Shown here: positions 1-32,000 of the stretch, piece by piece | Position numbering within the stretch: the stretch's first letter is position 1 | How the letters are laid out: each line of letters opens with the position of its first letter | DNA from: Flavobacteriaceae bacterium | GTDB lineage: Bacteria; Bacteroidota; Bacteroidia; Flavobacteriales; Flavobacteriaceae | Direction of reading: 5' to 3' | Assembly (NCBI GenBank): GCA_965224465.1 | Contig: OZ245049.1 | Location: 510,001-542,000, forward strand | Length of the DNA stretch: 32,000 nucleotides | Translations under genes and position numbers: made by a program | Notes under the pieces: generated by a model | Databases searched by the model: none | Told to the model about the DNA's origin: nothing | Seen by the model: the letters and a program-made list of their open reading frames with translations, nothing else

Positions 1-8
1 AGTTGGCA

Positions 9-1466
9 TTACTTTTTCTTCGCATGTTTCTTGATTTTCCTATTGATAAATTTAATACCTAAACCAGTAGCAGTCAAAGAAATTACTGTCCCTCCGAGCA
101 ACAAAAACCACATAATAACATCCCATAATACTCCTTTAGAAGTAAGGAAATTAAAATCCAAGCTATGCAAACCGTGATATAACCAACGCTGAACCCTGTT
201 TTTTGTACTGCATTTATACAGCATTTCTGTTGATGAAGGATCTATATAATACGCTTTATCAGCACGTGTTATAATTTTAAACACGGGCAACGTTTTTTTA
301 TTGGTTTTACTGTAGTAATAATGATCATAGCCTGTCATAATCTCTGAATGCACAATGGTATCCATCGGATCAAATTTAGAAATCAGTAGCTTATAATCAT
401 TCAGCGTTGGAACTGCTGAGTTATCAGAATAACACTGCAAGGTTTTTTTAGCCTCCTCCACGCCCACTACATACAATTTAGAAGCATACTTTTTTAGATG
501 GACTTCTTTTACCCTAAGATTATTTGCAGATTCTTTAAAGCAATTCCAATCCACCGTATTAAAATCTCTCCATGTAAACTCACCACCTTGCCAACTGTTA
601 TTTTCTATGCGAGACAAACGTGTAGAGGGTGTCCAATCAAAAGGCGTCATACTCATAAGTCCACTAAAAATCCATGTGCAGACAAACAAACCAAATATCA
701 AACCAAAATAATAATGAATATTATACCAGTTGTTCTTAAACCTTCTAAATGGTTTCTTAGGTTTCTTCTTAGCCCGTACCAATCCCGTTACAATTCCTGT
801 AACCGCCATTAAAAATCCAAGCCCTGATAACCAAATTATAAGTTGTACCCAAAAAGCAGTGTGTACTCGTATATCTCTAAAATATATCCAATGAGGAATC
901 GCTCCAAGCCATGCCCACATTCGGTCAGAATTTGTAGTGAGGCTCAAGAGTTCACCTGTTAAGGAAGATACATAGATCCGTGTCACATCCACATCATTTA
1001 ACATTACATTATACACGGGTAAATGTTTGAGGAATGATGTTCTAGGAATCCATTGATCCAATACATCCAACCGAGATACTGTCACATTATCACCCTGTAT
1101 ATCCACTGCATCCAACGCTATTTTCTTCGCCAATTGTGCATCCACACGAACTATAGTACCATCTTTAGCATATCTAGAAACAATACGTCCCTTATTGGAA
1201 CAAACCTTGTATACTGGACGGTTTAATAAATAGGTGATTTTAAAACTATGGATACTTTCTATGGAATCGTTTTTAAAAACAATGCCCGGAGAGATAAATG
1301 CCTCCGTATCCATTGTTCTTTTCTTTAACAGTGCTATTTTATCCGATTTTTTCAATAGAGGAAACCCCTTGTACATCAATACAAAACCAGATAAAAACCA
1401 AATTAAGAATAAGAAGAAAAAAAAGGTTCCTAAATAATGGTGAATTTCAATTAATAATTTTTTCAA
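9..1466 (-). CDS. PepSY-associated TM-helix (PiuB-like) membrane protein
   Basis: 485-aa ORF; the start codon as drawn is TTG. The N-terminus has IEIHHYLG followed by a long hydrophobic helix, with several further TM segments and a basic C-terminal tail. It lies immediately downstream of, and co-oriented with, a TonB-dependent receptor. Confidence 0.75.
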   Translation of the reverse strand: MKKLLIEIHHYLGTFFFFLFLIWFLSGFVLMYKGFPLLKKSDKIALLKKRTMDTEAFISPGIVFKNDSIESIHSFKITYLLNRPVYKVCSNKGRIVSRYAKDGTIVRVDAQLAKKIALDAVDIQGDNVTVSRLDVLDQWIPRTSFLKHLPVYNVMLNDVDVTRIYVSSLTGELLSLTTNSDRMWAWLGAIPHWIYFRDIRVHTAFWVQLIIWLSGLGFLMAVTGIVTGLVRAKKKPKKPFRRFKNNWYNIHYYFGLIFGLFVCTWIFSGLMSMTPFDWTPSTRLSRIENNSWQGGEFTWRDFNTVDWNCFKESANNLRVKEVHLKKYASKLYVVGVEEAKKTLQCYSDNSAVPTLNDYKLLISKFDPMDTIVHSEIMTGYDHYYYSKTNKKTLPVFKIITRADKAYYIDPSSTEMLYKCSTKNRVQRWLYHGLHSLDFNFLTSKGVLWDVIMWFLLLGGTVISLTATGLGIKFINRKIKKHAKKK

Positions 1467-1479
1467 AATAATAAATTTA

Positions 1480-1530
1480 AAAAAACCACAGCGTACAATT
1501 GTTCAACATAAACAATCATAGACTGTGGTT
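1480..1530 (-). terminator. Hairpin between the receptor and PepSY genes (possible partial terminator or attenuator)
   Basis: CCACAG (1486-1491) pairs with CTGTGG (1523-1528). There is an inner AATTGTT/AACAAT stem. A T-run follows on the minus strand, just after the receptor stop codon. Confidence 0.35.
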
Positions 1531-1548
1531 TTCAATTATCAAACAATA

Positions 1549-3861
1549 TTAAAATTTATAGCCCAAACTAAGCTTGTAATTTCTTCCTTTCCCAGGGAAA
1601 AATTGATTCCCATATATCGCATCCGCAAAATATAATTTATCTGTAATATTATCAACATTTAAAGAGAGTCTAACACTTTTAAATTGATGATACACCGTTG
1701 CATCTACTGTTGCATACGAAGGCAACAAATAAGTATTGGAAGAATTGGTGTAATTTTCACTTACATAATTAAATCCAAGACCCAGTCCTAAACCTTTTGC
1801 CAAGCCTTCTTGTTTCTCGTAATTTAACCATGCATTTGCCAAATGTTCTGGCGCAAATCTAAGTTTGTTCCCAACTTTTATAGCCTGTAATGTAGGACTG
1901 TCAAATTCGCGTACTTTAGCGTCTACATACGCATAGCCACCTTTGAAATACAATCCATTTAGGATTTGAAATTCTACATCTAACTCTACACCTTTAGAAT
2001 CTGCTTCTCCAATTTGATGGTATTCTTTAACTTTGTTTCTTTCTACGATGTTATTTTTCTGTAAATAAAATACAGAGAAGGTAACATTGTAAAGTTGTTC
2101 TTTTTCTAATTTCACACCTGCCTCTAATTGATAGCCTTTTTCTGGATCAAATACATGTCCGTCTGGAGTAATTCTACGTGTAGGTTTGAAATAATTTGAG
2201 TACGAACCAAAAACACTTAAATTATCATAAGCTTCATACACCACGCCAGCACGGTAGGTTAATGCCGTAGTTGGGATATCAGTTTTCTTACCGTATTCCA
2301 ATACATTTCTATCAGCATCTAATTTGTTCTTATAATACGTACCAGAAAATATATCGTATCGCAATCCAATCAAAACCTTGATTTTTTTAGAAAGGTTCAT
2401 CCAATCTTGAACGTAGAAACCATTCACTAATTCCTCTCTTGCGCTTACTTTTGAATCAACAGCCTCTATATGACCTTGATTTAATATTGGGTTTGTAACA
2501 TCAATAGTTGAAAACGTACCAGGGCCTTTTACAGATCCTCCATAGGTTTTACGATCCAAAATACTTAAAGAATGTCCAAATACAGAAGTGTGTTTTACTG
2601 TACCTGTAGCAAAATTATAAGAAAGATCTAATTGATTTTGAAATGTTCCTGTCTTGTGATTGAAATAAAACGGAAATGCTCTTTTAATGGTTTTATAATC
2701 TTTACTAAGTTCTAAAAACTCGGTAGACATATAATCAATATCATCATCTGACCAAGAAACATGTTCTGTTAATTTTAATCGATCACTAAATGTATGGACA
2801 TATCTCAATTGAAAATCTGTACGCTTGTGTTTTAAATAATCCTGAGGATCATTATAGCGGGTTTTTATGTCCATTCCAGGAGCCACCGTACTATTTTCTA
2901 ACATAGGAATCCCCGTGTCTGTATCATAAATATCGTTGTTCGCTTGAAACGAAAACTGAAAATAATCCTTGTCTGTCAAGTCGTAATCCAATGATAAAGA
3001 ACCATTATTGGTTTTTTCACCAAAATCTCTCCATCCATCGGTTCTTGTAGTTCCAAAATCTACACGGTATCTTAACTTATCCGAAATAGGACCTCCGATC
3101 CCTCCAGACATATTTACCGTATTATAAGAACCATACGTAGTTTTAAAAGATGCTTTTTGCACATAAGTAGGTTTCTTTTTCACCAAATTAATCACGCCTC
3201 CTAAAGCAGAATGCCCAAGCAATACACTTGCAGGACCTTTTAAAACTTCAATTCTTTCTATATTAGCAAGATTTGTTGAAGGAGCACTTGACGATAAATT
3301 ATGACGTTCATCTCGCACACCATCTACTAACAATACAAAATTATTAAACCCTCTAATTCTAAAGGTTTGAAAACCTCCATAACGGTTAATTGGTCTTACT
3401 CCTGTAACACTTTTAAAAGCATCGCCTAAACTAGATACATTTCTTTGGGTTAGCAATCTCGCATCTAAACTATTGGTAGTAATAGGCGATTCTAAATTTC
3501 GCATCACCACTTTATCAATAGAAATAATCCTACGTTGATTCCCATGCACTTGTACCGCAGATAATAAATTTGATTTTGGACTCAAGTAGATGTTCTTTAG
3601 TCCTTTTAATTTCGAAAACCGTAGGGTTTTAGTCACATATCCAATACTCGATATTTTAATGCGTTGTTTCCCGTAGGCTGTCAATTCAAAGACTCCGTTC
3701 TCATCCGCATTTGTACCGCGCTTAGTCGCTAGGTTCAAGATATTTACAAAGGGGATAATTTCTGAAGTTTTTGCGTCTACAACTTTAATAGACACCTTGT
3801 TTTGCGCTCCAACATACCCGTGCAACACAATTAACATTAAAAAAATAATTGATTTTTTCAT
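1549..3861 (-). CDS. TonB-dependent outer-membrane receptor, probably for corrinoid uptake given the upstream B12 riboswitch
   Basis: Start trimmed to MKKSIIFLMLIVLHGYVGAQ (signal peptide; ATG at 3861). It has a CarboxypepD_reg-like N-terminal domain (VSIKVVDAKTSEIIPFVNI), a plug region (IERIEVLKGPASVLLGHSALGGVINLV) and a long beta-barrel ending in a terminal aromatic (GYKF). Confidence 0.85.
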   Translation of the reverse strand: MKKSIIFLMLIVLHGYVGAQNKVSIKVVDAKTSEIIPFVNILNLATKRGTNADENGVFELTAYGKQRIKISSIGYVTKTLRFSKLKGLKNIYLSPKSNLLSAVQVHGNQRRIISIDKVVMRNLESPITTNSLDARLLTQRNVSSLGDAFKSVTGVRPINRYGGFQTFRIRGFNNFVLLVDGVRDERHNLSSSAPSTNLANIERIEVLKGPASVLLGHSALGGVINLVKKKPTYVQKASFKTTYGSYNTVNMSGGIGGPISDKLRYRVDFGTTRTDGWRDFGEKTNNGSLSLDYDLTDKDYFQFSFQANNDIYDTDTGIPMLENSTVAPGMDIKTRYNDPQDYLKHKRTDFQLRYVHTFSDRLKLTEHVSWSDDDIDYMSTEFLELSKDYKTIKRAFPFYFNHKTGTFQNQLDLSYNFATGTVKHTSVFGHSLSILDRKTYGGSVKGPGTFSTIDVTNPILNQGHIEAVDSKVSAREELVNGFYVQDWMNLSKKIKVLIGLRYDIFSGTYYKNKLDADRNVLEYGKKTDIPTTALTYRAGVVYEAYDNLSVFGSYSNYFKPTRRITPDGHVFDPEKGYQLEAGVKLEKEQLYNVTFSVFYLQKNNIVERNKVKEYHQIGEADSKGVELDVEFQILNGLYFKGGYAYVDAKVREFDSPTLQAIKVGNKLRFAPEHLANAWLNYEKQEGLAKGLGLGLGFNYVSENYTNSSNTYLLPSYATVDATVYHQFKSVRLSLNVDNITDKLYFADAIYGNQFFPGKGRNYKLSLGYKF

Positions 3862-3978
3862 TGTACTCTTACTCGTTTTTTTTGGGGAAAAATAAAAGAG
3901 CAAGACAACTTTACACAAACAAAAGATGCTGTACACTCAAACTTTTAATCCCGAAAGTTTTATAAAAAATGTTTGCTT

Positions 3979-4120
3979 ATAGGCAGGTCTTCTGACTTAC
4001 TCTACTTTTAACGTCTTCCCATCTTTTACGACAGTGACAAAGGTGTTAAAAGCTTTTTTTTAGAGCTTACAGCTGCGGGTACAGTTTCCGAATTACACGA
4101 AATTCCCATTTTAATCCTAT
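3979..4120 (-). promoter_or_regulatory. Cobalamin (B12) riboswitch aptamer
   Basis: Read on the minus strand: P1 ATAGG...CCTAT, AATGGGAA, GTGTAATTCGGAAACTGTACCCGCAGCTGTAAG, GTCACTG, GGGAAGAC, and the B12 box AGTCAGAAGACCTGCC (plus-strand 3982-3997). It lies about 120 nt upstream of the receptor start. Confidence 0.85.
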
Positions 4121-4272
4121 TCTTAAATACTAAAAATAGAAACCAATAGCAGGGCAAATGTATATGAATAAATCATATTGAACTAAGAAAATATTAACTT
4201 TTTAATAGCATGACAATCAATGCTATAGCTATGTAAAATGATAAAAATCAGGAAACAAAAAATAGATAAAGA

Positions 4273-4800
4273 TCAAAAAACGCAGTGTTCTAACACAAAG
4301 GAGACTCTTTTTACTACAGAAGCTTTCGGTAAGTAACAAAGTTTAAACCCATGATCCAAATACACTTTTTCGATGCTTTTTGATAATGCCAATTGAAATT
4401 TAAAATCTTGTGGTCGTTGTGGGTCTTTACAGTAAATCTCTTTCCATGGCAATGCAAAAAACACCGTTTTATGATAGTATTTGTGAAAATTGAAATTTGC
4501 TAATTCCTCTAAAATATCCAAATTACTATGTGCTAAATATCCCTTAAGATCCAACAAACTTCGATCGCAAAACTGAACCTTATTTTCTGATTTGAATCGC
4601 TTTAAGGTTTCTTGAAACACCAAAGATGTAAAACGCTCCATATTCTTCCAAGGCATGCCATCACTTTGCAACAACTGTTCTTTTTGAATAATGCTTCTAG
4701 ACACTTCCTCTGCACATAACATCCCTTTAGACTGTAAGGCTTTAATCAACGTAGATTTTCCTGTGCCTGGTGCTCCCGTTATAATGTACCTCTTTACCAT
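4273..4800 (-). CDS. P-loop ATPase (AAA_28 / COG3911-like), last gene of the cob operon
   Basis: Start trimmed to MVKRYIITGAPGTGKSTLIKAL (Walker A). This start overlaps the cbiB stop by 7 nt, which suggests translational coupling. Confidence 0.65.
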   Translation of the reverse strand: MVKRYIITGAPGTGKSTLIKALQSKGMLCAEEVSRSIIQKEQLLQSDGMPWKNMERFTSLVFQETLKRFKSENKVQFCDRSLLDLKGYLAHSNLDILEELANFNFHKYYHKTVFFALPWKEIYCKDPQRPQDFKFQLALSKSIEKVYLDHGFKLCYLPKASVVKRVSFVLEHCVF

Positions 4801-5726
4801 TGGTATGCAAAAAACAAAATAATAAATACAAACAACGTACTTCCAGCATAGTTTATCCATGCCACATCATTTATTTCATCATCTAACAAATCTCTATTAT
4901 TTTTTCCTATAACAGGTTTGTCAACCAAAGTTCCTCCGTATAAGTTAGGTCCACCAAACTGACAATTCAATACATACGCCAAAGCAGCTTCTGGATAACC
5001 AGCATTTGGACTGCTGTGCTTTTTCCCTTCTGTAAACACAAAAGCAATTCCCTTTATTTTTCCTTTGACAATCAGAATTAAAATAGCCGTAATTCTCGCG
5101 GGGATATAATTCACTACATCATCCAAAATAGCAGCAAATTTACCAAATTGCTCATAGCGTTCGTTTTTATAGCCAATCATAGAATCAAAGGTATTGATCA
5201 TTTTATAAGCCATTATCCCTGGCACTCCAAAACAAGCCAAAAAGAACAAGGGAGCAATTACCCCATCGCTTAAATTCTCCGACATGGTTTCAAAAGTTGC
5301 TTTTTTTATTTGTTGTTCATTTAATGCAGAAGTATCCCTCCCCACAATCCATGACAAACGCATTCTTCCTGCTTCAATTCCATGATGACTTAATTCGTAA
5401 ATGACAGCCTTTCCTTCTTTTACCAAGGTTTTATTTGCCAAACAATAAAACACAGCAATCGTAGAAAGAATAATCTCATCAATCAACCAAGATTCACTTC
5501 TCAAATAAATGCGTATCCCGTAGGGTATTGCAATACTCAGACTAACCAAAAAGATACTTAGAAACATTCCTTTTGCAAATCGATATTTTCCCTTATTTAA
5601 TAGTTGTTCGCCCTTTCCGATCAAATTGCCATACGCTACAATTAAATGTGGAAGCCACTTGGGATCTCCCAAAAGTAAATCCAGTAAAAAACCACCGAGT
5701 AGGATGTATAAAAAAGTTAATTCCAT
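4794..5726 (-). CDS. cbiB: Adenosylcobinamide-phosphate synthase (CbiB/CobD family)
   Basis: 310-aa polytopic membrane protein. The N-terminus LLLGDPKWLPHLIVAYG and the motifs MSENLSDGVIAPLFF and NAGYPEAALA are typical of CbiB. It sits within a cob gene cluster. Confidence 0.85.
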   Translation of the reverse strand: MELTFLYILLGGFLLDLLLGDPKWLPHLIVAYGNLIGKGEQLLNKGKYRFAKGMFLSIFLVSLSIAIPYGIRIYLRSESWLIDEIILSTIAVFYCLANKTLVKEGKAVIYELSHHGIEAGRMRLSWIVGRDTSALNEQQIKKATFETMSENLSDGVIAPLFFLACFGVPGIMAYKMINTFDSMIGYKNERYEQFGKFAAILDDVVNYIPARITAILILIVKGKIKGIAFVFTEGKKHSSPNAGYPEAALAYVLNCQFGGPNLYGGTLVDKPVIGKNNRDLLDDEINDVAWINYAGSTLFVFIILFFAYQW

Positions 5727-6730
5727 GTTTGCAATGCTTTTATTAAGGCCTTATTTGCCTCAAAGTTTTGTAATGAAACACGAATATGCGCTCCTTTAAG
5801 TCCCGTAAAATTAGTTGCATCCCGTACCAAAATTCCATGGGTGTTGGCCAAGTAATTTTTTAATTCTGTAGCCGTTCCTTTTGCTATTTTTAATAAAAAA
5901 TACGTGGTTTCACCGGCAACTACCTCAAAACCTTTGATACTGTTTAATTGTTTTTTAAATTCTTGTGTTTCTCTTAATAACACATTCACATCAAAACTTA
6001 ATTCGCTGTAATTCTCAAAAATATACCTTCCCGAAGCAATTGCCAAACTATTTACTGTCCACGGTAATTTATAGTTTAATAACTCCCCTATAAAATCTGT
6101 ATTTGACACAATATAGCCCAAACGCAAACCAGGAATAGCAAACGTTTTGGTGAGTGAACGTACAATTGCTACATTTTTATACTCCGCCACCAAAGACATT
6201 GCCGAGCCAACAGCATTGGAAAATTCATTATACGCCTCATCAATGACAAAAAATGTAGCTGGATATTTTTTAAAAAGATGTTCAAGAGTCTCCACAGACA
6301 TCACTTTACCATCTGGATTGTTGGGATTACATATAAAAACCAATGCAGCATTTATATCCTGTTCAAACAATGCCTCTCTTGTGATACATTCAAAAGCTAC
6401 CTGATGCATCTTACATGCATCTTCATATTCTGCAAAAGTAGGTGCAACAATCAAGGCTTTTTTATCTCTATAACATTGAGCAATCAAGTAAAAAATTTCT
6501 GTAGCACCATTCCCAAATAGAAATTCAGAGGCATTTAAATTAAATTGTTTTGCTGCCAATACATTCAATTCCCCTGCCACTGGCGATGGATAATTTTGAA
6601 TCAGATGTACCTTGTTTTTTAGATACTCCAACAATGCAGCATCGCAACCTTTATAGTACACATTTGAACTAAAATTATAGCGTATTGTTCCTTCAAAATT
6701 ATGAAGATCATCTCCATGTCCATCAATCAT
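5717..6730 (-). CDS. cobD: PLP-dependent threonine-phosphate decarboxylase (class I/II aminotransferase fold, CobD/CobC type)
   Basis: 337 aa. It has an aminotransferase-like layout, NPNNPDG, and a PLP-lysine context SLTKTFAIPGLRLGY. It is located between cobQ and cbiB. Confidence 0.75.
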   Translation of the reverse strand: MIDGHGDDLHNFEGTIRYNFSSNVYYKGCDAALLEYLKNKVHLIQNYPSPVAGELNVLAAKQFNLNASEFLFGNGATEIFYLIAQCYRDKKALIVAPTFAEYEDACKMHQVAFECITREALFEQDINAALVFICNPNNPDGKVMSVETLEHLFKKYPATFFVIDEAYNEFSNAVGSAMSLVAEYKNVAIVRSLTKTFAIPGLRLGYIVSNTDFIGELLNYKLPWTVNSLAIASGRYIFENYSELSFDVNVLLRETQEFKKQLNSIKGFEVVAGETTYFLLKIAKGTATELKNYLANTHGILVRDATNFTGLKGAHIRVSLQNFEANKALIKALQTWN

Positions 6731-6739
6731 ACCTTCCTC

Positions 6740-8182
6740 CTATTTAGTGTACATTTTATCAAGATCCAAACAGCTTCTCAATAAATCCGCTAATTTGTCA
6801 AAATTTTCGTTTTTAAAGTATTCATAAGACTGCATCTCATTTGTAGATATACTTCCTAACAAATCATCTATCACCACTTTGTTGTCAAAAATCCCATGCA
6901 TATAGGTTCCCCAACAATCATCATTTAACATATATCCTTCTTCTCCTTCTGCTAAGGTATTTAACCTTGCCGATACTTCTGAGCTAGAAACACCCATGTG
7001 TATTTCATACCCCGTACAGGTTTCTGAATAATCTTTAAATTTAAAATTCCGTTGAATGGTTGTTTTTTTATCAGACAATATCGTTTTCATAGGGATAATT
7101 CCTAATCCAGGTACGGTACCAATAGCTCCTTCTACCCCATAAGGGTCGCTTATTTCTTTTCCCATCATCTGATATCCACCACAAATTCCAATCACTTTTT
7201 TATTGTTTTCAAAAGCATTTAAAATGGCGTTTGCAATTCCTTTTTTACGCAGAAAATGCAAATCAGAAATGGTGTTTTTAGTGCCTGGTATCAGTACAAT
7301 ATCCGCTTGTTCTATTTCGCTTGGATCTTTAGAATAATACAAATGTACGCGTGGATCACGTTCCAATAAATTAAAGTCTGTATAATTGGACATGTATGGC
7401 AGTAAGACAACAACGATATTAATTTTACCAGAAAGACTCGTGATTTTCTTTTGCTGTAAAGCCACAGAATCTTCGTCTTCTATATAAATATCCGATGCAT
7501 AAGGCACCACTCCAATAACAGGCAAACCTGTTAGTTCTTCTATCTTTTTTCGCCCATCATCAAACAGCGTAATATCACCTCTAAACTTATTAATTATAAT
7601 ACCTTTCATCAAGGCGCGTTCCCATGGTTCTAACAAGGCAATAGATCCATAAACACTTGCAAACACACCTCCTTTATCAATATCTGCGATAAGATAAACA
7701 TCGGCTTTGGCAAATTTTGCCATGCGCATATTAACTATATCTCTGTGTTTTAGATTGAGCTCAGAAATACTTCCTGCGCCTTCCAATACAATAGGATGGT
7801 ACATTTTAGACAGGGATAAAAATGCTTTTTGCGCCTCTTTAAAAAGGTTTTCTTTGTCATTTCCTAAAAAATAATCTTTTGCAGATTGATTTCCTACGGG
7901 TTTTCCATGGAGTACTATCTGAGATGATTTGTCCGAAGTTGGTTTTAACAACACTGGATTCATCGCTGTAATGCACGGTATGCCACAAGCATCAGCTTGT
8001 ACGGCCTGAGCCCTTCCTATTTCCAATCCTTCTGGAGTTACGAAACTATTGAGTGACATGTTTTGGGCTTTAAATGGAGCGGGATGAAACCCGTCTTGTT
8101 TTAAAATCCTACACATCCCCGCAGCTATGATGCTCTTTCCTACATCAGAACCCGTTCCTACAAACATTATGGGGCTTTTCAT
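6740..8182 (-). CDS. cobQ: Cobyric acid synthase
   Basis: 480 aa. The N-terminus is GTGSDVGKS (CobQ/CbiP P-loop). The C-terminal glutaminase domain has GICGGYQMMG and a later H in YEIHMG. Confidence 0.9.
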   Translation of the reverse strand: MKSPIMFVGTGSDVGKSIIAAGMCRILKQDGFHPAPFKAQNMSLNSFVTPEGLEIGRAQAVQADACGIPCITAMNPVLLKPTSDKSSQIVLHGKPVGNQSAKDYFLGNDKENLFKEAQKAFLSLSKMYHPIVLEGAGSISELNLKHRDIVNMRMAKFAKADVYLIADIDKGGVFASVYGSIALLEPWERALMKGIIINKFRGDITLFDDGRKKIEELTGLPVIGVVPYASDIYIEDEDSVALQQKKITSLSGKINIVVVLLPYMSNYTDFNLLERDPRVHLYYSKDPSEIEQADIVLIPGTKNTISDLHFLRKKGIANAILNAFENNKKVIGICGGYQMMGKEISDPYGVEGAIGTVPGLGIIPMKTILSDKKTTIQRNFKFKDYSETCTGYEIHMGVSSSEVSARLNTLAEGEEGYMLNDDCWGTYMHGIFDNKVVIDDLLGSISTNEMQSYEYFKNENFDKLADLLRSCLDLDKMYTK

Positions 8183-8363
8183 TTGTTCTGTTTAAAATAA
8201 TAAGCAGCAAATATACAAATAGCATCCCTAAATAAACTGACAAATAGCACTGTTTTATAGCCGTATTTAAAGCTCTTTAAAATAACAGCCGTATTTTGAT
8301 TGCATCTGCCTCTAGATTACATAATATTTACAGGGAACAATGTGTTTATTTTAGGTTCTATTT

Positions 8364-8543
8364 AAAGAAATTTACACCAAGACCATCAAAATTAACAGTA
8401 AAAAAATCGTTGAACCGCTTAAAATTTAAAAAATTTGAATACTTTTAACGATAAAACAACACATACCCCGAAAGTATTATAGACATAACGGAAATAACGT
8501 CAAGTTTTGGAAGTTTATTGATGATATGTGGGGGTTGTAAAAC
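8364..8543 (+). repeat. Recombinase-3'-end/junction repeat, copy A (leftmost edge of the cassette array)
   Basis: It encodes a relic ...KEIYTKTIKINSKKIVEPLKI* that is homologous to the last codons of the 13973-15109 recombinase, including the catalytic Tyr codon at 8373-8375. About 100 nt homologous to 15070-15170 follow, ending in GTTGTAAAAC (8534-8543). Confidence 0.8.
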
Positions 8544-8573
8544 ATTTGAAAAGAATCAAATACCATAAAAAAA

Positions 8574-9749
8574 ATGGCTTATATTCAAATTAAAGGTTAC
8601 CCTAATACAAAAATAAAAATTAAACTTCCTAAAGTTATCAAGAAGGCTGAAATATTAGAAGCTTATTGGTCAGATGAAAAAGGAATTAAAATCAATGTTT
8701 TAGACTATAACAAGAAAGCCTATATAAGGATAAAAAGTAAAAATATATTTAAAAAAATTATAACATTACGTGTATATGAAAGCGATATCGGACCTATGAA
8801 TGATGATTTCATATGGGAAGATGAATTATCTCTTAAAAATAATGATGCAATTTTATCCTTTAATTTAACTCCAAATATGTTTGTTAAAGGAGAAGAGGAT
8901 CTGGTAAACTTCTATTTTACTTTACAAATAGAAGATCAAGATGAAAAAGAATTTAATAATAATAAAAAAGAGTATTTAAAGGTTCATTTAGTACGCTATG
9001 TTCCTGGAGTATTAAAAGCTTTAGGGTGGAATAAAGGGGCAGAACTACAAGAAGAATGGTTTAGTAGACAAGCAAGTAGCAACCCTGACTCTAACAATCC
9101 TAATTTATCTATCATAACGATGAATTGGATATTAGGATTTACAAGTGCTAAAACATTGCTTAGCTCTATGATTACTCAGAAAATTTGGGTAAATACAGCA
9201 GGAAAAAGAGCCTTGCTATCAGAAATTAAACGCATGATTAAAGATAATGAAGTGACCATCCCGATTAATGAAGGTAGTTCTTCTAGTTTTGGGGTATTTA
9301 ACAATACTATAATTAATTACAAAAATAAAAGGATTCCAAAATTTGATAAATACCACTATCAAGAACGTGCATTTGCTCCTGGATCTTTTAGCACATTGGA
9401 TGATCTCACTGCTGCCTTGGCTAATTTCGTTTTCAGAATGTCTTCTGGAGGAACGATAACCAAAAACAAAGACAATTATACTATTCAAATAATTAAAGTT
9501 GCCACTTATGTAAGAGACTCCTTTGACTTTATTGATCCAGGATGGGCTAGTCAAAATTTAGGCTACTGGAACATACAGGAAAATAAAGTAGTTAAATTTT
9601 CTTTGGGTTCTGGATATAGATTAATTGAAAATTCTAGTTATCAAAATTACAGGAGTGAATTTCAGATGGGAGGAGATTTTCGTTTATATAGCGATATTCA
9701 CTATACAAATACTAATGATACTTTTGACGTACCTTTAACTACTTTCTAA
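8574..9749 (+). CDS. Polymorphic-toxin-like protein, variant 1 (C-terminal domain of unknown function)
   Basis: 391 aa. The first 22 aa, MAYIQIKGYPNTKIKIKLPKVI, are shared with the 15197 ORF (MAWIEIKGYPETRMKIEFPKVV), after which the two proteins diverge completely. A small membrane-protein gene follows 3 nt later. Confidence 0.5.
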   Translation: MAYIQIKGYPNTKIKIKLPKVIKKAEILEAYWSDEKGIKINVLDYNKKAYIRIKSKNIFKKIITLRVYESDIGPMNDDFIWEDELSLKNNDAILSFNLTPNMFVKGEEDLVNFYFTLQIEDQDEKEFNNNKKEYLKVHLVRYVPGVLKALGWNKGAELQEEWFSRQASSNPDSNNPNLSIITMNWILGFTSAKTLLSSMITQKIWVNTAGKRALLSEIKRMIKDNEVTIPINEGSSSSFGVFNNTIINYKNKRIPKFDKYHYQERAFAPGSFSTLDDLTAALANFVFRMSSGGTITKNKDNYTIQIIKVATYVRDSFDFIDPGWASQNLGYWNIQENKVVKFSLGSGYRLIENSSYQNYRSEFQMGGDFRLYSDIHYTNTNDTFDVPLTTF

Positions 9750-9752
9750 AAA

Positions 9753-10106
9753 ATGAAAAAAATGATATATATATTATTCTCGATATTAGTTATTTCTTTA
9801 ACAGCATACTTATTCTTTTTTAGAAAGGAAAGTAAAACATATACGAGTCCAGATGGTTATTATTCATTAATTATAAAAAAGAAGTCTAACCTTTTTAAAA
9901 CGACCTCTCCTGGTGATGGTGGAAATTATGAAGTTGAAATAGTGTTAAAAAACAAAAGAGGTAATATTATTGGAGAAAGTAATAGTAATCTAAACTGTAG
10001 AGTATTCAATGACAGCATAGAGATTGAATGGGATATTAAAAATGATCAAGTTAAGTATAGTAGAGGAAAGACCATTAATCTTAAAACGGGTAAAGTAGAA
10101 TGTTGA
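9753..10106 (+). CDS. Small N-terminally anchored or secreted protein, candidate cognate immunity protein
   Basis: 117 aa with an N-terminal hydrophobic helix, MKKMIYILFSILVISLTAYLFFF. It is tightly linked downstream of the toxin-like ORF. Confidence 0.45.
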   Translation: MKKMIYILFSILVISLTAYLFFFRKESKTYTSPDGYYSLIIKKKSNLFKTTSPGDGGNYEVEIVLKNKRGNIIGESNSNLNCRVFNDSIEIEWDIKNDQVKYSRGKTINLKTGKVEC

Positions 10107-10121
10107 TGAAAATTATTTTTC

Positions 10122-10345
10122 AATTGAATAGACGGCTCCAACTAAAATAGCTATCAGTCACCTTTCGCACTACCATAGATACGAAAACTTCGCTCGGTAA
10201 TTTCTAATTATAAGTATAAAAACACTTCTAATTCTCATGAACCTATACGACGGTTCAAAAAATTGAAGTTTGTGTATTATTAATGGTTTGTATCCTTTTC
10301 GTACAAGTCTAGATTTGGGTTTGGTAGTTTTTAAAATTGAATTTT
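10122..10345 (-). pseudogene. Relic of the 3' end of a related group IIC intron (domains V/VI plus the last ~25 RT codons)
   Basis: attgaatagacgg... matches atcgagtagacgg... at the intact introns. atacgacggttcaaaaaattgaag matches their domain V/RT-stop region. The tracked ORF 10170-10370 carries SRLVRKGYKPLI, the RT C-terminus. It is truncated upstream. Confidence 0.7.
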
Positions 10346-10354
10346 TTCTTATTA

Positions 10355-10555
10355 AGCCATGCTTCTCCAAAAACCACAGAGATATACACCAAGACCATCA
10401 AAATTAACAGTAAAAAAATCGTTGGACCGCTTGAAAATTTAAAAAATTTGAATACTTTTAACGATAAAAACAAATAATCACTCATTCTACTCTAGCTATG
10501 TTAGAAATAACAGCTACTCTAAGAGTTCTATAGTAGATATACGGGTGTTAGGCAC
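10355..10555 (+). repeat. Recombinase-3'-end/junction repeat, copy B (recombinase pseudogene fragment plus junction)
   Basis: The in-frame relic HASPKTTEIYTKTIKINSKKIVGPLENLKNLNTFNDKNK* (10358-10477) is homologous to the recombinase C-terminus. The unit ends atatacgggtGTTAGGCAC (10547-10555). Confidence 0.8.
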
Positions 10556-10568
10556 AATAACCAAATTT

Positions 10569-11237
10569 ATGATAAAAATCACATGTACTGAAGCACCAAT
10601 ATTTGCTCAAATTGTTAATAGAAATTTCGTGAATATTACCAGAGTTTCAAGATTATTAGATGATTTTACTAAAAGTTTAAATCAAGATATTTTGAGACTT
10701 TGCGTTGTATATTTACATGCCTCATCAGAAGATTTGTTAAGAAATGTTTATTTTTATCACATCACTAATTCCGACCATTCAAATTTATTAGGTAAGATTC
10801 CTCTATTTGAATCAGACGGAAAAAAAGAAAAGTTTAATTTTCAAGATCTTAAATACTTTAAAAATTACACGATTGAAGAAATAATGAATAAATCTTGTGA
10901 AGAATATGCAAATCGACTAACGTTTAATAATACAAATGATATCATTTCTGTTTTCAACAAATTTAATGTAAGTACTGAAAAAATAAAACATTTACTACCT
11001 CAAGTTCAAGAAATTTTTTTGAGAAGACATTTAATTGTACATAACTTAGATATGAATACTAATCGTTTTCATTTAAGTAAAGAAGAATCAATAAGACACG
11101 ATGGGAAAATTGAAACAAAAGATAACTTAAACAAAGCAATTATTGAGAATTGGATAAATATAATGAGTCAATTTATGCTAAAAACTGCAATTAGTTTTTT
11201 ACCTAAAGGCACATCAATTACGATGAATAATATTTAA
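10569..11237 (+). CDS. HEPN-like (RiboL-PSP/Abi-type) protein, tentative
   Basis: The tracked ORF starts at a GTG inside the junction motif; the first ATG is at 10569. The only recognisable motif is an Rx4H-type box, FLRRHLIVHN, in the C-terminal third. It is otherwise unassignable by eye. Confidence 0.35.
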   Translation: MIKITCTEAPIFAQIVNRNFVNITRVSRLLDDFTKSLNQDILRLCVVYLHASSEDLLRNVYFYHITNSDHSNLLGKIPLFESDGKKEKFNFQDLKYFKNYTIEEIMNKSCEEYANRLTFNNTNDIISVFNKFNVSTEKIKHLLPQVQEIFLRRHLIVHNLDMNTNRFHLSKEESIRHDGKIETKDNLNKAIIENWINIMSQFMLKTAISFLPKGTSITMNNI

Positions 11238-11341
11238 TAAACATAGTACAGTTCAAACAAAGCATAAAAAGAATAAGGCTTAAGTTTCAATTAAAAAATT
11301 TATTTGATGATTAAAAGAAATATAATAGTATTAGATTCTTA

Positions 11342-12460
11342 AATTCAAGTAGTAAATGCAACTTCTTAGATTTGAGAGTTTCTAAGGTTTATTTTTCAAA
11401 ACAGAAAGAGAGTCACCTCTCCTTCATGTTTTGATGGAATAGTTACCTTACGCCCTCAAGTCTCTGAAAAAGAAGTAGTATGGCACATTTAACCAAAGAA
11501 CAAAGATACACAATTACCTGTATGTTATCACAGGGGTATTCTAAGTCCAAAATAGCCTTGGCTATAGGGAAACATAAAAGCACTATAAGTAGAGAATGCA
11601 AACGTAATTGCGATGCTCGTAGCGGCTCCTATGAATACGAATTAGCACATAGAAAGTGGAAGGATAGACATAAGAAAAAGCGAAAGCACATTAGGTTTAC
11701 TGAGAAGATAAGAAGCGAGGTTGAAAAGCTGTTACGTGATGATTATAGTCCAGAACAAGTGGTTGGAATACTTACTAAGCAAGGAAAAGAAGTTGTTTCA
11801 GTAGAACGTATTTATCAGCATATCTGGCAAGATAAGAAGCATAAAGGCACACTCTATACTCATTTAAGAAGACAAGGAAGGAAGTACAGGAAACGAGGGG
11901 CATTCAAGGACTCACGTGGTATTATTAAAGATCGAATTAGTATTGAAAAACGACCAGATATAGTGGAGAAAAGAGAACGTTTTGGAGATTTAGAAGTGGA
12001 TTTAATAATTGGAAAAAATCATCATCAAGCCATTCTTACAATCAATGACAGGGCTTCTGGGATGCTAAAGATGAAAAAAATAGCATCTAAAGAATCTTCT
12101 GTTGTAACAGCTGCTATTAATGAGCTTTTAGAAGATTGGATACCGTATATAAACACTATAACAGCTGATAACGGAAAAGAGTTTGCAGGACATAAAAAAG
12201 TAGCTGAATTTTTAGGAATCGATTATTATTTTGCACATCCTTACCATTCATGGGAAAGAGGATCTAATGAAAATTTAAATGGGCTTATTCGGCAATATTT
12301 CCCTAAAGGAAGTGACTTTTCGATATTAACTAAGCAGATGATAAAACAGGTGGAAGGAAAATTAAATAGAAGGCCTAGGAAAAGGTTTTCATATCAAAAC
12401 CCTATATTTGTAATGAATCAATTATTGTTTAACCAAAAAGTTGCGTTTATAAGTTGAATT
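11342..12460 (+). mobile_element. IS30-family insertion sequence (~1.12 kb)
   Basis: Imperfect terminal inverted repeats: AATTCAAgTagTAAAtGCAACTTcTT at 11342-11367, and the reverse complement of 12435-12460 (AATTCAAcTtaTAAAcGCAACTTtTT). The transposase stop lies inside the right repeat. No clear target duplication was seen. Confidence 0.6.
11480..12457 (+). CDS. IS30-family transposase
   Basis: 325 aa. It has an N-terminal HTH (LTKEQRYTITCMLSQGYSKSKIA...STISRECKRN) and a DDE core (GDLEVDLI, ITADNGKEF, WERGSNENLNGLIRQYFPKG). Confidence 0.9.
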   Translation: MAHLTKEQRYTITCMLSQGYSKSKIALAIGKHKSTISRECKRNCDARSGSYEYELAHRKWKDRHKKKRKHIRFTEKIRSEVEKLLRDDYSPEQVVGILTKQGKEVVSVERIYQHIWQDKKHKGTLYTHLRRQGRKYRKRGAFKDSRGIIKDRISIEKRPDIVEKRERFGDLEVDLIIGKNHHQAILTINDRASGMLKMKKIASKESSVVTAAINELLEDWIPYINTITADNGKEFAGHKKVAEFLGIDYYFAHPYHSWERGSNENLNGLIRQYFPKGSDFSILTKQMIKQVEGKLNRRPRKRFSYQNPIFVMNQLLFNQKVAFIS

Positions 12461-12570
12461 CAGCATTAAATATAAGAAATCATTCATAATTAGTAAATTA
12501 TTTAAATCGTTACGGTAAAATAAACTAACAAAAAACCATAACAGATTTATAACTATAATGAAAATTAAAA

Positions 12571-12851
12571 GTGCCTAATAACTAAGTGTTCGTGCGGTGC
12601 ATAGCGCCCAGCATGAACATAATGTTGACTATACCGGCCCAAAAGATGATACTATGGGGATTGCGCGAAGTTTATTAAGAAGCTATCGACAAGGACCTTA
12701 ATAAGATACTACCTGTTTTAGTGCATTTACTCCCACGCTCTTTTGTGGGGATAGTTTTTTACTGTTTTTTGATACTGATTATTGTTGGTTAGTAGCGTTT
12801 AGGCATGCGTTTTCCATTACGTGGCTACGTTTGTTTATTTTCGGTTATTAG
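12571..12851 (+). other. Atypical long attC-like site / non-coding spacer closing the HEPN-IS30 cassette
   Basis: It starts GTGCCTAAtAAC, the near reverse complement of the cassette start GTTAGGCAC. It ends ggCTACGTTTgtttattttcgGTTATTAG (12844-12851). That end resembles the ...CTACGTTT...ccGTT right ends of two of the three long sites, and it is the exact complement of CTAATAAC at 12575-12582. No ORF is present. Confidence 0.4.
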
Positions 12852-12936
12852 TACATGCTTTTATTGGTTGCAACCAATAGGCAGGAGGTCCTCTTCCGCT
12901 AAACAGATAGACGGTTTTGAGTTTTACTGTCTTACA

Positions 12937-13012
12937 ATCGTTCTGTTTTTCAACAATGCTAGTACGTAAACCAACCTGTTTATATCGGTCATTTCAGATA
13001 GTAGTTGGTATT
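12937..13012 (+). repeat. 76-nt direct repeat, copy 1
   Basis: atcgttctgtttttcaacaatgctagtacgtaaaccaacctgtttatatcgg...ttggtat. It is about 85% identical to 13690-13765. Confidence 0.8.
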
Positions 13013-13463
13013 ATATTCGCACTCTGATTATTATTATTTCCTGATCTGTAAATTCCATCCAAGCAAAATCATATAAATAACGATAGGTTTTACCTTGGGA
13101 ATTTATATATGAATGGGTACTGTATTTAAAATTGAATTTTTTCTTATCTAAGCGTAAACGAGTTATTTTTTTTTGGCTTAGATTCTTCCCCATCACTTCC
13201 AACAATATAGATCGATTCCTATGTAAAATACGATCAATATCTGTACACATGTCTTTGGTAACACGCCGCAGATTTGTATGGTAATAATTCTTACATTTGA
13301 TGGAACAAAATATTTTATTAGTCCTACCTACAATTTCTGTTGAACAAATTTTACAGGTTTTCATAGCTTCATAATTATTTAAATTTAAAAAAAACGATCT
13401 CGTTGCCATTTTATAAGGAGTGTTTCTAAACCCACCAATGGGTTTAATCCCCGATGCTTGCAT
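13011..13463 (-). CDS. Zinc-ribbon protein of unknown function (part of the recombinase module)
   Basis: It has a CxxC...CxxxC ribbon, MKTCKICSTEIVGRTNKIFCSIKCKNYYH. The likely true start is Met34 (13364) or Met19. Confidence 0.55.
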   Translation of the reverse strand: MQASGIKPIGGFRNTPYKMATRSFFLNLNNYEAMKTCKICSTEIVGRTNKIFCSIKCKNYYHTNLRRVTKDMCTDIDRILHRNRSILLEVMGKNLSQKKITRLRLDKKKFNFKYSTHSYINSQGKTYRYLYDFAWMEFTDQEIIIIRVRI

Positions 13464-13689
13464 CGAAATGATTAAGGTTTTTTTTCATGCCTCATGGGTT
13501 TACCCCAAGGTTATTGACTTATTTCTAGTGATTAATTACAATTAAATACTCCTAAATTATCTTGAAAACAACAAAACAGTTCTATAACACTAATTAAATC
13601 TCCTTTGACGGTTTAGAAATGGAATTATTTTTTATTTGTTCTCCGACTGAGCGGATAGCTAGACAAAAAACGAATGGATATCCTTAGCT

Positions 13690-13765
13690 ATCGTTCTGTT
13701 TTTTTAACAAGGCAAGAACGTAAACCAACCTGTTTATATCGATTATTTTGGATTTTAATTGGTAT
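13690..13765 (+). repeat. 76-nt direct repeat, copy 2
   Basis: atcgttctgtttttttaacaaggcaagaacgtaaaccaacctgtttatatcga...ttggtat. The sequence after it weakly resembles the 3' end of the zinc-ribbon ORF. Confidence 0.8.
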
Positions 13766-13972
13766 AACACCTAGCTCTTAAAATTATGTGGATCCGTGAA
13801 ACCCCAGTAATTTTATTGTCTTGAACAAAAAAGATATTTGTTTTAACTTCTTGTATTCATGAAAGTTACGACTTTAAACGTTTTTAACGGTTAAAACGTT
13901 TAACTATTTTTTTCCTAGCGATAATTTGCTCAAATAGCGTATCTTATAGCAATAAAGAAACAATGCCTACTT

Positions 13973-15109
13973 ATGAAAAGGACAGAAATTTACATACCCG
14001 TAAAAAATGCGAAACGTATAAAAGTAAGTATTCCGTATCATAGGACAGTCCTAAGACAAAAAATTAAAGAGATAAACAGTTCCTTTTGGCATCCCAATCA
14101 AAAATTATGGTCGGTTATAAATACCGAAGAAAATTTTGAACTGTTAAAATCCATTTGTGGAAAAGACACGTTGCTTAGCGCGGAAAAGTCCCCCACTCCA
14201 CTACCCGAAGTAATTTTAAATCAGAGACAGATAGAAGCGCTATTAAACTTAGAAAAAACACTGGTGTTAAAACGCTATGGTTTATCGACCATACGCATGT
14301 ATAAAAGAATGTTTAGTTTATTTTTAATGAAATTTTCCAGTAGAGATTTGGTACAAATCACTAAACAAGAAATAGAGTCCTTTATATATGAGTTGATTAA
14401 AAAAAACGGTATTTCGGAGAGCATGCAAAACCAAATTATTAATGCCATTAAAGCCTATTATGAACATGTTTTAAAAAAACCAAGAGAATTTTACGATATA
14501 GAACGTCCCAAAAAAACGATAAACATACCAAATGTGTTAAGTGAAGAGGAAGTAGTAGCATTACTTAACAGTCCTAAAAACCTGAAACATAAGGCTATAT
14601 TATGGACAATATATAGTGCTGGCCTACGAATAAGCGAAGTATTAAATTTAAGAATTGCAGATATAAATTCGGACGACGGCTATCTTTTTATAAAAAACAG
14701 CAAAGGAAATAGAGACCGAAAAACAATCTTATCTCCTCGTTTACTCCCTTTATTAAGAAGTTATTATAAAAAATACCGTCCCTCCTATTGGTTATTTGAA
14801 GGACAAACTGGCGGAAAATATACCCAAAGTAGTATTCGTAGTTTTTTTAGACGTGCCGTAGAAGAATCCAACATAAACCCCTGGGCAACAGTACACACCT
14901 TAAGGCATTCATTTGCTACACATTGCATCATAAACCAAGTAAGTATGCGTCATGTACAGAATATGCTAGGCCATGCCTCTCCTAAAACAACCGAGATTTA
15001 CACCAAAACAATTGAAATAAATAACAAAAAAATTAAAGGACCGCTTGAAAACTTAAAAAATTTGAATACATTTAACAAAAAAACAACACACAACCCGAAA
15101 CTATTATAG
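13973..15109 (+). CDS. Tyrosine site-specific recombinase (XerC/D-like catalytic spacing with an ~80-aa N-terminal extension)
   Basis: Catalytic signature: AGLRISE (Arg), HTLRHSFATH (His-x-x-Arg), LGHASPKTTEIYT (His...Tyr). It has a SAM-like core-binding region, ESMQNQIINAIKAYYEHVL. Only about 88 aa separate box I Arg from box II His, so the extra IntI-specific insertion appears to be absent. Confidence 0.9.
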   Translation: MKRTEIYIPVKNAKRIKVSIPYHRTVLRQKIKEINSSFWHPNQKLWSVINTEENFELLKSICGKDTLLSAEKSPTPLPEVILNQRQIEALLNLEKTLVLKRYGLSTIRMYKRMFSLFLMKFSSRDLVQITKQEIESFIYELIKKNGISESMQNQIINAIKAYYEHVLKKPREFYDIERPKKTINIPNVLSEEEVVALLNSPKNLKHKAILWTIYSAGLRISEVLNLRIADINSDDGYLFIKNSKGNRDRKTILSPRLLPLLRSYYKKYRPSYWLFEGQTGGKYTQSSIRSFFRRAVEESNINPWATVHTLRHSFATHCIINQVSMRHVQNMLGHASPKTTEIYTKTIEINNKKIKGPLENLKNLNTFNKKTTHNPKLL

Positions 15110-15170
15110 AGATAACGGAAATAACGTCAAGTTTTGGAAGTTTATTGATGATATACGGGTGTTACAAAAC
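14984..15170 (+). repeat. Recombinase-3'-end/junction repeat, copy C (the functional copy)
   Basis: It covers the last ~40 codons of the recombinase plus 60 nt, ending atatacgggtGTTACAAAAC (15161-15170). It is homologous to 8364-8543 and 10355-10555. Confidence 0.85.
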
Positions 15171-15196
15171 ATTAAAACCAATTAAAACCCTAAAAA

Positions 15197-16384
15197 ATGG
15201 CTTGGATTGAAATAAAAGGTTATCCTGAAACAAGAATGAAAATTGAATTTCCTAAAGTAGTAGCTATTGATGCAATAGAATGTATTACAGATTTAGAAGA
15301 TGGTTCTGACAATCTAGGCACAAATAGTACACAGAAAGGAATGATTTACGGGAAAGAATATGAATTCAAAGTTTCTAAGTATTATAAAAATAATACACCT
15401 ACTGATGAAATGATTAAAGAGATTATTTGGGAATACTCTTATGCAAATGATGAAGGGGGTGTAACAATAACAACTCAAAAAGAATCTTCTGGAGAAAGTT
15501 TTAAATTGAAAATTGATAACCTTGAAATATTAGGTAAAAAAATATCAATTTATGCTTATTTAGGATGTAAGCAAAGTGAAGGCAATTTAGATATCTTTTG
15601 CCATAATCGGTTTAGATATTTTGACAAGGAGATAATAAAAAATGAACTAAATAAGAGGAAAAATAATCCTGAATTAGCAAATCAAAGTATGACTCCTACT
15701 TGCGGAATGGCTTCAATATTTTATATATTAGCTAAAGAAGATTTTGATAACTATCAAAACTTTATACTTGATTTACATCAAACTGGGATTGCTAAATGTA
15801 ATTCATATGAAGTTGATGTTTCTAAATGTGAGCATTTATTAGAAATGGATCCTGTTATAGATAATTTATACCCCGTGTTATATGGTAAAAAAATGCCATA
15901 TATTGATTGGATTCCTTTTTCTTGCGTTAGAGACTTAGAAAATAATTTACCCATAAGTTATAATGGCAAAATGAGCCAATCTTCATTAGATGAATTTTCA
16001 GGAGCTACATTGCCTCACGAAATAGAAAAATTAATGAAAGAGGTTTTAGGTTTCAATAAAATTATAAACGACACAAATCTCGTTTTCAATAAAGATAGCC
16101 AAGCTTTTGGCGAAATATCCGCCAGAGAATTAAAGAAATTACAAGATTTATATTTAGATGGATATAATATATGCTTATTTATTAATACAAATATGATAAG
16201 TAATAAGAAATCTGGAATTTTATCGACAATTGAACATTGGGTCGTATTCGAGGGAATTATTGGAGGAACAATTAGTTGGGATGAATATGATTTCAAAGTC
16301 TTTACTTGGGGTCGTATCGAGAAAATCATTATAAACCCAGAGTCATTCAGATCAAATTATTATGGATATGTTGCAGGTAAATAA
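15197..16384 (+). CDS. Polymorphic-toxin-like protein, variant 2, with a papain/C39-like Cys-His peptidase (or amidase) fold
   Basis: 395 aa. It shares the N-terminal 22 aa with the 8574 ORF. The candidate catalytic set is NQSMTPTCGMASIFYIL (Gln, five intervening residues, then Cys-Gly) and TIEHWVVFEG (His). A lipoprotein gene follows. Confidence 0.5.
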   Translation: MAWIEIKGYPETRMKIEFPKVVAIDAIECITDLEDGSDNLGTNSTQKGMIYGKEYEFKVSKYYKNNTPTDEMIKEIIWEYSYANDEGGVTITTQKESSGESFKLKIDNLEILGKKISIYAYLGCKQSEGNLDIFCHNRFRYFDKEIIKNELNKRKNNPELANQSMTPTCGMASIFYILAKEDFDNYQNFILDLHQTGIAKCNSYEVDVSKCEHLLEMDPVIDNLYPVLYGKKMPYIDWIPFSCVRDLENNLPISYNGKMSQSSLDEFSGATLPHEIEKLMKEVLGFNKIINDTNLVFNKDSQAFGEISARELKKLQDLYLDGYNICLFINTNMISNKKSGILSTIEHWVVFEGIIGGTISWDEYDFKVFTWGRIEKIIINPESFRSNYYGYVAGK

Positions 16385-16781
16385 AAAACTTATTTATTTC
16401 TTTTTAATCATACTACTTTCGAGTTGTAAAGAGAAAGTTAAACAATGTAGTTTGGAAAATTCTATATTTAGTAGAATTACTTTAAAAGAGTTTAAAAACT
16501 TAAGAAGTCTAAGCGTAAATGGAAAAAAAAGAAATAATCTTTTAAAGGTAAATTCTAATGGAGTCTATATAAAAATAGATTCTGAAATATACGATGAATT
16601 AAGAAAAGATAAGGTTTTGTTTGTAATTAATGATTCTTTGAACTATATCATTTCAGAAATTAGAATAGATTCTGTAGAAAGGCAAACTATGGTAAATAGA
16701 ATTAATGATTGTTTTTTGGTATCATATAAAGTTAATGACTCAATAATTTATCATCATCAAGAGATTATTATAAATCACTAA
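16362..16781 (+). CDS. Small lipoprotein, candidate periplasm-facing immunity protein
   Basis: It has a signal peptide with a lipobox, KKLIYFFLIILLSSC. It overlaps the toxin-like ORF by 23 nt (or 17 nt from Met3). Its stop lies 3 nt before the cassette-end motif. Confidence 0.5.
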   Translation: MDMLQVNKKLIYFFLIILLSSCKEKVKQCSLENSIFSRITLKEFKNLRSLSVNGKKRNNLLKVNSNGVYIKIDSEIYDELRKDKVLFVINDSLNYIISEIRIDSVERQTMVNRINDCFLVSYKVNDSIIYHHQEIIINH

Positions 16782-16792
16782 AACGTTTTGTA

Positions 16793-18648
16793 ATCGAGTA
16801 GACGGGTGACAACTGAATAGTTGCCACTGCGCCTCTCACACCACCGTACGTACGGGTCTCGTATACGGCGGTTCAAAAAATTGAAGTCTGCGTATTATTA
16901 ATGTAATCTATCAAAGGTTTATACCCTTTTCGTACAAGTCTAGATTTGGTAATGGTAGTCTTTAAAATTGGACTTTGGGCTACTGCCCATCCTCCCATTC
17001 TGGTTCTACTCCAAGCGTATGCTTGTCCATTCTCTATTCCTAATCTGATTAGGTTTTTACGTTTTCGTTCGAGTTTTTTCCAATCGTGCCAAATACAATA
17101 TCGCAACCGATTTCTTATCCACTCATCTAGCTTTTTAACTTTTGCATAGATGTTGGTTAAACGGTAATTATTCATCCAGCCTCGGCAGACTTGATTAAGC
17201 CGTTCTAAACGTTCCGACAATGACATTGGTTTGGTTTTCTTGGTAATACTCTTTAGGTTACGCTTAAACTTTGCCCAACTTTTCTTTGCTACTACTAGTA
17301 TATATTGTCCTTTTACTCCCTTTTTGTAGACTGGCACAAAGCCATGTCCTAGTAACTCAAAGTTTACGGGTCTACGAATGCCACTTTTGGCTTTATTTAT
17401 AGGTAGTTTTAATTTGTCTTTTAAGAAGACAAACAACGTATTCCCTATTTGTTTCGCCTCACGTTTGGTCTTTGCGTAAATGCTAAAATCATCTGCGTAG
17501 CGGACGTACCGTAAACCCATTCTTTTCATTTCTTTATCCAAGACGTCTAACATTATGTTAGATAGTAAGGGACTAATTGGGCTTCCTTGCGGGATTCCTT
17601 TTCTACGCTTTTGAAGTTTCCCATTTATTAAAATAGGAACTCTAAGCCATTTTCGGATTAAACGCATGGTTGTTGGACATTTTACCCTGTGGTAAATAAG
17701 TTGTAGTAGGATACAATGGTCCACTTCATCAAAGAACCCTTTAAGGTCAATATCTACAATATCTTGGTAACCATTATTGATATACTGTTGAGCTTGTAGT
17801 ACTGCTTTTTGAATGTTCTTTTGTGGTCTAAACCCAAAACTAAGTGGCTCAAAATCAAATTCGAACTGAACCATTAATTGTTGGCTTACCGCTTGCTGTA
17901 GCCATCTATCTACTACTGTTGGGATTCCTAAAAGTCTGGTTTTACCCTTGCCTTTTGGAATGCTTACTCCTAAGATTGAGTTTGGAACATAGCTATTCTT
18001 ACGGATCGTTGTTAGTATGTCTGAACGGTTTTCAACTATATAAGTTGAAAGTTCCGTTACTTTCATACCATCAACTCCGCTAGCTCCTTTATTTCGCTTC
18101 ACTTGACGTGCTGCTTTAAAAAGGTTGGTAGCTTCTAGTACTTTGTCAATCATAGGTTAAATAATTCGGGTACTCCTGTTGGTTTAAAACTAGGCTAGCT
18201 AGGCATCCTAATTGAATTTCAACGTAATTTAATGTTCTGTCCTTCCCTATTTGTGAGACCATCTGAGGTCTTTCCTCAACTCGTTTCCCATAGGTACTAT
18301 GACGTCTGCTGACTTCTCCATAGAACCAACTCCTGGCTTTGGAGACCTCCCCAGGTAATGACATCTTCTTTCACTCAATCACTGCCGTATCTACATAACT
18401 ACCCTTTTAGTATTCTTTTGGGCGTTGCAATGATGTGTTTACTTACCCAAGTAATTATACCTCTGTATACGGTTTCTGTTCGTCAGTACCGAGCTTTGTA
18501 GTCTCGCTTCCTTCAGATAAAACCTCACGGTTTTCACCCTTGCGACTTACTAATGTTTCAGAACGTTACTCCTGCACATAAGGGACTTGCACCCTCTAGA
18601 TTAATTAACTACCTTTCCGTAGTTAAAAGATGCCCATGCTGGGCACAC
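16793..18648 (-). mobile_element. Group II intron, bacterial class C (IIC), copy 1; intact, 1856 nt
   Basis: Read on the minus strand: 5' GTGTGCCCAGCATGGG, AGGGTGCAAGTCCC, CTGAAGGAAGCGAGAC, CCTGGGGAGGTCTCC, GAAGTCAGCAGACGTCATAGTACC. Domain V is GAACCGCCGTATACGAGACCCGTACGTACGGTGGTGTG, followed by a short domain VI ending ...CTACTCGAT. As I recall it, this closely parallels the Oceanobacillus iheyensis IIC ribozyme. The ends are uncertain by about 2 nt. Confidence 0.9.
16873..18153 (-). CDS. Group II intron reverse transcriptase/maturase (no endonuclease domain)
   Basis: 426 aa. RT blocks: GVDGM, RLLGIPTVVDRWLQQA, FGFRPQKN, DIDLKGFFD, GIPQGSPISPLLSN, YVRYADDFSIY. It has an X/maturase tail. The stop abuts domain V. 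Confidence 0.95.
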   Translation of the reverse strand: MIDKVLEATNLFKAARQVKRNKGASGVDGMKVTELSTYIVENRSDILTTIRKNSYVPNSILGVSIPKGKGKTRLLGIPTVVDRWLQQAVSQQLMVQFEFDFEPLSFGFRPQKNIQKAVLQAQQYINNGYQDIVDIDLKGFFDEVDHCILLQLIYHRVKCPTTMRLIRKWLRVPILINGKLQKRRKGIPQGSPISPLLSNIMLDVLDKEMKRMGLRYVRYADDFSIYAKTKREAKQIGNTLFVFLKDKLKLPINKAKSGIRRPVNFELLGHGFVPVYKKGVKGQYILVVAKKSWAKFKRNLKSITKKTKPMSLSERLERLNQVCRGWMNNYRLTNIYAKVKKLDEWIRNRLRYCIWHDWKKLERKRKNLIRLGIENGQAYAWSRTRMGGWAVAQSPILKTTITKSRLVRKGYKPLIDYINNTQTSIF

Positions 18649-18840
18649 ACAAAGTATATAAAACATAGCTAATAAGTGCTTAACCCAAAGGTCAGTGCTT
18701 ATTTACTAAGTTCCGCCAAATTTTTAATTTGGCTTTTAAAATAGAAAAGATAAAAACAAAATATAAAAATCTGGCTCTGTGCTAAACCCGAAATTTATCG
18801 TATTTTCATACGCTACGTTTCATATACAAACCGTTAGGTG
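18649..18840 (+). other. Long attC-like site (right part; the left 9 nt are at 16784-16792, split off by intron 1)
   Basis: The reconstituted left end is GTTTTGTA|AC-AAAGTATA. It has three GTGCTWA boxes, the first two 19 nt apart. The central hairpin is GCCAAATTTTTA (18715) paired with TAAAAATCTGGC (18775). The right end is TATACaaaccGTTAGGTG (18833-18840). Confidence 0.65.
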
Positions 18841-18866
18841 CAAGCTGAAAAAAAAATCCCACCGCA

Positions 18867-18917
18867 CGTTCAAGCACATTTTATTTTGCTCGTGCCTCAC
18901 AAAATAAAAAGAGCTTG
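18867..18917. repeat. Hairpin element with conserved loop CTCGTGCCTCA, copy 1 (5' leader of the 4-gene cassette)
   Basis: caagcacattttattttg - ctcgtgcctca - caaaataaaaagagcttg, with 16 of 18 stem positions paired. A second copy with compensatory stem changes is at 23758-23813. Confidence 0.6.
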
Positions 18918-19026
18918 CCCTTTCCCACCACCACCACTCAAACGAAAACAAGAATAAAACTCACAACTTTTTGAGATAAAATGAAAAAATAACTTACTTT
19001 AGTGGCTGAATAAATTACATCTAAAA

Positions 19027-19221
19027 ATGAATCGGATAAAAGAAGTTTTGGAAGAAAAAGGCATTAAACAAATTTGGCTTGCTGAGAAATTGGGGAAAAG
19101 CTATAATATGGTAAATGCTTATGTACAAAACAGACAACAACCAAGATTAGAAATTTTATTCAAGATTGCGGAAATACTGGATATTTCTGTAAAAGATTTA
19201 ATTATTGAAGCTAAAAAATAA
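19027..19221 (+). CDS. XRE-family helix-turn-helix regulator
   Basis: 64 aa. The HTH is IKQIWLAEKLGKSYNMVNAYVQNRQQP. It has a paralogue at 31196 that also heads a cassette. Confidence 0.85.
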   Translation: MNRIKEVLEEKGIKQIWLAEKLGKSYNMVNAYVQNRQQPRLEILFKIAEILDISVKDLIIEAKK

Positions 19222-19222
19222 A

Positions 19223-21190
19223 ATGACAATATTACATCCATTAGATGATTTCATATATACTCTTTTTCCAAACATTGAAAAGAGCCAAGATAGTCTTGAA
19301 ACTGCACTAACAGAATTCTATTCAGTTGGAAATGTTAAACCTATCATTGAATTCAATAAAGAATTTGTCAAAATAACTATTGACTTTCTTAAAATTGAAA
19401 CCGAAAACAAACAATTTTCAAAATTGATTTCACTATGTGAATCAGCAAATTTCGAAGAAGCCAAAATTTTAGCTGACAAATTAATTGAATTAAATCCTAA
19501 TAATTCAGAATATCACAGAATTCACGGACAAATATATTCGGAATTAGGCAATCAAGGAGAAGCAATAAATTCATTAATATATTCTTTAAGATGGAATCCT
19601 AAAAATGAATGGGCTTTACTAATGATGGGTAATATTTTCGCGAAATATCAAAACGATATTAATACCGCAATGAAATACTACGACCAAGTATTGATTGTAA
19701 AACCAAACGATTGCATTACTTTAAATAATATTGGTGCAAATTTAATGCAACTCAATAATAAAAAAGAGGCAATAATTTATTTTAATAGAGCGTTAAAATC
19801 AGACAGTAATTATCCTAACACATATTACGGGCTTGCGTTAGTTGCAAATGGTGATGAAGATTATAAAAAAGCTTTTGAATTATCACTTGTTGCATTATCA
19901 AAAACAAATAAAAAATCAAACCAACAACTTTATTCAAATTCCTTTCATTTAGCTTTAGAATCAGCAAATAAACTAAAGGAAGTTGTAAATGCAGATAAAA
20001 TAATCAAAGATTTTACTGCAAAACTCGCCTATTTATCAGAAAAAGAAATAAAAATTGAGATTGACGATACTATACTAACATCAGCAAAAATTGAATTTGC
20101 AGAAAATTATGATAGAGAATATCATTTAGTAAAGTACAAATCAAATCATATTGGTGTTGAACATTTAATACTTCATGAATTAACACATTTAGAACTAGTG
20201 TTAGAAGCTAGAAAAGAGGATTTAAACGAGCTTTTTATAAGTAATGAATCAAACAAAACCAATTTTATATACTCGCTAGAAAAAGACACTTTAAAACTTA
20301 AAAAAAATGGAGTTTCAGAAGAAAATATTACCAATTATTTTTCTGCCCTTTTCAATGGTTTAAACAGTCAAACTTTTAATACACCAATTGATTTATTTAT
20401 TGAAGATAGAATTTTTAGCAATTGGGAAGAATTAAAACCAATTCAATTTCTTTCTTTATTGTCAATATTACAGGAAGGTATTCAGGCAAATACAAATAAA
20501 GAAATTGTAAAAAATACTCCAAAAACGGTTCTTTCGAAATCAAAAATTTACAACCTAATCAATGCTTTACATTTCAAAAAACTATTTGAATTAGATTTAA
20601 TAGACCAATTTAACGCAACAAAACTTGAACTAAATCAAGCAACTGAACTTTATGCTGAATTTGAAGAATATAGAGTTGATAAAGCACCTGCAGAGGAATA
20701 CGAATTAGTAAAACATTGGGGTGAAGATTTAAAATTGGATGATTTTTACGAATTAGTACCTGAATCTGATTACCGAAAAAAAACTATAGATTCGGTACTT
20801 GAAGAAATTCAAAATGACCCATTAGGTCTGAATACTTCAAATTCATCACACGACCGTAAAATGAAAAAATTCCTAGAAGAAAATTCTTCTGAGGAAATAA
20901 ACATGGCAGTTGCCATGTTTATGGGTGATGCACTAAAACATTTTAAAGCAATTCCATTAGCAGAAACTAAAAAAATTGCTTTTGAAATTGCTACAATTGG
21001 AACTCAAGGAATAGACCCAAACCAAAAAAACTATTCAATACCTTCAATAAAAAACAGTAGTTTTTCTGGCTATAAAACTTTAGCATATTATTATGTTAGT
21101 TGGGCATTAGCTATTCCAGAAATGTTAAAACAATTGCAATTGCCTTTCGATAAAGAATATAAACTAGCTACTAAATTTTTAAAACTCTAA
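19223..21190 (+). CDS. TPR-repeat protein with an HExxH (zinc-metallopeptidase-like) motif
   Basis: The start is probably the ATG at 19223, 1 nt after the XRE stop; the tracked start at 19205 overlaps the XRE gene. At least three TPR units span residues ~80-230 (NPNNSEYHRIHGQIYSELGNQGEAI..., KPNDCITLNNIGANL..., DSNYPNTYYGLALV). The motif VEHLILHELTHLELV lies at about residue 320. Confidence 0.6.
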   Translation: MTILHPLDDFIYTLFPNIEKSQDSLETALTEFYSVGNVKPIIEFNKEFVKITIDFLKIETENKQFSKLISLCESANFEEAKILADKLIELNPNNSEYHRIHGQIYSELGNQGEAINSLIYSLRWNPKNEWALLMMGNIFAKYQNDINTAMKYYDQVLIVKPNDCITLNNIGANLMQLNNKKEAIIYFNRALKSDSNYPNTYYGLALVANGDEDYKKAFELSLVALSKTNKKSNQQLYSNSFHLALESANKLKEVVNADKIIKDFTAKLAYLSEKEIKIEIDDTILTSAKIEFAENYDREYHLVKYKSNHIGVEHLILHELTHLELVLEARKEDLNELFISNESNKTNFIYSLEKDTLKLKKNGVSEENITNYFSALFNGLNSQTFNTPIDLFIEDRIFSNWEELKPIQFLSLLSILQEGIQANTNKEIVKNTPKTVLSKSKIYNLINALHFKKLFELDLIDQFNATKLELNQATELYAEFEEYRVDKAPAEEYELVKHWGEDLKLDDFYELVPESDYRKKTIDSVLEEIQNDPLGLNTSNSSHDRKMKKFLEENSSEEINMAVAMFMGDALKHFKAIPLAETKKIAFEIATIGTQGIDPNQKNYSIPSIKNSSFSGYKTLAYYYVSWALAIPEMLKQLQLPFDKEYKLATKFLKL

Positions 21191-21194
21191 AATT

Positions 21195-21524
21195 ATGGGA
21201 GATATAAAAGAAATAACTACTGAGTTATTAAAATTTAGAAACGAAAGAGATTGGGAACAATTTCATAATCCCAAAGATTTGGCATTGGCAATAAATATTG
21301 AAGCTGGCGAATTATTGGAAGAATTTTTATGGAAAAAACCAGAAGAAGCTAAAATTGAAAAAATTAAAGAAGAATTAGCAGACGTTTTTGCTTATGCCTT
21401 TTTACTAGCTGATAAATATGATTTTAATGTTAAAAAAATAATATTAGAAAAAATAAAAAAAAATGGAGAAAAGTACCCAATAGAAAAAGCTAAGGGAACA
21501 GCTAAAAAATACAATCAATTATAA
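21195..21524 (+). CDS. MazG-like nucleoside-triphosphate pyrophosphohydrolase (all-alpha NTP-PPase, DCTPP1/YpjD-like)
   Basis: 109 aa. Motifs: FRNERDWEQFHNPKDLALAINIEAGELLEEFLWK, then EELADVFAYAFLLADKYDF. Confidence 0.8.
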   Translation: MGDIKEITTELLKFRNERDWEQFHNPKDLALAINIEAGELLEEFLWKKPEEAKIEKIKEELADVFAYAFLLADKYDFNVKKIILEKIKKNGEKYPIEKAKGTAKKYNQL

Positions 21525-23749
21525 TGTTTAGTAACTCTGTTAATGTAAAAAGTTACCCTTTTAATAAGATAGATATTGGGTTAATCAATAATGATGATTT
21601 TGCTCGTGACTCATATCCTATTGTTTACATCTTATACAATACCGAAACTATGATAGCTTATGTTGGTGAGTCAACAAATGCTATGAATAGGATGAGTAAT
21701 CATTTAGTTCATCCTGAAAAGAAGAACTTGAAATGGGTTTATATAATTTCGGATGAATCATTTAATAAATCTGCTGCTCTAGATATTGAGTCAAATCTCA
21801 TTCAGTATATGACAGCAGCTGGTAATTTTAAACTACTTAATGGTAACGGTGGCGTATCAAGTCATAATTACTACCAAAAAAATGAGTATTTCAAAATTTT
21901 TAAAGAAGTTTGGAGTAAATTATCATTTGAGAATATTAAAATGAAAGATTTATTAGAGTTAGAAAACTCTGATATATATAAATATTCACCATATAAATCG
22001 TTATCATCAGATCAATATAATTCCATCTTGGAAATATTAAAAAGTTATTCAAGTGGGAAAATAAAAACAATTTTCGTAGATGGTAGTGCGGGAACAGGAA
22101 AAACAATTTTAGCCATCTATTTAATTAAATTACTAGCCACATTATATCAATACGAACTACATGATTTAGATATTGAAGATGAATCTCTTTTGTTAGAATT
22201 AGAAGCATTTAAATTAAAGCACCCCGAAACACTTAGCCTTGCTCTTGTAGTTCCCATGACTTCACTTCGTAGCACTTTGAAAAAGGTATTTAAAAGTATA
22301 CACGGTTTGTCTGGAAATATGGTAATTGGCCCTAATGATGTGGTAAAAAAACAATATGATTTATTGATTATAGATGAATCTCATCGCTTGACACGTAGAA
22401 AATCTATTCTAGGATATGGAGCATTTGATAATGTTAATAAAAAATTAGGATTATATCATAGTGAAATAATAAACGGTAAGAGAGTACAATCAGCAGAAAA
22501 AAACGGTACACAATTAGATTGGATTACGAAATCTAGTAAATTTCAATTATTATTTTATGATGCAGAACAATCTATTAAGCCTGCAGATATAAGAAAGGAA
22601 GACTTTGATAAAATTAAGGAAAAAAGTGATGCTTTACAAATGACACTTGTTTCTCAAATGCGTTCAAAAGGAAAAAATGATTACATATCATTTGTGGATA
22701 AATTGTTAAACGAAAAACTAGATGATAATTCCACCCAATTTCATAATCCAAATTATGAGTTGGAATTATATGATGATATGTCTTTTATGATGAAGCGTTT
22801 GCAAGAAATGGAAAATAAATTTGGCTTATGTCGCACAATGTCTGGTAATTCGTGGCCTTGGGTTTCAAGAACAAATTCTAAAAAACCAGATGCCATCATT
22901 GATGGAGTCGATTTGTTTTGGAACATAAAAACAATAGATTGGATAAATTCTACAACAGAAGTTACGGAAATGGGCTGTATTCATACTGTCCAAGGCTATG
23001 ATTTGAATTATTCTGCAATAATATTTGGAGAGGAAATCACATATGATAAGCAAGAGAAAAAAATTAAAGTCATAAAAAGAAACTATCATGATGCAAAAGG
23101 AAAACAATCCTTAGGAAATGAAGATGAGTTATTAAAATACATAATTAAGATATATAAAACAATGATGTATCGTGGCATTAGAGGTACATTTATTTATGTT
23201 TGCGATAAAAATTTACGTGACTATTTTGAGAACTACATCACTCTTAATAAGCCAGAAAATAAATTAAGAATTTTACCCTTTGAAGATGTTAAACCTTATG
23301 TGAACTCTGTTCCTTTAGTTGATATTTATGCAGCTGCAGGTGAGTTTAGTGAATTGCAGATTTCAAATGAAGACTTTGATTGGGTTGAGTTACCAAAAAA
23401 TATTTCAGTTCAAGAAGGATATTTTGTTTGCCAAATAATCGGTGAATCTATGAATAAGAAAATAGAAAATGGTTCTTGGTGCTTATTTCGTAAGAAGCCT
23501 GTTGGTAGCAGAGAAGGTAAGATTGTTTTGGCTAAACATTACGATATCCAGGACTCTGATTTTGGTGCTGGATATACCGTCAAATCATATCATAGTGAAA
23601 AAAATATTTCTGAAGAAAGTTGGTCTCATAAATCAATTGTTCTAAAACCACTCTCATTTGATTCTAGTTTTAAAGACATAATATTAAGTGGAGATGAAAT
23701 AAATAAATTACAAATAGTTGGAGAATTAATTACTGTTTTAGACATTTGA
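21524..23749 (+). CDS. Three-domain fusion: GIY-YIG-like nuclease, DUF2075 (Schlafen-type P-loop NTPase/helicase-like), and S24 LexA/UmuD-like peptidase
   Basis: The ATG overlaps the MazG stop (TAATG). N-terminus: PIVYILYN...AYVGESTNAMNRMSNH...LDIESNLI. Middle: Walker A VDGSAGTGKT, Walker B LLIIDESHRL, YDAEQSI, and CIHTVQGYDLNYSAIIFG. C-terminus: VPLVDIYAAAGEF...IIGESMNKKIENGSWCLF...GKIVLAKH, with Ser in GxSM and Lys. Confidence 0.7.
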   Translation: MFSNSVNVKSYPFNKIDIGLINNDDFARDSYPIVYILYNTETMIAYVGESTNAMNRMSNHLVHPEKKNLKWVYIISDESFNKSAALDIESNLIQYMTAAGNFKLLNGNGGVSSHNYYQKNEYFKIFKEVWSKLSFENIKMKDLLELENSDIYKYSPYKSLSSDQYNSILEILKSYSSGKIKTIFVDGSAGTGKTILAIYLIKLLATLYQYELHDLDIEDESLLLELEAFKLKHPETLSLALVVPMTSLRSTLKKVFKSIHGLSGNMVIGPNDVVKKQYDLLIIDESHRLTRRKSILGYGAFDNVNKKLGLYHSEIINGKRVQSAEKNGTQLDWITKSSKFQLLFYDAEQSIKPADIRKEDFDKIKEKSDALQMTLVSQMRSKGKNDYISFVDKLLNEKLDDNSTQFHNPNYELELYDDMSFMMKRLQEMENKFGLCRTMSGNSWPWVSRTNSKKPDAIIDGVDLFWNIKTIDWINSTTEVTEMGCIHTVQGYDLNYSAIIFGEEITYDKQEKKIKVIKRNYHDAKGKQSLGNEDELLKYIIKIYKTMMYRGIRGTFIYVCDKNLRDYFENYITLNKPENKLRILPFEDVKPYVNSVPLVDIYAAAGEFSELQISNEDFDWVELPKNISVQEGYFVCQIIGESMNKKIENGSWCLFRKKPVGSREGKIVLAKHYDIQDSDFGAGYTVKSYHSEKNISEESWSHKSIVLKPLSFDSSFKDIILSGDEINKLQIVGELITVLDI

Positions 23750-23757
23750 AAAGCCAA

Positions 23758-23813
23758 CGTAAGTTCAAGCACATTTAAAGTTTGCTCGTGCCTCACAAAT
23801 TTAAAAGAGCTTT
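23758..23813. repeat. Hairpin element with conserved loop CTCGTGCCTCA, copy 2 (3' trailer of the 4-gene cassette)
   Basis: caagcacatttaaagtttg - ctcgtgcctca - caaatttaaaagagcttt. It has the same loop as copy 1, and the stem sequence changes on both arms. Confidence 0.6.
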
Positions 23814-23860
23814 CACGCCAACGCTAGTAAGTTTGCGGAAAGAAAAAAGCCAGACACCTA

Positions 23861-25765
23861 ATCGAGTAGACGGGTGACAACTGAATAGTTGCCACTGCGC
23901 CTCTCACACCACCGTACGTACGGGTCTCGTATACGGCGGTTCAAAAAATTGAAGTCTGCGTATTATTAATGTAATCTATCAAAGGTTTATACCCTTTTCG
24001 TACAAGTCTAGATTTGGTAATGGTAGTCTTTAAAATTGGACTTTGGGCTACTGCCCATCCTCCCATTCTGGTTCTACTCCAAGCGTATGCTTGTCCATTC
24101 TCTATTCCTAATCTGATTAGGTTTTTACGTTTTCGTTCGAGTTTTTTCCAATCGTGCCAAATACAATATCGCAACCGATTTCTTATCCACTCATCTAGCT
24201 TTTTAACTTTTGCATAGATGTTGGTTAAACGGTAATTATTCATCCAGCCTCGGCAGACTTGATTAAGCCGTTCTAAACGTTCCGACAATGACATTGGTTT
24301 GGTTTTCTTGGTAATACTCTTTAGGTTACGCTTAAACTTTGCCCAACTTTTCTTTGCTACTACTAGTATATATTGTCCTTTTACTCCCTTTTTGTAGACT
24401 GGCACAAAGCCATGTCCTAGTAACTCAAAGTTTACGGGTCTACGAATGCCACTTTTGGCTTTATTTATAGGTAGTTTTAATTTGTCTTTTAAGAAGACAA
24501 ACAACGTATTCCCTATTTGTTTCGCCTCACGTTTGGTCTTTGCGTAAATGCTAAAATCATCTGCGTAGCGGACGTACCGTAAACCCATTCTTTTCATTTC
24601 TTTATCCAAGACGTCTAACATTATGTTAGATAGTAAGGGACTAATTGGGCTTCCTTGCGGGATTCCTTTTCTACGCTTTTGAAGTTTCCCATTTATTAAA
24701 ATAGGAACTCTAAGCCATTTTCGGATTAAACGCATGGTTGTTGGACATTTTACCCTGTGGTAAATAAGTTGTAGTAGGATACAATGGTCCACTTCATCAA
24801 AGAACCCTTTAAGGTCAATATCTACAATATCTTGGTAACCATTATTGATATACTGTTGAGCTTGTAGTACTGCTTTTTGAATGTTCTTTTGTGGTCTAAA
24901 CCGACCAACGGGAGCTCATGAACTCCCTAAAATAAAAAGCTGTGAATAACCCAAAACTAAGTGGCTCAAAATCAAATTCGAACTGAACCATTAATTGTTG
25001 GCTTACCGCTTGCTGTAGCCATCTATCTACTACTGTTGGGATTCCTAAAAGTCTGGTTTTACCCTTGCCTTTTGGAATGCTTACTCCTAAGATTGAGTTT
25101 GGAACATAGCTATTCTTACGGATCGTTGTTAGTATGTCTGAACGGTTTTCAACTATATAAGTTGAAAGTTCCGTTACTTTCATACCATCAACTCCGCTAG
25201 CTCCTTTATTTCGCTTCACTTGACGTGCTGCTTTAAAAAGGTTGGTAGCTTCTAGTACTTTGTCAATCATAGGTTAAATAATTCGGGTACTCCTGTTGGT
25301 TTAAAACTAGGCTAGCTAGGCATCCTAATTGAATTTCAACGTAATTTAATGTTCTGTCCTTCCCTATTTGTGAGACCATCTGAGGTCTTTCCTCAACTCG
25401 TTTCCCATAGGTACTATGACGTCTGCTGACTTCTCCATAGAACCAACTCCTGGCTTTGGAGACCTCCCCAGGTAATGACATCTTCTTTCACTCAATCACT
25501 GCCGTATCTACATAACTACCCTTTTAGTATTCTTTTGGGCGTTGCAATGATGTGTTTACTTACCCAAGTAATTATACCTCTGTATACGGTTTCTGTTCGT
25601 CAGTACCGAGCTTTGTAGTCTCGCTTCCTTCAGATAAAACCTCACGGTTTTCACCCTTGCGACTTACTAATGTTTCAGAACGTTACTCCTGCACATAAGG
25701 GACTTGCACCCTCTAGATTAATTAACTACCTTTCCGTAGTTAAAAGATGCCCATGCTGGGCACAC
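23861..25765 (-). mobile_element. Group IIC intron, copy 2; 1905 nt, RT-defective
   Basis: It matches copy 1 wherever I compared the two, and the RT translations are identical outside the lesion. The exception is a 49-nt insertion at 24901-24949. It sits at the same position of an attC-like site (CACCTA|intron|AC). Confidence 0.9.
23941..25270 (-). pseudogene. Disrupted intron RT/maturase
   Basis: The RT reading frame is split into a 124-aa N-terminal ORF (24896-25270, ending in out-of-frame residues) and a 283-aa remainder (23941-24792). The cause is the 49-nt insertion inside the FGFRPQKN block. Confidence 0.9.
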
Positions 25766-25956
25766 ACAATGTATAAAAAACATAGGGCGGTTTGTGCTAA
25801 ACTCTAAGTTCTGTGCTTGTTTACAAAGTCCGCTAAATATAAAATTTGGCATTTAGGAGAAAAATAAAAGCAAAATATTTATATTTAGCTAAGTAATAAA
25901 CCGAAACTAAAGTGCTTATTTATTGCCCTACGTTTCTTATACTAACCGTTGGCAAC
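25766..25956 (+). other. Long attC-like site (right part; the left end is at 23855-23860)
   Basis: The reconstituted left end is CACCTA|AC-AATGTATA. It has three GTGCT boxes. A perfect 12-bp central stem joins GCTAAATATAAA (25832) and TTTATATTTAGC (25889). The right end is TATACtaaccGTTGGCAAC (25948-25956). Confidence 0.65.
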
Positions 25957-26000
25957 AAGCAAAACAGAGATCCAATAAAATATAAAACAAAGAATTCTAA

Positions 26001-26531
26001 ATGGAAATTTTAAATATTGAAATAAAAGCAAAATCGGACAACCAAACTGAAATTAGGAATATCCTGAAATCAAAAAATGCTAAATATAAAGGAACTGACC
26101 ACCAAATTGATACGTATTTTAATGTTAACAATGGACGATTGAAATTAAGAGAAGGAAATATTGAAAACAACTTAATCCATTATATTAGAGAAAATAAAAA
26201 AGGACCAAAACAATCAAAAATAATTCTTTTTAATTCAGAGCCCAATTCTACTTTAAAAGAATTATTGACTGTTGCAAACGGAATTTTAACAGTAATTGAT
26301 AAAGAAAGAGAAATATATTTTATTGAAAATGTGAAATTTCATATTGATACTGTAAAAGAATTAGGAACTTTTATAGAAATTGAAGCAATTGATAAAGATG
26401 GAAGTATTGGAAAAGATAAATTATTATTACAATGTGAATACTATCTTGATTTATTTAATATTCCCAAAGAAAACCTGATATCTGTTTCATATAGTGATTT
26501 GAAATTAAAAGAAAAAATGAGAATGAAATAA
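26001..26531 (+). CDS. CYTH-domain protein (CyaB-like class IV adenylyl cyclase / triphosphate tunnel enzyme)
   Basis: 176 aa. It has the N-terminal EIEIK-type motif (NIEIKAK), then DTYF, RLKLRE, KEREIYFIENVKFHIDTVKELGTFIEIEA, and SYSDL near the C-terminus. Confidence 0.75.
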   Translation: MEILNIEIKAKSDNQTEIRNILKSKNAKYKGTDHQIDTYFNVNNGRLKLREGNIENNLIHYIRENKKGPKQSKIILFNSEPNSTLKELLTVANGILTVIDKEREIYFIENVKFHIDTVKELGTFIEIEAIDKDGSIGKDKLLLQCEYYLDLFNIPKENLISVSYSDLKLKEKMRMK

Positions 26532-26543
26532 AGCCAGTTGCCA

Positions 26544-28448
26544 ATCGAGTAGACGGGTGACAACTGAATAGTTGCCACTGCGCCTCTCACACCACCGTAC
26601 GTACGGGTCTCGTATACGGCGGTTCAAAAAATTGAAGTCTGCGTATTATTAATGTAATCTATCAAAGGTTTATACCCTTTTCGTACAAGTCTAGATTTGG
26701 TAATGGTAGTCTTTAAAATTGGACTTTGGGCTACTGCCCATCCTCCCATTCTGGTTCTACTCCAAGCGTATGCTTGTCCATTCTCTATTCCTAATCTGAT
26801 TAGGTTTTTACGTTTTCGTTCGAGTTTTTTCCAATCGTGCCAAATACAATATCGCAACCGATTTCTTATCCACTCATCTAGCTTTTTAACTTTTGCATAG
26901 ATGTTGGTTAAACGGTAATTATTCATCCAGCCTCGGCAGACTTGATTAAGCCGTTCTAAACGTTCCGACAATGACATTGGTTTGGTTTTCTTGGTAATAC
27001 TCTTTAGGTTACGCTTAAACTTTGCCCAACTTTTCTTTGCTACTACTAGTATATATTGTCCTTTTACTCCCTTTTTGTAGACTGGCACAAAGCCATGTCC
27101 TAGTAACTCAAAGTTTACGGGTCTACGAATGCCACTTTTGGCTTTATTTATAGGTAGTTTTAATTTGTCTTTTAAGAAGACAAACAACGTATTCCCTATT
27201 TGTTTCGCCTCACGTTTGGTCTTTGCGTAAATGCTAAAATCATCTGCGTAGCGGACGTACCGTAAACCCATTCTTTTCATTTCTTTATCCAAGACGTCTA
27301 ACATTATGTTAGATAGTAAGGGACTAATTGGGCTTCCTTGCGGGATTCCTTTTCTACGCTTTTGAAGTTTCCCATTTATTAAAATAGGAACTCTAAGCCA
27401 TTTTCGGATTAAACGCATGGTTGTTGGACATTTTACCCTGTGGTAAATAAGTTGTAGTAGGATACAATGGTCCACTTCATCAAAGAACCCTTTAAGGTCA
27501 ATATCTACAATATCTTGGTAACCATTATTGATATACTGTTGAGCTTGTAGTACTGCTTTTTGAATGTTCTTTTGTGGTCTAAACCGACCAACGGGAGCTC
27601 ATGAACTCCCTAAAATAAAAAGCTGTGAATAACCCAAAACTAAGTGGCTCAAAATCAAATTCGAACTGAACCATTAATTGTTGGCTTACCGCTTGCTGTA
27701 GCCATCTATCTACTACTGTTGGGATTCCTAAAAGTCTGGTTTTACCCTTGCCTTTTGGAATGCTTACTCCTAAGATTTAGTTTGGAACATAGCTATTCTT
27801 ACGGATCGTTGTTAGTATGTCTGAACGGTTTTCAACTATATAAGTTGAAAGTTCCGTTACTTTCATACCATCAACTCCGCTAGCTCCTTTATTTCGCTTC
27901 ACTTGACGTGCTGCTTTAAAAAGGTTGGTAGCTTCTAGTACTTTGTCAATCATAGGTTAAATAATTCGGGTACTCCTGTTGGTTTAAAACTAGGCTAGCT
28001 AGGCATCCTAATTGAATTTCAACGTAATTTAATGTTCTGTCCTTCCCTATTTGTGAGACCATCTGAGGTCTTTCCTCAACTCGTTTCCCATAGGTACTAT
28101 GACGTCTGCTGACTTCTCCATAGAACCAACTCCTGGCTTTGGAGACCTCCCCAGGTAATGACATCTTCTTTCACTCAATCACTGCCGTATCTACATAACT
28201 ACCCTTTTAGTATTCTTTTGGGCGTTGCAATGATGTGTTTACTTACCCAAGTAATTATACCTCTGTATACGGTTTCTGTTCGTCAGTACCGAGCTTTGTA
28301 GTCTCGCTTCCTTCAGATAAAACCTCACGGTTTTCACCCTTGCGACTTACTAATGTTTCAGAACGTTACTCCTGCACATAAGGGACTTGCACCCTCTAGA
28401 TTAATTAACTACCTTTCCGTAGTTAAAAGATGCCCATGCTGGGCACAC
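26544..28448 (-). mobile_element. Group IIC intron, copy 3; 1905 nt, RT-defective
   Basis: It has the same 49-nt insertion (27584-27632) as copy 2. It also has a G-to-T change at 27778 that converts RT codon TCA (Ser in VPNSILG) to TAA. It is inserted at GTTGCCA|intron|AC. Confidence 0.9.
26624..27953 (-). pseudogene. Disrupted intron RT/maturase (insertion plus nonsense mutation)
   Basis: The 283-aa C-terminal ORF is intact (26624-27475). The N-terminal part is no longer an ORF because of the TAA created at 27777-27779 on the minus strand. Confidence 0.85.
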
Positions 28449-28635
28449 ACAATGTATATAATTAATGCGGGGTTTGTGCTTAATTCAAAGAGCTGTGCTT
28501 TCTACAAACAACGCCAAATATAAAATTTAGTTTGTAGAAAAAAATACAAGCAAAATTATTATATTTGGCTAAGTGCTAAACCGAAAAGATAATTCTTTTA
28601 AGTTCCGCACTAATCATATACCAACCGTTATGGGC
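28449..28635 (+). other. Long attC-like site (right part; the left end is at 26537-26543)
   Basis: The reconstituted left end is GTTGCCA|AC-AATGTATA. It has three GTGCT boxes. The central stem joins GCCAAATATAA (28513) and TTATATTTGGC (28569). The right end is ATATACcaaccGTTATGGGC (28627-28635). Confidence 0.65.
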
Positions 28636-28668
28636 AAGTGAAAAAATCCCCACATTAAATAAATTGAA

Positions 28669-30966
28669 ATGAATTATCAAATAGATTATAATACGATTGT
28701 AATAGTAGCCTGCATACCTTTTATAATTGCATTGACAGCAATAGCTTTTCCTTTATTACTACAAACAACCAGTAGAATAGATGATAAATATTCATCAACT
28801 AACTTAGTGAAAGTATTCTACAATAATCGAATTTGTAAAGTTTATTTCTTCTCATTAGTGCTTTCTATAATTGCAATTCCAATTTGGTTTTTTGCTCCTC
28901 CCCGAATTTGGGATTTTGGAATATTTAATGAGTTGGTAGATAAAACCTCCTTTTTAATAATTGGCTTAAGCACATTATTTTTAATATGGAATTTGTTTTC
29001 TCTCGTTTATCTAATTTATGTATTTTATAGCCCTAATAAATTACTTGAATATTTAATTGATAAGCACAACGAAACTAATTTAAAAGAGGAAAGAACAAAA
29101 TATTTTATTTCAATTTCTGATTTACTATACTTCTCAATTCAGAATCCTAATGAAAAAATTGCTCGACAACTTGTTGAGTTTCTTAATCATATTTTCATTA
29201 TGGAAAGAAAAGATAATGAAAGTCAAATTATTAAATATCCATCAGAATACTACGATACAATTTTTGAGGCAAACGAACAAATTTGTTTAAAGAAAAAGAA
29301 AACTATTTCAGAGTATAATGGAAGTACATTTGTTAACCTCTTTATCGATAGTTATCAGAAAACTATTATTAGTGAGGAAACTTACAATGCTATTTGGTTA
29401 TGTCTTAGACAAAGTTTAAGTTATGAAAGAAGCGATATTGTAATGTCTTATTGGGGTAATGCTCATCAGCATTTCAATATGTTTATGCCAGTAATTCATG
29501 AAGAAAGGAATGAAAATTTCAAGGTTATTAATCAAGAAATCATTAGAAAAAGAGAAATTGAAAGAGAAAGGTTTTTAGAATTTCATTATGCCTTTGGAGG
29601 ACTAATGATGTATTTAGGGAAAATGGAATTACTAAAAAGAATAATTAGTCATACAAATCAAACGCCACCTAAATATGTTCTTGTGCCACAGACAATGATT
29701 GAGATAATTCAGAGATATATGAGCATTGAAGAACCTTTACTCAATCCTTTTCAGTTTGAAAGCAGGTATCATTTTCCAGAAAATACAGGAATAAATGCTG
29801 GAGGTATAATAAGAAAATGGATAAGGAAATATTGTGCTTTACTTTTTTTACGCCAATATACCCTCCACGACTATTATTATGGAAGATCTGCTCTTGACTT
29901 ACCAAATGTTCCAAATTCATTAACAGAATTGAATGCTTGGAAAGAAAAATTGGAAAGTTTAAAAAGATTTATAAAAGAGTTACTTGTTGACAATGAGTCT
30001 TTAAAAGAGGTTGGTTTAGGTGATCTAAATAATGATTGGTTTACTAAAAATGAAAAACAAAAACCAGCGGAATTAATAGATACCCTTATTAAAAGAGCAA
30101 ACAAAAAATATGACGAAACAAAAAAAGAACAACCGGTTTCAAAAGACAAGGAAACTGAATTCAAAGCCAAGACTAAAGAAATTGTTTTGCAGGCTATAAA
30201 CACCTATACTGAAGTTAATAATGGCAATGATATTGAAGAAAATTTCAAATCCTATTATATTAATGGAGTTTATCAATTGATGGATAAATCGGGTTTTGCT
30301 GACAATCAAGATATTTCTCATCTTAATTCAGATACTATTGTTGCTCAAAGTGTTGCTTCAAATATACATTTTAAACTTACAAGTACTTTTTCTTATTTTA
30401 TTTCAAAAGATTACTTAATTGAAAGAGAGAATATTTTTGAGGCAATTGACAGGTTAAGTGTCAACCTTAAAGAATATTGTATAATATCATTTGGTGTTTA
30501 CCTTCCGTTTTTAGTAGACAATTTAAAAGTTCCTAATCTAACCAAACAAGGTGAATTCTATTATTTTCATGATACTAAAATAATTACTCTAAACACTTAT
30601 GTAAATGAAGTAGTAAGAGATTCTATTATAGTAATAAAGAAAGACTGTTTGCCTAAATTAGTATTTAAAACAATAGACACAGAAGAATTCACTAAATATA
30701 ACTTAGACGAATTGGATGAGCAAACTCATCTTTCTGCATCAATTGTTGATTTAAATATTAATCAAGATTTAAGGGATGAAATATCACGTAAATCGAATGA
30801 AGATTTAACAAAAAATGTATTAGCATGTATTTCCCTTTGTATTGAAACTCGCTGGAAATCATCTACTACTTGTTATCAATTTAAACCTTTTGACCAATTT
30901 AGAAATAAGGGAATTCCACAAAAATTGGAAGATATTGAAACGATAAATAAAACAACCAGCCCATAA
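28669..30966 (+). CDS. Large membrane-anchored protein of unknown function (about 4 N-terminal TM helices plus a ~630-aa soluble region)
   Basis: 765 aa. Hydrophobic segments lie within residues 10-125. I recognise no motif in the rest. The ORF fills its cassette exactly, and its stop codon lies inside the cassette-end motif GCCCATAAC. Confidence 0.6.
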   Translation: MNYQIDYNTIVIVACIPFIIALTAIAFPLLLQTTSRIDDKYSSTNLVKVFYNNRICKVYFFSLVLSIIAIPIWFFAPPRIWDFGIFNELVDKTSFLIIGLSTLFLIWNLFSLVYLIYVFYSPNKLLEYLIDKHNETNLKEERTKYFISISDLLYFSIQNPNEKIARQLVEFLNHIFIMERKDNESQIIKYPSEYYDTIFEANEQICLKKKKTISEYNGSTFVNLFIDSYQKTIISEETYNAIWLCLRQSLSYERSDIVMSYWGNAHQHFNMFMPVIHEERNENFKVINQEIIRKREIERERFLEFHYAFGGLMMYLGKMELLKRIISHTNQTPPKYVLVPQTMIEIIQRYMSIEEPLLNPFQFESRYHFPENTGINAGGIIRKWIRKYCALLFLRQYTLHDYYYGRSALDLPNVPNSLTELNAWKEKLESLKRFIKELLVDNESLKEVGLGDLNNDWFTKNEKQKPAELIDTLIKRANKKYDETKKEQPVSKDKETEFKAKTKEIVLQAINTYTEVNNGNDIEENFKSYYINGVYQLMDKSGFADNQDISHLNSDTIVAQSVASNIHFKLTSTFSYFISKDYLIERENIFEAIDRLSVNLKEYCIISFGVYLPFLVDNLKVPNLTKQGEFYYFHDTKIITLNTYVNEVVRDSIIVIKKDCLPKLVFKTIDTEEFTKYNLDELDEQTHLSASIVDLNINQDLRDEISRKSNEDLTKNVLACISLCIETRWKSSTTCYQFKPFDQFRNKGIPQKLEDIETINKTTSP

Positions 30967-31039
30967 CACGTGCTCATACATCATAGCTTTGCCGCAGGCG
31001 CAACACAAAGATACGCTGCATAGCACCACCGTTACCTGC
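30959..31039 (+). other. Short (81-bp) attC-like site, intron-free
   Basis: GCCCATAAC-ac-GTGCTcATaCA...TGcATAGCAC-cacc-GTTACCTGC. It has R-type ends AAC/GTT, unequal spacers (2 vs 4 nt), and an imperfect inner stem with bulged bases. Confidence 0.6.
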
Positions 31040-31195
31040 AAGCGAAAAAACAGCCAGCCGCACAAAAAAAGAGTGCCAAAAAAGGCACACATTGTTTTTT
31101 ACCCACCACATTTAACCATTACAATTAAACGACTTTTCTCATTAGAATTTAATGATTTATTATTAAGTTTACAGCATAATTAAATCTGTTCGAAA

Positions 31196-31393
31196 ATGAA
31201 CCGAATAAAAGAAATTCTGAAAGACAAAGGAATCAGTCAAACTTGGCTTGCTAAGGAAATGGAGAAGAGTTATCCTGCTATAAATGATTACGCAAGAAAC
31301 AAACGACAACCAAGCATTGAAGACCTTTACAAGATTGCCGAAATATTGAACGTAGACATTTCGGAACTATTAATATCAAACAAGAAAAAATGA
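31196..31393 (+). CDS. XRE-family HTH regulator (controller-protein-like)
   Basis: 65 aa, roughly 55% identical by eye to the 19027 ORF. Its stop overlaps the start of the next gene (ATGA). Confidence 0.85.
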   Translation: MNRIKEILKDKGISQTWLAKEMEKSYPAINDYARNKRQPSIEDLYKIAEILNVDISELLISNKKK

Positions 31394-32000
31394 AACTAAC
31401 CGATATATTAAGAGACAGTAACTATAAACTAACTCAATTTACAACTGAGCAAATTTCGACATTAGAAAATAGTATCTTTCTAAAAGAAGTTAGAGGAAAA
31501 GAAGTTCCATTTATTAACTGTTTGGTACGCAGAAAAGATATTCAACTAAAACCTGAAGAAGCCATTAGACAATTATATTTAATGGTTTTGAATGAAGAAT
31601 ACGGATATCCATTTGAAAGAATGGAAATTGAGTATGCCGTAAGTTTTGGACGTGAAAAGAAACGTGCTGATATTGTGATTTTCGACAAAAAAGATACCCG
31701 TTCTATCTACATAATGGTAGAACTTAAAAAACCGAAACTAAAAGATGGTAAAGAACAACTAAAATCTTATTGCAATGCAACTGGTGCACCAATTGGCGTT
31801 TGGAGTAATGGAGATTCAATTTCTTTTTATCATAGAAAAGACCCAAACTATTTTGAAGATTTATCTGCAATTCCATCTGCAAGTGAAAAATTATCTGATA
31901 TTTTAACCGAACGTTGGACAATTGACGATTTAGTAAAAAAAGATAAATTAGTTACCGAAAAAAAATCATTAAAAGATTTGATTTTGGAAATGGAAGATGA
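31390..32000 (+). CDS. Restriction-enzyme-like protein, N-terminal part only (HsdR-N / PD-(D/E)xK nuclease domain); truncated by the window end
   Basis: The frame is open from the ATG at 31390 to the last base (my own translation; it is not in the ORF track). It has the motif RADIVIFD...IYIMVELKKP (D...ExK), as in the N-terminal domains of type I/IIG enzymes. Confidence 0.6.
   Translation, partial: MKLTDILRDSNYKLTQFTTEQISTLENSIFLKEVRGKEVPFINCLVRRKDIQLKPEEAIRQLYLMVLNEEYGYPFERMEIEYAVSFGREKKRADIVIFDKKDTRSIYIMVELKKPKLKDGKEQLKSYCNATGAPIGVWSNGDSISFYHRKDPNYFEDLSAIPSASEKLSDILTERWTIDDLVKKDKLVTEKKSLKDLILEMED

Follow-up and report, generated by a model that had tools for sequence, protein, structure and literature searches.

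An integron-like gene-cassette array beside a Xer/IntI-superfamily recombinase in a marine flavobacterium

In the window, by which we mean the whole 32,000-nucleotide stretch of DNA analysed here, we identified what is probably a chromosomal gene-cassette platform, integron-like in its operation and run by a recombinase from another branch of the Xer/IntI superfamily. The anatomy of the array, the covariation of its cassette ends and sites, its orientation bias, the conservation of its platform and natural breakpoints inside GTT can be seen directly in the window and its relatives, and they support the reading given in an earlier note on this DNA.

Organisation of the array and its recombinase

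The cassettes hold one to several genes, measure 0.4-5 kb, share one orientation and end in an attC-like site. A 378-aa tyrosine recombinase (13973..15109, plus strand; Pfam, NCBIfam, PDB alignments, structure model and Foldseek) is followed by an attI-like site (15110..15163, plus strand; …GATGATATACGGGT-GTT), in which we place the crossover at GTT 15161-15163. Downstream on the plus strand lie the body of cassette 3 (15161..16792), with a 139-aa ORF and a toxin-like 395-aa ORF whose N-terminus is common to cassette 1, and that of cassette 4 (18833..23860), whose four proteins, assigned by Pfam and PADLOC (weak matches), are an XRE HTH protein, a 661-aa TPR protein, a MazG-like protein and a 741-aa GIY-YIG/SLFN-helicase/S24 protein. 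They are succeeded by the bodies of cassette 5 (25948..26543), encoding a 176-aa CYTH-domain protein (Pfam CYTH), and cassette 6 (28627..30967), encoding a 765-aa membrane protein that matched no family. Cassette 7 (31031..32000), which starts with GTTACCTG and continues past the window edge, encodes an XRE HTH protein (Pfam HTH_3) and a type I restriction-modification methyltransferase (PADLOC MTase_I, E 2.5e-82). ORFs had been described as filling the cassettes tightly, which does not apply to every cassette: in cassette 4, 105 nt separate the stop codon from the end motif.

Upstream of the recombinase, two decayed copies of the platform, each comprising a recombinase 3' fragment and an attI-like site on the plus strand, are each followed by one cassette. 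The first copy (8341..8536, GTT end at 8534-8536) is recognised as a direct repeat of 14967-15197 with 80-85% identity and leads into cassette 1 (8534..10122, plus strand), with a DUF6402 toxin-like ORF (8574-9749; Pfam E 1.5e-34) and a lipoprotein-like 117-aa ORF (9753-10106). At the end of cassette 1 a related group II intron has left a remnant of its 3' region (10123..10352, minus strand; 85-86% identity with the 3' ends of the window introns). The second copy (10353..10549; …GATATACGGGTGTT), recognised by repeat comparison, leads into cassette 2 (10547..12582, plus strand), which carries an IS30-family transposase gene (11480-12457; NCBIfam IS30, E 2.4e-87). Divergent from the recombinase is a minus-strand gene for a treble-clef-like CxxC…CxxC protein of 150 aa (13011..13463), for which Pfam gave only weak DUF2116/PLATZ matches.

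An extra N-terminal domain of ~90 aa precedes the SAM-like core-binding and catalytic domains of the recombinase, the catalytic one lacking the IntI insertion. NCBIfam scored the protein at 188 bits for XerA and 180 bits for IntI, both under cut-off (265 for IntI); its alignment with VchIntIA fell into two pieces and skipped IntI residues 207-245, the ~40-aa IntI-specific insertion, and Foldseek with the structure model ranked XerA and IntI4 highest. Judged by sequence and modelled fold, it appears to be an XerA/IntI-like protein on a distinct branch of the Xer/IntI tyrosine-recombinase superfamily. This bears out the earlier note, which had called it not IntI-like, and the best matches are to archaeal XerA. 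The note was also right about the orientation of the gene, which is that of the cassettes downstream of it; that it sits inside the array is true only through the two decayed upstream copies.

Cassette ends and attC-like sites

All six pairs of start and end motifs that the earlier note had listed were found at the coordinates it gave. Measuring anchored perfect complementarity, with ends read across introns, we found that the first bases of four cassettes complement their own ends perfectly: GTTACAAAAC with GTTTTGTA(+AC) in the cassette at 15161 (10 nt), GTTAGGTG with CACCTA(+AC) at 18833 (8 nt), GTTGGCAAC with GTTGCCA(+AC) at 25948 (9 nt) and GTTATGGGC with GCCCATAAC at 28627 (9 nt), compared with only 3-6 nt for starts and ends drawn from different window cassettes. 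Among the two pairs described as degraded, that of cassette 2 (10547/12571; start GTTAGGCAC, end GTGCCTAA-TAAC) matches at 9/9 with a 3-nt insertion, whereas that of cassette 1 (8534/10116; start GTTGTAAAAC, degraded end ATTTTTCA) is present but weak, at 6/8.

This signature across the GTT/AAC core is general in the recombinase family. In relatives, 60 of 73 cassettes had at least 9 nt of complementarity to their own end, as against 0.76% of 5256 mismatched pairs. Across 67 cassettes, the covariation score was 0.626 compared with 0.142 in shuffles (reached by 0 of 500), 77.3% of cells were paired compared with 51.8%, and sliding the partners against each other lowered pairing to 28-38%; at cassette-end positions 4-10 all four pair types occurred, with at most two unpaired cells. 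Compensatory change is also visible between homologous cassettes, GTTAGCTGTA/TACAGCTAAC of one being replaced by GTTGGCAGTA/TACTGCCAAC in its counterpart; for the linkage of gene block and site, the comparison covered two homologous pairs. The shuffle count that the earlier note had suggested proved uninformative: when all inverted matches of the GTT…/…AAC type within 300-6000 nt were counted in the intron-free array, those of at least 9 nt numbered 24, no significant excess over the 18.3 of dinucleotide shuffles. Anchoring the test at the sites makes it informative, and the result was then overwhelmingly positive for window and relatives alike.

Cassettes are separated by sites of 80-190 nt that form imperfect hairpins, ordered as N7-AAC (R''), a 3-nt spacer, GTRTAW (L''), a variable core, WTAYAC (L'), a longer spacer of 5-6 nt and GTT (R'). 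In the window these are the long sites S3 (18649..18835, plus the A at 16792, ending in GTT 18833-18835), S4 (25766..25950) and S5 (28449..28629), all three supported by covariance model and folding, and the short, ~75-nt site S6 (30959..31033; GCCCATAAC…ACCACCGTT), which has no intron and was read from sequence; all lie on the plus strand. The long sites show all the features that had been described: spacers of unequal length, the inner pair GTATAW/WTATAC, stems in the centre, and GTGCTWA boxes set 19 nt apart. Their mutual identity, given as about 60-70% in the earlier note, measured 67-74%. That the stems are kept by compensatory change was confirmed in an alignment of 45 sites, with such changes in 8 of 13 consensus pairs (for example, A-T in 28 and G-C in 17, broken in 0). 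A covariance-model search gave 86 hits, of which 84 share the strand of the recombinase and almost all lie downstream of it, with window scores of 50 bits for S3 (E 4e-7), 45.5 for S4 and 46.6 for S5. The model misses S6 and the Parabacteroides sites, so that the definition of sites outside the main type rests on reading of the sequence.

Three minus-strand group II introns occupy the bottom strand of R'' at TTGT|T, where IIC-attC introns, the kind specific to integron attC, have been published to insert. Their boundaries (16793-18648, 23861-25765 and 26544-28448) are backed by identical repeat ends and D1-D4 matches. Intron 1 has an intact 426-aa RT/maturase (TIGR04416, E 4e-107) and Rfam matches to RF02001, RF01998 and RF00029, its domain V-VI ending at 16793; in intron 2 the RT ORF is split by a 49-nt insertion, and intron 3 has the same sequence as intron 2. 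An equivalent arrangement of intron in site occurs in L034 and in the ctg14802l array. Like IIC-attC introns, those of the window run opposite to cassette transcription, are inserted directly past a stem-loop, encode an RT without an endonuclease domain match and occur in several identical copies; unlike theirs, the host sites are not canonical attC. By this analogy, the introns may be taken as independent witnesses to the attC-like nature of the sites.

In the mechanism that we favour, we infer the adjacent recombinase to be the catalyst, which would cut and exchange strands inside GTT/AAC of R', so that each excised circle would bring the start of its cassette up against that cassette's site. 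In the array context the R stem consists of AAC/GTT and chance matches only, a point against this scheme; in the circle, the first bases would pair with R'' over 9-10 bp, followed by a conserved C·A mismatch and three more base pairs, and re-entry of the circle would take place at attI or one of its decayed copies. The exact position of cleavage, the circular intermediate and the single-stranded substrate are likewise parts of this proposed scheme. The active form of the site would most likely be one folded strand, probably that of the bottom, in parallel with integron attC sites and with the hairpin of CTX phage on which XerCD acts. In CTXφ, a Xer enzyme that lacks the IntI insertion is able to recombine a single-stranded DNA hairpin via a single strand exchange.

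Alternatively, the recombinase may drive the cassettes through ordinary double-stranded core sites, possibly as cruciforms, and two strand exchanges. The enzyme resembles the Xer recombinases of duplex dif sites, the attI-like site has inverted repeats as a duplex core site would, and the lack of the IntI helix tied to single-strand recognition (I2, which reads extrahelical bases and is essential according to the integron literature) counts against our main reading. We nevertheless consider duplex sites unlikely. Free-choice covariation of the stems, conserved mismatches and unequal spacers fit selection on a folded strand, whereas selection on duplex half-sites read by a protein would yield another pattern, and introns that require a bottom-strand stem-loop occupy these sites. 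Moreover, when both strands were folded as the earlier note had suggested, all four window sites formed long hairpins in circular context (z -3.8 to -7.0; for the S6 bottom strand, -19.5 kcal/mol, z -3.8), and the bottom strand, which gains G·T pairs, was the more stable in 4 of 4.

Rearrangements among strains and conservation of the platform

Comparison with relatives, another check proposed earlier, showed differences of order and presence that break in GTT. The L082 genome, that of a near-identical strain, has flanks 99.7% identical to those of the window and an identical recombinase. Its CYTH cassette, 100% identical to cassette 5 and third in the window, lies first at attI; cassette 2 is replaced by a cassette with a 359-aa ORF, decayed platform 2 leading into this other cassette with the breakpoint directly past GTT, and the stretch 8534..10122 of cassette 1 is missing. 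In the metagenomic L088, cassette 3, which adjoins attI in the window, follows another site. All left junctions of these rearrangements fall in GTT. In related species the platform is common up to the attI GTT, with no homology beyond, and ten metagenome contigs with near-identical attI carry eight different sequences directly past GTT, four of the contigs having a 9-nt complement and a site about 650 nt downstream.

Such shifts of order might instead come from homologous recombination alone, acting on REP- or terminator-like repeats and on identical introns, without site-specific exchange. In favour are the 70-98% identity among sites of one array, the presence of three identical introns in the window, a right edge of the shared CYTH block that falls on the intron insertion point, and a strain difference (8460-10377) that is flanked by two direct repeats. 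Nevertheless, we regard this explanation as very improbable: homologous recombination cannot join attI to a formerly site-borne cassette with breakpoints exactly in GTT, because attI and site share just …TATAC-N4-5-GTT, and it leaves unexplained why 7-10 variable first bases complement the cassette's own last bases with full four-way covariation. Under the cassette-platform reading, the pairing of gene block and downstream site is not fixed, with CYTH followed by site 'A' in L082 and by an intron and S5 in the window, and with site 'A' adjoining a GmrSD cassette in L088; to accommodate this, one must further assume that identical introns recombined homologously or that a second crossover took place at R''.

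The recombinase family is widespread in Bacteroidota, and the truncated "xerD" beside tet(X3) is a member. An attI-like motif (…GATATAWC-stem…stem-GWTATAC-N4-GTT), 50-100 nt past the stop codon, follows about 35 recombinase homologues, which is nearly all of them; the CxxC…CxxC gene is kept beside the recombinase in about 28 relatives (blastn, same relative position, L001-L038), and the extra N-terminal domain is duplicated in Bacteroidales homologues. An ordinary cassette cluster (CALIN) served in trans by a canonical IntI encoded elsewhere in the genome, of which the analysis covered this window, with the Xer-like recombinase as a bystander, would account for the sites showing every formal attC feature and for introns drawn to them at the IIC-attC target TTGT/T, but is scarcely credible given that the recombinase, orientation, attI distance and downstream site polarity are conserved in dozens of genomes from several families, that the decayed platform copies still join the recombinase 3' end to attI, that IntegronFinder surveys know complete integrons in Bacteroidetes only from Salinibacter (PMC9024848), and that a 2024 integron study names Bacteroidota among the clades earlier found without any integrons.

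Relation to known systems

The platform resembles sedentary chromosomal integrons in the conserved joining of a recombinase gene to an adjacent attI, in its co-oriented, mostly promoterless-looking cassettes, in a crossover in G|TT and in sites built as R''-L''…L'-R', in which AAC/GTT is invariant, a spacer stays unpaired and the core varies. Shared as well are cassette starts that complement their own inverse core, sites alike within one array (cf. VCRs), bottom-strand group II introns at TTGT/T, toxin/immunity and defence cargo, and a chromosomal position kept within the genus. It differs in the recombinase (no I2 helix, 180 rather than 265 bits on the IntI model, an extra ~90-aa N-terminal domain), whose gene is co-oriented with the cassettes with attI past its stop codon, in the host phylum Bacteroidota, in a longer R stem (9-10 bp, a fixed C·A mismatch, 3 bp), in sites of 120-190 nt and in many multi-gene cassettes. 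By sequence and fold, the recombinase is nearest archaeal XerA; unlike XerA/dif and the CTXφ attP used with XerCD, the window has neither a lone chromosomal site of the dif type nor an FtsK context, and instead presents a many-site array with a dedicated recombinase gene.

The closest described relatives appear to be the rAID-1 (recombinase-associated acquired interbacterial defence) arrays of gut Bacteroidales (Ross et al. 2019, bioRxiv 10.1101/471110; PMC12247911), and the comparison seems apt by description. They likewise belong to Bacteroidota, have a conserved motif directly past the recombinase stop codon and a second in intergenic regions, which the same sources call 'reminiscent of integrons', carry toxin/immunity-type cargo and are often broken at contig ends. 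The rAID-1 account is phenomenological, with biogenesis called unresolved as of 2025, and we found no literature description of the mechanism proposed here. Unlike rAID-1, the present arrays belong to marine Flavobacteriaceae, and what they hold goes beyond short orphan immunity genes to complete toxin and immunity pairs and defence systems of several genes. Among Bacteroidales, the nearest member that we examined, Parabacteroides sp. FAFU027 (L083), follows the same GTT/AAC logic with an unrelated site sequence.

The cargo of polymorphic toxin/immunity pairs and defence-type genes (the restriction-modification methylase, the GIY-YIG/helicase system) suggests that the array is a store of conflict genes. 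It would represent an integron-like cassette array in a phylum generally thought to be without integrons.

Complementary cassette ends and attC-like hairpin sites

The earlier note had proposed that each gene block of the array ends with the reverse complement of its own first bases, and all of the motifs that it listed are present when the sequence is read across the introns. In a matrix of anchored GTT…/…AAC comparisons, the window cassettes paired with their own ends over 10, 8, 9 and 9 nt, compared with 3-6 nt in all other combinations. The shuffle test that the note had asked for gave no clear excess: GTT…/…AAC inverted matches of at least 9 nt, spaced 300-6000 nt apart in the intron-free array, numbered 24 versus 18.3 in dinucleotide shuffles, a difference that is not significant. 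Since AT-rich matches swamp such a naive count, we used site-anchored tests instead; with a count no different from shuffles, the signal lies in the position of the matches beside the sites and not in their number.

Delimiting the cassettes of relatives by the attI-like site and the successive sites, we found perfect anchored complementarity of at least 9 nt between own start and own end in 60/73 cassettes, compared with 0.76% of 5256 mismatched pairs; the cassettes below 9 nt mostly hold an intron or an undetected site. Across 67 cassette ends (63/73 from relatives and the 4 of the window, with ten of 4 nt or fewer left out), 77.3% of helix cells were paired, versus 51.8% with partners shuffled and 28-38% after sliding, and the covariation score was 0.626 versus 0.142, a level reached by 0/500 shuffles. 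Positions 4-10 after GTT contain all four pair types with at most 2 unpaired cells. Position 11, beyond the 10-bp R stem, is a C·A mismatch in 66/67 cassettes (alignment A3) and is followed by 3 covarying pairs (AAA/TTT, GTA/TAC, GCA/TGC, AGC/GCT), an extension without counterpart in descriptions of canonical attC. Between homologous cassettes of two species, the start differs at two positions and the end changes to match. Selection for pairing between the two ends of a gene block requires that these ends meet, as they do in a circular excised cassette.

With introns removed, the three long sites of the window (S3, S4 and S5; ~185 nt) consist of N7-AAC, a 2-3-nt spacer, GTATAW, a stem, boxes, a central hairpin, a stem, WTATAC, a 5-nt spacer and GTT, at a pairwise identity of 67-74%, while the short site S6 (30959-31033, ~75 nt) is without intron. 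After the recombinase gene (13973-15109) comes …GATGATATACGGGT-GTT, which resembles the right half of a site. Relatives of the recombinase, taken from 80 species genomes, come mostly from Flavobacteriaceae (Algibacter, Polaribacter, Flaviramulus and others, 50-78% identity), with Algoriphagus, Paludibacter, Ferruginibacter and other relatives at 35-45%. Nearly all of these homologues have an inverted repeat and then GWTATAC-N4-GTT at most ~100 nt past the stop codon, and ~125-nt sites occur in the arrays downstream. In a 45-site alignment analyzed with RNAalifold, 8/13 consensus outer-structure pairs showed compensatory double changes (for example, A-T 28 / G-C 17 with 0 broken, and T-A 27 / A-T 12 / G-C 5). 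The covariance model built from this alignment, R1, scored the three long window sites at 45-50 bits and gave 86 matches in 1.03 Mb, 84/86 of them on the recombinase strand and nearly all downstream of a recombinase. It missed S6, most sites in the long array of a sister strain and the GC-rich sites of a Parabacteroides locus, and thus describes one site type only. Rfam holds no attC model.

When folded with DNA parameters in circular context, with the cassette's own start placed after the G, 4/4 window sites gave long, imperfect hairpins with the R stem as the closing helix. Stability was higher for the bottom strand than for the top in 4/4 cases (-29.4 vs -24.5, -33.9 vs -30.9, -39.0 vs -36.4 and -19.5 vs -13.3 kcal/mol), with bottom-strand z-scores of -3.8 to -7.0, and the unequal spacers produce G·T pairs and a two-base bulge on that strand.

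Both arms of the long sites also carry GTGCTWA(AAYYSAAAG) boxes (18675-18705 and 18778-18795; 25793-25820 and 25890-25922; 28476-28500 and 28570-28590), the first two 19 nt apart. As direct repeats these boxes cannot pair with each other and may therefore be protein-binding, possibly as arm-type sites for, e.g., the extra N-terminal domain of the recombinase.

Three minus-strand group II introns, with identical repeat ends and Rfam D1-D4 matches, lie at 16793-18648, 23861-25765 and 26544-28448, and an Rfam domain V-VI match stops exactly at 16793. Their minus-strand exon junctions (…ACTTTGT/TACAAAAC, …ACATTGT/TAGGTG and …ACATTGT/TGGCAAC) all read TTGT/T within R'', with a site hairpin immediately upstream of each intron and the introns opposed to the cassette genes. 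Bottom-strand insertion at TTGT/T in R'', opposite to the cassettes, was previously described for the group IIC-attC introns of integrons (PMC7923331; PMC3001079), and the window introns share this signature in 3/3 cases. The same arrangement recurs in a relative's locus (L034) and, many times, in the sister strain array of >45 kb. Mobile elements apparently specialised on attC bottom strands thus treat the window sites as attC. The intron RT has RVT_1 and GIIM domains only (TIGR04416) and no HNH. Intron 1 is intact. In introns 2 and 3, which have the same sequence, a 49-nt insertion (~24903-24947) found in these two alone breaks the RT ORF into 124 + 283 aa; these defective introns would have to have spread with RT acting in trans or by recombination.

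Natural rearrangements at GTT junctions

The earlier note had suggested checking whether rearrangements among relatives break at G/TT, and the junctions fall in GTT in strain, species and population comparisons. Exact-protein look-ups led to a sister strain, a 60.8-kb metagenome contig (ENA ERZ25073217 ctg14802l) with 99.7% identical flanks and an identical recombinase. In this strain the CYTH cassette (window 25948-26544, 100% identical) lies directly after attI, such that the sister attI reads …ATATACGGGTGTT/GGCAAC…, the window attI …ATATACGGGTGTT/ACAAAAC… and window S4 …TTATACTAACCGTT/GGCAAC…. Cassette 2 is swapped for another cassette in the same strain, with the left break right after the GTT of a decayed attI and the right break at …AA/TAAC. 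On a second contig of that metagenome (L088), the start of cassette 3 (100% over 523 nt) stands behind a different site, …TTACACAAACCGTT/ACAAAAC…, and not behind attI; an excised circle of cassette 3 was ruled out here, since past the intron the sequence is that of another cassette (GmrSD).

Similar breakpoints occur between species. In four sets of relatives' loci (L002/L006, L009/L011/L013, L012/L014 and L020/L038), the flank, the gene for a 150-aa protein, the recombinase and attI are 85-95% identical, and similarity is lost at the attI GTT. Among ten JGI metagenome contigs with near-identical attI, eight different sequences begin right at the base past GTT, and 4/10 contigs have the 9-nt complement and then a typical site ~650 nt downstream. 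A metagenome scan for the CYTH cassette start gave no match.

In the sister strain, the CYTH block leads into a long site 'A' that is uninterrupted; in the window, an intron and then S5 come after the block, and in L088 site A comes after the GmrSD cassette and an intron. The shared CYTH identity stops at the very position where the intron is inserted, which makes homologous recombination between identical copies of the intron the simplest explanation for this mismatch of block and site; a second crossover, at R'', may also account for it. In homologous cassette pairs, downstream and upstream site identities were 0.90/0.50 and 0.79/0.78, from two pairs only and with background pairs reaching up to 0.9.

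Combining the observed anatomy, covariation, polarity, conserved platform and breakpoints, we chart a candidate mechanism for cassette movement. From sequence, we infer catalysis by the adjacent recombinase, which would exchange strands by cleavage within the GTT/AAC of R' on a single-stranded substrate. Excision would then be a site × site event yielding a circle, and insertion a site × attI event. The substrate is likely the folded bottom strand, which in canonical integrons recombines by a single strand exchange with replicative resolution; this choice has indirect support from the higher folding stability of that strand and from the bottom-strand targeting of the introns. The circle of cassette 5, which holds the CYTH block, is predicted to carry the junction …ATCATATACCAACCG/TTGGCAACAAGCAAAAC, and the same logic would apply to cassettes 3, 4 and 6.

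The recombinase, its surroundings and the cassette cargo

The claim that the recombinase is not IntI-like was borne out, as the additional domain of IntI (~35-40 aa, I2 helix) is missing. In a phmmer alignment to VchIntIA (2a3v), residues 90-288 match IntI 6-206 and residues 287-359 match IntI 246-318, leaving IntI 207-245 without counterpart, and the IntI model TIGR02249 gives 180 bits against a cut-off of 265, with the match in two stretches. Across NCBIfam models, archaeal XerA scored 188 bits, integron integrase 180, XerD 160 and XerC 152, all below cut-offs. Pyrococcus XerA (4a8e) and VchIntIA (2a3v) were the best sequence matches among solved structures, and XerA and IntI4 topped the Foldseek search. 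The N-terminal domain (~90 aa) has no family match and is modelled as β-β-α-β-β-α-β (pLDDT ~80-88), and it stayed unassigned in a Foldseek search with the whole recombinase model; next come a SAM-like core-binding domain and then the catalytic domain. More than 5000 proteins among 8000 scored belong to the family at E<=1e-20, annotated only as 'tyrosine-type recombinase/integrase' or 'XerD'. Bacteroidales homologues reach 450-600 aa through having 2-3 tandem copies of the N-terminal domain (motif …RW…K.W.VP…; locus L048, 9716-11089; P0121-P0269). The co-orientation of recombinase and cassettes reported from the window holds in all relatives as well.

The G+C content of the window is ~30%. Minus-strand cobalamin genes and a riboswitch extend up to 8182, and the plus-strand cassette array runs from ~8340 onward, with a GC of 27-33% versus 33-36% in the flank. 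Its 7 cassettes are all co-oriented and lie within the bounds set for rAID-1 (recombinase-associated acquired interbacterial defence) arrays of gut Bacteroidales, namely at least 2 genes and a GC of at most 41%. Upstream of the intact gene, the recombinase 3' end and attI-like site recur as decayed copies at 8341-8536 and 10353-10549, with a cassette after each. Another such copy (L087 9625-9826, ENA ctg10020l), 86% identical to window 14967-15163, is on another contig of the sister strain's metagenome, where introns and cassettes adjoin it; decayed platform copies seem common in this species.

Two cassettes encode a toxin-like ORF (DUF6402, common N-terminus) with a small downstream ORF, and the remaining cassettes hold defence-type or unknown genes; domain and defence-gene searches identified no immunity family among the window cassette genes. 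The 5' ends of the toxin-like ORFs of cassettes 1 and 3 (8574-8640 and 15197-15260; MAxIxIKGYPxT…) are 84% identical and their C-terminal parts differ, a predicted ORF layout that matches polymorphic toxins sharing one delivery domain. Cassette 2 contains an IS30-family transposase gene (11480-12457). The products of cassettes 6 and 7, looked up as exact proteins to extend the window array, had no match.

A ~65-nt motif (…CCACCGCACGTTCAAGCACATTT…TTTGCTCGTGCCTCACAAA…) is found at both the start and the end of cassette 4 (18854-18916 and 23749-23812). Similar leaders (31040-31100; L008 ~11186-11551, L003 ~11180 and, in the sister strain, L082 ~15900) occupy the 5' end of other cassettes in which an XRE HTH gene comes first, and the motif may act as a promoter/operator or as a small RNA. 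On the right, cassette 2 and the cassette that replaces it in the sister strain are both bounded by …AA/TAAC-TAAGTGTTC-GTGCGGTGCATAGCGCCCAGCATG… (window 12577-13010; L082 8541-8975), and the stretch is kept between the strains, atypical as a site and with no obvious hairpin. Region 12583-13010, which starts GTGCGG, was suspected to be an intron fragment and had no Rfam match.

Just upstream of the recombinase and divergent from it, a minus-strand gene (13011-13463) encodes a 150-aa CxxC…CxxC protein with weak treble-clef/PLATZ matches only. The gene is kept at the same position in ~28 flavobacterial relatives and is absent upstream of the Parabacteroides homologue; its product may be a regulator or an accessory factor. 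It is flanked by a 66-nt direct repeat (12946-13011 and 13700-13765, 83% identity), which was sought in five relatives and not found.

Relation to integrons, rAID-1 arrays and tet(X3)

The system works like an integron but falls outside the test that defines membership, because its recombinase has no IntI insertion. As in canonical integrons, an attI-like site lies beside the recombinase and cassettes enter at G/TT; the sites, like canonical attC, are imperfect inverted repeats (R''-L''…L'-R') with AAC/GTT ends in which structure is kept over sequence; and cassettes are mobile as units at G/TT, with CYTH and cassette 3 moved and cassette 2 replaced. In contrast to canonical integrons, where intI is divergent from the cassettes and the Pc promoter lies in intI or attI, the window recombinase is co-oriented. 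An 'inverted' integron group with co-oriented intI exists. Integron surveys found Bacteroidetes nearly devoid of integrons (PMC9024848; 2024 integron study), and Smyshlyaev et al. described the insertion as 'not fully conserved' in their integron-like subgroup. No description of the present cassette mechanism was found in the literature searched.

Among described systems, the rAID-1 arrays of gut Bacteroidales come closest. Their definition calls for an XerD-like recombinase at the 5' end with at least 44% identity to B. fragilis BF9343_RS08045; protein searches returned no named gut Bacteroides homologue. Going by the description of their motifs, rAID-1 arrays resemble the window family in having conserved motifs 3' of the recombinase and between genes, here attI-like and attC-like. 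The rAID-1 cargo is made up of orphan genes for immunity to T6SS and other toxins; the window cassettes carry toxin-like ORFs with small downstream ORFs, along with defence-type and unknown genes. The locus of Parabacteroides sp. FAFU027 (L083) follows the same GTT/AAC logic with unrelated, GC-rich sites: its attI reads …TATATATTGGTGTT/ATGGCC, and GTTAGGGGC pairs with GCCCCTAAC. The origin of rAID immunity arrays was stated as an open question in 2025.

In ISCR2 units of Acinetobacter (L089 5049-7200, on the Acinetobacter indicus plasmid NZ_CP041297.1, and L090, pHH1107), tet(X3) has immediately upstream of it a truncated 'xerD/tnpF' that is 53% identical to the window recombinase, gapless over 215 aa, and by this similarity is a member of the same family. 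An attI-like inverted repeat is kept there, with GTT and then a leader of cassette type up to the start codon of tet(X3) (GGATATATACGCCATTTGGCGTATAGCCACTT-GTT-ATGTGCC-ATTTTTGA-ATG), and the putative cassette start reads GTTATGTGCC…. Past the tet(X3) stop lie an R''-type AAAAAAC-GGCTACT-AAC and a short hairpin, an end that does not complement the start. Published work records the 'xerD'-tet(X3) adjacency but not its meaning. tet(X3) may once have been the first cassette of such a platform, before its capture by ISCR2.

We consider the chances evenly divided that these elements form a second, IntI-independent integron lineage widespread in Bacteroidota (thousands of homologues, in marine, soil, digester and gut-related genomes), in which a XerA-like enzyme that never acquired the I2 insertion recombines folded attC-like hairpins, and which provides both the biogenesis mechanism of rAID arrays and the original platform of tet(X3)-type tigecycline resistance genes. 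IntI is what defines an integron, and its insertion is held essential for recombining folded attC; attC logic with an insertion-less recombinase suggests that the hairpin-cassette strategy either evolved twice or predates the insertion. Cassette platforms now extend to a phylum that surveys scored as essentially integron-free, and the rAID immunity arrays of gut Bacteroidales are offered a concrete, testable building mechanism. The arrays would be reservoirs of genes for toxin/immunity and phage defence that go undetected by current tools (IntegronFinder), and a covariance model of the sites would permit systematic mining. Finally, the family membership of the tet(X3)-linked 'xerD' and the attI-like site kept beside it suggest how a resistance gene of clinical importance may have left Bacteroidota, namely via such a platform.

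What the first reader, a model, noticed from the sequence alone, without database searches (positions are those of the whole stretch)
8534..16781. Two toxin/immunity-like cassettes share a 22-aa N-terminus and leader, then diverge completely
The ORFs at 8574 and 15197 begin MAYIQIKGYPNTKIKIKLPKVI and MAWIEIKGYPETRMKIEFPKVV. The ~35-nt leaders after the GTT junction are also similar. Beyond about residue 25 the proteins are unrelated.

Each is followed by a small exported protein: a TM-anchored 117-aa protein and a lipobox 139-aa lipoprotein. The second toxin has a Gln...Cys-Gly / His arrangement like C39/papain-fold peptidases or cell-wall amidases, which fits a periplasm-facing immunity lipoprotein.

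A short conserved N-terminal tag on variable C-terminal toxin domains is the polymorphic-toxin pattern. The tag is not a Sec signal, and I do not recognise it as a known T6SS, T9SS or Rhs delivery domain. Alternatively, the conserved 5' segment could serve as a homology patch for swapping C-terminal modules.
Basis: partly seen in the sequence, partly recalled or inferred. Interest (0 to 1): 0.7.

Follow-up and report, generated by a model that had tools for sequence, protein, structure and literature searches.

The report
Shared tag on two toxin cassettes
Two unrelated bacterial toxin genes, each with its antidote gene, start with the same 22-residue tag; the tag sits where relatives carry a type VI secretion spike or tube domain, and both pairs are mobile cassettes in an integron-like gene array.

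Summary
ORFs 8574-9749 (T1) and 15197-16384 (T2) share a 22-residue N-terminus and then become unrelated in sequence.

Both are type VI secretion (T6SS, Bacteroidota type) effector bodies.
- T1 carries DUF6402. Its 74%-identical homologue sits in a VgrG / PAAR-like (DUF4280) operon together with an I1 homologue.
- T2 is a papain-like Gln-Cys-His hydrolase. Its homologues are fused to DUF4280 or to TssD (Hcp).

In T1 and T2 the tag replaces that carrier domain. AlphaFold models it as a low-confidence beta-hairpin ahead of a beta-sandwich that resembles the N-terminal domain of the Bacteroides fragilis effector BtaeB.

A profile search found the tag on five more bodies, so at least seven kinds carry it. 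One is a Tae4 amidase. Another lies 1 nt downstream of a tssD gene. Substitution patterns point to selection on the peptide.

Both toxin/immunity pairs are cassettes, each joined at G|TT to an attI-like site 3' of a XerD-like recombinase gene. A sister strain has the identical recombinase and a different first cassette, and lacks both pairs.

The tag's loading role is inferred, not shown. This is a new variant of known kinds.

The parts
8341..8534 (+). Decayed 3' end of a tyrosine recombinase gene plus attI-like site, copy A. It ends in the G of the G|TT junction.
   Evidence: Repeat families D6/D7. Alignment A1 shows a 1-nt deletion, so the frame is broken. 77% identical to copy C.
8535..8573 (+). 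Leader of cassette A. It starts TTGTAAAACATT and is then A-rich up to the ATG.
8574..8639 (+). The 22 codons of the shared N-terminal tag of T1.
   Evidence: Modelled as a beta-hairpin (strands 2-5 and 13-16) with pLDDT 52-57.
8574..9749 (+). T1, 391 aa: tag, then beta-sandwich (about aa 26-138), then DUF6402 toxin domain (aa 141-382).
   Evidence: Pfam PF19940, E 1.5e-34. Homologues carry DUF4280 or Rhs N-termini. Model pLDDT 89. Foldseek matches 9jg8_C and 9jdh (BtaeB), E 6e-5 and 8e-5.
9753..10106 (+). I1, 117 aa, with an N-terminal transmembrane anchor. Cognate immunity candidate for T1.
   Evidence: Clear homologue of the 120-aa gene that follows the DUF4280-DUF6402 effector in the VgrG operon of Aquimarina sp. 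RZ0.
10112..10123 (+). Inverse-core-like end of cassette A (ATTATTTTTCAA). It is partly complementary to the cassette start.
   Evidence: Read by eye; the match is imperfect.
10122..10345 (-). Remnant of the 3' part of a group II intron, fused to recombinase remnant B.
   Evidence: Repeat families D8/D9, sequence, blastn.
10353..10547 (+). Recombinase 3' remnant plus attI-like site, copy B. After G|TT it is followed by a different cassette that starts TTAGGCAC.
   Evidence: 96.5% identical to the remnant in the sister strain.
13973..15109 (+). Intact XerD/XerA-like tyrosine recombinase, 378 aa. It points in the same direction as the cassettes.
   Evidence: Pfam Phage_integrase and Phage_int_SAM_4. 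NCBIfam XerA 188 bits and integron integrase 180 bits, both below their cut-offs. An identical protein is encoded in the sister strain L021.
15110..15161 (+). attI-like site, copy C. It ends GATATACGGGTG.
   Evidence: The identical sequence in L021 is joined at G|TT to the CYTH cassette instead.
15162..15196 (+). Leader of cassette C. It starts TTACAAAACATTAAAAC.
   Evidence: The same leader precedes P0002, P0003, P0078 and P0080.
15197..15262 (+). The 22 codons of the shared N-terminal tag of T2.
   Evidence: Modelled as a beta-hairpin (strands 2-5 and 13-16) with pLDDT 62-68.
15197..16384 (+). T2, 395 aa: tag, then beta-sandwich (about aa 24-135), then papain-like Gln163/Cys169/His347 domain.
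   Evidence: Homologues are fused to DUF4280 or TssD. Invariant residues. Model pLDDT 88.5. Foldseek gives 9jdh with probability 0.98, plus weak matches to Lpg2622, calpain core and staphopain.
16362..16781 (+). I2, 139 aa lipoprotein (LLSSC). It overlaps the T2 stop by 23 nt. Cognate immunity candidate for T2.
   Evidence: A homologous 139-141-aa gene follows every T2 homologue examined.
16782..16793 (+). Inverse core AACGTTTTGTAA of cassette C. It is complementary to the cassette start TTACAAAACATT.
   Evidence: AACGTTTTGTAAC follows the P0003 and P0080 cassettes and the close variant AACGTTTTGAAAC follows P0002.
16794..18649 (-). Group II intron with a reverse transcriptase/maturase gene, inserted in the attC-like site of cassette C. 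The ends are uncertain by about 2 nt.
   Evidence: Rfam RF02001 and RF01998. RVT_1 and GIIM domains. Three near-identical copies (D1-D5).
18650..18833 (+). Remainder of the roughly 190-nt attC-like repeat. It ends CCG before the next cassette, which starts TTAGGTG.
   Evidence: Alignment A6 of six copies from three sources.

Best explanation
**What it is.** T1/I1 and T2/I2 are two effector/immunity pairs of the Bacteroidota-type type VI secretion system. Each pair is packaged as a mobile cassette: 8535 to about 10123, and 15162-16793 plus its attC-like repeat.

**Why the upstream DNA is similar.** Each cassette was inserted at the G|TT of an attI-like site immediately 3' of a XerD-like recombinase gene. 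One recombinase copy is intact and one is decayed. That is why the DNA upstream of both ORFs is also similar.

**What the tag is.** The shared 22 residues form a discrete, exchangeable N-terminal beta-hairpin module. It occupies the position that, in the closest homologues of both bodies, holds a covalently fused carrier. That carrier is PAAR-like DUF4280 at the spike tip, or TssD/Hcp in the tube.

**How it most likely works (inferred).**
- The hairpin is a non-covalent loading handle. It docks the effector onto a tube or spike component of the host's own T6SS: a TssD paralogue, an Ate3/BtapC-like adaptor, or a PAAR-like protein. Beta-strand addition is the likely mode.
- Any toxin carrying the host's tag version can then be fired without being fused to a structural protein.
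- After delivery the toxins act in the target's periplasm. T2 would act as a papain-like cysteine hydrolase. The biochemistry of T1's DUF6402 domain is unknown.
- The membrane-anchored I1 and the lipoprotein I2 would neutralise them there.

**Shown:** the anatomy, the family relationships, the modularity of the tag and the mobility of the cassettes.

**Inferred:** the loading function, the binding partner, the site of toxin action and the neutralisation.
For: **Both bodies are T6SS effector bodies.**
- T2 homologues are fused to DUF4280 (P0005, P0025, P0031) or to TssD (P0006, P0029, P0045).
- T1 homologues are mostly DUF4280 fusions, plus one Rhs fusion.
- T1's 74% homologue lies in the order VgrG, 262-aa gene, DUF4280-DUF6402 effector, I1 homologue.
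- The T2 orthologue P0002 lies next to a VgrG operon.
- The N-terminal sandwich of T1 matches BtaeB in the VgrG cargo complex (9jg8_C, 9jdh) at E 6e-5 and 8e-5. T2 matches 9jdh with probability 0.98.

**The module boundary is the same for every N-terminal variant**.

**The tag is a module in its own right.**
- It heads seven kinds of body: DUF6402, papain-like, Tae4 (E 2.8e-22), an HExxH-containing protein, polysaccharide-deacetylase-like, and two unknown.
- P0003 is 82% identical to T2 and has the same leader and the same cassette ends, but a different hairpin tag.
- T1 and T2 sit in one genome and share the tag although their bodies are unrelated.

**Selection acts on the peptide.**
- pN/pS is below 1 in 14 of 15 pairs, mostly 0.2-0.6.
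- P0081 keeps the peptide through five synonymous codon changes and lies outside any cassette.

**Direct link to the tube.** P0081 starts 1 nt after the stop codon of a tssD gene (PF17642, E 1.9e-21).

**Hairpin prediction.** Both models place strands at residues 2-5 and 13-16.

**Cassette nature.** A sister strain with the identical recombinase and attI joins G|TT to the CYTH cassette, which is 100% identical to window 25948-26544. That strain lacks both toxin/immunity pairs.
Against: - No T6SS structural gene lies in the 32-kb window. I could not check whether this genome has a T6SS at all.
- The hairpin has low model confidence (pLDDT 52-68). No partner was modelled or identified.
- The exact tag is rare. 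Scans of 185,579 species genomes gave only chance hits, and a JGI metagenome scan found only the P0002 contig.
- Two tagged genes look decayed. P0078 is frameshifted and P0083 is only 54 aa. That would fit a store of unused modules.
- T1 and T2 are about 45 kDa, large for cargo carried inside an Hcp ring.
- Between copies A and C, nucleotide identity is about the same (68-79%) over platform, leader and tag. Their similarity could therefore be simple common descent of one platform with its first cassette, followed by replacement of the interior.
Confidence: 0.6

Rival explanations
1. **Disarmed or stored modules in a defensive array.** The array works like rAID. What is selected is the immunity genes (I1, I2), which protect against neighbours' T6SS attacks. 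The toxin genes lost their PAAR-like or Hcp carrier and are not delivered. On this reading the tag only supplies a start codon and a stable N-terminus, or the pairs act as addiction modules that stabilise the array.
For: - The architecture matches rAID-1: a 5' XerD-like recombinase, co-directional genes, repeated intergenic elements and lower GC.
- The carrier domains are missing from T1 and T2.
- There are no T6SS genes in the window.
- Two tagged genes elsewhere are broken or truncated.
Against: - T1 and T2 are intact and keep every invariant residue of their families, including Q163, C169 and H347.
- The tag peptide is conserved through synonymous change and recurs on seven bodies.
- One tagged gene is translationally coupled to tssD outside any array.
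- rAID arrays are described as orphan immunity genes, not full toxins.
Confidence: 0.2
2. **DNA-level homology patch or cassette frame.** The conserved 5' end (leader plus 66 nt) and the conserved 3' end (AACGTTTTGTAAC plus the attC-like repeat) are what matters. They let homologous recombination swap toxin/immunity interiors between cassettes, or they simply reflect common descent of one cassette frame. On this reading the peptide has no role of its own.
For: - Cassettes of T2, P0002, P0003 and P0080 share the start TTACAAAAC and the inverse core AACGTTTTGTAAC (AACGTTTTGAAAC in P0002) around different contents.
- Identity between copies A and C is about the same over platform (77%), leader (68%) and tag (79%), then falls abruptly to background.
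Against: - P0003 has the same frame (leader, ends and body) but a different tag. The tag therefore varies independently of the frame.
- P0081 carries the tag with no cassette frame and with synonymous divergence.
- pN/pS is below 1 in 14 of 15 pairs.
- About 80% identity over roughly 100 nt is a poor substrate for RecA-type recombination. This last point rests on general knowledge.
Confidence: 0.15
3. **The tag addresses a different export route.** Candidates are an extracellular contractile injection system, which uses N-terminal cargo signals, or vesicle or type IX secretion.
For: - Contractile injection systems also use VgrG-like spikes and tube proteins, and they load cargo through short N-terminal signals. 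This rests on general knowledge.
- The source genome could not be inspected.
Against: - The linked domains are the T6SS-type ones: DUF4280, TssD (PF17642) and Tae4.
- The tag has no hydrophobic core or lipobox, so it is not a Sec signal.
- No Por_Secre_tail domain was found in T1 or T2.
Confidence: 0.05

Closest known systems
Adaptor-dependent T6SS effectors of Bacteroides fragilis: BtaeB (Bfe7) and Bte3, with adaptors BtapC/Ate3 and PAAR-like BtpeA/Pte3 (PDB 9jdh, 9jg8; Li et al. 2025 as cited in PMC13402684)
   Same: - An N-terminal beta-sandwich precedes the toxin. T1 matches 9jg8_C and 9jdh at E 6e-5 and 8e-5. T2 matches 9jdh with probability 0.98.
- The toxins act in the periplasm and have exported immunity proteins.
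- The effector is not itself fused to the spike.
   Different: - There is no detectable sequence similarity.
- No adaptor or PAAR-like gene lies next to T1 or T2.
- I could not read the paper or the BtaeB sequence, so I could not check whether BtaeB has a similar hairpin.
- T1 and T2 sit in a recombinase-associated cassette array, not in a T6SS locus.
N-terminal marker domains and carrier fusions of polymorphic T6SS effectors (MIX, FIX, RIX; PAAR/DUF4280, Hcp and VgrG fusions)
   Same: - One conserved N-terminal module sits on many unrelated toxin domains, with an immunity gene downstream.
- The module boundary is identical to that of the DUF4280 and TssD fusions in the same families.
   Different: - The module is only 22 residues, a single hairpin.
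- It matches no Pfam or NCBIfam model.
- It has so far been seen only in a narrow group of marine Flavobacteriaceae-like sequences.
- Related effectors carry other short hairpins instead, such as MSIIKISLTNDPSKVWTFDCPLTL and MTKATFTVTVKSTGQQMS.
rAID-1 recombinase-associated acquired interbacterial defence arrays of Bacteroidales (Ross et al. 2019, bioRxiv 10.1101/471110; PMC12247911)
   Same: [quoted passage not shown]
- Co-directional downstream genes.
- Repeated intergenic elements 'reminiscent of integrons'.
- Lower GC than the backbone.
- T6SS-related content.
   Different: - The host here is a marine Flavobacteriia-like organism (an inference).
- The array holds full effector plus immunity pairs and genes unrelated to T6SS (TPR/MazG/Schlafen-type helicase, CYTH), not only orphan immunity genes.
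- Identity to the rAID-1 recombinase was not tested.
Integrons, especially sedentary chromosomal integrons with conserved attC repeats and group IIC-attC introns
   Same: - The crossover is at G|TT of an attI-like site.
- Each cassette ends in an inverse core complementary to its own first bases.
- A conserved roughly 190-nt repeat ends in CCG|TT.
- Cassette order differs between strains.
- Group II introns sit in opposite orientation at the inverse core.
   Different: - The recombinase scores below the integron-integrase cut-off, 180 against 265 bits.
- It is co-directional with the cassettes and attI lies at its 3' end.
- Folding of the attC-like repeat is no better than shuffled sequence.
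Orphan toxin/immunity modules of CDI and Rhs systems
   Same: Toxin-plus-immunity units lack the large delivery domain and keep a short conserved 5' segment.
   Different: - Here the short segment is not a piece of the delivery domain.
- It has its own start codon.
- It is conserved as a peptide and occurs next to tssD.

Membership tests
Polymorphic toxin system | The same N-terminal module sits on unrelated C-terminal domains. | tested here: met
   T1 against T2 gives hhalign probability 0.6%. The tag heads seven kinds of body.
Polymorphic toxin system | The C-terminal domains belong to toxin families that also occur behind other delivery domains. | tested here: met
   DUF6402 occurs behind DUF4280 and Rhs. 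The T2 body occurs behind DUF4280 and TssD. Tae4 is found on P0078.
Polymorphic toxin system | A cognate immunity gene lies immediately downstream and travels with the toxin type. | tested here: met
   I2 homologues follow P0002 and P0003. An I1 homologue follows P0051.
Polymorphic toxin system | The protein is toxic and is neutralised by the downstream gene. | not testable with these tools
   This needs expression assays.
Bacteroidota T6SS (T6SS-iii) cargo effector | Genetic linkage to spike or tube genes (vgrG, tssD, PAAR-like). | tested here: inconclusive
   None lies in the 32-kb window. Linkage is present for relatives: VgrG in L001 and L030, and tssD in L028.
Bacteroidota T6SS (T6SS-iii) cargo effector | A covalent carrier domain (DUF4280, TssD or VgrG) in the effector. 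| tested here: not met
   T1 and T2 have no such Pfam domain. The 22-residue tag stands in its place.
Bacteroidota T6SS (T6SS-iii) cargo effector | A BtaeB-NTD-like N-terminal beta-sandwich. | tested here: met
   T1 matches 9jdh at E 8e-5 with rmsd 3.3 over 133 columns. T2 matches 9jdh at E 0.02 with probability 0.98, which is weaker.
Bacteroidota T6SS (T6SS-iii) cargo effector | T6SS-dependent export. | not testable with these tools
   This needs secretion assays.
Papain-like (clan CA) cysteine hydrolase (T2 toxin domain) | A Gln, then the catalytic Cys six residues later, and a downstream His. | tested here: met
   Q163, C169 and H347 are invariant in 37 sequences. The fold matches to Lpg2622, calpain core and staphopain are only weak, E about 0.02-0.04.
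Integron | An IntI-type integrase that passes the integron-integrase model. | tested here: not met
   TIGR02249 scores 180.2 bits against a cut-off of 265. PRK15417 scores 128.8 against 435.
Integron | An attI site next to the integrase, with cassette insertion at G|TT. | tested here: met
   The same attI is joined at G|TT to the T2 cassette in the window and to the CYTH cassette in L021.
Integron | Cassettes end in an attC whose inverse core pairs with the core, and whose bottom strand folds. | tested here: inconclusive
   Inverse cores complementary to the cassette starts were seen for four cassettes. Folding z-scores are -1.4 and -0.5, which is not significant.
rAID-1 | A 5' XerD-like recombinase more than 44% identical to BF9343_RS08045. 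| not tested
The recombinase is XerD/XerA-like by NCBIfam.
rAID-1 | Two or more co-directional downstream genes, low GC and repeated intergenic motifs. | tested here: met
   ORF map. GC is 27-32% in most cassette-bearing 2-kb bins, against 34-35% in the backbone. Repeats are aligned in A6.
rAID-1 | The content is orphan immunity genes. | tested here: not met
   The array holds full-length toxins with cognate immunity genes, plus cassettes unrelated to T6SS.
Sec, lipoprotein or type IX secretion signal (for the tag) | A hydrophobic core or lipobox at the N-terminus, and a C-terminal sorting domain for type IX. | tested here: not met
   The tag is an amphipathic, Lys/Glu-rich hairpin. There is no Por_Secre_tail hit.

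The most novel reading that the evidence does not exclude
**The reading.** The 22-residue hairpin is a portable, host-matched address label for the Bacteroidota T6SS.
- On its own it suffices to load any captured toxin onto a TssD, adaptor or spike partner by beta-strand addition.
- Together with the XerD-like cassette array it forms a plug-in platform. New effector/immunity pairs arrive at attI already labelled, or are relabelled with the host's tag version, and become usable weapons without fusion to a structural protein.

**Side consequence.** The window and its sister strain would give the first base-level view of how rAID-type arrays gain cassettes: crossover at G|TT by a recombinase that is not an IntI.
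Probability: 0.35. Interest if true: 0.8.

Novelty: new variant of a known kind. Interest (0 to 1): 0.62.

Why it matters
**If the hairpin is a loading signal**
- It would be the shortest known T6SS effector address, and the first for the Bacteroidota system.
- It would be a handle for finding effectors in marine Flavobacteriia.
- It could be used to load foreign proteins onto a T6SS.
- Two patterns give a concrete, testable rule for effector-carrier specificity. Effectors in one genome share a tag. Orthologous effectors in other genomes carry a different hairpin.

**The array**
- Here two near-identical strains differ by whole cassettes joined at G|TT to the same attI. That makes the recombination reaction directly testable.

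**If the rivals are right**
- The locus is still a clear example of toxin/immunity modules being stored and shuffled by an integron-like element outside the Proteobacteria.

Tried and rejected
**Searches that gave little or nothing**
- Exact-motif DNA scans:
  - The scan of 185,579 species genomes gave five hits, all chance.
  - The scan of JGI metagenomes gave seven hits, and only the P0002 contig was real.
  - So the exact motif is rare in those collections.
- The tag alone was too short for the word-indexed protein search.
- A 40-column tag profile returned only P0083.
- Context look-ups for P0084 and P0083 found nothing.
- PDB sequence searches found nothing useful beyond the DUF4280 part. 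Queries were the T1 and T2 profiles, T1's N-terminal 150 aa and the VgrG-adjacent 292-aa protein.
- PADLOC gave only weak partial hits for the Schlafen-type helicase cassette. 'Defence cassettes' is therefore only a suggestion.
- No held paper mentions DUF6402. The BtapC/BtaeB paper is not held.

**Ideas rejected**
- The tag plus leader belongs to the recombinase platform or attI. In L021 the identical attI is followed directly by the CYTH cassette, and in L001/L004 the leader follows an attC-like repeat.
- T1 and T2 share detectable sequence homology after the tag. hhalign gives probability 0.6%.
- The attC-like repeats fold significantly better than shuffled DNA. They do not.

**Ideas left open**
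- The tag may be a vestige of the first hairpin of DUF4280 (MAGKYVINGAKIKCSL against MAYIQIKGYPNTKIKIKL), or a mimic of the first Hcp hairpin. The resemblance is by eye only.
- In L028 the hairpin may complete the shortened beta-sandwich at the C-terminus of TssD.

**Representative-search hits set aside**
- P0079, P0082 and P0085 are tandem-repeat false positives.

Full report

Yes.
- T1 is 8574..9749 (391 aa) and T2 is 15197..16384 (395 aa). They begin MAYIQIKGYPNTKIKIKLPKVI and MAWIEIKGYPETRMKIEFPKVV.
- 14 of 22 residues are identical, and the 66 nt are 79% identical.
- A degenerate pattern for MAxIxIKGYP hits the window twice, with 0.00 expected.
- Downstream similarity stops. The next 300 nt are 52% identical, and the two protein families give an hhalign probability of 0.6%.
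- I1 (9753..10106) has an N-terminal membrane anchor. I2 (16362..16781) has the lipobox LLSSC.

**2. The conserved block is bigger than reported.**

- Repeat finding and alignment show three copies of a roughly 195-nt block. It consists of the last 45-50 codons of a tyrosine recombinase gene plus about 50 nt ending GATAT(A/G)(C/T)GGG(T/G)G.
- The copies lie at 8341-8534 (A, frameshifted), 10353-10547 (B) and 14967-15161 (C).
- Copy C is the end of the intact gene 13973..15109.
- Copy B diverges from A and C exactly after G|TT. A and C continue to resemble each other through the leader and the 22 codons.

**3. The surroundings are an integron-like cassette array.**

*Cassette ends.* Downstream of the recombinase the genes are co-directional. 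Each unit starts after G|TT and ends in a short sequence complementary to its own first bases.

| Cassette | Starts | Ends |
|---|---|---|
| T2/I2 | TTACAAAAC | GTTTTGTAA |
| TPR/MazG/Schlafen-type helicase | TTAGGTG | CACCTAA |
| CYTH | TTGGCAAC | GTTGCCAA |
| 765-aa gene | TTATGGGC | GCCCATAAC |

*Repeats between units.* A roughly 190-nt repeat lies between units and ends CCG|TT. It is conserved here and in unrelated metagenome contigs (alignment A6).

*Group II introns.* Three near-identical introns (Rfam RF02001/RF01998; RVT_1 and GIIM domains) sit on the opposite strand exactly at these inverse cores. A fourth, truncated one follows I1.

*The recombinase.* It is XerD/XerA-like and falls below the integron-integrase cut-off, 180 against 265 bits.

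*The decisive comparison is contig L021.*
- It comes from a sister strain whose backbone is 99.2-99.7% identical and whose recombinase protein is identical.
- Its attI is joined at G|TT directly to the CYTH cassette, which is 100% identical to window 25948-26544.
- It lacks the T2/I2 and TPR cassettes, and it lacks the 8460-10377 segment that carries T1/I1.
- So cassettes move at G|TT, and both toxin/immunity pairs are strain-variable.

*Comparison with rAID-1.* The architecture matches rAID-1 of Bacteroidales. The differences are a different class of host, and a content of full toxins and cassettes unrelated to T6SS.

**4. What the two proteins are.**

*T1*
- It has DUF6402 at aa 141-382, E 1.5e-34.
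- Its homologues mostly carry an N-terminal PAAR-like DUF4280, and one carries Rhs repeats.
- The closest homologue is P0051 of Aquimarina sp. RZ0, 74% identical. It lies in the order VgrG, 262-aa gene, DUF4280-DUF6402 effector, 120-aa gene. That 120-aa gene is a clear I1 homologue.

*T2*
- It has no Pfam hit.
- Its homologues include DUF4280 fusions and TssD (Hcp) fusions.
- Q163, C169 and H347 are invariant and G170 is nearly invariant. The Gln-to-Cys spacing of six is as in papain; that comparison is my knowledge.
- Fold search gives weak matches to papain-like proteases.

*Models*
- Both AlphaFold models are confident, pLDDT 88.5 and 89.0.
- Each shows a hairpin (strands 2-5 and 13-16, low confidence), a beta-sandwich to about residue 138, and then the toxin domain.

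*Fold match of the sandwich*
- T1's sandwich matches BtaeB of Bacteroides fragilis best. The hits are 9jg8_C (the BtpeA-BtaeB-BtapC cargo complex on VgrG) and 9jdh, at E 6e-5 and 8e-5.
- T2 also matches 9jdh, with probability 0.98.
- PMC13402684 describes the related Bte3/Ate3/Pte3 system: an effector with N-terminal beta-sandwiches, an open beta-barrel adaptor and a DUF4280 tip protein.

**5. The tag is a module of its own.**

*Same boundary in all variants.* In both families the conserved body starts at one point, whatever precedes it.
- In the T2 family it starts at I-x-x-I-E-C-I-T-x-L-D-x-G-S.
- In the T1 family it starts at E-I-L-E-A-Y-W.
- What precedes it can be this tag, DUF4280, TssD, a 50-70-aa 'MSRTRIVGG...' segment, or other short hairpin-like peptides such as MSIIKISLTNDPSKVWTFDCPLTL, MTKATFTVTVKSTGQQMS and MAGSKNEMTAIFESGKGNKLKIALPEVE.

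*Independent variation.*
- P0003 is 82% identical to T2. It has the same leader (GTTACAAAACATTAAAAC...) and the same inverse core, yet a different tag. Identity in the tag region is 51%, which is background.
- Conversely, T1 and T2 share the tag but nothing else.

*A wider family.* A profile of the tag run against 1.84 billion representatives found five more true members.

| Protein | Body after the tag | Context |
|---|---|---|
| P0078 | Tae4 amidase, PF14113, E 2.8e-22 after joining two frames | cassette with the same leader |
| P0080 | 242-aa protein with an HExxH motif, plus a 185-aa partner | cassette with the same leader and the same inverse core |
| P0081 | 241 aa, unknown | starts 1 nt after the stop of a tssD gene |
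| P0084 | 221 aa, unknown | no context on record |
| P0083 | 54 aa, start of a polysaccharide deacetylase | same 5.24-Mb genome, but outside the window |

- The tssD gene upstream of P0081 has a C-terminal beta-sandwich extension.
- P0081 is not in a cassette. It keeps the peptide through five synonymous codon changes.
- Across six tags with DNA available, pN/pS is below 1 in 14 of 15 pairs.

**6. How it most likely works.**

*Shown.* The tag stands where relatives have a covalent spike or tube domain. It is conserved as a peptide. It is exchanged independently of leader and body. It occurs on known T6SS toxin types and next to tssD.

*Inferred.*
- It is a non-covalent loading handle that docks the effector on a TssD paralogue, an Ate3/BtapC-like adaptor or a PAAR-like protein, plausibly by beta-strand addition.
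- Sharing of the tag within a genome, and a different tag on an orthologous body elsewhere, suggest matching to the host's own partner.
- The toxins probably act in the periplasm, given the exported I1 and I2.

*Reasons for caution.*
- The window holds no T6SS gene.
- The hairpin has low model confidence.
- The exact motif is rare.
- Two tagged genes look decayed.
- T1 and T2 are large for cargo carried inside an Hcp ring.

**7. Rivals.**

- *(a) A defensive rAID-like store.* Immunity is what counts and the carrier-less toxins are idle (0.20).
- *(b) A DNA-level cassette frame or homology patch (0.15).* For it: the shared TTACAAAAC / GTTTTGTAAC ends, and the even 68-79% identity of platform, leader and tag between copies A and C. 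Against it: P0003, P0081 and the pN/pS values.
- *(c) Another export route (0.05).*

**8. Comparison with known systems, and novelty.**

- It works like a polymorphic T6SS effector with an N-terminal marker. It resembles BtaeB/Bte3-type adaptor-dependent effectors in fold.
- It is not a member of the carrier-fusion class, because it has no DUF4280 or TssD domain.
- The tag matches no curated family.
- The array works like an integron or rAID-1, but the recombinase fails the integron-integrase model.
- I found no paper describing this tag, DUF6402, or an rAID-like array in Flavobacteriia. The library is incomplete, and the key BtapC paper was not readable.
- Verdict: a new variant of known kinds, with interest 0.62.
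- The organism is inferred to be an Aquimarina-like marine member of the Flavobacteriaceae, from the nearest named homologues. This is not established.

Noticed in passing
window 13973-32000 and L021 9937-21073: An integron-like array driven by a XerD-like recombinase that is not an IntI. Cassettes are joined at G|TT, and each ends in an inverse core complementary to its own start. Units are separated by a conserved repeat of about 190 nt, or about 75 nt at 30963-31033. A sister strain with the identical recombinase has a different cassette order, which is direct evidence of cassette mobility. The array runs off the end of the window.
   Followed up: partly
window about 16794-18649, 23862-25766, 26545-28446 (all - strand); remnant 10122-10345: Three near-identical group II introns sit exactly at the inverse core (..AA|C) of attC-like sites, opposite to cassette transcription, like the group IIC-attC introns of integrons. 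The attC-like repeat after the CYTH cassette differs between the window and L021. Recombination between the identical intron copies could have produced that.
   Followed up: partly
window 8341-10547 versus L021 7255-7440: The sister strain has one recombinase remnant whose left half equals copy A and whose right half equals copy B. In the window, the 8460-10377 segment lies between two direct repeats of that remnant. It holds a foreign attI part about 85% identical to the resident one, then T1/I1, then the intron remnant. This looks like insertion or loss by homologous recombination of a piece of a second, related platform.
   Followed up: partly
window 10548-12576: The cassette after attI copy B starts TTAGGCAC and carries a 230-aa ORF with no family match. 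An IS30-type transposase gene follows at 11480-12457. The sister strain has a different cassette there, with a 359-aa ORF.
   Followed up: no
window 18834-23861: One cassette carries five things: a small XRE-type HTH gene (about 19029-19220), a 661-aa TPR protein, a MazG-like pyrophosphatase, and a 741-aa protein with GIY-YIG, Schlafen-type helicase and S24 peptidase domains. PADLOC hits are only weak (PDC-S14, AbiO). A second, similar HTH gene starts the next cassette at about 31197.
   Followed up: partly
window 25950-26544: A single-gene CYTH-domain cassette. It is third in the window's array but first, at attI, in the sister strain.
   Followed up: yes
window 12946-13765: A 66-nt direct repeat (83% identical) flanks a 150-aa ORF on the - strand (13011-13463) with weak zinc-ribbon-like matches, just upstream of the recombinase gene. 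The same arrangement is present in L021.
   Followed up: no
window 3965-4162 (-) and 4273-8182 (-): A cobalamin riboswitch lies between a TonB-dependent receptor gene and a cobalamin salvage/biosynthesis operon (CobD/CbiB, aminotransferase, CobQ). The array begins right after cobQ.
   Followed up: no
elsewhere in the source genome (P0083); not in the window: A third ORF with the tag (MATVIIKGYPNTKTTIKLPKV...) is recorded from the same 5.24-Mb contig. It is only 54 aa long and looks like the start of a polysaccharide deacetylase.
   Followed up: partly
L028 1359-2793: A TssD (Hcp) protein has a C-terminal extension that resembles the first part of the T1-type beta-sandwich and seems to lack its last strands. 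One nucleotide later comes a tagged 241-aa protein. The hairpin might complete that sandwich in trans. This is by eye only.
   Followed up: no
P0009, P0012, P0014, P0035, P0044, P0046 (T2 family) and P0068 (T1 family): A second N-terminal module, 'MSRTRIVGGK.T....G' of about 50-70 aa, is shared by both effector families and has no Pfam annotation. It may be another uncharacterised T6SS delivery module.
   Followed up: no
L030 5027-7249: In the VgrG operon of Aquimarina sp. RZ0, a 740-aa M23 peptidase effector candidate contains an internal 'ILEAYW' segment, the motif that opens T1's N-terminal sandwich. This suggests that sandwich is a common building block of Flavobacteriaceae T6SS effectors.
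   Followed up: no

Follow-up and report, generated by a model that had tools for sequence, protein, structure and literature searches.

Probable integron-like gene-capture array in a Flavobacteriaceae bacterium, with two fossil platform ends upstream of its working recombinase

The 32,000-nt stretch of DNA that was analysed (the window), which comes from a marine flavobacterium and whose closest relatives are Flavobacteriaceae, carries an intact gene for an XerD/IntI-like tyrosine recombinase of 378 aa (13973-15109, + strand). The protein belongs to the tyrosine recombinase superfamily, i.e., it shows the Phage_integrase catalytic domain (PF00589, 122.5 bits) along with a PF13495 match (46 bits), and both the HxxR motif (HTLRHSF) and the catalytic Tyr (EIYT) are present; it is without the IntI-specific insertion. 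Its divergent partner gene (13011-13364, - strand) encodes a Cys4 (CxxC...CxxxC) small protein. In 37 related loci, a Cys4 homologue is the immediate upstream neighbour of the recombinase; no Pfam or NCBIfam family matched the protein. Directly after the recombinase stop codon follows an attI-like site (15110-15163, + strand; core GATATACGGGTGTT), i.e., an imperfect inverted repeat that ends with TATAC-N4-GTT. Among related loci, 29/34 show the pattern TATA[CT]-N3-6-GTT within 19-115 nt past the recombinase stop, compared to 5.5% of random 160-nt windows. We refer to the divergent Cys4 gene, the recombinase gene and the putative attI-like primary site after its stop as the platform.

In the relatives, the GTT core after the recombinase stop opens arrays of co-oriented cassettes. 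These are separated by hairpin sites of ~130 nt (or ~190 nt) with the layout N7-AAC-ANN-GTATA...TATAC-N5-CGTT-N7. Across 16 related loci, a strict pattern picks out 31 complete inter-cassette sites, mostly 128-134 nt long, none of which contains a recombinase fragment. The first 7 nt of a cassette are the reverse complement of its own last 7 nt. That is, 13 of 48 candidate start/end pairs are reverse-complementary at 7/7 positions and 5 at 6/7, and the pairs show on average 3.73 matches, compared to a mean of 2.07 and a maximum of 2.56 for shuffles. The site hairpin is 97.9% paired, compared to 82.8% when shuffled and 20-44% when slid, and its covariation amounts to 55 compensated cells vs. 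17.9 in shuffles. The bottom strands of the sites are predicted to fold with z of about -3.2, slightly more stably than the top strands.

The cassettes of the window, all on the + strand with a G+C of 0.27-0.31 in a genome that is A+T-rich as a whole, have starts and ends that are complementary at 5-7 of 7 positions. Cassette 1 (15164-16792; start GTT|ACAAAAC, end GTTTTGT-A) encodes a 395-aa protein and a 139-aa small protein. Cassette 2 (18836-23860; GTT|AGGTGCA, GACACCT-A) comprises genes for an HTH protein, a TPR protein, a MazG-like protein and a GIY-YIG / Schlafen-type helicase / S24 peptidase protein. It is followed by cassette 3 (25951-26543; GTT|GGCAACA, AGTTGCC-A) with a CYTH-domain protein and by cassette 4 (28630-30967; GTT|ATGGGCA, GCCCAT-AAC) with a 765-aa ORF, past which the array goes on up to the window end. 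Two further cassettes are found upstream of the platform. Cassette A (8537-10122; GTT|GTAAAAC, ATTTTTC-A; 5/7 complementary) holds genes for a 391-aa DUF6402 protein (8574-9749) and a 117-aa small protein (9753-10106), while slot B (10550-12578; GTT|AGGCACA, AGTGCCT-AA) holds a 230-aa ORF (10545-11237) and an IS30-type transposase gene (11480-12457). The cargo includes putative toxin/immunity pairs as well as defence-like and toxin-like genes; no immunity family was detected among the window cassettes.

Three of the inter-cassette sites are split by group II introns on the - strand. Intron 1 (16793-18648), with an intact 426-aa RT/maturase, splits site 1 into 16785-16792 and 18649-18835, while the RT frames of intron 2 (23861-25765, in site 2) and intron 3 (26544-28448, in site 3) are broken. 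The RNA is matched by RF02001 at 126 bits three times in the window, and the RT/maturase by TIGR04416 (358 bits vs. a cut-off of 300). All three introns lie at TTGT|T of the bottom strand, in opposite orientation to the cassettes, and rejoining their junctions rebuilds N7-AAC-ANN-GTATA. Group IIC-attC introns are known from the bottom strand of integron cassette sites, opposite to cassette transcription (PMC3001079). The window introns resemble them in their position in the bottom strand of cassette sites and in their RT/maturase ORF, but here the targeted sites belong to a non-IntI system.

The end of the recombinase gene occurs three times. Each copy, referred to as unit A (8367-8536), B (10358-10549) and C (14969-15163), consists of the gene's last 39-46 codons plus about 55-70 nt and terminates with TATAC-N4-GTT. 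The recombinase part spans 8367-8482 in A, 10358-10477 in B and 14969-15109 in C, with the core GTT at 8534-8536, 10547-10549 and 15161-15163, respectively. For the 29-nt pattern CCGCTTGAAAATTTAAAAAATTTGAATAC, the window shows a hit without mismatch at 10427 and one with a single mismatch at 15041, where 0.00 are expected by chance, and the pattern recurs in A with a 1-nt deletion; a repeat search of the window returned the units as families D6 and D7. The triplication reported by the sequence-only reading is therefore far above chance. Also borne out are the presence of the catalytic Tyr codon in every unit (codons E-I-Y-T-K-T-I), the restriction of the full gene to the third, where C is joined to the complete 378-aa recombinase, and the neighbours proposed for copies A and B, i.e., the cob-operon upstream region and a truncated intron relic. 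The A/T-rich 'palindrome' taken for part of the junction, on the other hand, falls within the recombinase reading frame (codons PLENLKNLNT), and the motif GATATACGGGTGTT assigned to each unit is found unaltered only in B and C, its counterpart in A having decayed to GATATGTGGGGGTT.

The units are not uniform; they are mosaics. Within the recombinase part, A and B are 93% identical, and both are about 80% identical to C. For tail and site, A and C are 91% identical, compared to 59-64% to B, and the similarity of A and C extends into the first 22 codons of the genes downstream. A and B carry the version of the recombinase end that we call alpha, while site A (8483-8536, + strand) is of type 1 like C, with 3 differing core positions, and site B (10478-10549, + strand) is of type 2 like that of the relative L001, with a core identical to that of C. 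Unit B is 79.7% identical to the recombinase end and site of L001 and 96.5% to the corresponding fossil of the sister strain L081.

Fragment A (8367-8482, + strand) comprises the gene's last ~115 nt. Its frame is broken by a 1-nt deletion, and it is directly joined to the cob-operon upstream region, a junction also present in L081. Fragment B (10358-10477, + strand) keeps the last 39 codons and the stop in an intact frame (translation HASPKTTEIYTKTIKINSKKIVGPLENLKNLNTFNDKNK). To its left lies the relic of a group II intron (10123-10340, - strand, the right limit being approximate), which is truncated on its 5' side and aligns with the 3' end of intron 1. It sits within the inter-cassette site that belongs to cassette A. 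Between relic and fragment B lies a 32-nt piece of a Cys4 gene (10327-10357, - strand), which is 94% identical to window positions 13122-13153 and 91% to L001 8866-8897, and which is oriented as in the intact platform. Two relatives with the same cob flank, L001 and L086, show the order cob / Cys4 gene / recombinase without any intervening material; hence 8367-13010 is extra material in the window.

The sister strain L081 has a recombinase identical to that of the window and flanks that are 96.5-99.7% identical (cob flank 99.66%). It lacks cassette A and shows one hybrid unit in place of A and B, with all markers of the A version on the left and a B-type site on the right. In its slot B, an unrelated cassette with a 359-aa ORF lies between the fossil GTT and the common right flank, which is 99.2% identical over 2587 nt and includes the spacer (12577-13010) from the end of slot B to the Cys4 gene. 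Site C of L081 is identical to that of the window as far as the GTT and is directly followed by another first cassette, i.e., the CYTH cassette that is 100% identical to cassette 3 of the window; inter-cassette site 3 is unoccupied by an intron there. The differences between both strains thus begin exactly at the GTT of units B and C, which agrees with the view of the units as junctions of recombination, beside which cassettes turn over. This GTT, 52-72 nt downstream of the stop codon in the window units, is the true junction. At unit B, the differing DNA stops, in either strain, at the 7-nt sequence complementary to the start of the cassette itself. Such a start and end is the signature of a cassette-wise exchange, here at a fossil site.

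We consider it likely that the window is an integron-like gene-capture array and that the units are the array-proximal ends of platforms, with C the working one and A and B fossils. The exchange unit would reach from the TT of one GTT through the G of the next. A and B would be the remains of two older platforms stacked upstream of C, whose recombinase and Cys4 genes were lost through deletion. Two deletions may have shaped B. One would have fused the intron within the preceding cassette site with the Cys4 gene, at a TTTAAAATTG motif common to both; the other would have brought the Cys4 gene next to recombinase codon ~340. The retained piece of the upstream partner gene, together with a similar fossil in the relative L010 (a 482-nt recombinase fragment with site and cassette, 5 kb downstream of its own intact gene), supports the alternative that the sequence-only reading had kept in reserve, namely that older recombinase genes were deleted. 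The fossil sites would still mark cassette boundaries, with cassette replacement apparent at site B at least, and we infer that the recombinase of copy C catalyses the exchanges, presumably in trans at the fossil sites. The left-over coding fragments of ~100 nt may serve as direct repeats, such that homologous recombination between A and B would remove cassette A and yield the single hybrid unit of L081.

The order of these events and the way in which platforms came to stack belong to this reconstruction as well; the stacking and the segment 12577-13010 are left unexplained, which counts against it. Neither Rfam nor the other loci gave a match for that spacer; its part 12931-13034 is repeated at 13683-13787. 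Also on the debit side, a full-length gene with an alpha-type 3' end was not found, that of L086 (split by an insertion) being merely alpha-like, and fossil A shows no remnant of a Cys4 gene.

Why the fossils keep the end of the gene can be read in two ways. It is possible, if rather doubtful, that the fragment is kept as working DNA, i.e., as accessory recombinase-binding sites or as the promoter of the first cassette, such that only deletions sparing the last ~115 nt leave a usable site; this would be compatible with a gene-capture array. Accessory integrase-binding sites are located upstream of the core in class 1 attI. In a gene of 1137 nt, just 24 nt separate the cut points of A and B (chance, about 4%), and none of the three known fossils retains less than 115 nt. 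Between window and L001, identity is 88-95% over the retained stretch, compared to 76% over the whole gene, and a 31-nt block is nearly invariant across A, B, C and L001. Similar cut points and high identity hint at a stretch that may have been kept for a reason, which counts against the reconstruction above. However, the fossils number just three, it codes for the catalytic Tyr region as well, which is conserved as protein, more distant family members differ in sequence there, and by eye there is no conserved match to the Bacteroidetes promoter consensus (TTG-N19-TAnnTTTG). The coding fragment is most readily taken for a passenger whose present role is that of a direct repeat in homologous recombination.

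We regard it as improbable that A and B are ordinary dead paralogous integrases without function and that the strain differences arose by homologous recombination and deletion. B is demonstrably a deletion product, the recombinase of L086 is interrupted, the core at site A is decayed, and the hybrid unit of L081 is best explained by homologous recombination; the cassette difference at B could likewise stem from homologous recombination in shared flanks, a point that counts against the gene-capture array. Yet mere decay does not account for a difference at B that starts at the GTT core and ends at the 7-nt complement, nor for a B core that is the same as that of C.

The idea that the attachment site overlaps the recombinase 3' end, so that each incoming element brings its own copy and old ends accumulate, fits three co-oriented coding-end copies beside variable DNA and the unusual conservation of the gene's last ~150 nt as DNA, but it is very improbable and already largely refuted: displaced ends would be expected downstream of the intact gene and are found upstream, the fragments are not all cut at one position (A at 8367, B 24 nt deeper in the gene, L010 with 482 nt), B holds a piece of the upstream partner gene, and neither the junction overlap nor the duplication with each insertion assumed by the sequence-only reading withstands strain differences that start outside the coding end and 31 fragment-free inter-cassette sites.

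The probable gene-capture array resembles integrons, especially sedentary chromosomal ones, in several respects: a tyrosine recombinase beside a primary site ending in GTT (G|TT), co-oriented cassette arrays with cassette starts complementary to cassette ends, attC-like sites (imperfect inverted repeats that fold into hairpins, have AAC...GTT cores and differ in their outer arms from cassette to cassette), and a cargo with defence-like and toxin-like genes. In contrast, the window recombinase lacks the additional IntI-specific domain (~35-40 aa), i.e., chain residues 207-245 of VchIntIA (2A3V) are without counterpart in the alignment, and it stays below the cut-offs of both integron-integrase profiles (TIGR02249, 180 vs. 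265 bits; NF011946, 129 vs. 435). By this insertion integron integrases read folded attC, and its lack counts against our interpretation. Furthermore, the primary site is located 3' of the recombinase gene, not 5', with cassettes co-oriented with the gene; the inner boxes are GTATA/TATAC, and a conserved Cys4 partner gene is present. IntegronFinder 2.0 reported one complete integron in the host phylum (PMC9024848).

With rAID-1 of Bacteroidales (Ross et al. 2019; preprint 10.1101/471110), the window shares an XerD-like tyrosine recombinase at the 5' end, co-oriented low-G+C genes downstream and repetitive intergenic sequences, which in rAID-1 have been likened to those of integrons; how rAID-1 arrays grow is still unknown (PMC12247911). 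At least two co-directional downstream genes with a G+C of at most 41% are found here, which does not discriminate in a genome that is A+T-rich as a whole. rAID-1 is defined by a 5' XerD-like recombinase with an identity above 44% to BF9343_RS08045; a search from a Bacteroidales relative returned no B. fragilis protein. While rAID-1 has been described only from Bacteroidales, with mostly orphan immunity genes, the host here is from the Flavobacteriaceae, and its cassettes carry putative toxin/immunity pairs along with defence-like genes in place of an orphan immunity cargo. A recombinase 3' fragment in the repeats is not described in the rAID-1 literature examined.

Islands in the 3' end of tRNA genes also show repeated gene 3' ends beside variable DNA. 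Their copies are downstream and of one fixed length set by the crossover, while those of the window are upstream, of differing lengths and with the crossover outside the gene. Another parallel is provided by class 1/2 integron arrays, where internal attI or delta-attI remnants of 14-244 nt replace attC and still act as recombination substrates (PMC12901181). Both cases show primary-site remnants within arrays, away from the intact integrase gene; the remnants of the window differ in that they include the recombinase gene end, lie upstream of the working platform and appear as relics of whole platforms.

The recombinase 3' end is triplicated in the window, as proposed by the sequence-only reading: both an alignment of the three stretches and a repeat search (families D6 and D7) recover the repeat. 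Each unit joins a recombinase end to an attI-like site that closes with a GTT core. Unit A comprises a recombinase fragment at 8367-8482 with its core GTT at 8534-8536, unit B a fragment at 10358-10477 with GTT at 10547-10549. Unit C forms the 3' end of the intact gene (378 aa, 13973-15109; GTT at 15161-15163) and, again as read at first, the only one of the three attached to a whole recombinase gene. All three keep the EIYTKTI codons; the reading frame of B is open (39 codons plus stop), that of A is disrupted by a 1-nt deletion. Two details of the first description changed. The A/T-rich 'palindrome' taken for a part of the junction is coding sequence (PLENLKNLNT), and the core GATATACGGGTGTT, unaltered in B and C, has decayed in A. 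For the 29-nt A/T-rich pattern, 0.00 matches are expected by chance, and pattern scans found no further units elsewhere in the window.

As a further correction, the units are mosaics. That is, the recombinase parts of A and B are 93% identical to each other and 79-80% identical to C, while in the tail and site A and C are 91% identical and B shares 59-64% with the others. The A-C similarity reaches into the first 22 codons of the respective downstream genes and then stops.

The family of the recombinase is very large (thousands of members, ~368-aa proteins, mostly from Flavobacteriaceae), and from it we fetched 80 related loci. A small divergent gene for a protein with a CxxC...CxxxC pattern (Cys4 gene) lies directly upstream of the recombinase in 37/80 of them; we call Cys4 gene, recombinase and the primary site after the stop codon a platform. 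Directly after the recombinase stop, an inverted repeat ending TATA[CT]-N3-6-GTT is present in 29/34 loci compared to 5.5% of random windows. The genes beyond this primary site are unrelated from one locus to another and are parted by sites of mostly 128-134 nt with the form N7-AAC-ANN-GTATA ... TATAC-N5-CGTT-N7. Many contigs (L019, L020, L021, L026, L028, L030, L032, L033, L039) stop 16-123 nt past the recombinase stop codon, which suggests that assemblies break at the array start; such breaks are typical where an assembly meets variable or repeated DNA.

Each gene block is marked by its own ends, i.e., the 7 nt that follow its starting GTT and the 7 nt that precede its closing AAC are reverse complements. 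This complementarity is perfect in 13/48 candidate pairs and holds at 6/7 positions in another 5/48 (shuffled mean 2.07, shuffled maximum 2.56). The inner arms of the cassette sites are 97.9% paired (82.8% when shuffled, 20-44% when slid) and show 55 compensated cells versus 17.9 in shuffles. The bottom strands of these sites fold as a single long hairpin (z about -3.2). Site form, start/end complementarity and hairpin together follow the logic by which integrons build their cassettes. In Algoriphagus and Paludibacter, sites of this form also occur beside recombinases of 39-41% identity. Folding was also considered for the attI-like sites A, B and C; their folding does not exceed that of shuffles (z -0.2 to -1.3), which agrees with attI being active as a duplex. 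In the Paludibacter MAG locus L048, the same 21 nt (GTTATATGCCAGTTTAAAAAT) follow the core at three cassette starts (11244, 17320, 19998) and may be a repeated cassette leader.

The window's own array obeys the site rules seen in the relatives. Cassette 1 runs from GTT-ACAAAAC (15161) to GTTTTGT-A (16792); cassettes 2, 3 and 4 start at 18833, 25948 and 28627, and their ends are complementary to their own starts at 5-7 of 7 positions. Three group II introns on the minus strand (16793-18648, 23861-25765 and 26544-28448) each split one of the first three cassette sites. Excising them in silico rebuilds N7-AAC-ANN-GTATA, which places the insertion on the bottom strand between TTGT and T. In this they resemble the group IIC-attC introns of integrons, which are inserted in the attC bottom strand in opposite orientation to the cassettes (PMC3001079). 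The three copies are 100% identical across 1043 nt of their 3' side. The 426-aa RT/maturase is intact in copy 1 only; in copies 2 and 3, which have ~46-49 additional nt, the frame is broken into ORFs of 283 and 124 aa.

Among the cargo are two large/small protein pairs (one pair with DUF6402), a CYTH protein and, in cassette 2, a block at 19027-23749 (+) that looks like a phage-defence module (HTH, TPR, MazG-like and a GIY-YIG/Schlafen-type helicase/S24-peptidase fusion). An HTH gene similar to that of cassette 2 is the opening gene of two further cassettes, one at 31196 and the other the first in the related locus L008. The two large proteins (391 aa with DUF6402; 395 aa) are alike only in their first 22 residues (MAxIxIKGYPxT..., 64% identical; 8574-8639 and 15197-15262), and behind each comes a small protein whose N-terminus is hydrophobic. 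They look like putative exchangeable toxin/immunity pairs with a common leader; PDB sequence searches with the two large proteins gave no match, and the proteins of cassettes A and B have no record in public assemblies. Slot B, i.e., the cassette position after unit B, also contains an IS30-type transposase gene (HTH_38 + rve; 11480-12457, +).

Evidence that the array is, or recently was, active comes from a sister strain, a metagenome contig (L081) with an identical 378-aa recombinase and a cob-operon flank shared with the window at 99.66% identity. It has one fossil unit, whose left part carries all five markers of the A version and whose right part is B-type (96.5% identical). After the GTT of this fossil follows an unrelated 359-aa ORF cassette (start GTT-GTGTTTA, end TAAGCAC-AA); in the same slot, the window has cassette B (start GTT-AGGCACA, end AGTGCCT-AA). 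Past slot B, both sequences run on at 99.2% identity for 2587 nt until they reach the GTT of unit C, after which the window continues with cassette 1 and L081 with a CYTH cassette. The latter is 100% identical to cassette 3 of the window, and its site is intron-free in L081. Since the differences begin at GTT, cassettes vary exactly at the cores of both the intact unit and a fossil one. Judged from the sequences, the hybrid unit of L081 would most simply result from homologous recombination of the A coding fragment with that of B, deleting 2013 nt.

We next consider how units A and B lost their genes. In L001 and L086, two related loci with the same cob flank, cob, Cys4 gene and recombinase are contiguous without intervening material. 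Given this bare order, window positions 8367-13010 are extra, located between flank and working platform. Unit A directly adjoins the cob upstream region, as noticed at first, and no Cys4 remnant was found there. Upstream of unit B lie, in this order, the end of cassette A, an intron 3'-end relic and a 32-nt piece of the Cys4 gene. The relic, noticed already from the sequence, is an intron 3' end in the site of cassette A (10123-~10340). The Cys4 piece (10327-10357) has the orientation it has in a platform and is 94% identical to window 13122-13153 and 91% to L001 8866-8897; its join with the intron falls in the common motif TTTAAAATTG. Fragment and join indicate that B was once a complete platform whose genes were lost via two deletions. 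Thus, the initial interpretation stands in part: its alternative, the deletion of older recombinase genes, is borne out for B, and stacked fossil platforms account for the triplicated recombinase end. That B was copied from A is excluded, since B extends 24 nt deeper into the gene and has the Cys4 fragment.

A further fossil is found in the related locus L010, where a 482-nt recombinase fragment with site and cassette lies 5 kb downstream of an intact gene; the truncation points of the three fossils (A, B, L010) differ. Alternatively, the recombinase coding end might be retained because it also serves as DNA, i.e., as accessory binding sites or a promoter. The truncation points of A and B are indeed only 24 nt apart, and the retained coding stretch is 88-95% identical between window and L001 compared to 76% gene-wide, but by eye the fragment holds no convincing promoter consensus of the Bacteroidetes type. 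The alpha-type recombinase end, i.e., the version of fossils A and B, gave no match in an exact-pattern scan of metagenome contigs and is absent from the close homologues P0002-P0007. L010 also carries a ~93-nt element in three to four copies (11308-11400, 12529-12621, 15101-15194, 16241-16268), the last of which is partial and abuts the truncated recombinase fragment. In L086, the recombinase gene is interrupted after ...NPWATVHT by a ~170-nt insertion (10930-11110), which is another way these genes die.

If the units are stacked fossil platforms, the recombinase would most likely act by moving cassettes between the hairpin sites and the primary site that ends in GTT. Primary sites left without their gene would stay as cassette boundaries, and the coding remnants would be passengers that promote deletions. 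One way in which stacking could arise is the integration of platform-bearing DNA into an older array at one of its cassette sites, which would be in line with each younger platform following the end of an older cassette. We tentatively propose, at somewhat below even confidence, that the units are primary sites of an integron analogue, undescribed as such, that occurs across Bacteroidota, combines an XerD-like recombinase lacking the IntI insertion with a Cys4 partner, and has sites usable in trans after gene loss and platforms that can be stacked. More speculatively, the stretch from the GTT of B to that of C, which includes the recombinase gene and has a site at either end, could be mobile as one giant cassette.

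In Proteobacteria, integrons are the textbook machinery for gene capture. The system described here works alike but lacks one defining feature, i.e., the IntI-specific insertion is missing from the recombinase, which scores 180 bits with the integron-integrase model (cut-off 265). Unlike in integrons, the recombinase is co-oriented with the cassettes and has a Cys4 partner. Standard detection finds almost no integrons in the phylum, with a single complete one reported for Bacteroidetes by IntegronFinder 2.0 (PMC9024848). Within class 1 and class 2 integron arrays, delta-attI sites remain IntI1 substrates (PMC12901181), which parallels the orphaned primary sites of the window. The nearest and only comparable system described in the phylum is rAID-1 of gut Bacteroidales, whose biogenesis or assembly mechanism was still called unknown in 2025 (PMC12247911). 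A search started from a Proteiniphilum relative returned only environmental Bacteroidales and one Parabacteroides protein and no B. fragilis rAID-1 recombinase; the respective Parabacteroides locus (L088) has a possible core and no canonical cassette sites. XerC/D recombinases were found to adjoin polyimmunity loci by Aravind and colleagues (PMC3482391). In the literature searched, we found no account of such an integron analogue from Flavobacteriaceae with its site rules made explicit.

The locus and its relatives provide such rules in testable form: the recombinase gene is followed immediately by a primary site; hairpin sites of ~130 nt carry GTATA/TATAC boxes; the cores are AAC/GTT; and the arms, 7 nt long, are specific to each cassette. 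Cassettes are already shuffled between two strains with the same recombinase. The fossil units add that orphaned primary sites last as cassette boundaries and that left-over coding fragments may drive cassette loss via homologous recombination. If confirmed, the rules would make it possible to annotate whole arrays in marine and gut Bacteroidota for their cassettes (toxins, immunity genes, phage defence) and to test directly whether rAID-1 works likewise.

Finally, some observations concern the sequences around the platform. A cobalamin riboswitch (3965-4162, -; 92.5 bits) lies upstream of a 795-aa ORF (1549-3936) that is the counterpart of the TonB-dependent receptor gene of L081 and adjoins the cob genes flanking the array. 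The Cys4 gene DNA is 96% identical between window (13038-13365) and L001 (8782-9109), and the neighbouring cob gene and the recombinase only ~76%, a comparison that suggests a recent exchange of the Cys4 gene alone. Between Cys4 gene and recombinase, the palindrome AAACGTTTTTAACGGTTAAAACGTTT (13874-13903), conserved in L001 and L026, may be an operator. A 434-nt segment (12577-13010) common to window and L081 begins directly after the end of slot B and includes GTGCGGTGCATAGCGCCCAGCATG, which resembles an intron 5' end; an Rfam search of 10000-14000 at relaxed threshold found nothing that would identify the segment as an intron fragment. Its last ~100 nt recur at 13683-13787 between Cys4 gene and recombinase (77-83% identical).

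Follow-up and report, generated by a model that had tools for sequence, protein, structure and literature searches.

Results and discussion

The locus raises the question of why one and the same element lies three times, each time against the direction of the neighbouring genes, within the repeats that separate the genes of a single array. In the 32,000-nt stretch of DNA analysed here (the window), a mobile class C (IIC) group II intron is very probably present three times, having retrohomed into attC-type sites of an integron-like array on the chromosome of a Bacteroidota (Flavobacteriia-like) bacterium.

Three copies of one class C intron

Copy 1 (16793–18648, minus strand, 1856 nt), delimited by repeat families, three-way alignment and Rfam matches, is a full-length class C group II intron with an intact gene for its intron-encoded protein (IEP). 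Copies 2 (23861–25765) and 3 (26544–28448), on the same strand, measure 1905 nt each and share a 49-nt insertion; in copy 2 the IEP gene is split into ORFs of 124 and 283 aa. Apart from this indel and one SNP that sets copy 3 apart from copy 2, the copies are 100% identical, and these elements, near-identical over their whole length, make up the identical direct repeats of the locus. The initial annotation had proposed three minus-strand introns filling about 5.7 kb (18%) of the window; repeat families and alignment return exactly its coordinates, with a total of 5666 nt (17.7%).

On the intron strand the junctions read (T/A)TTGT|GTGTGCCC...CTCGAT|T, followed by ACAAAAC, AGGTGTC and GGCAAC in copies 1, 2 and 3, respectively. 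The corresponding plus-strand junctions are TTTTGTA|..|ACAAAGTATATA, ACACCTA|..|ACAATGTATAAA and GTTGCCA|..|ACAATGTATATA. Aligning them bears out an identical insertion position in all three sites, as first suggested, and the flanks differ on either side right up to the intron ends. Copy 1 starts with 5′ GUGUG and ends with AU 3′. Its 3′ boundary is fixed independently, as the Rfam model of domains V and VI stops at 16793. The extent of the repeat by itself leaves the 5′ boundary ambiguous (TGT|GTGTG or T|GTGTGTG); it was placed at ...TGT| because the EBS1–IBS1 helix of relatives ends there and exon joining then restores a GTT triplet.

The intron matches the Rfam models RF02001 (126 bits, copy 1), RF01998 and RF00029. 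In copy 1 the core of domains I–IV spans 18268–18534 (minus strand), with RF02001 at 18360–18534 and RF01998 at 18268–18342. Domains V and VI occupy 16793–16873 (minus strand), with a bulged branch-point A in CUACUCGAU and the last intron base at 16793; here RF00029 scores 39.9 bits over its full length (1–77), against a gathering threshold of 40 (E = 7.7e-6). Copies 2 and 3 have kept this ribozyme unaltered, that of copy 2 being identical to that of copy 1. As each of 14 class C introns used as references matches the same pair, RF02001 and RF01998, and two non-C outgroups match RF01999 instead, the covariance models uphold the earlier assignment of the ribozyme to class C.

The IEP of copy 1 (426 aa, 16873–18153, minus strand) comprises a reverse transcriptase (RT) with the YADD motif, a maturase/X domain and a C-terminal DNA-binding region, and is devoid of an endonuclease domain. 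It matches Pfam RVT_1 (1.7e-39) and GIIM (1.1e-15) and NCBIfam TIGR04416 (358 bits, cutoff 300). A phmmer search of the PDB gave 311 bits for the GsI-IIC RT, which aligns over the entire length, and 299 for the E. rectale IIC RT, against 114 for LtrA (IIA) and 110 for TeI4h (IIB). A neighbour-joining tree groups the RT with class C sequences, apart from two non-C outgroups; by these scores and the tree the RT is of class C as well, as predicted.

Within class C the RT falls into a nearly exclusively Bacteroidota clade with 100% bootstrap support and at most 42% identity to anything else; the tree backbone does not resolve how this clade is linked to the proteobacterial IIC-attC clade. The same RT family was found in 79 loci (49–91% amino acid identity), all from Bacteroidota except one contig (L053) labelled as an uncultured cyanobacterium MAG.

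The split sites as probable cassette recombination sites

Each copy interrupts a box, R″ (NNNNNA|AC), that is the reverse complement of the GTT plus 5–7 nt opening the same cassette. Four successive R″/R′ pairs in the window are complementary over 8–10 nt. Copy 1 has as its 3′ exon the R″ of attC1 (CGTTTTGTA|, 16784–16792), which is reverse-complementary to GTTACAAAAC at the cassette start (15161–15170). The remainder of the site (18649–18835), the 5′ exon, consists of AC, L″...L′ and the R′ GTT (18833–18835), with which the next cassette begins (GTTAGGTG). To this start (18833–18840) the R″ of attC2 (AGACACCTA|, 23852–23860) is complementary, and the remainder of attC2 (25766–25950) ends in the R′ GTT (25948–25950) of the CYTH cassette (GTTGGCAAC). 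The R″ of attC3 (CAGTTGCCA|, 26535–26543), uninterrupted in sister-strain contig L098, pairs with GTTGGCAAC at 25948–25956; its remainder (28449–28629) leads via R′ GTT (28627–28629) into cassette 4 (GTTATGGGC). The unoccupied and shorter attC4 (about 80 nt, 30959–31039) has the R″ GCCCATAAC, complementary to GTTATGGGC at 28627. Complementarity between R″ and the first 8–10 nt of its own cassette is the signature of circularisable cassettes.

The insertion point lies inside R″, where the bottom strand carries a conserved GTT triplet: the intron separates GT from T, runs against the direction of the cassette genes and sits at the 3′ foot of the hairpin that this strand can form. Reconstituted attC2 folds into a long bottom-strand hairpin (z = −3.64 versus shuffled sequences); the hairpin of attC4 is no more stable than shuffled sequence (z = −0.38). 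At the equivalent bottom-strand position attC4 does read GTGT|T, as had been pointed out. This difference hardly explains the vacancy, as relatives often insert at such a sequence: of 57 insertions found in relatives that share the EBS1 core, 20 use GTGT|T, although all ten known sites of the exact window intron read TTGT|T.

The array is headed by a co-directional IntI/Xer-related tyrosine recombinase of 378 aa (13973–15109, plus strand), which matches Pfam Phage_integrase and SAM_4. It reaches 180 bits with TIGR02249, under the cutoff of 265, and its alignment to IntI1 (28% identity) shows gaps where the IntI-specific segment lies but a shared IntI-type C-terminal tail. As the recombinase lacks the IntI additional domain, the host array is termed integron-like rather than a canonical integron, and the name attC is used by analogy. 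An attI-like junction (GATGATATACGGGTG|TT, 15147–15163, plus strand) marks the start of the first cassette.

A sister-strain contig (ena:ERZ25073217:ctg14802l) represents the same chromosomal locus. Its identity to the window ends at the attI-like GTT (15147–15163), where the CYTH cassette comes next, with boundary G|TT and an uninterrupted R″. The two strains agree at all 597 nt of this cassette that lead to the predicted join, which is the left flank of the site, and the empty site of the sister strain reads GCCAGTTGCCAACAA. Both the CYTH cassette and the one starting at 15161 differ in array position between the strains, with breakpoints exactly at G|TT.

That the introns home to some other intergenic repeat, REP- or MITE-like and unrelated to integrons, is decidedly unlikely. 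The sub-cutoff recombinase without the additional domain would suit this alternative, as would the unusual length of the split sites (about 200 nt) and the poor folding of one site. Still, it is countered by the cassette-specific complementarity of every R″, by the two cassettes that differ in position with breakpoints at G|TT, one of them directly after the attI-like site of the recombinase gene, and by the IntI-type tail and IntI1 identity of the recombinase. Judged by their sequences, the interrupted sites have the properties of recombination sites in a gene-cassette array.

Target recognition across relatives

Domain I contains EBS1 (5′-ACAUCA) in a terminal loop of 8 nt (RF02001 consensus positions 94–101), at 18431–18436, 25548–25553 and 28231–28236 in copies 1, 2 and 3 (minus strand). 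Mapping it against the flanks, as the initial annotation had recommended, showed that its ACA pairs with the UGU closing the 5′ exon, a combination invariant in 52 relatives. The pairing is 3 bp only in the window copies; among relatives compensatory 7-bp pairings occur (ACAGCAC/GTGCTGT, ACATCAC/GTGATGT). The signal for extended pairing across the family is modest, with 89 of 2000 permutations reaching the observed value.

All ten known sites of the exact window intron, including at least seven further ones in the sister-strain sample, read TTGT|T and lie at cassette ends. Among 57 distinct insertions of relatives, 56 end in TGT, with T next in 53. A cassette-specific complement of GTT+5 was found within 2.9 kb downstream for 36 of 48 sites (about two expected by chance), followed by ..AACG(G/T)T..GTATA. 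Arrays of relatives also contain uninterrupted sites of this type (TATACGGTGTTGTAGCC...), and in several loci the end upstream of the cassettes carries a related recombinase gene. Three retrieved copies of IIC-attC introns from class 1 integrons have the junctions AATTGT|GTACGCCC...CCCGAT|TAGAAA, antisense to the cassettes. The bottom-strand TTGT|T target proposed for the window intron is therefore shared with them, and published work likewise describes the bottom-strand TTGT/T of R″ as the target of IIC-attC introns (PMC7923331, PMC3001079).

Class C introns generally insert after intrinsic terminators (PMC4424553), and the retrieved terminator-type references from outside integrons sit after T-runs. 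The window intron could then be a generic terminator-seeking element for which cassette-end hairpins mimic terminators, the link to recombination being incidental; the 3-bp IBS1 pairing, which leaves most of the specificity to the hairpin, speaks for this. The explanation is nonetheless highly improbable: each of the three copies runs opposite to the upstream gene with no T-run before the insertion point, they lie within the GTT triplet of R″ and not past a hairpin and U-tract, and the ten TTGT|T sites and the 36 of 48 complementary ones tie insertion to cassette ends.

Retrohoming into attC-type sites would involve the ACA/UGU pairing, the part seen by sequence comparison, together with two elements expected from class C biology: an EBS3–IBS3 pair with the T at +1, and an adjacent DNA stem-loop recognised in place of IBS2. 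This follows the model of Robart, Seo and Zimmerly (2007) and Leon and Roy (2009), as quoted in PMC4424553 and PMC7923331. Since the IEP has no endonuclease domain, insertion would proceed by reverse splicing into transiently single-stranded DNA or at a replication fork, where the nascent strand would prime reverse transcription.

Spread of the copies and consequences for the array

The 49-nt insertion (GGTTATTCACAGCTTTTTATTTTAGGGAGTTCATGAGCTCCCGTTGGTC, minus strand) occupies 24899–24947 in copy 2 and 27582–27630 in copy 3 (24899–24951 and 27582–27634 with its register ambiguity of 4 nt, GGTT). It includes an 18-nt imperfect palindrome and shifts the reading frame of the RT gene of both copies in RT domain 2, after codon ~107. 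The initial annotation had overlooked this insertion, as well as the fourth intron described below and the complementarity between R″ and R′ of each cassette. No further copies were found in the window, 96 loci or a metagenome scan. As the same insertion is present in two different sites, the defective form would have spread once it existed, the simplest route being that an intact copy provided RT/maturase in trans; gene conversion could instead have carried the insertion into both copies.

A related, 5′-truncated fourth intron remnant (~10118–10345, minus strand) retains the ORF 3′ end, domain V, domain VI and the end ...CUAUUCAAU|U. On the 5′ side a copied 3′ end of the recombinase cuts it short, and the 54-nt insertion in its domain V recurs in the sister strain, within an intron of full length. 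The region is a patchwork in this respect: the recombinase 3′ end with attI is present three times, alongside the truncated intron and one IS30. A toxin/immunity-type gene encoding a DUF6402 protein is located at 8574–9749.

Such a patchwork would also fit multiplication mainly by DNA-level events (duplication, homologous recombination or gene conversion between arrays), with copies 2 and 3 as dead relics. In line with this, neither can yield a full-length RT, and the site body to which the intron links the CYTH R″ shares only 69% identity with its sister-strain counterpart. Flanks that differ up to the intron ends on both sides and nucleotide-exact junctions in the ten sites of the window intron and about 55 of relatives fit reverse splicing, not duplication, and 100% identity save one indel and one SNP implies very recent spread. 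DNA-level multiplication is accordingly considered unlikely, and retrohoming is preferred. With its R″ arm 1.9 kb away from the rest of the hairpin, an occupied site is expected to be a poor recombination substrate, and the identical introns would themselves serve as substrates for homologous recombination within the array.

Comparison with known systems

The closest parallel is provided by the IIC-attC introns of proteobacterial integrons, reportedly including S.ma.I2, E.c.I7, Kl.pn.I1, G.s.I1 and N.e.I1, and said to have been described by Quiroga in 2008 and Leon and Roy in 2009/2010.

Like the window intron, they combine a class C ribozyme with an endonuclease-less RT/maturase, insert at TTGT|T in R″ on the bottom strand of cassette recombination sites, antisense to the cassettes, and may occur several per array, also beside other introns. 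In contrast, the RT shares 35–36% identity with class-1-integron IIC-attC RTs and 38–42% with non-attC IIC RTs, and it belongs to a separate, fully supported clade with nearly all recovered copies in Bacteroidota, whereas the hosts listed in PMC3001079 are Proteobacteria and one NC10 bacterium. The window array also differs in that its recombinase is co-directional and has no IntI additional domain. A crude scan for Bacteroidota-type motifs found no outward promoter. Of the initial identification as an IIC-attC intron, target, strand and orientation hold, whereas membership of the phylogenetically defined lineage is not borne out by the tree, which sets the RT apart in a Bacteroidota clade of its own.

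Terminator-targeting class C introns (B.h.I1, GsI-IIC, E. rectale and R. intestinalis IIC) share the Rfam ribozyme models, the short IBS1, the reliance on a DNA stem-loop and the lack of an endonuclease domain, and include the two solved structures to which the RT is most similar (311 and 299 bits). However, they insert just past a terminator hairpin and T-run, usually in sense after a gene, whereas the window intron splits the GTT of a recombination site in antisense orientation and without a T-run. The host array resembles the rAID-1 and integron-like arrays of Bacteroidales (Ross et al., bioRxiv 10.1101/471110) and the Bacteroidota integrons of surveys (PMC8618304): a 5′ Xer-like tyrosine recombinase precedes co-directional low-GC cassettes with repetitive intergenic sequences between them, and toxin/immunity-type genes occur, in the window the DUF6402 gene.

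On the sequence evidence, the system is ordinary in kind, of the IIC-attC type, and the intron lineage itself is new: a separate, phylum-wide Bacteroidota lineage showing behaviour already known from proteobacterial IIC-attC introns.

Three introns at one position of the cassette sites

Repeat finding and three-way alignment place three introns on the minus strand, at 16793-18648 (copy 1, 1856 nt), 23861-25765 (copy 2, 1905 nt) and 26544-28448 (copy 3, 1905 nt), which bears out the initial annotation. The copies are base-identical except for one 49-nt insertion, located at 24899-24947 in copy 2 and 27582-27630 in copy 3 (placement ambiguous by 4 nt, GGTT), and a single SNP confined to copy 3. 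Their flanks are unlike each other right to the intron ends. Read on the intron strand, with a vertical bar for the exon/intron junction, copy 1 is bounded as TATACTTTGT|GTGTGCCC...CTCGAT|TACAAAAC, copy 2 as TATACATTGT|...|TAGGTGTC and copy 3 as TATACATTGT|...|TGGCAACT. The insertion position, claimed to be identical in the three sites, is TTGT|T each time, and the plus-strand junctions had likewise been described correctly. The 3′ boundary of copy 1 is fixed by the Rfam model of domains DV-DVI, the match to which ends precisely at 16793. Repeat extent alone allows a 5′ boundary at either TGT|GTGTG or T|GTGTGTG. It was set at TGT| because the helix between exon- and intron-binding sites (EBS1-IBS1) of relatives stops at ...TGT, and because exon joining then regenerates the GTT triplet of the site. 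Near-identical copies occupy about ten distinct sites in two strains, with junctions exact to the nucleotide, which counts as indirect evidence of self-splicing and retromobility.

The RNA and the protein both establish the element as a class C group II intron. Each copy matches RF02001 (126 bits) and RF01998 (36 bits), together with RF00029 (DV-DVI) at a relaxed threshold only (39.9 bits vs. a gathering cutoff of 40). When the same scan was applied to 17 reference loci, the pair RF02001 and RF01998 was recovered in 14/14 class C reference introns, located in class 1 integrons or at Firmicutes/Proteobacteria terminator sites, and RF01999 instead in two non-C introns. Class C ribozymes are characterized by a compact DI-DVI, 5′ GUGYG and 3′ AY; the ends of the present intron are 5′ GUGUG and 3′ AU, with ~575 nt outside the ORF. 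The intron-encoded protein of copy 1 is a reverse transcriptase (RT) of 426 aa with YADD and a maturase domain, without an endonuclease domain, and matches RVT_1, GIIM and TIGR04416. Its top PDB matches are the GsI-IIC RT (311 bits, residues 2-415 aligned) and the E. rectale IIC intron RT (299 bits), compared to 114 bits for LtrA (IIA) and 110 bits for TeI4h (IIB). In neighbour-joining (NJ) trees the window RT groups with class C sequences, so that Rfam models, PDB comparison and trees all agree with the class originally proposed.

Cassette sites and cassette relocation

The cassette ORFs are without exception plus-strand genes, and the introns all lie on the opposite strand, an arrangement repeated in relatives and in the sister strain described below. 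Cassettes are bounded at G|TT, and in 4/4 window cassettes the R′′ box of the reconstituted site is the reverse complement of the cassette's own opening bases. Thus, R′′ of attC1 (CGTTTTGTA|AC) complements the cassette start GTTACAAAAC at 15161, R′′ of attC2 (ACACCTA|AC) the start GTTAGGTG at 18833, and R′′ of attC3 (GTTGCCA|AC) the start GTTGGCAAC at 25948, while R′′ of the unoccupied attC4 at 30959 (GCCCATAAC) complements GTTATGGGC at 28627. With ~200 nt each, the occupied sites are long, and their bottom strands are predicted to fold as one long imperfect hairpin from AACGGT... to ...TATAC(A/T)TTGTT; on this strand every copy splits the R′′ GTT after its second base, where the 3′ foot of the hairpin lies. 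The reconstituted attC2 bottom strand reaches -26.3 kcal/mol (z = -3.64, DNA parameters). The short attC4, with z = -0.38, folds no better than shuffled sequences, hence thermodynamics alone is not decisive. The site bodies have the conserved blocks GTGCTTAA..CAAAG, GCCAAAT.TAAAATTTGG and AAACCGAAA in common. The only Bacteroidota-type -7 motif (TATATTTG) ahead of a cassette gene is found within the attC3 body (28449-28660, plus strand), 110 nt before a 765-aa ORF.

What decides the case for the cassette sites is a comparison between strains. When the CYTH cassette protein (cassette opening at 25948, its site split by copy 3) was looked up by exact sequence, it led to the contig ena:ERZ25073217:ctg14802l of a sister strain; the same look-up for four other cassette proteins gave none on record. 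Two stretches of the window recur on this contig, the cob/TonB locus at 99.7% identity and the recombinase region at 99.2% identity over 2587 nt of DNA. The CYTH cassette shows 100% identity across 597 nt (window 25948-26544) but follows the recombinase directly in the sister strain, where identity to the window switches precisely at GTT (...GATGATATACGGGTG|TTGGCAAC). Similarly, the window cassette starting at 15161 is found behind another site in the sister-strain sample, the break falling again at G|TT. These relocations demonstrate that the cassettes move and that their boundaries are of the integron type.

The sister-strain CYTH site is uninterrupted (...AAAGCCAGTTGCCAACAAAGTG) and equals the predicted join of 3′ and 5′ exon with nothing gained or lost, giving the empty counterpart in a relative that the proposed insertion implies. 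Identity between the strains ends at this join, and the site body beyond it is only 69% identical (window 25948-26544 and 28449-28629 against sister contig L098:9948-10745). The sister site combines R′′(CYTH) with a body denoted X here, and in the window R′′(CYTH) is linked via copy 3 to a body other than X. On a further contig of the sister-strain sample (L104, 520-700), body X is linked via an intron to a different R′′. Both halves of the native site are therefore found with foreign partners, and in both cases an intron occupies the junction. Exactly such hybrid sites would result if intron copies recombined homologously, a route of cassette assembly attributed to Leon & Roy 2009 (PMC7923331), and the hybrid CYTH site supports a reassortment of cassettes with foreign bodies by this route. 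However, most sites in both strains are occupied, and identical breakpoints would be left by exchange that the recombinase carries out at R′′ (top-strand recombination). Recombination between introns is considered a lead and not a conclusion. In the sister-strain sample at least seven further sites are occupied by the identical intron, all of them TTGT|T. An apparent 54-nt identical 5′ flank shared by a sister-strain intron and copy 1 was discarded as a BLAST extension artefact; the real flank is ~70% identical.

Distribution and target choice among relatives

A scan of the genome collection with the window RT provided 79 loci at 49-91% amino-acid identity. Bacteroidota account for 78 of these (Flavobacteriales, Cytophagales, Marinilabiliales-type and Chitinophagales MAGs), the remaining locus, L053, being a contig whose label assigns it to an uncultured cyanobacterium MAG. 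In a set of 57 distinct full-length insertions, the 5′ exon ends with TGT in 56 and the 3′ exon begins with T (+1) in 53; position -4 is T in 22, G in 20, C in nine and A in six. The complement of GTT plus the next five 3′-exon bases occurs within 2.9 kb downstream in 36 of the 48 sites with sufficient flank, where ~2 would be expected by chance, and it is found in the context NNNNNAACG(G/T)T..GTATA. This R′′/R′ 8-mer test was adopted in place of two others: fuzzy reverse-complement matching to find what the 5′ exon pairs with in the hairpin, for which the stems are too imperfect, and an RNAfold test with AAC/GTT closure, which did not discriminate real sites (22/50) from controls (20/60). Uninterrupted sites of like kind are present in the same arrays, and several loci hold related recombinase genes at the cassette-upstream end. 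Judging from these flanks, the whole RT clade is specialised on cassette sites. Two full introns stand head to tail at L034:2490-6234 (…CTCGAT|GTGTGCCC…), and in L021, L046 and L073 the 3′ exon opens with GTGTGCTGTG, the 5′ end of a different intron (tandem or nested).

Target recognition in class C introns involves a short EBS1-IBS1 pairing (3-4 bp), EBS3-IBS3, and an upstream DNA stem-loop that replaces IBS2. In the window introns, A-ACACAUCA (intron positions 211-218) makes up the terminal loop at RF02001 positions 94-101. EBS1 would then be ACA[UCA], whose ACA (213-215) is complementary to the invariant UGU at exon positions -3 to -1, and only 3 bp of EBS1-IBS1 form in the window copies. 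In Cytophagales relatives the pairing reaches 7 bp, changed on both sides: ACAGCAC/GTGCTGT in three loci and ACATCAC/GTGATGT in one, with L079 as the one exception. When exons were permuted among introns, the observed mean pairing was reached in 89/2000 trials, hence support for the extended pairing is modest. Direct inspection of the EBS1 loop took the place of a mutual-information analysis of exon positions against DI columns, in which the alignment was too gappy and the signal confounded by phylogeny. L021 and L026 carry a ~25-nt DI insertion (intron position ~165) complementary to a ~24-nt insertion in the DV region (~1800), e.g. GCTCAGGACAG with CTGTCCTGAGC. The sequences differ between lineages, and by alignment L024 has the DV-region insertion (~1800) only. 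Such complementary insertions may form a lineage-specific long-range pairing.

The difference noted initially between the unoccupied attC4 (GTGT|T) and the occupied sites (TTGT|T) is real, and all 10 known sites of this exact intron read TTGT|T. GTGT is no obvious barrier, however, as relatives that share the EBS1 loop core have 20 insertions at GTGT|T, where a G-U at -4 adds a pair. The unoccupied site differs in kind too, being of the short type.

Defective copies and short insertions

In copies 2 and 3 the ribozyme is intact and the RT gene is frameshifted into ORFs of 124 aa and 283 aa. Both share the same 49-nt insertion at different sites, which argues that the defective form spread after the insertion arose. 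Mobilisation in trans by the protein of the intact copy could account for this spread, as could gene conversion. With its GGTT/GGTT flanks, the 49-mer in the RT gene spans 24899-24951 and 27582-27634 (minus strand) and contains TTCATGAG within an 18-nt palindrome; its core gave 0 matches in the metagenome scan. Hairpin-bearing inserts of ~48-55 nt recur at varied places across the intron family. One of 53-55 nt, containing TTCATGAG, resides in the DV loop of an intron remnant in the window (~10188-10242) and is also present in a full-length sister-strain intron (L104:~2490-2542). Mariniflexile ostreae introns have two related inserts of 52 and 48 nt in the ORF (ATCACGAAWWCCAAA...TGAGT), and loci with inserts of this kind include L024, L026 and L007. 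These inserts may represent a mini mobile element or something else.

Recombinase and array

The array is headed by an IntI/Xer-like tyrosine recombinase (13973-15109, plus strand), encoded in the same direction as the cassettes. It is 28% identical to IntI1 and ends in an IntI-type ...PL(D/E) tail. Alignment with IntI1 shows a 29-aa gap and further gaps exactly over the IntI-specific additional domain, which the protein does not have. TIGR02249 scores 180 bits, below its cutoff of 265, and the XerA model slightly higher; an N-terminal extension of ~85 aa is present. Several Bacteroidota loci have a related recombinase at the equivalent position (L019, 70%; L028, 49%; L061, 43% identity). The rAID-1 arrays of Bacteroidales (bioRxiv 10.1101/471110) have a similar set-up of array and recombinase. 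As the recombinase is not a canonical IntI and the layout is rAID-1-like, the array is termed integron-like and its sites attC-type.

Three copies of a junction comprising the recombinase 3′ end and an attI-like sequence are located at 8341-8570, 10353-10583 and 14967-15197 (60-84% identical), each ending in ...ATA(C/T)G(G/T)GGG(T)GTT followed by cassette-specific bases. A full-length gene is found on the third only, and an IS30 transposase gene (11480-12457) lies among these copies. The region gives the impression of stacked array heads that have been partly deleted. The first cassette genes at 8574-9749 and 15197-16384 (plus strand) have similar 5′ ends (84% DNA identity over 67 nt) and then diverge; the former encodes a DUF6402 protein and has a small ORF behind it, and this arrangement suggests a polymorphic toxin/immunity pair. 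The unusually large 4.9-kb cassette at 19205-23749 (plus strand) holds three genes, for a TPR protein, a MazG-like pyrophosphatase, and a protein combining GIY-YIG, a Schlafen-type helicase and an S24 peptidase-like part. It possibly represents a defence module, but ten cassette proteins run through PADLOC gave only weak matches, to the helicase. Sister-strain cassettes include HATPase_c_3, GmrSD_N, RE_ApaLI and AAA_15 proteins. A cobalamin riboswitch (RF00174, 92.5 bits, 3965-4162, minus strand) precedes the TonB-dependent receptor gene, both adjoining a cobQ/cobD/cobC-type cluster. In both strains the array sits beside this conserved chromosomal locus.

Comparison with IIC-attC introns

IIC-attC introns carry an outward promoter (Pout) in DI/DII that drives the downstream cassette. 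A crude motif scan of the 5′ 500 nt of the intron, on the cassette strand, found no outward promoter motif of the TAnnTTTG type. Four bona fide IIC-attC examples, all from plasmids, were compared. Three of them reside in class 1 integrons, after blaIMP-26 (Serratia), arr-2 (Klebsiella) and aadA1 (P. putida), and the fourth in Shewanella, within an array of small genes that run antisense to the intron. As in the window, 4/4 are antisense to the cassettes, and those with both ends read give AATTGT|GTACGCCCAGCATGGGCA...CCCGAT|TAGAAA, i.e. the same TTGT|T; IIC introns outside integrons are instead placed after T-runs. The IIC-attC lineage is defined likewise by insertion into the bottom strand of attC, antisense to the cassettes (PMC3001079, PMC7923331, PMC4424553), with TTGT/T in R′′ (IBS1/IBS3) as consensus target (PMC7923331). 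With regard to these sequence features, the functional match appears complete.

The phylogenetic relation is a different matter. The window RT shares 35-36% identity with the reference IIC-attC RTs and 38-42% with several non-attC IIC RTs. Searched exhaustively with phmmer against 1.84 billion representatives, it has a cluster of its own at 60% identity, beyond which full-length proteins reach only 40-42%. With 100 sequences in an NJ tree, bootstrap support was 100% both for the Bacteroidota clade and for the reference IIC-attC clade, and 2-56% for the nodes between them. This tree, with a non-C outgroup and with the deep IIC-attC references G.s.I1 and N.e.I1 left out, replaced one rooted on L093, a locus that is class C itself by the Rfam scan. 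The IIC-attC identity proposed initially stands with regard to bottom strand, antisense orientation and TTGT|T in R′′, and by the tree the RT may or may not belong inside the monophyletic IIC-attC clade.

The host list of the lineage comprises Proteobacteria and a single NC10 bacterium (PMC3001079), and within the literature searched no account of class C or attC-targeting introns in Bacteroidota was found. The present data extend the host range of attC-targeting group II introns to a large and coherent clade in Bacteroidota, with members in Flavobacteriales, Cytophagales and Marinilabiliales-type genomes. The introns also provide independent evidence that the long intergenic repeats of these arrays are recombination sites that fold as single strands. 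This evidence stands although the recombinase would fail the usual integron-integrase test, and the intron could act as a marker for such arrays. Tentatively, we suggest a joint reading in which a Bacteroidota-specific class C branch, independent of the proteobacterial IIC-attC lineage or separated from it by a very deep split, has specialised on the cassette sites of a non-canonical integron-like system. Here, the introns would be abundant enough to reshape arrays (3/4 sites are occupied in the window and at least seven in a sister strain), RT-defective copies would be mobilised in trans, and recombination from intron to intron would reassort cassettes with foreign site bodies. As a whole, we regard this reading as possible rather than probable. 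The arrays offer natural material for two old proposals, namely that IIC-attC introns assemble or reshuffle cassettes by homologous recombination and that ORF-defective introns are mobilised in trans.

In summary, the sequence comparisons support class C introns whose homing target, in antisense orientation, is GT|T in the R′′ box of attC-type sites, as it is for IIC-attC introns. This is a new intron lineage, found largely within one phylum and in a non-canonical integron-like array, but it is of a known type and does not represent a new mechanism.

Follow-up and report, generated by a model that had tools for sequence, protein, structure and literature searches.

Organization of the cassette

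The window analysed here is a stretch of 32,000 nucleotides from a Flavobacteriaceae bacterium (contig OZ245049.1, positions 510,001 to 542,000). It contains a mobile integron cassette in which the genes for an XRE, a TPR-HExxH, a MazG-like and a nuclease-helicase protein (the last referred to as the effector) form one operon with no internal terminators. The features are listed below in window coordinates.

18835..23859, + strand: integron-type gene cassette, with start G/TTAGGTG and end the inverse complement CACCTAA at 23853-23859 (R''-like)
18871..18917, + strand: 47-nt imperfect hairpin in the leader, ~110 nt upstream of XRE (inverted repeat, 18-nt arms, 89% complementary)
19027..19221, + strand: XRE-family helix-turn-helix protein, 64 aa (HTH_3, E = 1e-11)
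19223..21190, + strand: TPR and HExxH protein, 655 aa, ATG at 19223 (Pfam TPR and HELTH motif)
20174..20188, + strand: HELTH (HExxH) motif, aa 318-322 of the TPR protein (H318, E319 and H322 invariant in alignments A1 and A2)
21195..21524, + strand: MazG-like all-alpha NTP pyrophosphohydrolase, 109 aa (PF12643, E = 1.7e-20, 73.5 bits)
21524..23749, + strand: effector, 741 aa, with GIY-YIG, DUF2075/SLFN-g3 SF1-type helicase and LexA-like S24 autopeptidase domains (Pfam)
21617..21853, + strand: GIY-YIG nuclease domain, aa 32-110 (PF01541, E = 2.8e-5 over aa 32-94)
22067..23206, + strand: DUF2075/SLFN-g3_helicase core, aa 182-561 (PF09848, E = 1.4e-54)
23309..23746, + strand: S24 LexA-like domain, aa 596-741 (PF00717, E = 4.9e-6 over aa 602-674)
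23767..23812, + strand: second copy of the hairpin element, 18 nt past the last stop codon
23860..25769, - strand: group II intron, class-C-like, at the R'' end of this cassette's attC, with a split reverse-transcriptase ORF (Rfam RF02001, 126 bits)
30958-31033: intact attC of the same design, 75 nt

The intergenic gaps measure 1 nt and 4 nt, and the MazG-like and effector genes overlap by 1 nt (TAATG). A previous sequence-only reading had described these junctions, and the ORF coordinates reproduce them exactly. Its sizes stand for the 109-aa MazG-like protein and the 741-aa protein; the TPR protein has 655 amino acids and not the 656 proposed. The start at ATG 19223 is supported because the homologues begin with MTII. 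The domains proposed for the four proteins are borne out by the Pfam matches and the HELTH motif.

The terminal bases of the cassette, read from the sequence, are complementary to each other. The cassette-start motif AACCGTTRNNNRCAAG presents 4 starts in the window, against 0.11 expected by chance. Likewise, a G/TTRRRY start and a complementary attC R'' end delimit four consecutive cassettes (15161/16785, 18835/23853, 25948/26535 and 28628/30960). The intron has three copies, identical except for one substitution and a 49-nt indel. A tyrosine recombinase, a candidate integron integrase (IntI), is encoded at 13973-15109 on the cassettes' strand. It scores 180 bits with TIGR02249 (cutoff 265) and 188 bits with the XerA/integron model (cutoff 220).

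The neighbouring cassettes had been read as a defence island with toxin, HEPN-like, CYTH and restriction-like cargo. The CYTH gene is confirmed (26001-26531). The other neighbouring ORFs show no Pfam defence, toxin or HEPN match, and the eight neighbouring window ORFs compared with PADLOC matched no model. The flanks of 67 other loci are heterogeneous, with many housekeeping genes (148 Pfam families among 125 flanking proteins). Most of the flanks elsewhere likewise contain nothing identifiable as a defence gene. The defence-island context is therefore not corroborated.

The nuclease-helicase

The effector combines three domains. Its GIY-YIG region is matched by the PADLOC model PDC-S14 (E = 1.3e-9). 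The residues Y35, Y46, G48, R56, E89 and N106 of this nuclease are invariant in alignment A3. The same is true of two helicase motifs, Walker A (GSAGTGKT, G187-T194) and the DExH motif (D284-E285-x-H287).

The S24 match to PF00717 reaches 26.7 bits, against a gathering cutoff of 23.3. The catalytic dyad consists of Ser642 in GESM (GxSM) and Lys687 in YTVK, both invariant in 15 diverse sequences. A putative cleavage site, Ala605-Gly606 in PLVDIYAAAGE, lines up with the region in which T. maritima LexA is cleaved. This Ala-Gly site varies within the family, and loci L027 and L074 present AAT and AAS. The top PDB profile matches of the domain are all LexA (E about 0.05), and it also matches a CI-repressor PHROG (E = 3.5e-6). 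The effector tail carries the PLV..AAG site motif, the GxSM serine and the TVK lysine found in LexA, lambda CI and UmuD. In contrast to those proteins, the S24 domain lies at the C-terminus of a nuclease-helicase and not on a DNA-binding repressor domain, and its cleavage is predicted.

We found about 5,663 effector homologues. There are S24-less relatives of 579 aa, with about 78% identity, which show the S24 tail to be a regulatory add-on.

The MazG-like protein

By profile comparison, the MazG-like protein is closest to dCTP pyrophosphatase 1 (DCTPP1, also RS21-C6). This is its best solved-structure match (PDB 6sqw, E = 1.7e-16), and both share the block ERDWEQFH...GEL.E.F.WK. The metal-binding residues of the ExxE...ExxD motif (E36, E39, E42, E60 and D63) show a conservation of at least 95% across 138 sequences. 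The ERDWEQFH and F.WK blocks alone suggest that the protein would prefer dCTP or 5-modified dCTP. DCTPP1 hydrolyses dCTP and influences 5-methyl-dCTP metabolism, and its family is termed a dNTP-pool 'house-cleaning' enzyme. Compared with it, the window protein is bacterial, has 109 aa and is encoded in an operon with nucleases. No immunity role has been described for it.

The TPR-HExxH and XRE proteins

The TPR protein opens with a small alpha/beta unit at its N-terminus. TPR helices follow at aa 55-272, and a C-terminal domain takes up aa 275-655. Pfam places TPR families at about aa 83-235, and the scan gave nothing besides TPR. In 62 sequences, H314, H318-E319-x-x-H322 and D390-x-F392-I393-E394 are invariant. 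The AF2 model (pLDDT 88) puts HELTH in a predicted helix (312-331) after three beta strands, and the invariant E394 is a candidate third ligand beside HExxH. The C-terminal domain shows no significant fold match in PDB or BFVD, peptidases included (best E = 0.8 and 0.097). Weak Pfam matches to eCIS_core/DUF4157 (E = 0.03-0.25) appear in 3/10 TPR-protein sequences. The protein family counts 664 clusters, and its genes occupy at least 278 loci in reference genomes of Bacteroidota and neighbouring phyla.

The XRE protein matches phage repressor PHROGs and is presumed to be the operon's repressor. It also has weak matches to capH (E = 9e-4) and to the HipB antitoxin. Only 20/76 loci show an HTH gene upstream of the TPR gene, and about three quarters of the TPR loci have no XRE. 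It is a rare, occasional add-on to a conserved pair. The leader hairpin may act in cis, either as an operator or in the manner of a terminator. Its loop sequence is present two times in the window (0 expected) and is kept upstream of XRE in contigs L173-L176. The XRE of L174 is 95% identical to that of the window.

A small XRE repressor followed by an HExxH protein at the operon head resembles the pairs CapH/CapP and ImmR/ImmA. We rejected this assignment: the TPR protein shows no match to M78 (PF06114), capP or RmrA. Unlike CapP and ImmA, it is a 655-aa protein with a TPR arm and a fold lacking matches, and it mostly occurs without XRE. A genuine CapP (E = 4e-61) is found upstream of the TPR gene of the homologous module at one locus (Tenacibaculum soleae, L009).

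The conserved pair and the exchange of the last gene

The MazG-like gene lies directly upstream of a GIY-YIG-DUF2075(-S24) effector in 71/74 metagenome loci. It has this same upstream position in all five of the long contigs with unrelated flanks. The pair is present on Bacillus mycoides megaplasmids (about 30% identity), and a Halomonas replicon has it with the gene order reversed. The pair is mostly found outside integrons, at ordinary chromosomal sites. The TPR gene is present in 13/45 pair loci, as the first gene. It is accessory to the pair. The four genes had been proposed as one module. They are indeed one conserved and self-contained operon, and the full quartet recurs in L177 at 79% nucleotide identity; the conserved functional unit is the pair of MazG and nuclease-helicase, not the four genes. 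The TPR-MazG-effector trio recurs in L090, L178 and dozens of species.

Seen from the TPR gene, MazG comes next in 59 of the 71 TPR loci with enough downstream sequence. These 71 loci continue with GIY-YIG-DUF2075(-S24) in 35 cases, with other DUF2075 types in 11 and with McrBC-like pairs in 9. The exchange is seen in contigs L173-L176, which match the window at 88% nucleotide identity over 18853-21511 and at 90% over 23748-24000. They have in common with it the leader, XRE, TPR, MazG and the 3' attC/intron flank, with the same group II intron in the same place. Where the window has the nuclease-helicase, they carry McrB-like and DUF2357/PD-(D/E)xK genes. In PADLOC, this pair matches the candidate system PDC-M26 alone, and E. 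coli McrB is matched only marginally (E = 0.076). The exact position of the McrBC-like pair in place of the effector implies equivalent roles, and the exchange argues for a DNA-targeting, defence-type role.

The location of the module differs in every genome, and its distribution is patchy. Its neighbours are not conserved, in agreement with a mobile module that is autonomous. None of 2.9 M viral contigs contains the module.

Relation to known systems

PADLOC-DB v2 has no named system with this gene combination, and no paper describing it was found. To this extent, the earlier reading, which could not match it to a named system, is right. At E <= 0.01, the effector matches the PADLOC models PDC-S14, PDC-S41, AbiO and PDC-M16A, as well as a type IV DinG model. 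No model by the name of Nhi is among them; PDC-S14 and PDC-S41 are candidate models, and these matches are weak. No PADLOC model matches the MazG-like or the TPR protein.

That reading needs correcting in one respect, as a closest known kind can be named. It consists of Nhi of S. epidermidis (SERP2475) and of Nhi-like (Millman et al. 2022), whose anti-phage activity was shown experimentally. Both carry a nuclease and DUF2075 on a single polypeptide, and Millman et al. report no sequence identity between them. Like the effector, they join a nuclease at the N-terminus to an SF1-type helicase core of the DUF2075 family (PF09848). The nuclease differs, being GIY-YIG in the effector, PD-(D/E)xK in Nhi and NERD in Nhi-like. 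The effector also adds the C-terminal LexA-like S24 domain, is nearly always paired with a MazG-like gene and is often found with a TPR-HExxH gene. Most likely, the pair of MazG and nuclease-helicase is a relative of the Nhi anti-phage enzymes that has yet to be described. McrBC-type systems (type IV, modification-dependent) are related through the cassettes of 88-90% identity in which McrB-like AAA_5 and DUF2357/PD-(D/E)xK genes fill the effector slot. The window itself has no McrBC genes.

Proposed function and alternatives

With moderate confidence, we favour a self-contained DNA-targeting system of the Nhi kind, directed against phages or mobile elements and provided with a nucleotide-pool partner and a DNA-damage switch. 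Like Nhi, the effector would unwind and cut DNA that is invading or being replicated. The S24 domain may cleave itself in response to RecA-ssDNA filaments or to some other damage signal arising from the infection. This cleavage would free the nuclease-helicase, which until then would be autoinhibited or dimeric. The MazG-like partner would hydrolyse dCTP or 5-modified dCTP. The result may be either the starvation of modified-cytosine phages or the exclusion of modified nucleotides from the host chromosome, which would spare it from the effector. The modified-dCTP idea fits the finding that the XRE-TPR-MazG front end also drives an McrBC-like pair (type IV, modification-dependent). The TPR-HExxH protein might be an optional component that senses or regulates, combining a TPR arm for protein binding with a probable zinc hydrolase. 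XRE, also optional, may bind the conserved leader hairpin.

An S24 domain, a nucleotide-sanitising enzyme and a GIY-YIG nuclease-helicase would suit a DNA-damage response just as well. The module would then serve SOS-type repair or tolerance and not immunity. MazG would clean damaged or non-canonical dNTPs, the GIY-YIG-helicase would process lesions or stalled forks (like UvrC-type GIY-YIG nucleases), S24 would tie the module to RecA, and TPR-HExxH would serve as a protease for damaged complexes. The conserved dyad of the LexA-like domain and the house-cleaning role of the DCTPP1 family agree with this. So do the many housekeeping flanks, where the SRAP and DinB_2 families have two members each. 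Nevertheless, the distribution is patchy with a different location in every genome, and the module travels on an integron cassette and on megaplasmids. Its effector is exchangeable with an McrBC-like restriction pair in the same cassette frame, and CapP, a regulator of immune operons, lies upstream at one locus. We consider this explanation unlikely.

Less probable again is that MazG is the true effector. In that case, abortive infection would proceed by dNTP depletion, the nuclease-helicase would be a sensor or activator (for example, making or recognizing DNA ends), and TPR-HExxH would act as a gate. No other component is as constant as MazG across effector types, and a 2026 preprint predicts that MazG-like enzymes can take the place of a dNTP-depleting effector in PUA-HAD systems. 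On the other hand, the 109-aa protein is the catalytic four-helix unit only, with no regulatory domain, and an unregulated general dNTPase would be toxic. Its interchangeable partners, GIY-YIG-DUF2075 and McrBC-like, are themselves complete nucleases. The least probable of the three is an addiction module, similar to toxin-antitoxin (TA), that stabilizes the cassette or the array. The nuclease-helicase would be a toxin neutralized or repressed by MazG and/or XRE or TPR, and any effect on phages would be incidental. Large chromosomal integron arrays are known to carry TA cassettes, and the genes are tightly coupled in translation. TA operons often begin with an XRE-type gene, and the weak HipB-antitoxin match points the same way. 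However, XRE is missing from most loci, and the pair is found mostly at ordinary chromosomal sites outside integrons. MazG also retains all its catalytic metal ligands, which fits an enzyme rather than a stoichiometric antitoxin.

A broader version of the favoured DNA-targeting system seems rather doubtful, although we rate it above these three explanations. In it, a DCTPP1-like enzyme would act as a dedicated 'nucleotide-pool guard' for immune effectors that target DNA, both the GIY-YIG-DUF2075 nuclease-helicases and the McrBC-like enzymes. A LexA-like tail would in addition render a restriction-type enzyme directly RecA-responsive, and a TPR-zinc-hydrolase of new fold would be the sensor. 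If true, modified dCTP would be destroyed, so that hypermodifying phages would be denied building blocks and the host chromosome would not be marked as a target by recycled modified nucleotides. It would amount to a new organizing principle, that is, a pool-sanitising partner for modification-dependent restriction with plug-in effectors.

Significance

Candidate defence systems are now numerous. The effector is of a known architectural kind, so the module is an interesting lead and not a first-order surprise. The C-terminal domain of the TPR-HExxH protein offers a confidently modelled fold without a solved or viral structural neighbour. Human relatives of the Schlafen-group-3-type helicases respond to DNA damage and viruses. 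The natural swap between a nuclease-helicase and an McrBC-like pair in an otherwise near-identical cassette provides a ready experiment in modularity. Should the defence role be confirmed, a widespread system would be added, with its core pair also present in Bacillota and Pseudomonadota. It would join themes that are usually separate: nucleotide-pool enzymes of the human DCTPP1 type, Schlafen-group-3-type helicases and a LexA-type cleavage that switches an enzyme and not a repressor.

Gene content and operon structure

The four-gene block is on the plus strand, and its reading frames lie where the sequence-only reading had placed them.

19027-19221, plus strand: XRE regulator, 64 aa
19223-21190, plus strand: TPR-HExxH protein, 655 aa counted from the ATG
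21195-21524, plus strand: MazG-like protein, 109 aa
21524-23749, plus strand: protein 4, the effector, 741 aa

The expected junctions are all present: gaps of 1 nt and 4 nt, then a TAATG overlap. Likewise, the proposed lengths of 109 and 741 aa stand. The TPR protein had been given 656 aa, one too many, and its start at the ATG matches that of its homologues, which begin with MTII. Pfam confirmed each of the domain calls. The XRE protein matches HTH_3 (E = 1e-11), the second protein matches TPR families at about aa 83-235, and the third matches PF12643 (E = 1.7e-20). Protein 4 consists of a GIY-YIG nuclease (aa 32-94), a SLFN-g3_helicase/DUF2075 domain (aa 182-561, E = 1.4e-54), and a Peptidase_S24 tail (aa 602-674) that exceeds the gathering score. 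We searched the plus strand inside the block for terminator-like sites and found none. A sigma-70 promoter scan gave fewer matches than in shuffled sequences; it is uninformative, and Bacteroidota promoters fall outside its coverage. The four genes are one operon on a mobile cassette.

An integron-like cassette array interrupted by group II introns

An integron-like array, with a recombinase and at least four cassettes, spans positions 13973-31040 of the window. The tyrosine recombinase (13973-15109) is on the same strand as the cassettes and scores below the integron-integrase cutoffs. The starts of four consecutive cassettes are marked by the motif AACCGTTRNNNRCAAG, for which the chance expectation is 0.11. 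All of them open as G/TT, with the inverse complement of their first bases near their own end.

15161: start of the first cassette of the four, GTTACAAAAC; inverse at 16785
18835: start of the four-gene cassette, GTTAGGTG; inverse CACCTAA at 23853
25948: start of the cassette with the CYTH gene, GTTGGCAAC; inverse GTTGCCAA at 26535
28628: start of the cassette with the 765-aa reading frame, GTTATGGGC; inverse GCCCATAAC at 30960
30958-31033: intact attC site, 75 nt
16792-18652, minus strand: group II intron, first copy
23860-25769, minus strand: group II intron, second copy
26543-28452, minus strand: group II intron, third copy
10244-10345: group II intron remnant

The four genes had been proposed to share one cassette. 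This holds: start motif and complementary ends mark both borders. At 5 kb, this four-gene cassette is unusually large, and it has its own regulator.

The three introns are copies of a single element (Rfam RF02001, 126 bits); one substitution and a 49-nt indel are their only differences. The four-gene block has a copy on either side. In three of the four attC sites, the insertion point is exactly the R'' end, and the intron runs against the direction of cassette transcription. An intact RT/maturase (426 aa) is kept by the first copy alone. In the other two, the 49 extra nucleotides split this reading frame into 124 and 283 aa.

Other elements recur in the array. A 47-nt hairpin element is found at both ends of the four-gene cassette (18871-18917 and 23767-23812) and may serve as operator or terminator. 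Four metagenome contigs, L173-L176, likewise keep the loop, TTGCTCGTGCCTCACAAA, about 120 nt upstream of XRE. Between the 5' end of each intron and the next cassette start there is a semi-conserved sequence of about 180 nt (18653-18834, 25770-25947, and 28453-28627). These stretches include a stem-loop, CCGCCAAATTTTTAATTTGGC, at 18714-18734, and they are far longer than the remainder of the intact 75-nt attC.

Conservation of the pair and its accessory genes

Protein 4 has thousands of relatives. Many are 579-aa forms with about 78% identity and no S24 tail. Five long contigs whose flanks are unrelated have the 109-aa MazG-like gene directly upstream of the effector. When metagenome contigs were scanned, MazG occupied this position in 71 of the 74 loci with enough sequence. 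Bacillus mycoides megaplasmids carry the pair at about 30% identity, annotated as 'nucleotide pyrophosphohydrolase' and 'DUF2075 domain-containing protein'. A Halomonas replicon has the order reversed, the DUF2075-S24 gene followed by MazG. Taken together, the 71 loci and the Bacillus and Halomonas occurrences show that the conserved unit is the pair of MazG and nuclease-helicase, in at least three phyla.

The TPR-HExxH gene precedes MazG in 13 of the 45 pair loci with enough upstream sequence. In a collection with one genome per species, a search with its protein alone gave at least 278 loci, mostly in Bacteroidota; elsewhere it appears in single MAGs labelled Ignavibacteriales, Balneolaceae, and Planctomycetota. 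Where the downstream sequence is long enough (71 loci), MazG follows the TPR gene in 59. The third position in these 71 loci holds GIY-YIG-DUF2075(-S24) in 35, another DUF2075 type in 11, and in 9 a McrBC-like pair (a McrB-like AAA_5 gene with a DUF2357/PD-(D/E)xK gene). Only 20 of 76 loci have an HTH gene preceding TPR, often from another XRE subfamily.

The complete quartet recurs in one contig, L177, which aligns to 18848-23745 with 79% nucleotide identity and has a split TPR gene. The TPR-MazG-effector trio is present in L090 and L178. So, the proposed four-gene unit does recur, but the counts for TPR and HTH genes describe a pair with accessories. They show that the front end of TPR-HExxH and XRE is optional; the pair is deeply conserved. 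The conservation counts also led us to reject chance adjacency of four unrelated genes.

Several loci depart from the common arrangement. Twelve TPR-HExxH loci have no MazG downstream (L021, L041, L053, L054, L060, L063, L068, L069, L070, L072, L083, and L086), and their downstream reading frames include some of 1027-1220 aa. MazG is about 200 aa long, with a 95-aa N-terminal extension, in L028, L030, L044, L046, L058, L076, and L011. L013 and L087 have an additional endonuclease/exonuclease/phosphatase-family gene between TPR and MazG. In L005 and L094, which have no TPR gene, XRE is directly upstream of MazG and the effector is of the 579-aa kind without S24, a hint that control by XRE and control by S24 may be alternatives. 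Finally, the Bacillus mycoides megaplasmids L169 and L171 have an HNH endonuclease gene just upstream of the pair, which may be a different accessory in Bacillota.

Exchange of the effector within one cassette frame

Contigs L173-L176 align with the window on both sides of the effector. The first stretch (18853-21511, 88% nucleotide identity) covers the leader hairpin, XRE, TPR, and MazG nearly to its stop codon; XRE has 95% amino-acid identity. The second (23748-24000, 90%) takes in the 3' hairpin, the attC R'', and the beginning of the group II intron, which these contigs share at the same attC position. Between the two stretches, they encode a McrB-like protein of 538 aa and a protein of 736 aa with DUF2357 and PDDEXK_7. 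The break points fall on gene boundaries. This shows a natural module exchange in one cassette frame, with an effector slot interchangeable with a McrBC-like pair. Of all the findings, this exchange points most strongly to the same kind of role for the 741-aa protein and a restriction-type nuclease complex. Sequence searches of the PDB gave no match for the N-terminus of the McrB-like protein, nor for the N-terminal domain of 619-aa DUF2075 variants.

Conserved residues of the proteins

The alignments show intact catalytic motifs in all the enzymes. Among 24 effector sequences, the GIY-YIG residues Y35, Y46, G48, R56, E89, and N106 are invariant, as are Walker A (G187-T194) and D284-E285-x-H287. 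In the tail, the GxSM serine (S642) and the YTVK lysine (K687) are invariant across 15 diverse homologues, and most of them keep the Ala-Gly site in PLVDIYAAAGE. The context of K687 is that of LexA K156 in TVKRL. The top matches of the tail to PDB profiles are all LexA, at a marginal E of about 0.05, and a CI-repressor PHROG matches aa 593-733 (E = 3.5e-6).

The closest solved structures to the MazG-like protein are mouse and human dCTP pyrophosphatase 1 (E = 1.7e-16), with the common blocks ERDWEQFH and GEL.E.F.WK. Residues E36, E39, E42, E60, and D63 each reach at least 95% conservation across 138 sequences. DCTPP1 itself hydrolyses dCTP and influences how 5-methyl-dCTP is metabolised.

In 62 TPR-HExxH sequences, H314, H318-E319-x-x-H322, and D390-x-F392-I393-E394 are invariant. 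The AF2 models are confident (pLDDT 88 for the whole protein, 87 for the C-domain alone). Clustered at 50% identity, the C-domain family gives 664 clusters, and nearly all of them share one 650-aa architecture. A structure search with the full-length model matched TPR proteins only; the isolated HExxH C-domain model gave nothing significant against PDB and BFVD. Pfam at E <= 10 returned only weak eCIS_core/DUF4157 matches on this domain. Some sources name the protein BepA/M48 or a pilus-assembly TPR protein. We rejected both, the match being limited to the TPR arm and far under the cutoffs. XRE plus HExxH was likewise rejected as ImmR/ImmA or CapH/CapP: M78 gives no match, most loci lack XRE, and a true CapP co-occurs in locus L009.

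Genomic context

A defence-island setting had been proposed, and our data do not bear it out. Around 67 loci the flanks differ widely: their 125 proteins gave 148 Pfam families, none in more than three. Their genes range from housekeeping to RhuM, Fic, YhcG nuclease, and methylase genes. PADLOC matches occur in a minority of flanking genes (PbeA with three members; the PDC-S02, S05, S22, and S23 models with two each), and none of the eight neighbouring reading frames tested in the window matches a PADLOC model. The module of Tenacibaculum soleae has a full-length CapP (E = 4e-61) directly upstream. A phage origin was also rejected. Among 2.9 M viral contigs the module is essentially missing; IMG/VR has no close relatives of protein 4 and a single end-of-contig TPR match, and GenBank phages give remote matches only.

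The only recognisable neighbours in the window are CYTH and DUF6402. The single-gene CYTH cassette (26001-26531) is CyaB-like, that is, class IV adenylate cyclase-like (PF01928, E = 3e-13; TIGR00318 below cutoff). The 765-aa reading frame (28669-30966), also a single-gene cassette, has its stop codon inside the attC R'' (GCCCATAAC) and no match in Pfam, NCBIfam, or PADLOC. Two paralogous reading frames of about 391-395 aa (8341-9749 and 14967-16384) have about 230 nt of upstream sequence in common, with a third copy at 10353-10583; Pfam assigns DUF6402 to the first and nothing to the second. Minus-strand cobalamin genes (CobQ-, CobD-, and aminotransferase-like, with a TonB-dependent receptor behind a cobalamin riboswitch at 3965-4162) border the variable region, which contains an IS30-like transposase (HTH_38 and rve); the coordinates of these features are 1-8182 and 11480-12457.

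Relation to known systems and proposed function

The combination had been matched to no named system, and we agree: PADLOC has no model for MazG or TPR and gives protein 4 weak matches to candidate models only. In our literature text searches, no paper joins MazG with DUF2075 or Schlafen-type helicases, or with a GIY-YIG nuclease in a system. The closest validated anti-phage proteins to protein 4 are Nhi (PD-(D/E)xK and DUF2075) and Nhi-like (NERD and DUF2075). DUF2075 is common to the three, whereas the nuclease here is GIY-YIG. A 2019 paper speculated that DUF2075-nuclease fusions act in phage attenuation. The module is a real and conserved system, apparently undescribed, as had been suggested. 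Judged by its architecture, however, it belongs to the Nhi kind.

Three other readings fit less well. The module could be an SOS-type repair module or an addiction module, or MazG could itself be the effector, depleting dNTPs. Each of them accounts less well for the mobility and the effector swap than a restriction-like system does.

For the restriction-like system, XRE would act as a repressor, possibly through the conserved leader hairpin, and the TPR-HExxH protein would sense or regulate. The S24 tail might be a switch responding to RecA/ssDNA; since forms lacking S24 are plentiful, the tail is a removable add-on. MazG may act on dCTP or modified dCTP, either against the phage nucleotide supply or shielding the host from self-targeting. 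The system as a whole would restrict invading DNA.

Follow-up and report, generated by a model that had tools for sequence, protein, structure and literature searches.

How a host avoids being killed by its own restriction and DNA-cutting defences during DNA damage and recombinational repair has been worked out in detail mainly for EcoKI of E. coli. Alleviation of EcoKI restriction by ClpXP is established; it depends on recognition of HsdR translocating on unmodified host sites and is independent of the LexA regulon. LexA, lambda cI and UmuD form another group of proteins, the self-cleaving peptidases of MEROPS family S24, among which LexA is known to harbour a latent signal for ClpX (Neher et al., 2003). 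Nhi and Nhi-like enzymes (Bari et al., 2022; Millman et al., 2022) join an N-terminal PD-(D/E)XK nuclease, a DUF2075 SF1-type helicase and a further C-terminal domain in a single polypeptide, are found in mobile or defence contexts, and act alone. Additionally, CapH/CapP and ImmR/ImmA connect DNA damage with defence through proteolysis, acting on transcription by means of a metallopeptidase that cuts a repressor.

The locus described here can be set beside each of these systems. It lies in a window of 32,000 nucleotides, the whole stretch of Flavobacteriaceae DNA that was analysed (GenBank assembly GCA_965224465.1, contig OZ245049.1, positions 510,001 to 542,000), and centres on a nuclease-helicase that ends in an S24 module. 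It resembles Nhi in its N-terminal nuclease followed by a helicase, within one polypeptide and in a comparable genomic setting, but its nuclease is of the GIY-YIG type, its C-terminus is S24, and its family is always accompanied by a MazG-like partner. The S24 module shares the fold of LexA, lambda cI and UmuD, with the Ala-Gly site, the serine (G-x-S-M) and the lysine (T-V-K) in register and with A/V-A-A at P3-P1, like the VAA of LexA. In contrast to those proteins, the fusion has no DNA-binding helix-turn-helix (HTH), carries 580 residues of nuclease-helicase upstream of the cleavage site in place of a repressor head or the short UmuD tail, and has an extra conserved leader (RILPF..V.PY.N.VPL.D) as well as about 8 residues inserted ahead of the lysine strand. 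The outcome proposed below is that of EcoKI alleviation, namely that proteolysis removes a restriction nuclease-translocase once damage or recombination puts host DNA at risk; EcoKI, however, has no S24 domain, whereas the fusion would read its signal through a built-in one. An XRE-type HTH gene and a gene for an HExxH protein lie upstream in the window, as in CapH/CapP and ImmR/ImmA, but the peptidase here is a serine autopeptidase fused to the effector, and neither upstream gene is a conserved partner of the S24 module. A search of the literature (open-access full text) turned up no account of this S24 subfamily, of S24 joined to restriction enzymes or to DUF2075, or of MazG paired with DUF2075.

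Architecture of the fusion gene and its MazG-like partner

The presence of GIY-YIG, DUF2075 and C-terminal S24 domains in one reading frame, proposed from sequence by an earlier reader, was borne out, as all three Pfam domains score above their gathering cut-offs (Table 1). The conserved tyrosines of the GIY and YIG motifs and the arginine, histidine, glutamate and asparagine of the GIY-YIG family are all present, and the catalytic-type residues Y35, Y46, G48, R56, H60, E89 and N106 occur without exception in 84/84 orthologues. Membership of the SF1-type P-loop helicases (DUF2075/SLFN group 3) is indicated by Walker A, Walker B/DExH and the family profile, and the full-length model gave weak structural matches to RecD2, SLFN14, nsp13, Dna2 and Pif1 for this domain. 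Walker A and the DExH box are likewise invariant in all 84 orthologues, a pattern that, together with the GIY-YIG residues, indicates a competent enzyme core. Since the fusion is encoded as one open reading frame in 60 independent species-level genomes, it is not an assembly artefact.

The stop codon of the MazG-like gene overlaps the ATG of the fusion gene (TAATG), and a MazG-like gene was found directly upstream in 80/80 related loci and also in loci L001-L008. Judged by this arrangement, it is an obligate, translationally coupled partner. The S24 module itself is accessory: 62 of the 80 relatives at species level have it, mostly Bacteroidota (the nearest being Flavobacteriaceae and Roseivirga), and orthologues without it, sharing about 78% identity, are frequent and branch among the others at 5-6 or more places in the tree.

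Table 1. Positions in the window of the genes, domains and motifs discussed in the text
Feature	Position	Strand	Details
XRE-type HTH gene	19027..19221	+	64 aa; Pfam HTH_3, E 1.1e-11; overlaps start of TPR gene
TPR protein gene	19205..21190	+	661 aa; TPR Pfam matches; optional third gene of the cluster
MazG-like all-alpha NTP pyrophosphohydrolase gene	21195..21524	+	109 aa; Pfam PF12643, E 1.7e-20
GIY-YIG + DUF2075/SLFN-g3 SF1-type helicase + S24 fusion gene	21524..23749	+	741 aa; ATG start
GIY-YIG nuclease domain	21617..21805	+	residues 32-94; Pfam PF01541, 24.8 bits (cut-off 22.6)
DUF2075 / Schlafen group-3 helicase domain	22067..23206	+	residues 182-561; Pfam PF09848 (SLFN-g3_helicase), E 1.4e-54
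Walker A of helicase domain	22082-22105	+	GSAGTGKT
DExH box of helicase domain	22373-22384	+	DESH
S24 module	23267..23746	+	residues 582-741; leader, cleavage-site region and catalytic beta-domain
Predicted autocleavage site	23330..23341	+	A603-A604-A605-G606, scissile bond between A605 and G606; aligns to LexA A83-A84-G85 (cut between A84 and G85)
Predicted nucleophile Ser642	23447..23449	+	in GESM; aligns to E. coli LexA Ser119
Predicted general base Lys687	23582..23584	+	in YTVKSY; motif and spacing like LexA K156 (VTVKRL)

Fold and catalytic residues of the S24 module

Peptidase_S24 (PF00717) scores 26.7 bits on residues 602-674 (gathering score 23.3; E 4.9e-6), and other members of the same subfamily reach up to 40 bits. 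Single-sequence phmmer searches of the PDB with the whole protein and with its C-terminus gave no significant match, the top C-terminal ones being spurious (ascorbate peroxidase), and a profile of 16 sequences placed LexA on top, weakly (E 0.16). Structure comparison was therefore needed. The AlphaFold2 model of residues 582-741 has a pLDDT of 70.7 (moderate confidence), and its top 15 Foldseek matches in the PDB are all LexA, lambda cI or UmuD (E 3.6e-6 to 2e-2, probability 1.00; TM up to 0.77 on target), the RecA-filament complexes 8gms, 8trg, 8gmu and 8gmt being among the matches. Further, the best PDB match of the full-length model is 2ho0, a hyper-cleavable fragment of lambda cI that includes the cleavage-site region (TMt 0.70). 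The predicted structures thus confirm a C-terminus of the LexA/lambda cI/UmuD-type S24 fold, which the sequence-only reading had anticipated.

The same reading had placed the linker at the LexA-type Ala-Gly site and had supposed a Ser/Lys dyad, and both proposals hold at the level of alignment. In hhalign, at low probability against the single sequence of E. coli LexA, AAAG (603-606) falls on A83-A84-G85, GESM on GMSM (Ser119) and GKIVLAK on GQVVVAR; GESM also aligns to the GESM of Thermotoga maritima LexA. Going by motif and spacing, K687 would be the equivalent of LexA K156. The GKIVLAKH segment that had been taken to mark the module does belong to the S24 domain, but its lysines, K666 and K671, are not conserved, and the predicted general base is K687.

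Conservation of these residues was assessed in 149 diverged representatives of the subfamily, clustered at 50% identity. The serine is kept in all 147 representatives without a gap at that position and the lysine in 148/149; P1 is Ala or Cys in 135/138 and P1' is Gly in 128/138. No pseudo-protease variants were seen among the 149. P2-P1-P1' reads A-A-G in about 93% of them, 6 have the Cys of UmuD at P1, and P3-P1 reads (A/V/I)-A-A in about 85%. In the genomic orthologues, G[ED]SM, [FY]T[VIL]K and Ala-Gly are all kept in 62/62 at species level. This pattern indicates strong purifying selection on the serine, the lysine and the Ala-Gly pair. Because conservation of AAG is also needed for cleavage itself, it is no proof of a role as a degron; an alanine at P2, however, is not needed for cleavage itself, as lambda cI (VQA-G) and UmuD (VQC-G) illustrate.

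The same module on other restriction and defence enzymes

The fusion had been treated as a one-off, a view that did not survive a profile search with the S24 module, which retrieved 1863 representatives (151 at E<=1e-30). The partners of the module include DUF2075 (26), DUF3427 (9), Type ISP (9), ResIII (9) and Type I HindI-like R proteins (4), as well as HsdR, MmeI-like, McrC, LlaJI, XhoI, NgoFVII, PLD and MrfA-like proteins, and an HTH occurs in only about 8/143 of the proteins that carry it. Across these partner classes the serine, the lysine and the Ala-Gly pair are near-invariant. The fusion is one instance of a widespread module subfamily that occurs on many unrelated restriction and defence nucleases. 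In two HsdR proteins, P0345 and P0337, it has been inserted into the nuclease domain, where it separates helix 1 from the PD-(D/E)xK core, so that cleavage would cut that domain.

Two other groups of S24 proteins were considered and set aside. Apparently standalone proteins of about 192 residues were rejected as the closest relatives of the module, as they start at an internal methionine of the DUF2075 tail (MYRGIKG...); they represent the same DUF2075 fusion as a fragment, as a pseudogene or as a frameshift-split call. The tails of about 200 residues that follow a non-terminal S24 module in Type ISP-like proteins were rejected as nucleases and look like repeated winged-helix-like units. Since these tails are not nuclease-like, the idea that cleavage severs a nuclease from a methylase in Type ISP-like proteins finds no support.

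A proposed self-cleaving switch and its probable direction

A self-cleaving switch is the best reading of the module, because it has the S24 fold with an aligned dyad, carries AAAG at the LexA cleavage position and is under strong purifying selection there. In the mechanism proposed here, the GIY-YIG-DUF2075 protein would be an Nhi-like, DNA-targeting defence enzyme working with its MazG-like pyrophosphohydrolase. The full-length enzyme would be active in an undamaged cell, and its S24 domain might dimerise it, as in LexA, cI and UmuD. Upon DNA damage or recombinational repair, RecA-ssDNA filaments (RecA*) would induce the S24 domain to cut its own chain between A605 and G606. The domain would thereby be detached, leaving a nuclease-helicase that ends in ...YAAA-COOH, an end resembling the ...VAA-COOH ClpX signal of LexA(1-84), and the enzyme would be removed or disabled. 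The result would be a built-in restriction alleviation that protects the host chromosome during repair.

From these comparisons it may be inferred that cleavage occurs, that RecA* triggers it, that its direction is inactivating and that ClpXP is involved. Several observations favour an off-switch. Restriction of incoming DNA requires constitutive activity from many partners of the module, among them XhoI, NgoFVII, HsdR, Type ISP and MmeI-like enzymes; S24-less orthologues are abundant and viable; the module interrupts the nuclease domain in the two HsdR proteins; and the new C-terminus left by cleavage would be (A/V/I)-A-A-COOH, resembling the ClpX degron of LexA. The analogy with EcoKI is one of outcome, not of pathway, because alleviation there does not involve the LexA regulon, and for modification-dependent (Type IV-like) partners it is less evident why alleviation would be needed. 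Overall, a self-cleaving, probably RecA*-responsive off-switch that alleviates restriction by the nuclease-helicase is proposed tentatively, with a probability that comes close to an even chance.

The sequence-only reading had favoured the opposite direction, in which autoproteolysis licenses enzyme activity: the S24 domain would hold the nuclease-helicase inactive until RecA* on phage replication intermediates or damaged DNA induced self-cleavage and freed an active 1-605 fragment, just as UmuD is converted to UmuD'. The conservation of the catalytic residues and the cleavage site fits this equally, and UmuD, in which S24 cleavage activates a protein, is a precedent that counts against an off-switch. 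Phage replication intermediates are the target of Nhi-type enzymes, and up-regulation of defence in response to DNA damage is known in other systems. However, Type II (XhoI, NgoFVII), Type I, Type ISP and MmeI-like carriers would offer no protection from incoming DNA if damage were needed to activate them. The abundant natural orthologues without S24 amount to a constitutively released enzyme, so release is evidently not dangerous and inhibition not needed; insertion into HsdR nuclease domains points to disruption, and an exposed AAA-COOH end favours degradation. The comparative evidence therefore leans the other way, and a switch of this kind is considered unlikely, though not negligibly so.

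A role in structure or targeting, with cleavage that is slow, constitutive or irrelevant, would draw on the ability of the S24 domains of LexA, cI and UmuD to dimerise and to bind the groove of the RecA filament, as in the filament complexes matched by the model; a GIY-YIG nuclease has a single active site, and dimerisation would help it to make double-strand breaks. Docking alone, however, would not require the serine, the lysine or Ala-Gly, all of which persist across diverged members and partner classes with no pseudo-protease in the set, which makes such a role rather improbable. The trigger might also be something other than RecA*, such as a phage protein, pH or redox, or a nucleotide signal linked to MazG, or the module might cut a substrate in trans. 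The obligate MazG-like partner suggests a nucleotide link, the conserved leader (ILPF..V.PY.N.VPL.D) is absent from LexA, and S24 regulators independent of RecA exist, IrvR being one (PMC7101444). Against this, the MazG-like partner is specific to the present DUF2075 family, many enzymes with the module have no MazG, the closest structural matches are RecA-responsive proteins, and the module carries its own cleavage site in cis; a different trigger or substrate is thus quite improbable.

Returning to the off-switch, a self-cleaving S24 domain built into a nuclease would be a simple and portable answer to self-damage and, if true, would widen the LexA/UmuD/cI paradigm, so far one of transcription factors and a polymerase subunit, to include defence enzymes. 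More broadly, the module may represent a widespread and hitherto undescribed class of cell-autonomous, post-translational switch responsive to RecA* or DNA damage, grafted onto Type I, ISP, IIL, II and IV and Nhi-like enzymes and serving either alleviation or damage-triggered activation, with the operon of MazG-like and GIY-YIG-DUF2075-S24 genes as one such system and a candidate two-gene anti-phage system; this wider proposal is possible but somewhat doubtful. Beyond this, the S24 module could guide genome searches for new DNA-targeting defence enzymes, and engineers could use it as a protein switch that responds to damage.

Genomic context and additional genes

PADLOC matched the fusion to PDC-S14 (GIY-YIG part), PDC-S41 and AbiO, all with weak scores, and to no Nhi model at E<=0.1. 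The fusion is thus Nhi-like in architecture only, and its anti-phage role is that of a candidate. A scan for sigma-70 promoters and terminators gave fewer sites than in shuffled sequences, Bacteroidota promoters lying outside the models of the scan.

About 19/80 loci have the TPR gene immediately before MazG (E down to 1e-246). Its HExxH motif (H320, H324-E325-x-x-H328) is invariant in 14 full-length homologues, which makes the product a putative metallopeptidase. The XRE-type HTH gene occurs only sporadically near homologues (L004, L064) and probably encodes a local regulator that is not a conserved part of the system. A CapH/CapP-like regulator composed of the HTH and TPR-HExxH proteins was considered and rejected on these counts, and since both genes are poorly conserved near homologues, neither is central to the S24 finding.

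The island in which the fusion gene resides is low in GC and contains an integrase, a transposase and introns. Its relatives adjoin SauUSI-like, SIR2/STAND and AbiE genes, and a DUF2075-S24 gene of Halomonas adjoins AbiE and PIN genes. This setting lends contextual support to a possible role in phage resistance. The invariant pair of MazG-like and GIY-YIG-DUF2075 genes is a candidate for a new defence system in Bacteroidota.

Domain architecture and catalytic residues

The fusion protein carries three Pfam domains that all pass their cut-offs, so the architecture given by the sequence-only reading (GIY-YIG, DUF2075 and S24) is correct. No NCBIfam model matched the protein, and PADLOC returned weak partial matches to PDC-S14 (GIY-YIG part), PDC-S41 (C-terminal half of the helicase) and AbiO. 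The GIY-YIG residues Y35, Y46, G48, R56, H60, E89 and N106, the Walker A motif and the DExH box show no variation across 84 of 84 sequences, and the nuclease-helicase core looks catalytically competent.

Compared with the PDB by sequence alone, the C-terminus gave weak matches; the last 160 residues from 16 homologues were therefore aligned and then folded, yielding an all-beta model (pLDDT 70.7, pTM 0.68) whose best 15 PDB matches in Foldseek (E from 3.6e-6, probability 1.00) are exclusively LexA, lambda cI and UmuD, RecA-filament complexes included. The full-length model (pLDDT 70.8) has as its top PDB match 2ho0 (TM 0.70 on target), a hyper-cleavable lambda cI fragment containing the cleavage-site region. 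In a profile alignment with E. coli LexA (numbering checked by hand), the module lies in register with the functional residues: VPLVDIYAAAGEF aligns with LPLVGRV-AAGEP, the A84-G85 site; IIGESMN with VSGMSMK, which contains Ser119; REGKIVLAK with RNGQVVVAR; and YTVKSY, after an insertion of about eight residues, is the counterpart of VTVKRL (Lys156). The invariant columns among the homologues are A604, A605, G606, S642 and K687, their window coordinates being confirmed by translation. The predicted fold and these alignments sustain the earlier proposals of a C-terminal S24 domain, of a linker at the LexA Ala-Gly position and of a Ser-Lys pair, here S642 and K687; the segment GKIVLAKH does fall within the aligned domain, but its lysines K666 and K671 are variable, K687 being invariant instead. 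Judged by alignment and modelling, the module shows all features required of an S24 autopeptidase, and S24 family membership holds on every sequence and structure criterion that could be examined.

Across 149 representatives of the subfamily, the serine is conserved in 147 of 147 and Lys687 in 148 of 149; of 138, 129 have Ala and 6 have Cys at P1, and 128 have Gly at P1'; P3-P1 reads (A/V/I)-A-A in about 85% of members. The conservation of Ser, Lys and Ala-Gly, with no degenerate pseudo-protease version seen among these representatives, argues that selection maintains catalysis and not the fold alone.

Features of the window and split fusion genes of related loci (positions in nucleotides unless stated)
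Feature	Position	Strand	Remarks
Fusion ORF, 741 aa	21524-23749	+
GIY-YIG	residues 32-94	+	Pfam, above curated cut-off
SLFN-g3_helicase (formerly DUF2075)	residues 182-561	+	Pfam, E 1.4e-54, above curated cut-off
Peptidase_S24	residues 602-674	+	Pfam, 26.7 bits, cut-off 23.3
MazG-like all-alpha NTP pyrophosphohydrolase, 109 aa	21195-21524	+	PF12643
TPR protein, 661 aa	19205-21190	+	Invariant HExxH (H320, H324, E325, H328)
Low-GC region	~8200-32000		GC 0.27-0.32 versus 0.33-0.36 upstream
DUF6402 protein	8574-9749		Within low-GC region
IS30-like transposase	11480-12457		Within low-GC region
Tyrosine integrase	13973-15109		Within low-GC region
Group II intron, three copies	~16792-18700, 23860-25770, 26543-28450	-	Rfam D1-D4, 126 bits
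RT ORF of intron copy 1, 426 aa	16873-18153		Intact
CYTH-domain protein, 176 aa	26001-26531	+	E 3e-13; alone, flanked by intron copies 2 and 3
ORF, 765 aa	28669-30966		No Pfam match
ORF, 795 aa	1549-3936		Downstream of riboswitch
Cobalamin riboswitch	3965-4162	-	92.5 bits
Pseudogene or split fusion gene, L005	5393-7001
Pseudogene or split fusion gene, L006-L008	~7001-7040
Pseudogene or split fusion gene, L089	5977-6046

The S24 module on other enzymes

A profile of the module, searched against an exhaustive library clustered at 50% identity, retrieved 1863 representatives with E<=1e-3, of which 151 reach E<=1e-30; nearly all carry the module C-terminally, on proteins of widely differing size. 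Partners were identified by Pfam scans of long representatives, which revealed an MmeI-like enzyme (P0343), and by a census of 143 representatives, comprising DUF2075 helicases (26), DUF3427 (SauUSI-like) helicases, Type ISP methylase-TRD proteins and ResIII helicases (9 each), Type I HindI-like R subunits (4), classical repressor-type HTH proteins (about 8), and one each of HsdR, McrC, LlaJI, a PLD nuclease, an MrfA-like helicase and the Type II enzymes XhoI and NgoFVII. The fusion is real and broader than the sequence-only reading realised, the module being common to many restriction and defence enzymes and shown here to be a portable accessory of those that cut DNA. A gammaproteobacterial DUF2075-S24 protein from Halomonas, with a different N-terminus, adjoins AbiE and PIN genes, and in phage genomes the module matched only ordinary HTH-S24 repressors (29% identity).

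In two HsdR proteins, P0345 (906 aa) and P0337 (a 260-aa fragment), the module is non-terminal: it interrupts the N-terminal PD-(D/E)xK nuclease domain, with the first helix (..IDELLRQAGWD..) on one side and the catalytic core (..DYVLY..AVIEAKR) on the other. Three Type ISP-like methylase-TRD proteins (P0338, P0321 and P0344) bear C-terminal tails of about 200 aa after the module, containing two repeats of an arginine-rich unit (..RDAAIRELAxxLGYxRTGxxV...RRGVL..) that has no Pfam match. Apparent standalone S24 proteins of about 192 aa were rejected as fragments or frameshift-split calls starting inside the DUF2075 tail.

Relatives of the fusion protein and the MazG-like partner

A word-indexed protein search with the fusion protein gave 5663 relatives; among the best 120, about 23 are full-length (~741 aa), have S24 and share 65-85% identity, and most others (~579 aa, ~78% identity) end directly after the helicase. 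A genome scan with one genome per species yielded 80 loci, mostly from Bacteroidota (Flavobacterium, Pedobacter, Chitinophaga, Saprospiraceae, Neolewinella and Cytophagales), with single MAGs of Neomarinimicrobiota, Saccharibacteria and Porticoccaceae. The module is present in 62 of the 80, 60 of which encode it and the core in a single ORF, and all 62 keep G[ED]SM, [FY]T[VIL]K and Ala-Gly, while about 13 loci are genuinely S24-less. When the cores are placed on a rough neighbour-joining tree, forms without S24 occupy 5-6 separate positions, several nested among S24-bearing ones, a scatter indicating that the module has repeatedly been gained or lost and that the core can function without it. 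In several genomes the fusion gene is a pseudogene or has a frameshift that divides it shortly ahead of the module, which could reflect decay or sequencing error, or could hint at programmed frameshifting that decides whether the module is made.

The MazG-like gene lies directly upstream of the fusion or core gene in all 80 loci (L009-L088), with or without S24, and likewise in all metagenomic contexts examined; in the window, the MazG-like stop codon and the fusion-gene ATG overlap (TAATG). The two genes form an obligate, translationally coupled module. The EExxE...EExxD motif of the MazG-like protein appears intact. The pair has no PADLOC match, no mention of MazG together with DUF2075 was found in the open-access literature, and the arrangement suggests an undescribed two-gene system tying nucleotide-pool hydrolysis to a nuclease-helicase. 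The TPR-HExxH gene, directly upstream of the MazG-like gene in about 19 of 80 loci, including the S24-less L068, is an optional third gene whose product has no peptidase match in Pfam and may be a novel metallopeptidase component; a 64-aa XRE HTH gene is not conserved.

Possible role of self-cleavage

The S24 module would cleave itself at the A605-G606 bond, and RecA-ssDNA filaments would stimulate the reaction as with LexA, cI and UmuD, since these are its closest structural relatives; a trigger other than RecA is improbable. Tentatively, with slightly less than even confidence, cleavage is read as an off-switch that inactivates the enzyme. Inactivation is favoured because the Type II, Type I, ISP and MmeI-like partners need constitutive activity against incoming DNA, because natural S24-less orthologues indicate that a free core is tolerated without need of an inhibitor, and because in two independent HsdR proteins, where the module sits inside the nuclease domain, cleavage would cut that domain. 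The P3-P1 consensus points the same way, since cleavage would leave the enzyme part with a ...AAA or VAA-COOH terminus; the N-terminal fragment of LexA reportedly ends in VAA, a latent ClpX recognition signal (Neher et al. 2003), and Ala at P2 is dispensable for cleavage in lambda cI (VQA/G) and UmuD (VQC/G). EcoKI restriction is known to be alleviated through the destruction of HsdR by ClpXP. If the S24 domain dimerises the enzyme, losing that dimer would in addition stop the single-site GIY-YIG nuclease from cutting both strands.

Several points weigh against an off-switch, however: AAG is required for cleavage in any case, EcoKI alleviation is independent of the LexA regulon, modification-dependent partners would gain less obviously from alleviation, and UmuD is activated by cleavage. 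Activation was what the sequence-only reading had envisaged, with autoproteolysis licensing the enzyme, and it appears unlikely beside the tolerated free cores and the interrupted HsdR domain. Less probable still is that the module serves for docking or dimerisation with no regulated cleavage, the catalytic residues being almost uniformly retained.

Comparison with known systems

The core resembles Nhi in architecture (nuclease plus DUF2075) but does not belong to the Nhi family by sequence, differing in nuclease class and in its obligate MazG-like partner, and the fusion would amount to a LexA-type switch attached to an Nhi-like enzyme. According to an NEB survey, which does not mention S24, DUF2075 occurs in fusions with GIY-YIG, PD-(D/E)XK or HsdR-N domains and possibly takes part in phage attenuation. 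The open-access literature, including the likeliest reviews and surveys, gave no account of S24 modules attached to restriction or defence enzymes, and an earlier mention elsewhere is possible; there is a fair, though less than even, chance that such modules embody a regulatory principle general to restriction enzymes and so far undescribed.

Genomic surroundings

The low-GC region is probably an integrated mobile island, and several of its ORFs have no Pfam match. Blocks of 300 nt are 100% identical among the three group II introns; the same 49 nucleotides are added in both copies 2 and 3, whose RT ORF is split (283 + 124 aa), and copy 2 starts about 110 nt past the fusion-gene stop codon. 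The ORF downstream of the cobalamin riboswitch is probably part of a B12-regulated outer-membrane receptor operon, which is unrelated to the S24 fusion. The loci of relatives adjoin SauUSI-like, SIR2/STAND and retron-like RT genes.
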